28,370 nucleotides of DNA from a virus (taxonomy: Duplodnaviria; Caudoviricetes): the IMG/VR virus record IMGVR_UViG_3300045581_000404, positions 1 through 28,370 of that record. One strand, 5' to 3'. Both the position numbers and the translations under genes were made by a program. The notes under the pieces are model-generated. The model was not told where the DNA came from. It made no database searches and worked only from the letters and a program-made list of their open reading frames with translations. Shown one piece after another: positions 1-28,370 of the stretch (positions are counted from its first letter, which is position 1; every line of letters begins with the position of its first letter).

Positions 1-143
1 TCTGTAAGGCCGCTTTTGAAGGTAGCTTGAACAGACTTAAACTGCGCCTCAAGTGCCTTGAGCGACGCAATCAGCGCATTGTTCGCAGAAATTGATTTAT
101 CTGCGTCGCTGCTAAAATTGATGGATACGTTTTGGTCTGCCAT
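1..143 (-). CDS. Probable tape measure protein, N-terminus (runs off window)
   Basis: ATG at 143 opens MADQNVSINFSSDADKSISANNALIASLKALEAQFKSVQATFKSGLT..., open to the window edge. Lies directly downstream of the frameshifted tail chaperone, the canonical tape measure position. Confidence 0.7.
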   Translation of the reverse strand, partial: MADQNVSINFSSDADKSISANNALIASLKALEAQFKSVQATFKSGLT

Positions 144-169
144 TGGTCGCTAAGTTGGCAGTGACACTA

Positions 170-370
170 TCAGTCCTTCAACAAATCCTCAAGCGTTTTG
201 TCCATATCGCCTAGCGTGCAAACCATGCCTTGCTTTGCTAGAGCCATGTGTTCGCAGGAGAATAAGACTTTCAACGAAAGAGTCCTGAACGCATCCATAG
301 CGTTTACGTTCAGGATCTCCGTTGCCGCCGCCAGTAGCCTAACAGGCCAAGGCGGCGCTATGCGTTTCCC
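170..370 (-). CDS. Tail assembly chaperone GT-like extension (-1 frameshift product)
   Basis: The -1 frame from the slippery site reads ...RIAPPWPVRLLAAATEILNVNAMDAFRTLSLKVLFSCEHMALAKQGMVCTLGDMDKTLEDLLKD* (TGA at 172-170) and fills the gap to the tape measure gene. Confidence 0.7.
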   Translation of the reverse strand, partial: GKRIAPPWPVRLLAAATEILNVNAMDAFRTLSLKVLFSCEHMALAKQGMVCTLGDMDKTLEDLLKD

Positions 371-906
371 ATGTCATCGTCCTTCATGCTATTCTTGATG
401 CTGGCGGGAAGCTCGGCATTGACTCGCGTGGAGGTGGCGTCGTTGATGTAGGCGATCACATCGAGGATGAGAGAGTCGCTTGGGCGCAGCGAATCGCAGA
501 AGGCAATCACGCTTTTCTTAAACTCATCGCGACGGTTAAAGACCAAGTCGGTCATCTCGTCGAGCGACGACTCTGAATTGCAAGCAAAGAGAAACTCGCC
601 AGCGGCAAGAAGTGGGTTGGTCATCTCGCCGACGCGCTTACCTATCATGATCTCGTTGCCGACTTCATGCAGGAGCATGACCATCGCGAGTGACAGCGGG
701 CGCAATTCAACGCCGCAGACGACTGGCCCTTTACCCATCAATTCGCGGGTGATGGAGTGGTCTAGCTTGGCTTGTTCTTCTACTGGCTCGTCCTCACCTA
801 GGAACTTGTCAAGCAAGTCGTCGGATGGATCTTTTTTAGGCGGCGCTGAACGCTGGCTTTTTGCTGGGCGTCCGACTGCGATGTCTTGGGTGGTGTTTGT
901 TTTCAT
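358..906 (-). CDS. Tail assembly chaperone (gpG-like)
   Basis: 182-aa ORF between the tail-tube-like genes and tape measure. Ends ATG GGA AAC GCA TAG, which contains the slippery heptamer G-GGA-AAC. Confidence 0.7.
   Translation of the reverse strand: MKTNTTQDIAVGRPAKSQRSAPPKKDPSDDLLDKFLGEDEPVEEQAKLDHSITRELMGKGPVVCGVELRPLSLAMVMLLHEVGNEIMIGKRVGEMTNPLLAAGEFLFACNSESSLDEMTDLVFNRRDEFKKSVIAFCDSLRPSDSLILDVIAYINDATSTRVNAELPASIKNSMKDDDMGNA
364..370 (-). other. Programmed -1 ribosomal frameshift slippery site GGGAAAC
   Basis: X-XXY-YYZ heptamer in the correct phase, one sense codon before the stop, with a 66-codon open -1 frame. Analogous to lambda G/GT (GGGAAAG). Confidence 0.75.
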
Positions 907-929
907 AGTTTCTGGCAGTGGTTGATGGT

Positions 930-1352
930 TTACTCTGGTTTCAAGCCTCTATCAATCAGTTTATGGTACTTCTCGCTGTTCTTCTTTATCATAAATATCT
1001 TTCCATTTTTTAGCTTGAATCTAACAGTAGGCTCCATGCCGTCGAGAAGCTCCTGCATTTGGATGTAGTTGCGTATCGCGGCAAGCGCATACCCAAAGGG
1101 ATGCTCTGGGTTTTTCTTAAACCATTCTTCAGGCTCATTAAACGCCTTACAGATATTTGAAAATTCAGCGACGCTTATCGCTGCATTTGGATCCATCCCC
1201 CATACGACTCTTTTCTCCCCGTTTCTCTCGGTGTAGTTGCAAGGATCGGCATAGTTAAAAAACGGAACGCCTATGGCGACTAAGGCAGCCGCAAAGGCGG
1301 TATCACCTACAACGGTTAGTTTAGTTCCTTTTTGGACTTTAGAATTGCTCAT
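930..1352 (-). CDS. Hypothetical protein in tail module
   Basis: 140-aa ORF with ATG start, same strand as neighbours; no recognisable motif. Confidence 0.6.
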   Translation of the reverse strand: MSNSKVQKGTKLTVVGDTAFAAALVAIGVPFFNYADPCNYTERNGEKRVVWGMDPNAAISVAEFSNICKAFNEPEEWFKKNPEHPFGYALAAIRNYIQMQELLDGMEPTVRFKLKNGKIFMIKKNSEKYHKLIDRGLKPE

Positions 1353-1388
1353 CTGGTTATCTGGTTGTCTGGTTTTGAGTAAGCGTCA

Positions 1389-1450
1389 GCTTCGCCGCCG
1401 CAAATAAACTGCCCCCCAGACTAAGGCATGGGTAATCACAGCGGCGAAGC
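1389..1450 (-). other. Intergenic stem-loop (possible structured RNA element)
   Basis: Perfect 10-bp inverted repeat GCTTCGCCGC (1389-1398) / GCGGCGAAGC (1441-1450). On the minus-strand RNA it extends to about 15 bp using G-U pairs and encloses a second stem UGCCUU...GGGGCA. Confidence 0.5.
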
Positions 1451-1485
1451 AAAAACTAAACGTCTGGGTTAGCATTAGCTGCGGA

Positions 1486-1893
1486 TCAGGAAGTCTTGTA
1501 GCCGACTGCTTTCACAGTCGTTTTCGTCGCTTCAGAATTTGATTGCTCGGTAGTGACTTCCTCAATGTAGATAGAACCAACGCCAGAGATAAAGTCAGTC
1601 GCAATAGTTTTAATAGTATCGCCGGGGCCGAACGCAGTGATAGTACCGCCTTCGCCGATACTTTCAGAACTTTTAGGAATGCCGTAGTGCGTGTACTCAA
1701 TATCAAGGGTCTTCTTTGAAAAGACGACTGCCCTGACAGTTCCGCAAGATCCACGGATCTCTTGTTTATCGGCTTTAGCGGTTAGCTTCAAATTTTGGAT
1801 GTATTCGCCAAGCGGGGTTTCGAGCGTTGCATCAACGCCGAATTTTACCCCAGAGGGGGCGTTGAGACTAGCAATAGTTGTGCATCCTGCCAT
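1486..1893 (-). CDS. Putative tail tube protein, paralog 2
   Basis: 135 aa, beta-rich, Thr/Gly-rich. Shares CTT(I/V)A, DKxEIxGSCGTV and (E/D)EVTxExxN with 1927..2319. Lies between tail completion and chaperone genes. Confidence 0.55.
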   Translation of the reverse strand: MAGCTTIASLNAPSGVKFGVDATLETPLGEYIQNLKLTAKADKQEIRGSCGTVRAVVFSKKTLDIEYTHYGIPKSSESIGEGGTITAFGPGDTIKTIATDFISGVGSIYIEEVTTEQSNSEATKTTVKAVGYKTS

Positions 1894-1926
1894 AGTATTT
1901 AGTAGTTAGAGTTTTAGTTAGATTGA

Positions 1927-2319
1927 TTAGGCGTCTAAGTCTTCGTAGCAAGTCATCTTGATAGTTGACTTGTTGAAGTCTTCGTTAGTTTCTTCATAAG
2001 TCACTTCATCGACGATCATACTGGAGATGTTGATTGGTTGTTGACCAAGATCCGATGCCGTGAGTGATATTTTAGTTCCAACGTCAGTGGTAGCTTTACC
2101 ATAGCCGCTTATTTCGACCTCGGAGTTTCGGTTGTAATAGTGCATTCCTATTACGGTTCCGCAAGAACCGACAATTTCCTTTTTATCGACTTTGTTGGTG
2201 ACCTTTACGTTCGTGACGACGATTCCTTCAACGATTGATGTATTTTGATCGCCGTATCCGAAGGCGATGTTAGCATCTTCGGTAGATGGCTGGACTCCTG
2301 CTACTGTAGTACAAGGCAT
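1927..2319 (-). CDS. Putative tail tube protein, paralog 1
   Basis: 130 aa, beta-rich. Major-tail-protein position, with its own promoter-like sequence upstream; paralog of 1486..1893. Confidence 0.55.
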   Translation of the reverse strand: MPCTTVAGVQPSTEDANIAFGYGDQNTSIVEGIVVTNVKVTNKVDKKEIVGSCGTVIGMHYYNRNSEVEISGYGKATTDVGTKISLTASDLGQQPINISSMIVDEVTYEETNEDFNKSTIKMTCYEDLDA

Positions 2320-2353
2320 ATTTGGTGGTGGTTAGAGTTGCTTTACGGTTTTG

Positions 2354-2383
2354 AGACTACAAACAATTTTGCTACCTCGTCAA
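2354..2383 (-). promoter_or_regulatory. Sigma70-like promoter for tail tube genes
   Basis: TTGACG (2383-2378)-N18-TAGTCT (2359-2354) in the intergenic gap. Confidence 0.45.
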
Positions 2384-2411
2384 GTGCCGAATGATTCTAG
2401 TAAAAACTTTT

Positions 2412-2966
2412 TTACGCAAACGGACAGGCTCGTTGGCCACGGCGCTGAAGGTGGGTATCAATCCGAATGTCGATCACCGATGACATGGTAAGCTCTTGGA
2501 TCTCGATGTCTTTCATCATCATCTTGATTGGACGCAGTAGCGTCCCATCCAGCCGCGAGTCAATACGGTCGTCCTCAGCGGTCTCAATCGCATCCATTAC
2601 CAGCGCCGACCATTCCATGTGACCCTTGCGCTCGGTAGGCACGTCAGGGTTGCGGCGGAGGAATCCGTGCTTGCTGTCGGTACTCAGTTCGAGCTTCAAC
2701 TGGAATGAACTGACAAAGGGTGTATTGGCTTCCTTGTCCGAAGAGTTGTAGACAGGGAAGTTGCCACCAGCGAAGTAGTCCATGTCCTGCTCAATCGAAT
2801 AAGGTTGAAGCAAAGGTAGTTTATCAGTTTGCAAGTTTTGCAAACCGCCCTCGCGGCTCCACTTCAATCCTTGAAGGATGCCGCCAGTCTGGCAGTGAAA
2901 CTCAATCCGTTTGAAGATAGTCCAAACGGCGGCGGTGAATTGATAGCAGTCTGACAAGTTGCTCAT
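2412..2966 (-). CDS. Putative tail terminator/completion protein
   Basis: 184 aa. Assigned by synteny only (after the gp10-like gene, before the tube genes). Confidence 0.4.
   Translation of the reverse strand: MSNLSDCYQFTAAVWTIFKRIEFHCQTGGILQGLKWSREGGLQNLQTDKLPLLQPYSIEQDMDYFAGGNFPVYNSSDKEANTPFVSSFQLKLELSTDSKHGFLRRNPDVPTERKGHMEWSALVMDAIETAEDDRIDSRLDGTLLRPIKMMMKDIEIQELTMSSVIDIRIDTHLQRRGQRACPFA
2829..2843. repeat. TTGCAA-N3-TTGCAA motif copy (perfect, intragenic)
   Basis: TTGCAA gtt TTGCAA; encodes LQNLQ. Confidence 0.9.
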
Positions 2967-3019
2967 GACGACGCACTCTGCAACAAATCATCGCGCATTG
3001 CAAGCCTACCGAATGGCTT

Positions 3020-3601
3020 TCAAACAGCGCCGCGAAGCGACTTAACAAGGTGCTGAACCATAAGCATTTTGCAAGTCGTCCTAGCAAACGACCGCGCATT
3101 CTTGACGATATTCAAGGCGCGGATGCCTCGAACGCGTTTCGCAAAAACGAAGTCCTTGCCTACGACAAAAGGTAGTTTCTTTTTCTTGGTCTTTTTACCA
3201 GCCGCAGCCGAGCCATAGTTTGACCACTGATTCTGCGCTGCCGCAGCCTGATTCGCTGAGATGACCCCGCGAGGGCCAGCAAGGAAGGCTCGTTTCGTTA
3301 GGGGTACGAATAGCCTCTTTGCGCGTTTCGGGCCGTGCGCTCTTGTACCATCCTCAAGGAACCGCATGACCTTGGAAGTATTAGTCAGAACGACGCCATC
3401 GCCGCCAGTGCTTTGTATGACCCATGACCTGCGGGTCTGGCCAGTCCAACGTTTCGGCGTCTGACGAATCATTCTACCGCGAACTATCTCAGCGGCCTTT
3501 TGATGAACCGCCAAGCGGTTGCGGGTAGACATCGCCGAACTGACTCGTTTAACCAAAGTCATTGTCGGCGTGAAATTGACGAACTTGATGTCGATGTTCA
3601 T
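3020..3601 (-). CDS. HK97 gp10-like tail completion/neck protein
   Basis: Basic 193-aa protein with TPKRWTGQTRRSW and FLEDGT, resembling the gp10-like 'TP..TG.LR.S' and 'Y/F.E.GT' motifs. Confidence 0.65.
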   Translation of the reverse strand: MNIDIKFVNFTPTMTLVKRVSSAMSTRNRLAVHQKAAEIVRGRMIRQTPKRWTGQTRRSWVIQSTGGDGVVLTNTSKVMRFLEDGTRAHGPKRAKRLFVPLTKRAFLAGPRGVISANQAAAAQNQWSNYGSAAAGKKTKKKKLPFVVGKDFVFAKRVRGIRALNIVKNARSFARTTCKMLMVQHLVKSLRGAV

Positions 3602-3616
3602 TGGCGCGGGATTCGG

Positions 3617-4207
3617 TTAGAATCCTACCGCACGTCCGCGCTGAATCCAAGGCTTTACTAGCTCATTCACTTCACTAGGAACCTTGGTCTCAAGTAGGCT
3701 TTCGCGGCTACCGTCAAATGCAACGCGCTCCCTGCGCCACTCGCTACTAAGTGCGCAAGCGGTCAGAATAGTTGCGCGGCGGATACTAGCAGGGATAAGC
3801 GCGGGAGGCGCTGTAAGCAAGGTAGTTGCAAAGCCAAAATCACCTTTGATTGCAAGCTCGCCAGTGAACGGAATAGAACCGAAGTTGGAAGAGTATTCAA
3901 AGAAGGTGTCGCCTTCGGCATAGCTCAAACTCGCTAGGTCAATTTCTATGGTGTCGAGTTTTACTTCAGTCAGCGAATTGATTTCAAATGGCAGGATCAC
4001 CACGTTGCCAATCACGCGACGCCTTGGAACGATGTACGGATCAGTCAAATGATCGTGCGACCAGAAATCCCTACCGCAAATCTCATCAATGCGACGAGAG
4101 GCAAGATTTATGGACTCGATGAAGATGTCACTAACTTCTGGCTCGGAGTTGCCAGCGGCTTGAACCACGTCCTCAAGCGAGCAGTACGGTTTGTAAAGCG
4201 TTGCCAT
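3617..4207 (-). CDS. Head-tail connector (adaptor) protein
   Basis: YCSLEDV...ASRRIDEICGRDF, P..IRRAT and V.ELVKPW are typical of gp6/gp15-like connectors; located after the capsid gene. Confidence 0.75.
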   Translation of the reverse strand: MATLYKPYCSLEDVVQAAGNSEPEVSDIFIESINLASRRIDEICGRDFWSHDHLTDPYIVPRRRVIGNVVILPFEINSLTEVKLDTIEIDLASLSYAEGDTFFEYSSNFGSIPFTGELAIKGDFGFATTLLTAPPALIPASIRRATILTACALSSEWRRERVAFDGSRESLLETKVPSEVNELVKPWIQRGRAVGF

Positions 4208-4391
4208 TTATGCAAAGTTTGCAATTTTTCCAAGTTTGGTTTGTGGGCGAGCAAGCAGTGAGTCGCTCATCGACTCGATCCTCAGCCTTGTCGCATTTCT
4301 TGAAACGAGCGACAGCGGCCTTTACCGATTTCTCATCGGTCAGGGTTCGCTGCGCTTCGCGTTGAAAGGTGGCTAGGTTGATGTCGAGCAT
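4173..4391 (-). CDS. Small hypothetical protein
   Basis: 72-aa ORF starting 6 nt after the upstream stop and filling the gap; overlaps the connector start by 35 nt. Confidence 0.4.
   Translation of the reverse strand: MLDINLATFQREAQRTLTDEKSVKAAVARFKKCDKAEDRVDERLTACSPTNQTWKNCKLCINGNALQTVLLA
4201..4233. repeat. Degenerate 4-unit array of the TTGCAA-N3 motif
   Basis: TTGCCA ttt ATGCAA agt TTGCAA ttt TTCCAA, 9-bp period, spanning the connector start codon. Confidence 0.75.
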
Positions 4392-4397
4392 AGAGAG

Positions 4398-4961
4398 TTA
4401 GCGGCGACGGCGTTTGGTTTGAGTGGTTTCCTCTTCCTCAGGCGCATCATTGGTCACTTCGGCGTCGTCGGCAGACGCGACTGGCGCAGGAGCCTTAACC
4501 GCTTTGGCGGCTACATTGGCATCCTTGGCTCCCTTGACGACTGCCGTATCAGCAGTGCCAAGCGCCAGTCGCGTTTCTTTACCCAACTTATCCCAACCAA
4601 GCTGTACAGCCTCCGCATAGATTGCGTCAGCGATGATGTCAGAGTTGTCATGTTCAGTCACGACAACATCGCCGCCAATGAAGTTGATGGCTTCGGCGAT
4701 GTTTTTAAGAGTGGACTTGCCGCGAGCGGTCAGTTCGTTCTGAAGATTCTTGCGCGACCAATCAACGAGGCGAAGGTCGAAGTAAGGCGTGCCAAGCGGT
4801 GAGATGTCTTCGCGGATCTTGCGGCGCGAAAGAAGAGTGAAGCGAGAATCGTCGGAGAGACCAGCGTACTCAGCTTCGGTAAGTTGCAGATGCGCACCAT
4901 CATCAATAGTGCCAAAGCGTCCAAGCGAAATCGTGGGGCCAGAATAAGATACGGTTTTCAT
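4398..4961 (-). CDS. Hypothetical head-associated protein
   Basis: ATG at 4961 (MKTVSYSGP...) preferred over the upstream TTG. Ala/Pro/acidic tail ending TKRRRR; first gene after the capsid gene. Confidence 0.6.
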   Translation of the reverse strand: MKTVSYSGPTISLGRFGTIDDGAHLQLTEAEYAGLSDDSRFTLLSRRKIREDISPLGTPYFDLRLVDWSRKNLQNELTARGKSTLKNIAEAINFIGGDVVVTEHDNSDIIADAIYAEAVQLGWDKLGKETRLALGTADTAVVKGAKDANVAAKAVKAPAPVASADDAEVTNDAPEEEETTQTKRRRR

Positions 4962-4988
4962 AAGATAGAGTGTTAGAGAACGACGCAA

Positions 4989-5017
4989 ACCATACGGACG
5001 ATTTTGAAAGTAGGCAA
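4989..5017 (-). promoter_or_regulatory. Sigma70-like promoter after the capsid terminator
   Basis: TTGCCT (5017-5012)-N17-TATGGT (4994-4989). Confidence 0.45.
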
Positions 5018-5027
5018 GCCTTTAATG

Positions 5028-5063
5028 AAAAAGCCCCCGCTCCAATTACGAAGCGAGGGCTTT
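5028..5063 (-). terminator. Rho-independent terminator after major capsid gene
   Basis: Minus strand AAAGCCCUCGCUUC-GUAAUU-GGAGCGGGGGCUUUUU: GC-rich stem with U tract, about 30 nt after the capsid stop. Confidence 0.85.
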
Positions 5064-5095
5064 AACGAGTTAGTCAGCACTAAGCTGCCAGTTGA

Positions 5096-6757
5096 TTAGG
5101 CAGTGAAGTTGTAGCCAACGATTGCGGAAGGCACAGTGGCAAGCGATTCCTTGGCCTTGAAGTCGCGGCGGAAGGAAGCGATGACATAGTTGACTTGTTG
5201 CAAGCGGTTGACGTCCACTTCGACGGTGAAGCCACGGCGAACACCGACAACCCACGACGGACGATGGATGAGGAACACCGAACCCTTGGTGGTGGTGGTT
5301 CCGTCATACACGCCAGTGGCGTTGAGGTCTTCACGGACGGCGTCACTGACGATGATCGGGATACCGTAGATCGAAGCAGCCACACCCGAAAGGATGCGGG
5401 CGGCATCGGGGTTGCCGACCTTGTCGAAGGTGAGGGTCTCATCCAGCGAAACAAGATCGTTGTAGCCGCGAGGGCCAACCACGAGCGCAAGGTCGCGAGG
5501 ACGAACGCCGTAGACGCCCATCTTCTTACGCATTGCAGCGATGTTTGCGGCGGAGATTCCACCAGTTGCGAGGTCAATCTTCGTACTAGCATTGGCGAGC
5601 GCAAGAGCGCGGACACCGTTGAAGGACTTGGCAGCGTGGCCAGCGACCGCTTCGATGTCGGAGTCTTGGTGCGCACCAGTGGCATCACCGCTGAGGACTG
5701 CTTGTTCAAAGGTGAACGCAGCGCCAGAGGCCATGTCTTCTTGGAGCATCGGAAGGATGGCGATGATCGAATCTTCGTCGGCTTCGTAAGAGTATTGGGC
5801 AACGCCAATCATCTTGGTCGAGTCAAGCGTGATCGAGCCAGTTCCGGGATTCGAGCTAGTCGGATCGGAGCCGGGTGCTTCGCTACCTTTGTAGAATTGA
5901 GTGCGAGTGGTCTTCAGCGGGAGCTTGAAGGGATCGCTCGGCATATCAATTTCGGAAGCGATAAGCGCAGCAGCAAGTTGCGAGTCGAGATACATGCGCA
6001 TTTGCAGATCGCTCGACAGGTCGGAAGGAATCAGTTCAGCACCGTTGCCAGCGCCGCCAGTGGTGAGGGCCTTGCCGCCGTAGGCAATCGAATCGCGAAG
6101 CGACTTGATCGAACGAGCGCCAACTTCCTTAGCACGGATGAGGTCAGACTCACGGATACCATCGTTGATGCCAGCGGGGCGCTTGATGCCATTACGCTCA
6201 AGAGCTTCATCGCTAACTTTGCCAAGGCAGATGTTGAGGAGTTGCTTTTGCGCAACGCTCATGTTGCCCGAACGATGCTCAACAGGGAAGCTACCGCCGA
6301 AGGTGGCAAACTGATGCTTGCTCTCTTGGCGAAGTCCTTTGGAGAAGGTTTCAAGCGAAGCCTCAAGATCAGCCTTAGTCACGCCAGCGGCGGGAATGCT
6401 CTTCTTGATTTCGGCAACGAGTGCGTCCTTGTCGAGTTTCGATGCGTCGAGGTGCTTGGCAACCGCTGCTTCGATGTCAGCAAGTTTCACGCCTTCGCCG
6501 CTCTTCTTGACTTCATCAAGGATAGCTGCGGTGTCCACGCCTTTGCCTTCGAGTGCCTTGCTAACAGCCTTGGTGACGGCTGCTTCAAGTTCACCTTCAG
6601 TCACGGTGGTGGCTTCGTCATTTCCGTCTGCTTGGGCGGCTTCGGCTTCGATGGCTTTGAGGCCAGCGAACTCGACGCGCTCTGCATCGGTGAGGGTGTC
6701 AGCGGCTTTGGCAAGCAAAGCGGCCAGACGACTTTTTTGTTCTTCGGTCAATTTCAT
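5096..6757 (-). CDS. Major capsid protein, HK97 fold, with fused N-terminal scaffold (delta-like) region
   Basis: 553 aa. About 230-aa helical N-terminus, then GKALTTGGAGNGAELIP (typical maturation junction), EQAVLSGD, and IYGIPIIVSD. Strong codon bias; flanked by a promoter and a terminator. Confidence 0.92.
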   Translation of the reverse strand: MKLTEEQKSRLAALLAKAADTLTDAERVEFAGLKAIEAEAAQADGNDEATTVTEGELEAAVTKAVSKALEGKGVDTAAILDEVKKSGEGVKLADIEAAVAKHLDASKLDKDALVAEIKKSIPAAGVTKADLEASLETFSKGLRQESKHQFATFGGSFPVEHRSGNMSVAQKQLLNICLGKVSDEALERNGIKRPAGINDGIRESDLIRAKEVGARSIKSLRDSIAYGGKALTTGGAGNGAELIPSDLSSDLQMRMYLDSQLAAALIASEIDMPSDPFKLPLKTTRTQFYKGSEAPGSDPTSSNPGTGSITLDSTKMIGVAQYSYEADEDSIIAILPMLQEDMASGAAFTFEQAVLSGDATGAHQDSDIEAVAGHAAKSFNGVRALALANASTKIDLATGGISAANIAAMRKKMGVYGVRPRDLALVVGPRGYNDLVSLDETLTFDKVGNPDAARILSGVAASIYGIPIIVSDAVREDLNATGVYDGTTTTKGSVFLIHRPSWVVGVRRGFTVEVDVNRLQQVNYVIASFRRDFKAKESLATVPSAIVGYNFTA

Positions 6758-6875
6758 AGATGAATTGTGTTTTTGTAGAATGGTGGTGGTGTCGGTCTCC
6801 GTTTCCGTACTTGTTTGCCGCTACTTCCATTTTGGGTTCGCCCTCACGCGCTTGGTCATCTTTGACTTGGGCGCG

Positions 6876-6904
6876 ATTTAACGATTCCTTTTTCGCGCTG
6901 TCAA
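6876..6904 (-). promoter_or_regulatory. Sigma70-like promoter for major capsid gene
   Basis: Perfect TTGACA (6904-6899)-N17-TTAAAT (6881-6876). Confidence 0.5.
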
Positions 6905-6912
6905 TGACTATT

Positions 6913-6927
6913 TTGCAATGTTTGCAA
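6913..6927. repeat. TTGCAA-N3-TTGCAA motif copy (perfect, intergenic)
   Basis: TTGCAA tgt TTGCAA, 8 bp upstream of the capsid promoter -35. Confidence 0.9.
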
Positions 6928-6928
6928 A

Positions 6929-7030
6929 TCAGAAAGGGTAGCCATCCTTCATGAGCAGGAAGATTGTCAGCCAGATTGCAATCGCCATGACGATAGCAAA
7001 GACCAACGACATAGTCTCTTCCTGCATCAT
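6929..7030 (-). CDS. 33-aa single-pass membrane peptide (not in ORF track)
   Basis: MMQEETMSLVFAIVMAIAIWLTIFLLMKDGYPF*; its ATG overlaps the upstream TGA (ATGA coupling). Confidence 0.5.
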   Translation of the reverse strand: MMQEETMSLVFAIVMAIAIWLTIFLLMKDGYPF

Positions 7031-7404
7031 GCTTCGGGTTCAGGTTCAGGAGTAGGCTCAGGCGCGGGAGGCGCAACATAGATAAACTCGTTGCCGTCAA
7101 ACTCGATGTCACTGCGGCCAGCGGTAATCGGTGCGCGAGATGCGAAGTTAGGGAGTGCTACCTGATCGAGTACGTTGTTCACCGCGAGGCCGATTTCAGT
7201 ATTGGCGGCGAAGGTGGCTTGCGTCGCAGGAACATCCGCATTCAATACCGCAAGCAAGCGGTCAGTCGGCAATGACCAAAACTGATCGTTTGCTCTGCGC
7301 AGCGTGACGGCAAGATGATGAGCAGCTTCGGCGCAACGAATGAGCGAGAAGTCCTTTTCGGCAAGGTCAATTTCGAGTTGTGTTTTTTGTTGTAGTAGTG
7401 ACAT
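7027..7404 (-). CDS. Hypothetical protein, possible fibre-associated chaperone
   Basis: 125 aa directly after the fibre gene; ends PPAPEPTPEPEPEA. Confidence 0.6.
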   Translation of the reverse strand: MSLLQQKTQLEIDLAEKDFSLIRCAEAAHHLAVTLRRANDQFWSLPTDRLLAVLNADVPATQATFAANTEIGLAVNNVLDQVALPNFASRAPITAGRSDIEFDGNEFIYVAPPAPEPTPEPEPEA

Positions 7405-7408
7405 GGCT

Positions 7409-9646
7409 TTACGAAAGTTTTGTTGCAGTAATAAATGCGCCTTTTCGGCATACTATTGATGTGGCAGAAGACGCAGTCTGCCTAAACTGAAGTCTGATAG
7501 TATCAGTAGTGGTTGCCTGAACTAAGCACACGAGGTCATACTTAACGTAAACAGCAGGGTTTGTTCCAGTGCTTTGAGCAACAATCGCCTCCTTAGACGT
7601 ATCGTACTGTGCGTAGTTAGTAATTGTTGTCAAGCTGCCGATAACGTTATGATACGAGCCAACTTGGTAAGTACCCCTAAACTGCGCGACTTGCGCATCT
7701 AGGTAAGGAAAATTGCTTGCGACCCTAACAGTAGCGTTGGCTGCTGAACCGCTGCCGGGAACTTCTACAGCAATAAAGGCAGTGAGCGTGTAGAACCCTG
7801 CTGGTAAAGTTATGGAGGCTACCGTTGATAGGCTAGTGCTAGAAACGGTAACATCATTTTGCGAAACGGATTTGTAAAAAGCAGGATAACGTGCATCGCC
7901 AACTCCAACCGTCAACGCGTTTGAAGGATCGTTAGCGTTTTGGCTGGACATCTGAATCAACCCGCTGAATGACTTGTTGCCGCCAATCGCGGTTTGATTT
8001 CCAGAGAGCATCACCGCCGTGTTGTTCGTTGCGATAGTTCCAGCGGCGGTAGGAAGCCCGAATGAGATGTCGCTAGAAAGAGTCGCCTCAGCCGGGATAG
8101 TAATCTGAGCGTACTTCCCGTCTTTGAATAGCCTAATGTGATTCGCATGAACTCCGCCAACGTCATTTCTCTTAACCACCGTATCGGCAGTAGGCGCAAC
8201 TACCCCAGTATCAGGAACGGCTGGGGTCGTGTTCTTCCATAACCCGTTAACTGAATCGTAACTCAGGACTTGATTGTTCGACGGGCTTGAAATTTGCACG
8301 TTGTGCAATTCCTCAAGCTCGAAACCATTCTGCACTTTGACATAAATGCCGTTGAGCGTGTTGCCATCAACTTTAGTCACATAGCCGATGAAGACCATGT
8401 GGTTCGGCGCGGCGGGTTTATTGGCAACTTTGAAAACCATTCCGCCAGCCACGGTAGGAGAAAGCCAGATCGGATCGCCTTCGACAATTCCGTGGCCACT
8501 TGTTAAAGCAATACCAAGCCCAGTGATGTCCCCCTCGGTCAATACATACCCGAAACCATTCTGGGCAAGAGATTGAATCGCTACGCCTATGGTCTTGCTT
8601 GAAGTTGCTTCACTGCTCGCAATCGCAGGAGAGATGATTTTGTTTTCTCCAGCCGCGCCAGAGATGTAAACGACCGCGCCTTTTGTGATTGCTGTAGCGG
8701 CCTTCGCGTAAATTTCGATGTTCGACGCAGTAAGCGAACCATTCGCACTGCGAATCGCAACAGTATTAGCGGCCACTCCAGTTGAACCAAGGCGTGCTTT
8801 TACATCGCCTCCCTCACCATAAAGAAATCCTTCAAGCGTAGTTTGCGTGGAATCAGTAATCAGGTTTGGGCCTCCGCTAATCTCTGTGACTTCAACGGTA
8901 GTTTCAATCCACTCCGCCGCGCCTTCGGTACTATCCACGCAGCGATACGCTTCCTTTCCAATGACGTCGATCCAAAGCGAGCCAGCCGAATAGCCAAGGG
9001 TTTCATCATCGTCCGCATTCGGCTCGCGGTTGCCATCCCATTTCGCTTTAGGCAAACCGATGTTTTGCTGGGCGCGTTGTTGTTGCGAGAGACTCAGGGA
9101 TTGTGGAGTGTCGTAGCGAACTGCTCGCGTATTGAGCCAGCTTTCTGGCGAGGGAAGATTGATTGGCGTCGCCTCGTTGCCACGAATCACATCATTGTTA
9201 ATAGTGACAAGGGCCACGTTTTGCGTAGAGGCATAAGTAGTTCCGCCATCCTGAGTCCACGTGAGTTCGAGCATTCCTTGCACCGATGCCACATCAGCCT
9301 CAAGCGGGGCATTCACGCGCAACGCATCATACAAGTCTAGGCCATCGAGAGTTAAATCGAGGTTGTAGCCATCTGCCGCAGCCTCGCCATTGACGGTCAT
9401 TGTCTGGTACGCATACAGGATCGGCGAGTCGTATTCGTCTAGTGGCTTAACGGCCATCGTTATTACTGAGCCGTCGGGGATGGTGATAGGCTGGTTAGCC
9501 GTATCAACGAAGATGACATTTAGGCGAATTGCATCACCGCGCTTAAAAGTCAAGCCAAGGCCATTGATCTGAAAGCCAGTACGATCTTCTGCCGTTGGAG
9601 CAAGAACGCCGTTGGAATTTACGTAGACTGTTTTTTTAATAATCAT
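7409..9646 (-). CDS. Fibre/receptor-binding-like structural protein
   Basis: 745 aa, mosaic. BppU-like N-terminus (KRGDAIRLNV), DDETLGYSAGSLWID module, KGAVVYISG...IGV...GDPIWLS beta module, LEELHNVQISSPSNNQVLSYD..LWKN fibre repeat, and a beta-sandwich C-terminal head. Confidence 0.7.
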   Translation of the reverse strand: MIIKKTVYVNSNGVLAPTAEDRTGFQINGLGLTFKRGDAIRLNVIFVDTANQPITIPDGSVITMAVKPLDEYDSPILYAYQTMTVNGEAAADGYNLDLTLDGLDLYDALRVNAPLEADVASVQGMLELTWTQDGGTTYASTQNVALVTINNDVIRGNEATPINLPSPESWLNTRAVRYDTPQSLSLSQQQRAQQNIGLPKAKWDGNREPNADDDETLGYSAGSLWIDVIGKEAYRCVDSTEGAAEWIETTVEVTEISGGPNLITDSTQTTLEGFLYGEGGDVKARLGSTGVAANTVAIRSANGSLTASNIEIYAKAATAITKGAVVYISGAAGENKIISPAIASSEATSSKTIGVAIQSLAQNGFGYVLTEGDITGLGIALTSGHGIVEGDPIWLSPTVAGGMVFKVANKPAAPNHMVFIGYVTKVDGNTLNGIYVKVQNGFELEELHNVQISSPSNNQVLSYDSVNGLWKNTTPAVPDTGVVAPTADTVVKRNDVGGVHANHIRLFKDGKYAQITIPAEATLSSDISFGLPTAAGTIATNNTAVMLSGNQTAIGGNKSFSGLIQMSSQNANDPSNALTVGVGDARYPAFYKSVSQNDVTVSSTSLSTVASITLPAGFYTLTAFIAVEVPGSGSAANATVRVASNFPYLDAQVAQFRGTYQVGSYHNVIGSLTTITNYAQYDTSKEAIVAQSTGTNPAVYVKYDLVCLVQATTTDTIRLQFRQTASSATSIVCRKGAFITATKLS

Positions 9647-9712
9647 TGGAGCCGCGCCGCATCAAGGCACGCCAACGCTGCCAAAGCGTTTCAGCATTGT
9701 CAAGATCAGCCG

Positions 9713-10060
9713 CTATCCTTTGCGTCGAATCTCATCCGCGAGAGAACGAAACTCAGCGGTCTGTTGCTCGGTGGCGCGAATCAAACGCTCCCTGCTTTCT
9801 TGGATATTAGCGACCAGCTTGTCCATCCGCGACTCATGCTCATCACGGTCAGCGATGCGGTCGGCCATGCTTTGCTTGTAGGCATTGTGGATAGAGACAA
9901 GCGCATACATCACCGCAATCAAGAACGCAACAGGCAGACCAAGCGAGGATACCCACTCAGGCAAACCGGGCAAGGTAGCCGTGTCGGCCAGTAAAGTTGT
10001 TCCAGCGCAGACAATCGCCGCAATGGGTTTTCCAAAGTCCATTATCATCTCGGATTGCAT
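9713..10060 (-). CDS. Holin-like membrane protein
   Basis: Hydrophobic segment LGLPVAFLIAVMYALVSI followed by a charged coiled coil with a basic end. Confidence 0.4.
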   Translation of the reverse strand: MQSEMIMDFGKPIAAIVCAGTTLLADTATLPGLPEWVSSLGLPVAFLIAVMYALVSIHNAYKQSMADRIADRDEHESRMDKLVANIQESRERLIRATEQQTAEFRSLADEIRRKG

Positions 10061-10065
10061 GAAGG

Positions 10066-11547
10066 TTAGGCAATATGGCTGAGGGCTTTTGCGGAGTGGC
10101 GTTTGAAGAGTTTTGATGCACTAGTCAGGTCAAGTGAACGCGCTTGGAATAGCGCATCAGGATTTGCAGGGATTGCGACTAGGCTAATCTCAAATAGATA
10201 AACTTTCTCAATCGTGTGGCCATCGGGGCCGTAAAGGAAGACACCACCCATGCTGAGGGTTTTCAAGTGGCCTTCCATGATGAGGAAACGGACGGTACTC
10301 AACTCAGGCGCATTGCTAACTTTGCCAACCACGCGCAAGCCAATGTCGTCTTGCACCACTTCAGTGTAGCTTCCTGCGATGTTTTCGACGCTATTCTTGT
10401 GGTCAATCAGCATGACGGGGTTGCGCTTGAACTCGCGAATCGTTTCGGTGAATGCACCGGGCATCACGGTATCGCCATCGCGGTCTTTTGCGGTGACATG
10501 CGCAAAGGTCGAGCCGTAGCCAGCGATCATCACGTCGGCATAGTCTACGACGCGGTTCGATTGATCCTTGATTGCGACGCCTTTCGTTCCATCCTGAAGC
10601 AACGCCTCATTGGTCTGCCAAGTCGCCATCTTGCGCTCGACATAAGGAGCGTCATAGGGAGTGAGTTCATCAACTCCAAGGTCAATCGTCGAGTCGCTGG
10701 CCAGCAACAAGCCATTCTCGTCGGGGATAGCCAAGCGGACAGATGCGCGATCATTTGCAAGGTTTGCAATTACGCCAGCGACTTTGACGCCATCATGAGT
10801 GAAGAGGACTGCTTTGCCAGCAGCGAGTTCGGCCTCGTCTTCGTAGTCGAGTTTGATTGCCTTGCCTTCATTCTCCAACTGACGCGCTTTTGCTTCAGCC
10901 CAAGACTTTCCTGCATCGCCGCCCCACAAAGCCCACGCAATGCGGCCAGCACTAGGATAGCCATCCTCACCGGGTCTGAATCCTTGCGCTTGCTTGTCAA
11001 CTTCATGGCGAGCGAAGTAAGAAACCATTCGGCCAATCGTCTCAGGGGAAAGCTCGGTGCGGTTTGAAATGTCCCGCGCACGCGCAACGCCAACCGCAGT
11101 TCCGCCGCGATTGTATTCCCTCCGCCATGCAAGACCGCGCTCGGCTTCAACCGCCATGGCTTCGGTCGGTTTAAGGTTGACCGCTTTGCCATCGCTCTCT
11201 TCGGTGCTTCCAGCAAGTAAAGGTGCATCAACTCGCGTCAGTCCAGCAAGGTAGAAACCAAGGGCTTCTCCAGTGAAGCCGCCGTCCTTCCATACTGAGA
11301 CAAGCGCAACGGGATTGTCAGGCGCAGCGTCGAGTTTCGTATCGCCAAAATTCAGGGTTCCTTCTGGCATGATGTGGTCAACGCGGCCAATCAAGTCCTC
11401 GCCCCATGATACGAAATCGCCTTCCTTCAAAGGCTCGGCTGGCGGTGGCTCAATAAGAAGATCCTTTTGGCGCGTGTCTTCGCGCTGCTTGACAAGGTTA
11501 AACTTGAAAGCGGTTGCTGGTTTTGCGGCGAGAAACTTGAAGGTCAT
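10066..11547 (-). CDS. Prohead protease (HK97 gp4-like) with additional N-terminal domains
   Basis: C-terminal IAGYGSTF...DRDGD.V.PGAF...PVMLIDH...LSMGG...LFEISLVAIPANPDA (His and Ser catalytic motifs). N-terminal SH3-like domain (LKEGDFVSW) and a helical GGTAVGVARAR...GRIAWALWGGDAG domain. Confidence 0.88.
   Translation of the reverse strand: MTFKFLAAKPATAFKFNLVKQREDTRQKDLLIEPPPAEPLKEGDFVSWGEDLIGRVDHIMPEGTLNFGDTKLDAAPDNPVALVSVWKDGGFTGEALGFYLAGLTRVDAPLLAGSTEESDGKAVNLKPTEAMAVEAERGLAWRREYNRGGTAVGVARARDISNRTELSPETIGRMVSYFARHEVDKQAQGFRPGEDGYPSAGRIAWALWGGDAGKSWAEAKARQLENEGKAIKLDYEDEAELAAGKAVLFTHDGVKVAGVIANLANDRASVRLAIPDENGLLLASDSTIDLGVDELTPYDAPYVERKMATWQTNEALLQDGTKGVAIKDQSNRVVDYADVMIAGYGSTFAHVTAKDRDGDTVMPGAFTETIREFKRNPVMLIDHKNSVENIAGSYTEVVQDDIGLRVVGKVSNAPELSTVRFLIMEGHLKTLSMGGVFLYGPDGHTIEKVYLFEISLVAIPANPDALFQARSLDLTSASKLFKRHSAKALSHIA
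10755..10769. repeat. TTGCAA-N3-TTGCAA motif copy (perfect, intragenic)
   Basis: TTGCAA ggt TTGCAA; encodes IANLAN. Confidence 0.9.
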
Positions 11548-11567
11548 TGTGAGTGCGGAACTTCAAG

Positions 11568-11597
11568 ATCCTAGGACTACGCGAGGGTAAATGTCAA
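11568..11597 (-). promoter_or_regulatory. Sigma70-like promoter for protease gene
   Basis: TTGACA (11597-11592)-N18-TAGGAT (11573-11568). Confidence 0.5.
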
Positions 11598-11807
11598 TCA
11601 CCTGTATTGAGGCGGTGGCCATGTACCGTTCTTTTTAAGGTCAAGCTCCGCGATCTTGATAACCTCCAATGTGGATTTTTTGAAGTCACTTTCTGACGCC
11701 GCAGAGGTGATGTCATCAAGGGCGTTGAAGTATTTCGTGCGGTTAATTGACTGCAAAGCTATGCTGTTTGCAATCCACGCGTATTTTCTGGATGTCGAGG
11801 CGCTCAT
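11598..11807 (-). CDS. Small protein coupled to the MuF toxin gene (candidate immunity protein)
   Basis: 69 aa; ATG abuts the TAA of the MuF gene (TAAATG). Confidence 0.5.
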   Translation of the reverse strand: MSASTSRKYAWIANSIALQSINRTKYFNALDDITSAASESDFKKSTLEVIKIAELDLKKNGTWPPPQYR

Positions 11808-14800
11808 TTAGTTTTCGTCGAATAAGAATGTCTTTTCAGTTTCATTCCATTTTGCCGTTTCATCAAGCAAAACATAGTGCCTGTTGTTGACAACGACCAA
11901 GTAATCCATGCTTTCAACGTGAATTGCGTCATATCCTGCTACCCTAGCATAAGCGCCAGAGTTGAATGATAAATCAAGCGCGACAGTCCTTAACTTGTAA
12001 AGCCTACCGAACTCATCTTTTATTTCATCCAGCATCTCAGGCGTCACGTCACTAATTGACGAAAGTCCGTACTTTTCTTTGGCGTAAATAGTTGGACTGC
12101 GCGGGAATAAGTCACCGATGTAATCTGTGAATGCTATTTTTTCCTCATCTAATTTGATGTTGCTAATAACATTTGCTTCCTTTCTTAGAAAACCAACCAT
12201 AATTTTAGCATCTGGCCCTTGCTCGGCGTAGTCTATCGCCGTAGAAGAAAATTTTCTAGCTAATGTATCTTCTAGCGTTATCTTGTAAGGCGCAACTAAC
12301 TGGTGGTAGTAGCCGTCTCCGTAGACACCTGAGCCTTGCCACGCCTTATCCTTTTTCAAAGCACCTAATGGGTCTGGGTGGTCTACGCCACGGTCAAAGT
12401 GACCTAGGGGGTGTGAGTCTTTTGCCGCTTTTACAAAATCTTTCTTGCTGAGGAAGTTTGGTTTTTCATCCGAGGCAAAGCGGGCACGCTGCATGTGGAT
12501 AGACCCGCCATCCACAAATGAGAAGGTTTCGCCAGTCAAGGCATTTTCAAATGGCTTTAAGTCTATGTTAAACCCATCAACGGTAGATAGTAGCTGATCT
12601 ACCTGCTTAGTCGTAAACGCCCCTGATAGGAAATCATTCAGCTTGTCGTACTTCTCATCAGTGGGAATACCGGGCAAGCGAGCTGTCTTTGGCGCTACTG
12701 CTTCTTTTAGAGAAGGTTTCGCGAGGCCGCGAACTTGGGCATCAGTCATGTATGGTGACCAACCGCTTTCCTTTAAGTACGCCACTACGTCAGCCCTACT
12801 CCACTTATTTACGCTCATCGCTTTCAACTGAGCAGAGAGATCGTCAAAAGACTGGCCGCCTCGAACCACTAAGTCGTTAAAGTATGCTCCTACCAGATTG
12901 TCTAGCTGCTCTTTGGGGTAAGAGTACCCTAGGTTGTCTGGAACCACCGCCCCTTTCAGTTTAGAAACCCAGTCATACTCATTCGGTGACGCTGACTCAA
13001 AGTCAAAATCCAAATAGGTCACGCCATTGCCTTGCGTCTTGCCTACTAGCCTTAGCTTGCTTCCCCTTTGAAGAAGGGTCTCTACCTCATCAGCGTAGTA
13101 AGCGGATGGCGAAGCACCAGACACGTACTTAACTGGAGCGCCCTTTGGTAGCTTCACGCGCATTACTATCCCTCCGTACTGGACGGTTTCTTTGATAAAC
13201 GCCGAGTTCATACTAGGCGTTGTTGACATGAAGCTGTCTTCCACCAAGTAGTCGCCTACATTTAAGTTTTCTAGCTCAGGGACAGAGTTTAAGCCCCTAA
13301 ACACATACGTCTCTTTTTGTAGAGTTCTTGATGATAATGATTCAGTTAATGCGCGAACTCTTGGAGCATCTTGAATTACTTGAATGTTATTAGTGAATCC
13401 TGTTCTTAGCCTTTGTGAGAATGCTGGGGTCTCTATGTAATCAGCAAAGGCTAAACGATCATCATTAGTCAAATTCACACTTCCATTGAATAGCCTACCA
13501 TAAAATTCAGCGGCATTTCGCGGCGATCCGCTAGGCACTAGCTCCATTGACGCCACGAATCCATCATAGCCGACTGGAGTTCTACCTGAAGTTGTTGCTG
13601 TAGTAGCCGAAGGCGTATCTGGTATGATAGGCGTCAATGCTGGCGGTGGAGCGATTGTTGGTACAGGATCGACAACGGCTGGGATAGGCGCTGGGGTAGG
13701 CGTAGGCTTCGGCGCAACTACTGGTTTTGGTTTTGGCGTAGGCTTCGGTTTGACTGGAACCAAAGGCGAAGCAGCGGGAAGCGGAGGCGTAGGAGGTAAA
13801 GGCTTCGGCGCAATCGGCGCGGCGGGTGGTTGCGGCGGCTCAGGAGGTTTCGGTGGTTTAGGCAGTCCGCCATCCGATACTAGTGCTGGAACTGGACGAC
13901 CGCGATCTTCCCATGTTCCTATTCCTTCGCCTTGTTTCAATGGCAAGGCTGGCGTGCTTCCATTCTCTTGCCTGAATCCGCTGGCGGTGATTGCGCCAGT
14001 GTGGTTGATGTGGAAGCGCAAGTCGCCTGAGTATTCAATCGGGACGTTCTTGATGTTGCAGGTAGGCGTTCCGCGAAAGGTGGGGATTCCTTGCTCGATT
14101 GCCTCGCAACCTGATACGCTTACATGCGTCACGGTTCCGCTGTCCTTCATTGAACGGATCGCTGCCCTATCTGCGGCGCGGCCAAGTTCAGTTCGCACAA
14201 TAGTTGGCACGCGATTCGTTGCAATCTGAGGGATCTTTGTGCGAATCTCATCCATCAACTCACCGGGACTTTTGCCAGCGTCGATGCCCTTTGAAATCAA
14301 TCTAGCCAGTCTGCGCTGAGTAGTATTGTTTACGCCAGTCACATCCTTGGCAATCTCGTTGATGGATTGCTGCATGACCCGCTTTGCTGGCGCGGATGGT
14401 TTTACGCCAGTAAGCAGCGTGGTAGTCTTTTCATGGATGTCGTCGGCTACCGATTGCATCACTGGTTGAACCGTCGCTTCGACTTCTTTGCCAAGAATGC
14501 GAAATGCTTGCTCTAGCGCACTCGCCCACAGGTCGGCGTGTTGATCTGCCTGAACGGTCATCGTGACTGCCTTGACTTGTCGCGTTGCCGCAACGCCAGC
14601 CATACGAATCAGCGATGTCTCGAATAGTTCAAGAACCTTTTCAACTTGGCGGCGCATCACTGCGGTGAGTGATTTGGTGAGAAGACGCGTGCCTTTGAGC
14701 TTTGCCGCACGCTGAACATTCAAGAGGTCTTTGGTCAACTGCGCACCGTTGCGCGTCATGAAGGATTCCATTGTCCAGCCGCCAGCGGGCAGTTTGCTTT

Positions 14801-14897
14801 TTGCAACCTTTGCAAAAATCTTGGACGGAGAAACAAAGTGCCTACAGCCGCAAGTCGGCTTCGTCCGCGTCAGAGGCAAGGTGCGTTGATACCTCAT
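11808..14897 (-). CDS. MuF/SPP1 gp7-like minor head protein fused to ADP-ribosyltransferase domain(s)
   Basis: Follows the portal. N-terminal VNNTTQRRL...GIDAGKS...TIVRTE (MuF). Pro-rich linker at about 13620-13870. VIP2-type R-S-ExE motifs YVFRG / SFMSTT / DEVETLL.RGS at about 13050-13310. Second ART-like block RGV...GSGVYGDGYY...AIDYA...GYDAI at about 11880-12400. Confidence 0.8.
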   Translation of the reverse strand: MRYQRTLPLTRTKPTCGCRHFVSPSKIFAKVAKSKLPAGGWTMESFMTRNGAQLTKDLLNVQRAAKLKGTRLLTKSLTAVMRRQVEKVLELFETSLIRMAGVAATRQVKAVTMTVQADQHADLWASALEQAFRILGKEVEATVQPVMQSVADDIHEKTTTLLTGVKPSAPAKRVMQQSINEIAKDVTGVNNTTQRRLARLISKGIDAGKSPGELMDEIRTKIPQIATNRVPTIVRTELGRAADRAAIRSMKDSGTVTHVSVSGCEAIEQGIPTFRGTPTCNIKNVPIEYSGDLRFHINHTGAITASGFRQENGSTPALPLKQGEGIGTWEDRGRPVPALVSDGGLPKPPKPPEPPQPPAAPIAPKPLPPTPPLPAASPLVPVKPKPTPKPKPVVAPKPTPTPAPIPAVVDPVPTIAPPPALTPIIPDTPSATTATTSGRTPVGYDGFVASMELVPSGSPRNAAEFYGRLFNGSVNLTNDDRLAFADYIETPAFSQRLRTGFTNNIQVIQDAPRVRALTESLSSRTLQKETYVFRGLNSVPELENLNVGDYLVEDSFMSTTPSMNSAFIKETVQYGGIVMRVKLPKGAPVKYVSGASPSAYYADEVETLLQRGSKLRLVGKTQGNGVTYLDFDFESASPNEYDWVSKLKGAVVPDNLGYSYPKEQLDNLVGAYFNDLVVRGGQSFDDLSAQLKAMSVNKWSRADVVAYLKESGWSPYMTDAQVRGLAKPSLKEAVAPKTARLPGIPTDEKYDKLNDFLSGAFTTKQVDQLLSTVDGFNIDLKPFENALTGETFSFVDGGSIHMQRARFASDEKPNFLSKKDFVKAAKDSHPLGHFDRGVDHPDPLGALKKDKAWQGSGVYGDGYYHQLVAPYKITLEDTLARKFSSTAIDYAEQGPDAKIMVGFLRKEANVISNIKLDEEKIAFTDYIGDLFPRSPTIYAKEKYGLSSISDVTPEMLDEIKDEFGRLYKLRTVALDLSFNSGAYARVAGYDAIHVESMDYLVVVNNRHYVLLDETAKWNETEKTFLFDEN
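14801..14815. repeat. TTGCAA-N3-TTGCAA motif copy (perfect, intragenic)
   Basis: TTGCAA cct TTGCAA; encodes FAKVAK. Confidence 0.9.
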
Positions 14898-14900
14898 AGG

Positions 14901-16220
14901 TCATAGCGACTGCGGAGGTTCGGCGGCTCCGCTCATGCCAGCAACTGCCATCGGAACAAGGCCACTTTCGACAAAGAATTGATCCAAGTAAGGGTCGTCG
15001 ATGCGTTGCAAGCCAGCCTTCTCGCGCAACTCATTCGGCGTCATCGCACCTAGCTTTACCATCGGGCCGTAATCCTTGAGGGTCTGCTCAACGTCGATGA
15101 GGCCAGACATGCTGTAATCATAGCGAAGGTTGTCGCCGTAGGCTTTGGCAATGCCGCCAGCCATGTTGATGCGGCCAATCAATAGGTCAAGCAATGGCAC
15201 GCACTCGTACTTGCGGAAGTTGATGTCATCCTGTCTTGCGGTTGCGTAGTTTGCCGCGCCAGCGATACCAGCGACTGAGAGTGGTACGCCGTGGATGAGG
15301 AAGATTTGCTCAACCGTCCATTTCTCGCGCTCAATCGCTTGCATCTCTTGCATCGTCAGGCCGAGCTTATGGTATGACCAATCGCCATTCAGGAAAGCAG
15401 TCTTACCTGCATTGCCGCGACCGCCGTATTCTGAATTGAACTTTTGACGGAATGCTTTCCATGCGCCTTCGTCTTCGATGACATCCTTCTTTGTCAGAAT
15501 ACCAGACGGCATCGCGCCATTCTCAAGGAACTTCTCGTCTAGCGCATTGCGGTTGATGTAAGCAGACAACGTGTCTTGTGACGGCTCGACATCGCCAAGC
15601 CCCATGATGAGATTGTTCGGATGCGGTCTGCGGAACTGAAGTACTTCCTCTGGCTTGAACGCAATCGTTTGACCATTGACCTTGTACTTCCATCCTTTGA
15701 CTTTGAGCTTTGGATCAGGGTCAGCCTCGACGTACTGCGGAAGCAATGGAAACAGCGCGGCGGGTTGGCCAGCGCCATTGACTTCATCCTTTAGCCAGTA
15801 CGCCGTACCAGTCAGCTTCATGTGGAATGTCCACATGTAAATCAACTCTTCCCACGAATCGAAAGGGTTTGGAGTGGATAGGAAAAGGGAAAGCGGATGA
15901 TCTTCAGGAAGCAGTTGATCTTCAGCATTGTCGCCGCCTAGCTGAACCGCTTGAACTTTTGCGGAGACGAGGACGTTGGCAACCAAGTGACAGGCGCGGA
16001 ACGATGCCCAGACTTTCTTGCTGCCGACATCAAGGAATGATTGGAAGTCGGCGAGCTTCGAGATGGTGACGCCAACCCGTTGTTCGATGAAGTTGCGCTC
16101 CTTTACGTTCGGGATGCGCGAAAGAACGGTCTGCTCGGCAATGCTGAACAACTCCTTTCTATCATTGTAGCTGAGGTCTGAGAGTTTGGCTGGCGTATTC
16201 TTAAAGATCCAGAATGGCAT
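14901..16220 (-). CDS. Portal protein (HK97 family)
   Basis: HPL..FLSTPNP, LTGTAYW, EVLQFR...GLG, FLENGAMPSGIL, NAGKT, IHGVP, GAMTPNELR. Confidence 0.93.
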   Translation of the reverse strand: MPFWIFKNTPAKLSDLSYNDRKELFSIAEQTVLSRIPNVKERNFIEQRVGVTISKLADFQSFLDVGSKKVWASFRACHLVANVLVSAKVQAVQLGGDNAEDQLLPEDHPLSLFLSTPNPFDSWEELIYMWTFHMKLTGTAYWLKDEVNGAGQPAALFPLLPQYVEADPDPKLKVKGWKYKVNGQTIAFKPEEVLQFRRPHPNNLIMGLGDVEPSQDTLSAYINRNALDEKFLENGAMPSGILTKKDVIEDEGAWKAFRQKFNSEYGGRGNAGKTAFLNGDWSYHKLGLTMQEMQAIEREKWTVEQIFLIHGVPLSVAGIAGAANYATARQDDINFRKYECVPLLDLLIGRINMAGGIAKAYGDNLRYDYSMSGLIDVEQTLKDYGPMVKLGAMTPNELREKAGLQRIDDPYLDQFFVESGLVPMAVAGMSGAAEPPQSL

Positions 16221-16262
16221 TGCGCGAAATGGTTAGGTCGTTTGTCAACTATCGGTAATTTA

Positions 16263-16997
16263 TTAGTCCTTCGGGAACGCAACGTCCTCCACTACTGGGT
16301 TGGCAACGAGAACGGTTTTCTTTCCGCAGCCGCCGCATCCTCCGCCTTCCGCATTGCGGGTCATGTTAGGCTCACGCGTCCAAACAGGTTGAGTGTTGAG
16401 TCGATTGACATCTTCAACAAGTAGCTCAGTCAATGGGTCTTTGAACTCACGAGCTATGTAGCGCACCTCACGCGCACGCGCAAAGTTGAAGTTAAGCGTA
16501 TCCAGCCCGCGCTCGAAGTTAGGATGCGCGTTGGCGAACTCGGCGAGCGTCCGAAACGAAACGACAAGGTCAGGGTCGCCGCTCAAGTAGTCAATCTGCG
16601 ACCTGAATATTGTCGGCCATTCGTTGGCAGTCTTGAACCAGTCAATCGCCCCTTCGGCAGCACCTGTAAGGGTATTGAAGTCAGACAAGTAAATCGCCAA
16701 GTCCTCGAAAGCCCTACCGCCATACTCAGCGATCTCTTGCGCGGTGAACTCGTCAAAGGGTTTGCTAGTAGTCAGACTCACCGCACTCACGAAACGTTCC
16801 AACGGGTTGCGAACCACCACCATCACCGCGTAGTTCTCGAACTGCGGCGGCAATGCGCCTTCGCTTTTCAAGTCGGCAGCAGTTGCAAACCTTGCAAAAC
16901 CATCAAGCGGTTCTGCCCGAAGCATATCAGCGACTGAGTAATTGGCGCAACGCGGATTCTCGATGAGGATCAGCTTATGTAAGTGACTTACTTGCAT
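16263..16997 (-). CDS. Sulfotransferase family 2-like protein
   Basis: Starting at ATG 16997: MQVSHLHKLILIENPRCANYS (cf. MIISH.HKFIFIH.PK..GTS), VVVRNPLERFVSA (3'-phosphate-binding RNP..R.VS), FRSQIDYL. C-terminal GGCGGCGKK. Confidence 0.6.
   Translation of the reverse strand: MQVSHLHKLILIENPRCANYSVADMLRAEPLDGFARFATAADLKSEGALPPQFENYAVMVVVRNPLERFVSAVSLTTSKPFDEFTAQEIAEYGGRAFEDLAIYLSDFNTLTGAAEGAIDWFKTANEWPTIFRSQIDYLSGDPDLVVSFRTLAEFANAHPNFERGLDTLNFNFARAREVRYIAREFKDPLTELLVEDVNRLNTQPVWTREPNMTRNAEGGGCGGCGKKTVLVANPVVEDVAFPKD
16883..16897. repeat. TTGCAA-N3-TTGCAA motif copy (perfect, intragenic)
   Basis: TTGCAA acc TTGCAA; encodes FARFAT. Confidence 0.9.
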
Positions 16998-17036
16998 GAC
17001 CGCGACGCTGACATGATTCTCAGGAAGTTGCAAGTA

Positions 17037-17294
17037 TTACTTGACGATTGACGCCCGCTCGCGCTTGCGGCGAGTCGCTGCTATCAGGAACGCAATCGCC
17101 GAATCTGTATCCTCGATCTTGGTGATTTTCAAGGCATTGCCTACGCGCTTAAACGCAAATAGTGCCTCGGTATTCGGTTGCTGGATTGCGGCGAAGAGTT
17201 GCTCAAGGTTTAGTTTGACGCCGTCGATCTCGACTACTGAGGTGAGCGGGATGTGGACGGCGACACCCGTGGGGGTCTTGACGGTTCGGGCCAT
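17037..17294 (-). CDS. Hypothetical protein
   Basis: 85-aa ORF tightly packed after groES. Confidence 0.6.
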   Translation of the reverse strand: MARTVKTPTGVAVHIPLTSVVEIDGVKLNLEQLFAAIQQPNTEALFAFKRVGNALKITKIEDTDSAIAFLIAATRRKRERASIVK

Positions 17295-17298
17295 CCGC

Positions 17299-17565
17299 TT
17301 ACTCCGCCTCGCGCTTCGCCAACAGTTTGCTTTCTTGAATGAGGATGTAGTCGATGCCTAGCAAAACGATGTGAGTGCCAAGGTGTGAGGGGACATACAC
17401 ACTGTCGCCATCGGAAACCATTTCGCAGGTCGGGCCTACGCTGGCCACGGTTCCCCAAGTCTCAGTGGTTTGAGAGAACTCAGGAATGGCAATGCCGCCG
17501 TCGCTTTGGCTTTTGCGGTCGTCCATGCGGACGAGAACGAGGTCGTTAATAGGTGTCAGGGTCAT
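17299..17565 (-). CDS. groES: GroES/Cpn10 co-chaperonin
   Basis: MTLTPINDLVLVR...SDGGIAIP...GTVASVGP...VSDGDSV...DYILIQESKLLA matches the Cpn10 pattern; ATG at 17565 preferred. Confidence 0.88.
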   Translation of the reverse strand: MTLTPINDLVLVRMDDRKSQSDGGIAIPEFSQTTETWGTVASVGPTCEMVSDGDSVYVPSHLGTHIVLLGIDYILIQESKLLAKREAE

Positions 17566-17610
17566 AGGTGGAGAGAAGTTATCGAGCGGAAGAAATTCCG
17601 CAATCACATT

Positions 17611-17625
17611 TTGCAACTTATGCAA
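17611..17625. repeat. TTGCAA-N3-TTGCAA motif copy (1 mismatch)
   Basis: TTGCAA ctt ATGCAA over the terminase stop codon. Confidence 0.7.
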
Positions 17626-19075
17626 TTAGGAGTTTAGGAAGTGGCTTGGTAAGTTCCTCAAACGCGATTGATACGGCGTCAACTTGGTCGTCATGCGAAC
17701 TCTCTGGAAATTGCCCAAGCTCTTCGACGAACTCTTTTGTCCATAGGCCGCGAACAATAGTCACTCGTCCCGCCTCGATTAGGTTTAGCCATGGCTGCGC
17801 ACGAAGTAGTTTTCCTCCTCTAGGAGGATTGCGCTTATGCACTGCTACACTTCCTAACAGGGATGACTTGACGTCTTGGTAAATGGCTTCAAATCCACCT
17901 ACCCCCTCCACCGCAATCCGCAAAACGTTCATAGTCTCTCGATCTCGCAGCGCCTGTTCAATCATCTGGCTTCGTACCTTAGCCCACGTCCACTGCCGTT
18001 TGAAAATATCAACTATGTAAAACTGATCGCCGTCCCACCCGCAAAGTGCGCCAGCGGTAAAGTCGGCTGATTGCTTCTCGGTTACAGCCAAGTCCCATCC
18101 CCTAGTAAGCATTAAGCCATCGGGCAATAAATCCTTATCAATAAACTTTAGTTTTGACATATCTGCTTGGCCAGATGACGCAGTTCGCGGCATACCCTCG
18201 TACTGACTAGACCATTCGTAAGCGGGAAGCGATGCTTTCAAGGCCATAAGGAATGACAGCGGTCTTTCTTCAGGGAATAGCGGTTCGCCCTCTTCTCTTC
18301 CTAGAGGATCGTCACGTCCCGCAATAGCGGGCAGATTAGTCACCTCAAACACAGACTCCTCTTGGCCCTCGGCCATTAGCTGTGCGACATAGTCCTCGCT
18401 TGTTAGGTGGCCGATCAAGTCGTTTGGATGCCAGCGCGTACCAATGATGAAGACCTTTGCGTCGCGGCTCAATCGAGTTGCGCAGTCTGCAAAGTACCAG
18501 TCTACCACGCGCTTTCTCTGTAGCCTAGATTCAGCCTCTGCGCGTCCTGCGTGCGCGTCGTCAATTATTAACCAGTCTACTTTTCTACCAGTTAGCTTCG
18601 ATCCCGCTGACTTTGCAATCAGTGACGAATCGTTCATGAATCTAATCTTATCGGCTCGGTCATTTCCAAACACTGGTATGACGCTAGGAAATAATGCTTG
18701 GTAGTCAGGTCTGCTGACTATTGACTTTACCTCCCCTATGAACTCAACAAGTAGGTCACGAGAAAAACCTGTGATGGCCACGTTGATTCCGGGTTTTGAA
18801 CCTAGCAACCATGCTACTGCCCGTACCGCTAGAAGTCTGCTTTTACCGTGCTGCGGCGGCACACTAACCGACTGGTACTTTCCAGCAAAGCCAGCCATAA
18901 CATTATCAACCAAGTTGGCTAAATACTCATGTAGCTTACCTATCACGTAAGGCTGACCCTTCTGCTGTGGCCATAGCAAGTAGACAAAGCACGTAAACGA
19001 TAGCCGCGCACTCTGGCGTAGCCTTTCGTGCAATGCGCTAAACTCAGAATCAGTGTATCTGGTCATATTAGCCAC
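17618..19075 (-). CDS. terL: Terminase large subunit
   Basis: Walker A VPPQHGKS, Walker B LIIDD, IIGTRWH, RNase-H-like GWDLA...DFTA, and HDDQVDA. Confidence 0.95.
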   Translation of the reverse strand: MANMTRYTDSEFSALHERLRQSARLSFTCFVYLLWPQQKGQPYVIGKLHEYLANLVDNVMAGFAGKYQSVSVPPQHGKSRLLAVRAVAWLLGSKPGINVAITGFSRDLLVEFIGEVKSIVSRPDYQALFPSVIPVFGNDRADKIRFMNDSSLIAKSAGSKLTGRKVDWLIIDDAHAGRAEAESRLQRKRVVDWYFADCATRLSRDAKVFIIGTRWHPNDLIGHLTSEDYVAQLMAEGQEESVFEVTNLPAIAGRDDPLGREEGEPLFPEERPLSFLMALKASLPAYEWSSQYEGMPRTASSGQADMSKLKFIDKDLLPDGLMLTRGWDLAVTEKQSADFTAGALCGWDGDQFYIVDIFKRQWTWAKVRSQMIEQALRDRETMNVLRIAVEGVGGFEAIYQDVKSSLLGSVAVHKRNPPRGGKLLRAQPWLNLIEAGRVTIVRGLWTKEFVEELGQFPESSHDDQVDAVSIAFEELTKPLPKLLIA

Positions 19076-19653
19076 TAACGCTTTACCCGTCCGCCAACAT
19101 TATTGAAAAGCTCAGGCGTAGCAGCCATTGCCTTGCTTAGGGCTAAGGTAAGGGCGTTATCATCTATCGACGAGCGAATTTCTGCATCAAGCTCTACCCT
19201 AGCATGAATTGGCTGATCTGGATCGCCCTGCACCATAACTGACTCAACCCAAGTCTCTGGCACATGCTCTGCATTACGCCCCTTACACCTCAAATAAAAT
19301 CTTATCGCAGAGGTATCCCCTTCGTTAATTTTCTGCAATAGCTTACCCTCTACTAATCCACGCTGATGCTTTAACTCGTCTATGCACGCTTCATTGAACT
19401 CTGTATCAACCTTACGCCACCGCTCAATAGTCCTATTGCTTATTCCTACCTCTTTTGAGCTTATGGTGATAATACCATAGTTGGCCGCTAATCTTTCTAG
19501 GAATGCTTTCTTTTGCGCCTTCTGGCGTTGCGCAGCTAGGCCGACGTCTTCGCTAGGAATGGCAGCCTTTCCTTTACCAACTAGCGGCTTAGGCGCTACT
19601 CGCTTTCTCGCCTTTACTACTTTCTTTGCTTTTTTGGTGTGTATGTCTGGCAT
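19075..19653 (-). CDS. terS: Terminase small subunit
   Basis: Directly upstream of terL. HTH (AFLE...VGISNRTIERWRKVD.EF) and GDTSAIRFYLR.KG. Confidence 0.75.
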   Translation of the reverse strand: MPDIHTKKAKKVVKARKRVAPKPLVGKGKAAIPSEDVGLAAQRQKAQKKAFLERLAANYGIITISSKEVGISNRTIERWRKVDTEFNEACIDELKHQRGLVEGKLLQKINEGDTSAIRFYLRCKGRNAEHVPETWVESVMVQGDPDQPIHARVELDAEIRSSIDDNALTLALSKAMAATPELFNNVGGRVKR

Positions 19654-19654
19654 A

Positions 19655-20242
19655 TTATCTGGAGTTTGATTCTAAAATAATCGCTTTAGCTAACGCTTCC
19701 TCATAAGTTTCGCTAAAGCGAAGACTGGCTGCGTAGTTTGCTAAGTCACCGACACTAGCATTGTTGTCTAAGCATAAAGTTAAGTGACGCCTACCTAGGG
19801 AAAGGATTGGATCTAATTTATTCAGGTCGTCATAACCCTTTACTCGCCAAACTATCTCTGAAGCGGCTAGTACAGCCTTATCGCATGGCATGCCCTTGCT
19901 AGGCCCGATAAGCATAAGATGCTCATTCGGCATTAGCTCCAGTGGAGATTCGCCGTAGCTTGATAGTACAAGCCGTATTCCACGCGCATGGCTAACTGTC
20001 CGCAGCTCATTCAGTGAACCCTGATCCTGCTTGGCTAAGTCTCCGCCAATAAGTGAAACAGTATCGACGGTGTTAGCCGATTTTAGCAGGTCATAGGCGT
20101 TTATGGTCAAAGTTGACTTGCTGGCGGCGCACTTATGGCAGCAATTATTTGCACACTTTGCAAATTCTACCAGTAGGCATTTCTCCCCTGCTAGTAGCCC
20201 GTAAGGGTGTGCGCCTATTGAAAGTGACGATACGCTTAACAT
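19655..20242 (-). CDS. Divergent QueE/NrdG-like radical SAM-fold protein
   Basis: Collinear resemblance to QueE: G..AGEKCLLVEFAKCANNCCHKC (FVRF.GCNL.C.WC), VSLIGGD (VVITGGEP), HARGIRLVLSSYG (..G...IETNG), IGPSK (VSPK), ASEIVWRV (ADELK.V). Confidence 0.5.
   Translation of the reverse strand: MLSVSSLSIGAHPYGLLAGEKCLLVEFAKCANNCCHKCAASKSTLTINAYDLLKSANTVDTVSLIGGDLAKQDQGSLNELRTVSHARGIRLVLSSYGESPLELMPNEHLMLIGPSKGMPCDKAVLAASEIVWRVKGYDDLNKLDPILSLGRRHLTLCLDNNASVGDLANYAASLRFSETYEEALAKAIILESNSR
20149..20163. repeat. TTGCAA-N3-TTGCAA motif copy (1 mismatch)
   Basis: TTGCAC act TTGCAA; encodes FAKCAN. Confidence 0.7.
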
Positions 20243-20266
20243 GCTAGTGGCTATGCAAAATTACCT

Positions 20267-20794
20267 TTACTTATCTGGAACCCATCCTTTTCCAAAGGCG
20301 TCGGCTCCTGCTTGCTCAGGGCTTGTCTGTAGATTTGCGAGCCTGTCTACCTCTTCGCGTTCCATCCCTAGCTTTACCATAACCTCATCATGGGTGTAGC
20401 CATGGTCATTTATTAGTGACCTTACTATCTCTCCCATTAGCAGCACGGAGTGCTTACCCCTTGCGCGATTATGGCGAACAGTTGCCATCTTCAACTCGCC
20501 CTCATCCAAGGCTGGCGATAGGAAGACCACTGGCACTTTACCACCCGTCAATGCTTTAATGTCTTCATCGGTACGGCTTAGTGTCCAGCGATGGAATCCA
20601 TCAACGATGACGCCATTGGGCCTAGCAATAACTGGCTGTGTCCATCCAGAAATCAAAAGGCTCATCTTTAGAAGCATCATCTCAGGCTTAAAGACATGGT
20701 TTGGGTTGTAATCATTATGGTGTAGTTCTTTTGGGTCTACCCACTTAACCTCATAAAGTGGATGATCCTGCGGCTTAGTTTTCTTGGTATTCAT
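20267..20794 (-). CDS. IbrB/YbdM-like ParB/Srx-domain protein
   Basis: V.WV....L..NDYNPN.V...E..LL..S....GWTQP, IVDGFHR, ATVRHNRARGKH, and a C-terminal HTH (LGMEREEVDRL). Confidence 0.85.
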   Translation of the reverse strand: MNTKKTKPQDHPLYEVKWVDPKELHHNDYNPNHVFKPEMMLLKMSLLISGWTQPVIARPNGVIVDGFHRWTLSRTDEDIKALTGGKVPVVFLSPALDEGELKMATVRHNRARGKHSVLLMGEIVRSLINDHGYTHDEVMVKLGMEREEVDRLANLQTSPEQAGADAFGKGWVPDK

Positions 20795-20837
20795 ATTATT
20801 AAGAAGTGTTATTGTGTGTATCGTGCTTTATTTAGGG

Positions 20838-21989
20838 TTAGTCCTTGCCGTAGGTTGGCTGCTTCCTGCCCTTGAAGTCACCACGAGAGGCCAGCATGTA
20901 AAGGTAGGCCCAAGTTACCCCCGTCGAAGTAGCAACGGTAGTAGGAATAGGCGCGTTGTTTGACTTGCGATTATGGTTTCCTATCTCACGTGCAATGCGT
21001 CGCTTTACTTGCTCCCTAACGTCAGGCTTCCAGCGTAGCAGTGCATGATCTATCTGCTCCTCAGGGTCAAGTTTAGGATTAAAGCCAGTATCGCCGAATG
21101 AGTACAATGCCGTGCGTGAATAGCGCATTGCTGTAGCAACGCCGTCAACTCGCTGAAGCATTTTCTCGGCTAAGTCAGGATAGCAGATTTGATAAACATA
21201 AAGTCCGCCAAGCGGCTCTTCTCCAAACGGCGGACAGACTCGCTGATTATGCCTACTAATGCCAGCGCGTTCCTGATGGTCATAAGACTCATTATGATCC
21301 CACTTGAAAAGGTTATGCGCTGTCCACACATCCTCGGTGGTGAAGTCATAGATAGGCTTAACCATGTAAACACGTGAGCACTTAGGATCTACGCTAACGT
21401 AGTTGAGAGAGTCGCTGCTTTTACGTGCAACAATCTGGTAGCGCCTTAGTGACTCAGTAGCGCGTAGTCCTACCAACATAGCAACACTTCCAGTACAGCC
21501 TATCGTAGTAGTCATCCAGTCATTAAGCTCTGGGACTGTTAGGCGATTAAAGCCACTAGTATTTTCAATAGTGTGGATAATGGCTTTGGGATACTTCTCA
21601 CTAGTTGGAATAGGTCTGCACCATAGATCCTTCTTATTTTCATCCCAGCACCACCAAAATGGCTCAGTAGTTGAGCAAGCATTCCTATGTTTAATAGGCA
21701 TGCACATCCAGTGAAGCTCGATACGGTCGCGCATAGCCTCTCGATAAACATAGTCTATGGTAGGCCATGGAATAGCTTCCTCATCCCAGAATACAACCTT
21801 TAGCGGCTTTGATTGACCTACCTGCTTATGCGCCTCTATCGCAGCATTCAGCAGAACTGTTGAGTCTTTACCGCCGGAGAACGATACAACGACGTCATCA
21901 GCCATATCCCAGACTCGCTTGAGCCTTTCAATAGCCAACTCCCATACGTTCTCGTCGGTGTATCGCTTTTTGTAAACCTTACTGCTCAT
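20838..21989 (-). CDS. IbrA/YbdN-like PAPS reductase-family (PP-loop) protein
   Basis: NV...A..R, VSFSGGKDS, FWDEEA, W.C.P...RNA, WWCWD, LVGLRATESLRR, PIYDF...DVW, RVCPPFG. Confidence 0.88.
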   Translation of the reverse strand: MSSKVYKKRYTDENVWELAIERLKRVWDMADDVVVSFSGGKDSTVLLNAAIEAHKQVGQSKPLKVVFWDEEAIPWPTIDYVYREAMRDRIELHWMCMPIKHRNACSTTEPFWWCWDENKKDLWCRPIPTSEKYPKAIIHTIENTSGFNRLTVPELNDWMTTTIGCTGSVAMLVGLRATESLRRYQIVARKSSDSLNYVSVDPKCSRVYMVKPIYDFTTEDVWTAHNLFKWDHNESYDHQERAGISRHNQRVCPPFGEEPLGGLYVYQICYPDLAEKMLQRVDGVATAMRYSRTALYSFGDTGFNPKLDPEEQIDHALLRWKPDVREQVKRRIAREIGNHNRKSNNAPIPTTVATSTGVTWAYLYMLASRGDFKGRKQPTYGKD

Positions 21990-22795
21990 GGCCGTGATGA
22001 GGAATCTGTGTAGTCAAAGTCAACCTGCATAACCTTGGCGTGGACGTGAGATCCTTGCGTATTATCAATCTTCTGCCCGCCTACTAGGGTTCGGTTAATC
22101 ATAGGGTGCGTTTCATTCTCAGGCCCGAAGTCACTGTCAGGATGATACGCGATCACATCCATGAAGTCGTCCTCCACCGTATCGAACTTATGCAAGCCAT
22201 CCTTGGGGATAATGAATAGCAGCCCCGGTATTAAGCGAAATCTACCGAATGGCGTGGTGCAATACCCTGATCCCTTAGCAACCATACCGACGCGAAGCGA
22301 CGGGTGTGTATGCTCTGTCTGATCTATCTTCGCGGGGAAGTGTAGAAAGTTAAGGCAAGCATCGCCTTTTCGCGATGGACTGATTAGCAAGGTATCGCTG
22401 CACCCGTCAATGTAGCGAAGTCGGCCAAGGTCTTCGATTGGCCCGCCAATCATGGGGATATTAACGAATCCTAGCCGCTGGATAAGCACAGCCTTTGTGC
22501 CAGTGACTAGCGCGGTCAAGGATGCTCCATTCCTAGTACAGAAGTACCTACCTGCCAGAACAGTCCTAGGGTAATACCCATCCACCGACTCATCAATAAT
22601 ACGTAAAATCCCTGACTGTACGTATCCAAACACTGCTCCTTTCTCTGGTATTACTAGGGAGTCCGATGGCCCACCATCGAATCCATAGATGTCTGTATGG
22701 TAGTCATCCTTGCGGTCTTGATGGAGTAGGCCGTGGTAAGAGTCCCACGCCATGAAGTGACGACTATTTGTGATTTGATTAACGCTCTTTTTCAT
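21986..22795 (-). CDS. Cupin-domain protein
   Basis: HTHPS.R.G.V..G.G and FIIP..G.H.F cupin motifs; ATGA-coupled to the IbrA-like gene. Confidence 0.7.
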   Translation of the reverse strand: MKKSVNQITNSRHFMAWDSYHGLLHQDRKDDYHTDIYGFDGGPSDSLVIPEKGAVFGYVQSGILRIIDESVDGYYPRTVLAGRYFCTRNGASLTALVTGTKAVLIQRLGFVNIPMIGGPIEDLGRLRYIDGCSDTLLISPSRKGDACLNFLHFPAKIDQTEHTHPSLRVGMVAKGSGYCTTPFGRFRLIPGLLFIIPKDGLHKFDTVEDDFMDVIAYHPDSDFGPENETHPMINRTLVGGQKIDNTQGSHVHAKVMQVDFDYTDSSSRP

Positions 22796-22814
22796 AGTGT
22801 AGTTTTAATAGTGG

Positions 22815-23573
22815 TTAGCTGTTAGGCTGGGTAGGCTTGTACTGATGCAGCGCCCTTAGGACGGCTGCGCTATTTGAAATTTCCCCCATACTTACGCCTT
22901 CAATAGCAGCGGCGTCATTGCGTATGGCTCGAAGAAGTCCCATAACCTCAATGTGGTCATTAGGCGAGAATGAAAGAACCAGCGGTATGTTATCGTTAGC
23001 CGACTTGTAGTTTGCCACGCTGCTTCCGTCATTGGAGTCAGCGTCATCATCCTCACCGTTGTCCTTTTGCGTAGAACTCGAAGGAAGACTTATTTTGAAC
23101 TTTGACGCCAACGACTCAGTGCTGAAGCCCGTGAGTTTTAAGTCAAAAGACGGCACGCTTCCTAGCTCGGTAAGGAATTGCTTCATGCCTTTTTTATCAT
23201 CTTGCCCAAGCAGATTGTTGGCAGCAAGCAGCCTAGCAATGTGGGTAGGCTCATCATAGTCTACCACTACCACGTCTACTTCAGTCACCCCAATACTCTG
23301 CATTACCTTGCAGCGAAGGTGGCCGCTTACAAGTTGGCCATTACGCTTATTCCAAACGACGGGATCAAAGTAGTCATGATTTAGGCTTGAAACCATAACC
23401 TCCCACTCAGGGCTATCTGGGTCTGGATGTCTGCGAACCTCGCTGTTTCTTGGATGTTCCTTCAGGCTTTCAATAGGAAGCCTCTTGACCTGCAAGGCCA
23501 TAACCTTGCCAGCAGCGTCAGGCTGCGTCTCATCAGTGTCTAGGGCGCGGTTGCGCGTTTTTTGTGTTTGCAT
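22815..23573 (-). CDS. ParB-like N-terminal domain protein
   Basis: I..LKEHPRN, PVVWNKRNGQLVSGHLR and V.VVVVD..E...L.AN of phage ParB/Srx domains; acidic linker, then a small helical C-terminal domain. Confidence 0.75.
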   Translation of the reverse strand: MQTQKTRNRALDTDETQPDAAGKVMALQVKRLPIESLKEHPRNSEVRRHPDPDSPEWEVMVSSLNHDYFDPVVWNKRNGQLVSGHLRCKVMQSIGVTEVDVVVVDYDEPTHIARLLAANNLLGQDDKKGMKQFLTELGSVPSFDLKLTGFSTESLASKFKISLPSSSTQKDNGEDDDADSNDGSSVANYKSANDNIPLVLSFSPNDHIEVMGLLRAIRNDAAAIEGVSMGEISNSAAVLRALHQYKPTQPNS

Positions 23574-23597
23574 AAATAGTACGTTGCTAGGTGGTAA

Positions 23598-23627
23598 AAA
23601 CTAATGATTGCCCTGCTGCTAGGTCAA
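23598..23627 (-). promoter_or_regulatory. Sigma70-like promoter for the ParB-cupin-IbrAB-terminase operon
   Basis: TTGACC (23627-23622)-N18-TAGTTT (23603-23598). Confidence 0.4.
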
Positions 23628-23729
23628 GGGCTTTTTAGGCGGTACACTGCTTCCACGCGCACGAGTGCGACAAAAGCGACATTATGGAATGTACAGCTAT
23701 CTGTAGCTAGTAGGTTGTCTGTTGCCATT

Positions 23730-24404
23730 CTAGGATTTTGCTTTTGAGAAATTTTCGAGTAGCGCAAATGATCTTTCGCCGTACGCAGCCAGTCGGTCGT
23801 CCGTGTCGATTTGCAGACCAAGCGCATCCGCTTCCTGCGTTGACCAGACTACCTTGGCTGATTTCAACCCATGCTTCTCGATCAAGTGGTCATGCTTGCC
23901 GCCGTAGGACGCTTGCAGGATCAAGTTGCTTGGGATGTCGTTGATTCGGGCGATCCAGAAGGGCAATGACTTGGTGAATGCCCAGAAGTGAACGTCGGGC
24001 CTTGTGCGGATGAATTGAAGCCAGCCGTCGAAATAGTTCTGAGAGAAGAAGTCACCCGCCGAATGAATCCGAACGCGTTTGGCCTTCGCTGGCAAACATT
24101 GCAACACGTTGCAAATTTCGTCGGGCGTCTTTCCTTTCACCGCCTCGAAGTTTGCCCACAGCCGCTTGCGCACGGACGGATACCGCTCGGTCATCGCTGA
24201 GTAGCATTTGAATTTCTGCGCCGCGCCATTGGTAATCTTGCCTGAGTCTCTATCCGCTTTGGCCAAGCATTGCTCGGCAGCGGGACAAGTCCACCCGCTT
24301 GGAATGTTCCAAGAGTAGGCGGCAGGGTCAAAGATGTAGCGATTGACCTTCGTGAATGCTGGTTTGAGTTCTGGGGTCACAGCGGTGATGCGAGACTCAA
24401 TCAT
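23730..24404 (-). CDS. Gene product 88 (GP88)-like protein
   Basis: W.IPSG.TCP.A..C...CY, RIHSAGDFFS..Y...W......PDV.FWAFTKS, P.NL....S.GG, typical of the phage GP88 family. Confidence 0.75.
   Translation of the reverse strand: MIESRITAVTPELKPAFTKVNRYIFDPAAYSWNIPSGWTCPAAEQCLAKADRDSGKITNGAAQKFKCYSAMTERYPSVRKRLWANFEAVKGKTPDEICNVLQCLPAKAKRVRIHSAGDFFSQNYFDGWLQFIRTRPDVHFWAFTKSLPFWIARINDIPSNLILQASYGGKHDHLIEKHGLKSAKVVWSTQEADALGLQIDTDDRLAAYGERSFALLENFSKAKS
24090..24114. repeat. TTGCAA-N3-TTGCAA motif copy (1 mismatch, plus an extra half-site)
   Basis: TGGCAA aca TTGCAA cacg TTGCAA. Confidence 0.65.
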
Positions 24405-24441
24405 TATGCTAAAACGGTGTCAAGCCAGTTCTGCGAAATAG

Positions 24442-24537
24442 TTTGTGACAAATCGCACAGTTTTTCTGTCACAAAAGAAATTGCAAGGTTTGCAATTTTG
24501 GAAAGTTGTTACTGACAGAGGTCTCTACCAGTAACAA
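24442..24537. promoter_or_regulatory. Divergent control region: two inverted repeats flanking a triple TTGCAA motif
   Basis: TTTGTGACA (24442-50) / TGTCACAAA (24467-75); TTGCAA ggt TTGCAA ttt TGGAAA (24481-504); TTGTTACTG (24506-14) / CAGTAACAA (24529-37). Confidence 0.65.
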
Positions 24538-24585
24538 ACCTCTCGCCATCTCATTTGACTGGACGCGGTTATCCTATGGCGTATC

Positions 24586-24894
24586 ATGCGCCCGATGCTC
24601 AAGAGCGTTTCCATCGCTGGCCACAAGATACCGATACGCGTGAAGAATCTTGAGGATTGCTACGGGCAGTATTCTCCCGATGCGAAGGTGATCGAACTCG
24701 ACAGGAAGACGCTCAAGGATAGTAAGCTCCTGCGCGAAACTCTGCGTCATGAGATGGTCGAGGCCGCATTGTATCTCAGCGGCGTCGCCTACAGCGAAAA
24801 CTACGAGCAAGAGCCAATCGTCCGCGCACTCGATGAGTTATTCTGGCCAGCTTGGGACTCGGCCAGCAAACGGCTGGACAAGCTCACGCAATGA
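24586..24894 (+). CDS. Small zincin/metallopeptidase-like protein (HExxH variant)
   Basis: V.IAG..I.I......YGQY......I.LD.......ETLRHEMVEA..E..V architecture of small phage HExxH proteins, but with HEMVE. Only convincing plus-strand gene. Confidence 0.6.
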   Translation: MRPMLKSVSIAGHKIPIRVKNLEDCYGQYSPDAKVIELDRKTLKDSKLLRETLRHEMVEAALYLSGVAYSENYEQEPIVRALDELFWPAWDSASKRLDKLTQ

Positions 24895-24895
24895 T

Positions 24896-24910
24896 TTGCA
24901 AGGCTTGCAA
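24896..24910. repeat. TTGCAA-N3-TTGCAA motif copy (perfect, intergenic)
   Basis: TTGCAA ggc TTGCAA fills most of the 23-bp gap between two convergent stop codons. Confidence 0.9.
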
Positions 24911-24917
24911 ATTTATC

Positions 24918-25202
24918 TCAGCAGACTGGCCATGCTCGTAGCTCGTCATAAGTGAAGTCGTCATTGTCGTGGTCAGCCGACTCAAAGGGATTGTCGTCGT
25001 TCGGCCACGTGGGCTTATTCCAGCTCAGGCCGTTCTTTGCCAGTTGCCGCAATTCCTCTACCGTGGAGTTTTCCGCCGCCGCAATTCTCGACAAGGCCCT
25101 TTCCATCATGAAGAGCTTTCCACGCAGCGCGGACTCACGCTCGCCGCTCATTGCCAGCAGCCGCGCTTGCTCAAGGCATTCGTCGCATTGGCGCTCACTC
25201 AT
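24918..25202 (-). CDS. Hypothetical protein
   Basis: ATG at 25202 (MSERQCDECLEQARLL...) overlaps the end of the upstream gene; preferred over the TTG start. Confidence 0.6.
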   Translation of the reverse strand: MSERQCDECLEQARLLAMSGERESALRGKLFMMERALSRIAAAENSTVEELRQLAKNGLSWNKPTWPNDDNPFESADHDNDDFTYDELRAWPVC

Positions 25203-25392
25203 CAACGTTCTTTCCGCAGTCAGGGCAGTAGTCTCCCATTGGCTCAACCCGTGAGAAGAGCGGATCTTTGTCGCTGCCGCAATGCGGGCACTTAAACGAC
25301 TTGGCCTCCTTGCGGAAGATGTAGTCGTGGTTGTCGCGAAATACTTCGCCCTTTACGGGTCGCGGCGCATGGCCTTTTCCTGCTTGGTTCAT
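25195..25392 (-). CDS. Small zinc-ribbon protein
   Basis: CPHCG...CPDCG with an N-terminal GKG..PRPV motif. Confidence 0.65.
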   Translation of the reverse strand: MNQAGKGHAPRPVKGEVFRDNHDYIFRKEAKSFKCPHCGSDKDPLFSRVEPMGDYCPDCGKNVDE

Positions 25393-25775
25393 TTGTATGG
25401 TGGTAGTTCCCAGTTAAGAGGTTCAAACGTCCTGCATGAAAAGGTGCTAAGGCAAGCACTTATGGCGTCGTCGCACTCTTTGAGCAAGTCCTTGAGTTGC
25501 ATGGCCTCTGCTTCAAACCGATTGGCCTCAAGTCGGTAGCGTTCAGTGGTTTCTTTAAGATCAGCAATCTCGCGTTCATGCTGATCCCCAAGCGTCGCAA
25601 TCGACAGCAGCGCGTTGTCTCTCTTCCGCGTCATGCTTTCCAGTTGCGCCAGCGCAGCGTCTCGTTCTCTTTCTAGCTTACGCGCTAAGTTAGAGTGGAC
25701 GACTGGCGTGCGGCTTGCCGCGCCAATAAAGGTGCTGGCGGGGTATTCGTTTGCGTCTGTTTCTGGTGTGTTCAT
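25389..25775 (-). CDS. Hypothetical coiled-coil protein (TPxTD...ARKLERE type)
   Basis: 128 aa; start and stop overlap neighbours. Confidence 0.7.
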   Translation of the reverse strand: MNTPETDANEYPASTFIGAASRTPVVHSNLARKLERERDAALAQLESMTRKRDNALLSIATLGDQHEREIADLKETTERYRLEANRFEAEAMQLKDLLKECDDAISACLSTFSCRTFEPLNWELPPYK

Positions 25776-26083
25776 TAGTTGTAGTTTTCGTCGCGCATGA
25801 GGCGGTTGAGTTTGGCAACGGCATTGCCGGAATGGATGACGTTGATGTCGTTGTAGAGTTCAATCAGCAAGCCTCTGTACTCGCTCACCTCTTCGGCAAG
25901 TTTCGCGTTGGCTTCGCGTAGGACTTCTACGTCCTTTGGCAACATTCCCTCTGGAAAGCCAGCCGCCAGCTTATCGGCATAGGCTGTCATTTCGGCAAGC
26001 TCGCGCTCCAGCTTGCGAGCAAATGACGCAAAAACGAGTAATTCACCAACTATTTCCTTATCTGTTCTTGGCGTGTCACTCAT
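25775..26083 (-). CDS. Hypothetical coiled-coil protein (TPxTD...ARKLERE type)
   Basis: 102 aa; MSDTPRTD...FARKLERE. Confidence 0.7.
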   Translation of the reverse strand: MSDTPRTDKEIVGELLVFASFARKLERELAEMTAYADKLAAGFPEGMLPKDVEVLREANAKLAEEVSEYRGLLIELYNDINVIHSGNAVAKLNRLMRDENYN

Positions 26084-26388
26084 TGCTGGTTTCTTTCTAC
26101 TGCAATCGCGAGGGCTTCAAAAGTGTCTGGGTCGATCTCGCCGCCTAGGTTGTAATCAGTCAGTGCGCGATCAACTAGCTTGATAAGCTCATCCTTTGTC
26201 GCATTTGCAAACATTGCAAACTGTAGTGCGTCGTCTCTGTCGCGTTCCATGCGTCGGATGACTCCAAGGGCGCAAGTCACTTGCTCTTCAAGCAAACCGA
26301 TCTGTTCCTTCGCCCAAGCCAACTCAGCCCGAAGGTTTGGTGAGTCCTCTGGCGGACTCCAGCCTGTTCCGTATTCTTCGCTTATCAT
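26080..26388 (-). CDS. Hypothetical protein
   Basis: 102 aa; ATGA overlaps with both neighbours. Confidence 0.65.
   Translation of the reverse strand: MISEEYGTGWSPPEDSPNLRAELAWAKEQIGLLEEQVTCALGVIRRMERDRDDALQFAMFANATKDELIKLVDRALTDYNLGGEIDPDTFEALAIAVERNQQ
26205..26219. repeat. TTGCAA-N3-TTGCAA motif copy (perfect, intragenic)
   Basis: TTGCAA aca TTGCAA; encodes FAMFAN. Confidence 0.9.
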
Positions 26389-26708
26389 TTTGTTTCTGGG
26401 CGCTTTTTAGGTTTCGCATTTTTTATTACATGTAGAAGTGCCTCCGCGCACTTGCTAGAATTTGCTAATAAAAAGTTTCGGTCATCAAACGAGTTTCCAC
26501 CAGTAATCTCTAATAGGTGCGATACATACTGCGAAAACATGTCTTCGGTTATGATGATAAGAGCGTCATGGATAGCGTTTAGGTCATTATGGTAGTCTGG
26601 GCAATGTTGCTCATACCTGCCGCGAATAAAGTAAAGAGGCCCCCACTTATCGTAAGAAACTATGCCCAAATACTTGGCTATTTTTTGGTTACTATGATTA
26701 TCTATCAT
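26385..26708 (-). CDS. Hypothetical protein, possible phage ABA-sandwich domain
   Basis: N.KIA..LG...PDY.NDLNA...A...AEALL pattern; AT-richer than neighbours. Confidence 0.5.
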   Translation of the reverse strand: MIDNHSNQKIAKYLGIVSYDKWGPLYFIRGRYEQHCPDYHNDLNAIHDALIIITEDMFSQYVSHLLEITGGNSFDDRNFLLANSSKCAEALLHVIKNAKPKKRPETK

Positions 26709-26716
26709 GCAGCCTT

Positions 26717-26947
26717 TTAAGTGTTAATCCCACCCAGCTTACTACTGTCTTTGATAGCCAGCCTACGCCACTTTTCATTCTCTATGAGTAGCTCTTCAAT
26801 CCGTTTGAGACTTGAGGCGAGGAGTTTGGATTGCTCAATGGCTTCGTTCTTCCACGCCTCAAGCTCGTGCCGAAGTGAATTGCACTCAGCCTGATACATG
26901 CGCTTATCGGTAAGAATACGGTCGATTGCTTCGTCAACATAGCTCAT
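26717..26947 (-). CDS. Hypothetical coiled-coil protein
   Basis: 76 aa; ATGA-coupled. Confidence 0.6.
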   Translation of the reverse strand: MSYVDEAIDRILTDKRMYQAECNSLRHELEAWKNEAIEQSKLLASSLKRIEELLIENEKWRRLAIKDSSKLGGINT

Positions 26948-27234
26948 CGGGCGTCCTCCTTTTCTGCGGCCAATATAATGAAAGCTGGCGTATTATCGCC
27001 AACCCATGCGCCCTCGACGTTGTAGGAAAAGTATTCCTCGGCTTCCTCAAGCGTCATTGATTCCATGAGTTGTCGAATGCACGCTTGCTGATCGTAAACC
27101 GCAAATGGTTTTCCGAACTGCCGCGCAATTCCTAGGAAGCAGGATTCAAAGCCGTCGGCGAGTAGGATCACTTCATCATCGCCAAGGCATACTTCAATGG
27201 CGTCGGAAATTCTTTTGTCTGGGTGGTAAGGCAT
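26944..27234 (-). CDS. Conserved phage hypothetical protein
   Basis: ADGF..CFLG...AVYD...I..LM..MT.EEA.EYF.YNV.GAWVG..TP.F, a recognisable phage family of unknown function. Confidence 0.75.
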   Translation of the reverse strand: MPYHPDKRISDAIEVCLGDDEVILLADGFESCFLGIARQFGKPFAVYDQQACIRQLMESMTLEEAEEYFSYNVEGAWVGDNTPAFIILAAEKEDAR

Positions 27235-27503
27235 TAGTCTAGGCGAGGGTTTAGGATTTCGGAGAGCATTGCTTTTATCCGATGATCGTCCTCAGTCAAG
27301 GCGTAAGCGACTTTAGTTTTAAGGCTGTCGAGTTGCTCGGAGCAGTGGCGCAACTGCTTACGAAGCCTAACAACTTGCTCGTTTGAGATGTTCGCCTCGG
27401 TTATCGCAGCTCCGTACTTGTCGAACCAATTACGCGCTGATTCTTGCCAGCGGTCGAGTTCTTTTTGCAGCCTTGCGCAGTCGGGGTGGGTGTCAGTATT
27501 CAT
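27234..27503 (-). CDS. Hypothetical coiled-coil protein
   Basis: 89 aa; TAATG-coupled to the next gene. Confidence 0.6.
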   Translation of the reverse strand: MNTDTHPDCARLQKELDRWQESARNWFDKYGAAITEANISNEQVVRLRKQLRHCSEQLDSLKTKVAYALTEDDHRIKAMLSEILNPRLD

Positions 27504-27515
27504 GTGGGTTTATGG

Positions 27516-28370
27516 TTAGAGGTCTTCTTGGTGACGAAAGCCAAGGAACGATGGAATGCGTGGCTTGTCCTTCATACCTATTGACTGATAGCGGAACTTG
27601 ACGAGCTTTCCAAGATACTTTTTACGGTTGTCCCATATCTCTTTCCTCAGCGCGGCATCAAAGCCAGTGCCTAGGTTGAAGTCGCCGAAGCGTTTGTGAC
27701 GAAGTACTAACGCGCCAAGGGTTCCAAGCGGCGTGAGGTTTTCTTTGTGCGACGAGCGGCGCGTACGACCAAGCTCATTGGTGGTGGCCTCGTTATCATT
27801 GCGATGCTGTTCCTCGAAGTCGATGATCTCGGCCTCGTCGTCCTCGAACGGTTTGAGTTTGATGAGGTGGCCTTCCTTGAAGGTTGACCTACCGAACTTG
27901 TAGACTCCTCGCGGGGCGCGGATCATTGCGCCTTCGTATCCACGCGTCAAGCATGAGTCAAGATAGTCGTCCAGTTCAATCGAGTCGCGGATGAAGCGCG
28001 TCTCTACTGGTTTGAGATAGGGGTAGCGTTTTGCAAGGCTTGCAATTCTGGAAATGTATTCATTGACCCGTTGCTCATAAGGACGAGTCGGATCAGTGAA
28101 GACGTCAAAAACATGGAACGAGAAGTCTGGTTTTCCATTTCGGGTCATGATGCCAGAAGTCACGTCTTGGAAGGACGAGCCATCACCGACAAGCAACTCA
28201 CCGTCGAATCCATCGAACTCGCGCCGCGTTAGGGTTGCGCTGACGTGCGCGTTTGGGATTGGTTTGAGGGATCGACTTTTTGGCTGGCCGTTGATGATGA
28301 GGCAGCGGATGCCGTCGATCTTTGGCGAGGCTATGAGCGGGAATCTAAGGGATGAGGATGCGCCATCAAA
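27516..28370 (-). CDS. ATP-dependent DNA ligase, minimal type (5' truncated by window)
   Basis: Frame open to the edge: ...FPLIASPKIDGIRC (motif I KxDG), FDGELL (III), FHVFD (IIIa), YEGAMIR (IV), IKLKPF (V), GTGFD, PRIPSFLGFR (VI). Confidence 0.93.
   Translation of the reverse strand, partial: FDGASSSLRFPLIASPKIDGIRCLIINGQPKSRSLKPIPNAHVSATLTRREFDGFDGELLVGDGSSFQDVTSGIMTRNGKPDFSFHVFDVFTDPTRPYEQRVNEYISRIASLAKRYPYLKPVETRFIRDSIELDDYLDSCLTRGYEGAMIRAPRGVYKFGRSTFKEGHLIKLKPFEDDEAEIIDFEEQHRNDNEATTNELGRTRRSSHKENLTPLGTLGALVLRHKRFGDFNLGTGFDAALRKEIWDNRKKYLGKLVKFRYQSIGMKDKPRIPSFLGFRHQEDL
28031..28054. repeat. TTGCAA-N3-TTGCAA motif copy (perfect, with a third degenerate unit)
   Basis: TTGCAA ggc TTGCAA ttc TGGAAA, the same three-unit form as at 24481. 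Confidence 0.9.

Follow-up and report, generated by a model that had tools for sequence, protein, structure and literature searches.

Dispersed palindromic sites under selection in a phage family, with a predicted ParB/KorB-type dimer as their candidate reader

The stretch of viral DNA analysed here (28,370 nucleotides, hereafter the window) carries the palindrome TTGCAA-N3-TTGCAA over and over, inside as well as between genes, which raises the question of whether the repetition is meaningful and which protein would read it. The nine perfect and four one-mismatch copies listed in a first-pass annotation were all found at their coordinates, and a fifth one-mismatch copy, absent from that list, begins at 4219, bringing the total to 9 perfect and 5 one-mismatch copies. 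With up to one mismatch allowed there are thus 14 matches, where 100 dinucleotide shuffles averaged 0.18. The N3 spacing is special, as all other spacers from 0 to 12 together yielded a single perfect pair (N4, at 24099). Synonymous-codon shuffling (500 rounds) left on average 0.038, and never more than 1, perfect copies within genes, against the 6 present. As had been proposed, this is not a protein repeat: the intragenic copies read LQNLQ, IANLAN, FAKVAK and CKLC, in differing reading frames. An origin by chance, codon bias or protein repetition could draw on the abundance of the TTGCAA hexamer alone (36 in the window, 6.6 expected), but it is refuted by the codon shuffles and by the synonymous-site test given below, and its probability is negligible. 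The motif in the window is real.

The sites lie in very different surroundings. Perfect copies within genes were found at 2829..2843 (tail-module gene 2412-2966, minus strand; sequence identical in the relatives G001 and L002), 10755..10769 (prohead protease gene; identical in G001), 14801..14815 (near the 5' end of a head-morphogenesis gene), 16883..16897 (gene 16263-17033) and 26205..26219 (gene 26080-26388), and at 28031..28054 in the DNA ligase gene, where a third unit follows. The three non-coding placements pointed out earlier were confirmed. The site at 6913..6927 stands 8 bp upstream of a TTGACA box (6899-6904, minus strand) with the major capsid gene beyond; that at 24481..24504 occupies a divergent intergenic region and continues into a third unit, TGGAAA; that at 24896..24910 separates convergent stop codons. 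At 14801, 24481, 24896 and 28031 G001 keeps the half-sites with an altered spacer, as do G001, L001, L002 and L004 at 6913. Extension on a 9-bp period, claimed for 24481, 28031 and 4201, was borne out at all three; the last is a run of four half-sites (4201..4233, holding the one-mismatch sites 4210 and 4219) where genes 4173-4391 and 3617-4207 meet, and its 4210 site is unchanged in G001, L001 and L002 and carries one change in L004. The other one-mismatch sites overlap the stop codon of the large terminase gene (17611..17625; identical in G001), lie in gene 19655-20242 of an exchangeable cassette (20149..20163; region unaligned to G001), or overlap the sole perfect N4 site (24099) in the GP88 gene (24090..24114). 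A looser family motif, TTGCA-N5-TGCAA, brings in a palindromic variant missing from the earlier list, TTGCAC-N3-GTGCAA at 8294..8308, which sits in the 745-aa gene 7409-9646 and is identical in G001.

Comparison with G001, a relative 84% identical to the window, revealed no change at any of 144 half-site bases, against 6 changes among 36 spacer bases. At synonymous positions, 0 of 30 within half-sites had changed, compared with 34% of 5,497 background positions (P 3e-6). The copies are DNA-level sites under selection. A role as RNA hairpin or terminator was set aside because the stems consist of 6-7 A/T-rich pairs and are not followed by U-tracts.

An own variant of the palindrome, 14-16 bp long, was found in 15 of 18 related records at a density of one site per 2-9 kb, and G001 keeps 28 sites, 19 of them inside genes. 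G007, G012 and G013 have sites in either orientation, while all 23 sites of G006 have one and the same central base, and the flanks of 227 pooled sites showed no conserved element except T/A adjoining the motif. Swapped cassettes each bring their own site (20149 and 24090 in the window, 52230 in G001). Four fragments (G016, G017, L006 and L185) yielded no dyad; the locus of the candidate reader described below lies outside them, so that they are neutral for co-occurrence. A scan of a viral collection for TTTGCAA-N3-TTGCAAA gave an estimated ~2,100 stretches, with single matches among the matches listed, and was uninformative. Literature searches retrieved no description of such a phage system. 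The shortest and longest gaps between sites are 382 and 4,332 bp in the window, and 415 and 7,219 bp in G001. Several had been noted as close to 4 kb; a fixed 4-kb period was rejected, but the spacing is more even than random, with P values of 0.03-0.08 in the window depending on pattern and null, and 11 of 15 records show such evenness (11 of 12 when the null takes gene junctions into account; G020, G021 and G022 showed none).

Which protein, then, reads these sites? The first-pass annotation had offered two ParB-domain proteins of the window, or the modification cassette around them, and neither proposal was supported. The IbrB-like ParB-N protein (20267..20794, minus strand; phrog_2159) was rejected as reader, having no counterpart in G001 and no likeness to the candidate reader profile. 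The second ParB-N-domain protein (22815..23573, minus strand) leaves no room for a ParB DNA-binding domain and was likewise rejected: in its AF2 model residues 26-160 are folded, 167-202 are disordered and the C-terminal helices are of low confidence, and its Foldseek matches are ParB/Noc N-domain structures. G001 keeps its 28 sites with a ParB-N protein only 25% identical to this one. Also discarded as cause of the motif was the neighbouring IbrA-like PAPS-reductase-family protein (20838..21989, minus strand; PF01507, DUF3440), part of the exchangeable cassette and present in just 4 of 18 records. That the ParB-N/IbrAB cassette loads on or modifies the sites might be argued from the presence of some ParB-N gene in 15 of 18 records and from phage SM1, where such a gene lies directly 3' of the candidate reader gene. 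However, the cassette link fails because G001, the closest relative, lacks IbrA, IbrB and cupin genes yet keeps the motif, the very outcome that the first-pass annotation had named as fatal to the ParB link, and because 4 of 4 unrelated IbrA phages are free of dispersed dyads; the cassette is also replaced in a contig of run X3, G009 too carries such genes but no dyad, the 22815 model lacks a DNA-binding domain, and phage ParB proteins devoid of such a domain are reported to partner DNA-modifying enzymes (PMC13229309). We regard this option as very improbable. The candidate reader profile showed no likeness to either ParB protein of the window, which gives no support for a shared dimerisation domain.

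Co-occurrence pointed instead to phrog_17202, a core gene of the phage family that lies outside this fragment and occurs, unannotated, in 56 or more phage records of GenBank. In G001 it spans 67126-68136, and in Rhizobium phage L338C it is L338C_074 (AHC30491.1). That this phage has it too is suggested by G001 and by one contig matching only the gene's two ends. All 23 carriers examined have the dyad (19 clear and 4 weak), most of them sharing one replication module and hence not being independent, whereas none of five records without the gene has it (G009 and the 4 IbrA phages). Cultured carriers with the palindrome include L338C, DLP5, SM1 and SIO-2, the last with 4 copies whose log10 P of -7.2 barely exceeds the best control (-6.2). 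Residue 206, in the presumed recognition helix (201-207), picked out post hoc and suggestive only, is Tyr in 19 proteins (15 with pure TGCA, 3 with mixed and 1 with TGAA sites) and another residue in four, three of which go with non-TGCA sites, SM1 being the exception; the RecA and reader trees are too weak and confounded to carry a formal test of covariation.

Another co-inherited protein could read the sites in its place, namely the MerR-like HTH protein, the RepO-like initiator or the small terminase, whose genes are core in the near family, the first having a weak HTH_17 match. Yet G018 and G019, whose dyads were detected by a directed pattern, keep sites without the MerR-like gene, and so does G020, which has phrog_17202 together with TGCAA-N5/N4-TTGCA dyads (12 + 10 copies) and which, at only about 70% completeness, matched neither the RecA, SSB and MerR-like genes of the family nor RepO. 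Moreover, the 200 bp upstream of the candidate reader gene hold a site in 4 of 9 and in 8 of 14 records, whereas those of the MerR-like gene do so in 0 of 9 and in 0 of 8, and 0 of 11 repO starts have a site so near. These observations make the alternative improbable. Upstream sites are equally frequent at other operon starts (protease 9/15, c183 9/15).

Structure prediction was consistent with a DNA-binding role for the phrog_17202 protein. Its model (pLDDT 89) matched best, though modestly, in VIA-align, the ParB DNA-binding domain-parS complex 6s6h (Z 8.5, rmsd 3.3, 111 residues); Z values below about 13 may often arise between helical proteins, and Raf1 scored nearly equally (8.4); Spo0J (1vz0, 7.8), KorB (6.7 for 1r71, and 5.7) and VirB (4.9) followed. 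Foldseek returned nothing from the PDB at E <= 0.001, a BFVD search led to uncharacterised proteins, the reader profile found weak and probably spurious PDB sequence matches only, and ESM Atlas gave unnamed clusters, with DUF3102 and ParB-HTH neighbours at 0.81 serving as leads only. No ParB_N match was obtained from Pfam or PHROGs in the reader proteins of G001, G004 and G012; the N-terminus appears SH3-like, of low complexity or unrelated, and a short C-terminal domain weakly resembles ribbon-helix-helix. The predicted homodimer scored 0.72 against 0.00 for the best control, a mark that 20 of 30 solved homodimers and 1 of 23 monomers attained, with runs concurring in at least 89% of contacts at pLDDT of at least 80. 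These models thus predict a dimeric reader that has a ParB/KorB-type DNA-binding domain but no CTPase domain. Selection on the sites, this predicted homodimer and the variants across the family make it most likely, as first suggested, that a dimeric protein has its sites spread over the phage chromosome. The ParB idea stood in so far as a ParB/KorB-type domain is the best candidate, though one encoded outside the window and distinct from its ParB-N genes.

What binding would achieve was considered from the placement of the sites. Sigma70-like promoters start 0-39 bp downstream of 58 of 273 sites, compared with 12 of 273 for the antisense side and a random rate of 2.7%, and the offset peaks at 7-9 bp, the modal value in the family. 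About four fifths of the sites have no adjoining promoter; under a strict promoter rule none of 12 window sites has one, and a promoter scan of 16000-28370 gave fewer matches than shuffles. With middling confidence, we propose that the selected palindromes are bound by the phrog_17202 dimer through a clamp-less ParB/KorB-type DNA-binding domain, probably as a repressor-type global regulator. Each monomer would bind one TG(C/A)A half-site, and sites ~8 bp upstream of a -35 box, that of the candidate's own promoter included, would gate the host RNA polymerase. Those at stop codons and in long genes would serve as roadblocks or cooperative anchors, by which a one-directional genome would be silenced or its timing controlled, for example while it persists as a plasmid-like prophage. 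A reader that lacks the CTPase domain would remain on its sites rather than slide, and would therefore need one every few kb. DLP5, a relative with both gene and sites, reportedly persists as a phagemid (PMC5834331). No integrase or repressor family was found among 139 non-core ORFs of the complete genomes G006 and G012.

The same reader might instead build a mainly structural static lattice that compacts, bridges, anchors, segregates or shields the DNA (Noc/MatP-like), promoter proximity then merely reflecting cheap intergenic space. The even spacing, the intragenic position of most G001 sites and the own site of every swapped cassette fit such a lattice. Free space does not explain the sharp 7-9 bp offset from the -35 box on the sense side only, however, nor do G020, G021 and G022 show the expected evenness; and gp62, the homologue in DLP3, is absent from the 21 proteins named for ghost particles (PMC7326821), a weak point in that ghosting removes DNA. 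We consider this role the main rival of the regulator reading, and less probable than it. A bolder and unlikely reading sees a split ParB machine in a wide group of phages, 80-170 kb in size, whose hosts are Verrucomicrobiota-like or alpha- and gamma-proteobacterial: a dimeric ParB DNA-binding protein without the clamp would tile the whole genome at a private palindrome every few kb, as a self-signature that might set immunity groups or mark DNA as self, while the CTPase half would be a separate exchangeable gene tied to DNA modification that may dock on the lattice.

If the regulator reading is true, it would give a function to this unannotated core gene and expose a genome-wide layer of control that standard annotation misses because most sites are hidden in genes. 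It would also test whether many sites, in place of sliding, can let a ParB-family domain control an entire replicon, and may explain the plasmid maintenance of integrase-free relatives such as DLP5. Cultured carriers allow a direct test, chiefly Rhizobium phage L338C, where 40 kb hold 23 sites.

The motif itself has known look-alikes. The optimal site of archaeal Ss-LrpB, TTGCAA[AAT/ATT]TTGCAA, shares half-sites and spacer length with the window motif (PMC2715240), and TTGCA-n5-TGCAA is predicted for IlvY (PMC5002191), so that the sites could mimic or decoy a host factor of the Lrp, LysR or ParB family, an option also raised in the first-pass annotation. The related TGCA dyads differ from phage to phage across Vibrio, Rhizobium, Pseudomonas and Stenotrophomonas phages, however, and no excess was seen either in an Opitutus MAG, whose 5.3 Mb contain 2 sites, or among 61 genomes from the likely host phylum, of which 3 have a single site against 2 for the control, leaving this quite improbable. 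Ss-LrpB and predicted IlvY sites are promoter-local, belong to cellular regulators and have A/T spacers, the family variants depart from their sequence, and scans found no Lrp or LysR gene; the likeness is probably convergence.

Other parallels come from dispersed DNA-binding systems. Like ParB-parS and Noc-NBS, the present system combines a predicted fold that matches 6s6h best with palindromes of similar length whose variants track lineages (PMC7383237); unlike parS, which ParABS systems cluster at one locus, its sites are dispersed and not gathered at an origin, the reader polypeptide has no CTPase domain, and no ParA-type family was among the Pfam matches of 65 and 139 proteins, a subset of the ORFs. 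The stoperators of L5 and cluster A phages likewise number more than 20 per phage genome and occupy promoter regions and short gaps between genes, but they are asymmetric 13-mers read by a monomer in fixed orientation (PMC9283540), whereas here we find dyads, many of them intragenic, and a predicted dimer of another fold. KorB, with twelve OB in about 60 kb of the IncP-1 plasmid RK2 (PMC11790492, PMC13768133), differs in its N-terminal CTPase clamp, its sliding and its home on conjugative plasmids rather than phages, and for the candidate reader no ParA/IncC or KorA-like partner was identified. Even so, both are ParB-type HTH dimers (here a predicted one, with a KorB domain match of Z 6.7) whose palindromes are scattered over a mobile genome, some near promoters and others far from them, and the candidate reader is likely a KorB- or stoperator-like global regulator.

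Nine perfect copies of TTGCAA-N3-TTGCAA were recovered in the window, an entire 28,370-bp virus record that covers the head, tail and packaging genes of a tailed phage. Almost every gene lies on the minus strand. The first-pass annotation had reported the same nine, and its four one-mismatch copies became five. The 14 matches with at most one mismatch compared with 0.18 in shuffles, and six perfect copies lay within genes against 0.038 expected from codon shuffling. The preference for N3 stood, other spacers within 0-12 yielding one perfect pair in all; the suggested near-4-kb gaps corresponded to no fixed 4-kb period. When the window was compared with its closest relative, G001 (19,272 aligned bases, 83.6% identity, 12 of the 14 sites in the alignment), changes had affected none of the 144 half-site bases and 6 of the 36 spacer bases. 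Synonymous-site conservation was likewise confirmed, with 0 of 30 half-site positions changed versus a 34% background (P 3e-6). Judging from the excess over the shuffle nulls and these unchanged synonymous positions, the sites are selected at the DNA level.

Capsid searches returned 11 and later 46 loci, and 17 related records were read whole or nearly so. A dominant dyad was found in 15 of the 18 records (window plus relatives): 28 copies in the 78 kb of G001, 18 of a TTGCAAACCGTGCAA-type dyad in G002, TTGCAC-N4(N3)-GTGCAA in G003, G004 and G005 (9, 13 and 6 copies), TTGACCGTCGGTCAA in G006 (23), an own dyad in G007 (14), TTGAAAA-N-TTTTCAA in G008 and G012 (15 and 45) and an asymmetric 16-mer in G013 (12). 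No dyad was detected in G009, a different family with shared head genes, nor in the fragments G016 and G017. Many sites touched stop codons, and complete family members were about 88-90 kb long and almost one-directional. The coexistence of 15-bp and 16-bp forms within single genomes (G004, G011) implies that the reader tolerates a 1-bp spacing change. In G006, every copy (23/23) had T as its central base in the transcribed direction; a symmetric dimer does not account for such a bias in orientation. A repeat of about 60 bp, containing a site and a further half-site, appeared four times in G001 (2707, 14413, 63540 and 69447) preceding small-gene clusters; these repeats are probably early promoters.

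The capsid profile had a single cellular match, a 16-kb contig of an Opitutus MAG, which points only weakly to a host among the Verrucomicrobiota. Perfect window-type sites in this MAG occurred only at 21512 and 29055 of one contig (G023:C2), identical and 7.5 kb apart. The two sequencing runs best matching the window were freshwater metagenomes, possibly its source. A head-morphogenesis gene (11808-14897, minus strand) carried an ADP-ribosyltransferase domain (PF03496, residues 475-617); its C-terminal cargo seems variable, since the G001 copy showed only 65% identity and run X3 barely covered the stretch between about 11730 and 13700. A GroES-like gene (17299-17625, minus strand) directly followed the large terminase and was present in 9/18 records. 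G012 encoded QueC, PTPS and GTP cyclohydrolase I of the 7-deazaguanine pathway together with topoisomerase IB (L214:17868-L215:695; L213:9988-10896).

The ParB/IbrAB cassette, which the first-pass annotation had listed among several options for the motif, was rejected as reader: it is swapped in G001 while the motif is unchanged, and four unrelated IbrA phages, chosen from 223 hits, had no dyad of more than three copies and no homologue of the phrog_17202 protein discussed below. The exchangeable slot (18631-23734, upstream of the terminase) holds IbrAB, cupin, ParB-N and GP88 genes in the window. G001 carries there UDP-galactopyranose mutase, two TAGT glycosyltransferases and a different ParB-N (25% identity to the window 22815-23573 protein), with no counterpart of IbrB; an X3 contig has 6,704 other bases in place of 5,102. 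IbrA clusters occurred in 4/18 records. The G001 slot retains a 51-aa GP88 remnant beside the sugar-modification genes, and each cassette version, in the window and in G001, contains its own motif copy. The model of the 22815 protein comprised a ParB-N domain, then a disordered linker and short helices, in agreement with reports on phage ParB proteins lacking a DNA-binding domain and assisting DNA-modifying enzymes (PMC13229309, PMC12704722).

Among core genes, the phrog_17202 protein (G001 67126-68136, 336 aa) was singled out. Its C-terminal 219 residues have a predicted fold (pLDDT 89), for which the best VIA-align match, all scores being modest, was a ParB DBD-parS complex (Z 8.5, rmsd 3.3, 111 residues). 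Raf1 (8.4) and Spo0J (7.8) came next, with KorB slightly lower (6.7); residues 165-216 weakly resembled MazE9 (Z 4.3). Foldseek gave no significant match to the model, and the ParB CTPase domain is absent. Reader residues were matched by eye to ParB specificity positions, as given in PMC7383237. A homodimer was predicted with a score of 0.72, a mark that 20/30 known homodimers and 1/23 monomers attained; the best control scored 0.00.

Used as a query, this protein recovered 19 viral loci (10 new) and 56 GenBank records, of which 40 kb of four were examined: DLP5 had 11 copies of TGCAATYRATTGCA, L338C 23 of TGCAAC-N2-GTTGCA, SM1 10 of TGCAA-N4-TTGCA and SIO-2 a weak dyad (4). Among more distant carriers, G020 (94 kb, about 70% complete) had 12 + 10 copies of TGCAA-N5/N4-TTGCA, G021 eight of a different palindrome together with a diverged helix in its reader, and G022 ten of TGCACACGTGTGCA; their profile E-values are inflated by their own sequences in the model, original identities being 26-32%. 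No match to RecA, SSB or MerR-like genes was found in G020 at its roughly 70% completeness; in G018 and G019, which have no MerR-like gene, sites persist (4 and 2 strict). Altogether, 23/23 examined carriers of the reader gene had a dyad (weak in G018, G019, L235 and SIO-2), these carriers being related and not independent draws, versus 0/5 records without it. A host factor is unlikely to read the sites; phrog_17202 is probably the protein that does so. The gene was not found within the 28,370-bp window; a 3.7-kb contig (depth 23.6; window contigs mostly 22.6-28, one at 42) of run X1, which may be the source of the window, matched both ends of the G001 gene, its middle being unmatched at 80%, and is no more than suggestive of this phage's own copy. 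In SM1, a ParB-N gene directly follows the candidate reader gene (L247:19395-21528), placing ParB's two halves side by side.

On the sense strand, 58/273 sites were followed by a sigma70-like promoter that began 0-39 bp downstream, compared with 12/273 on the antisense side and a random expectation of 2.7%, and offsets peaked at 7-9 bp. By the strict rule, 12/23 sites counted in L338C and 0/12 in the window, although a TTGACA stands 8 bp from site 6913. In 4/9 near and 8/14 distant records, a site lay upstream of the reader gene at a distance of at most 200 bp; other operon starts had upstream sites just as often. Promoter-proximal sites, whose position overlaps the UP-element region, would gate RNA polymerase, and the remaining sites would spread control over long operons. 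Spacing was more even than random in 11/15 records, and in 11/12 under a null preserving gene-junction placement (omitting G010, G011 and G015, non-significant in the earlier test); a structural lattice of the same protein, rather than regulation, is a possible but tentative reading. We give about even chances to a static KorB-like regulator with putative binding and function, which could serve phagemid persistence or lysogeny, as reported for DLP5 (PMC5834331) and DLP3 (PMC7326821), respectively.

Literature searches, confined largely to the main texts of openly available papers, returned for the window motif two papers, neither about phage; no description was found for six variant 14-16-mers, for phage with ParB-like and KorB, or for dispersed phage repeats, and the cultured carriers' names gave three listings. 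What is new here is that the cassette is excluded, that the reader is told apart from the MerR-like gene, that the clamp domain is missing, and that cultured model phages carry the system. The genome-wide system of selected putative binding sites is real and a variant of the KorB/ParB kind, its binding and function being predicted. The window motif equals the Ss-LrpB optimum except for the spacer (PMC2715240) and also a predicted IlvY repeat (PMC5002191), and L5 stoperators share the placement but differ in their asymmetry and monomeric repressor (PMC9283540). KorB, for which twelve OB sites are spread over about 60 kb (PMC13768133) and which has a CTP clamp (PMC11790492), is similar in mode of working but differs in the CTPase domain, absent from the reader; here the sites away from promoters would stand in place of clamp-dependent sliding.
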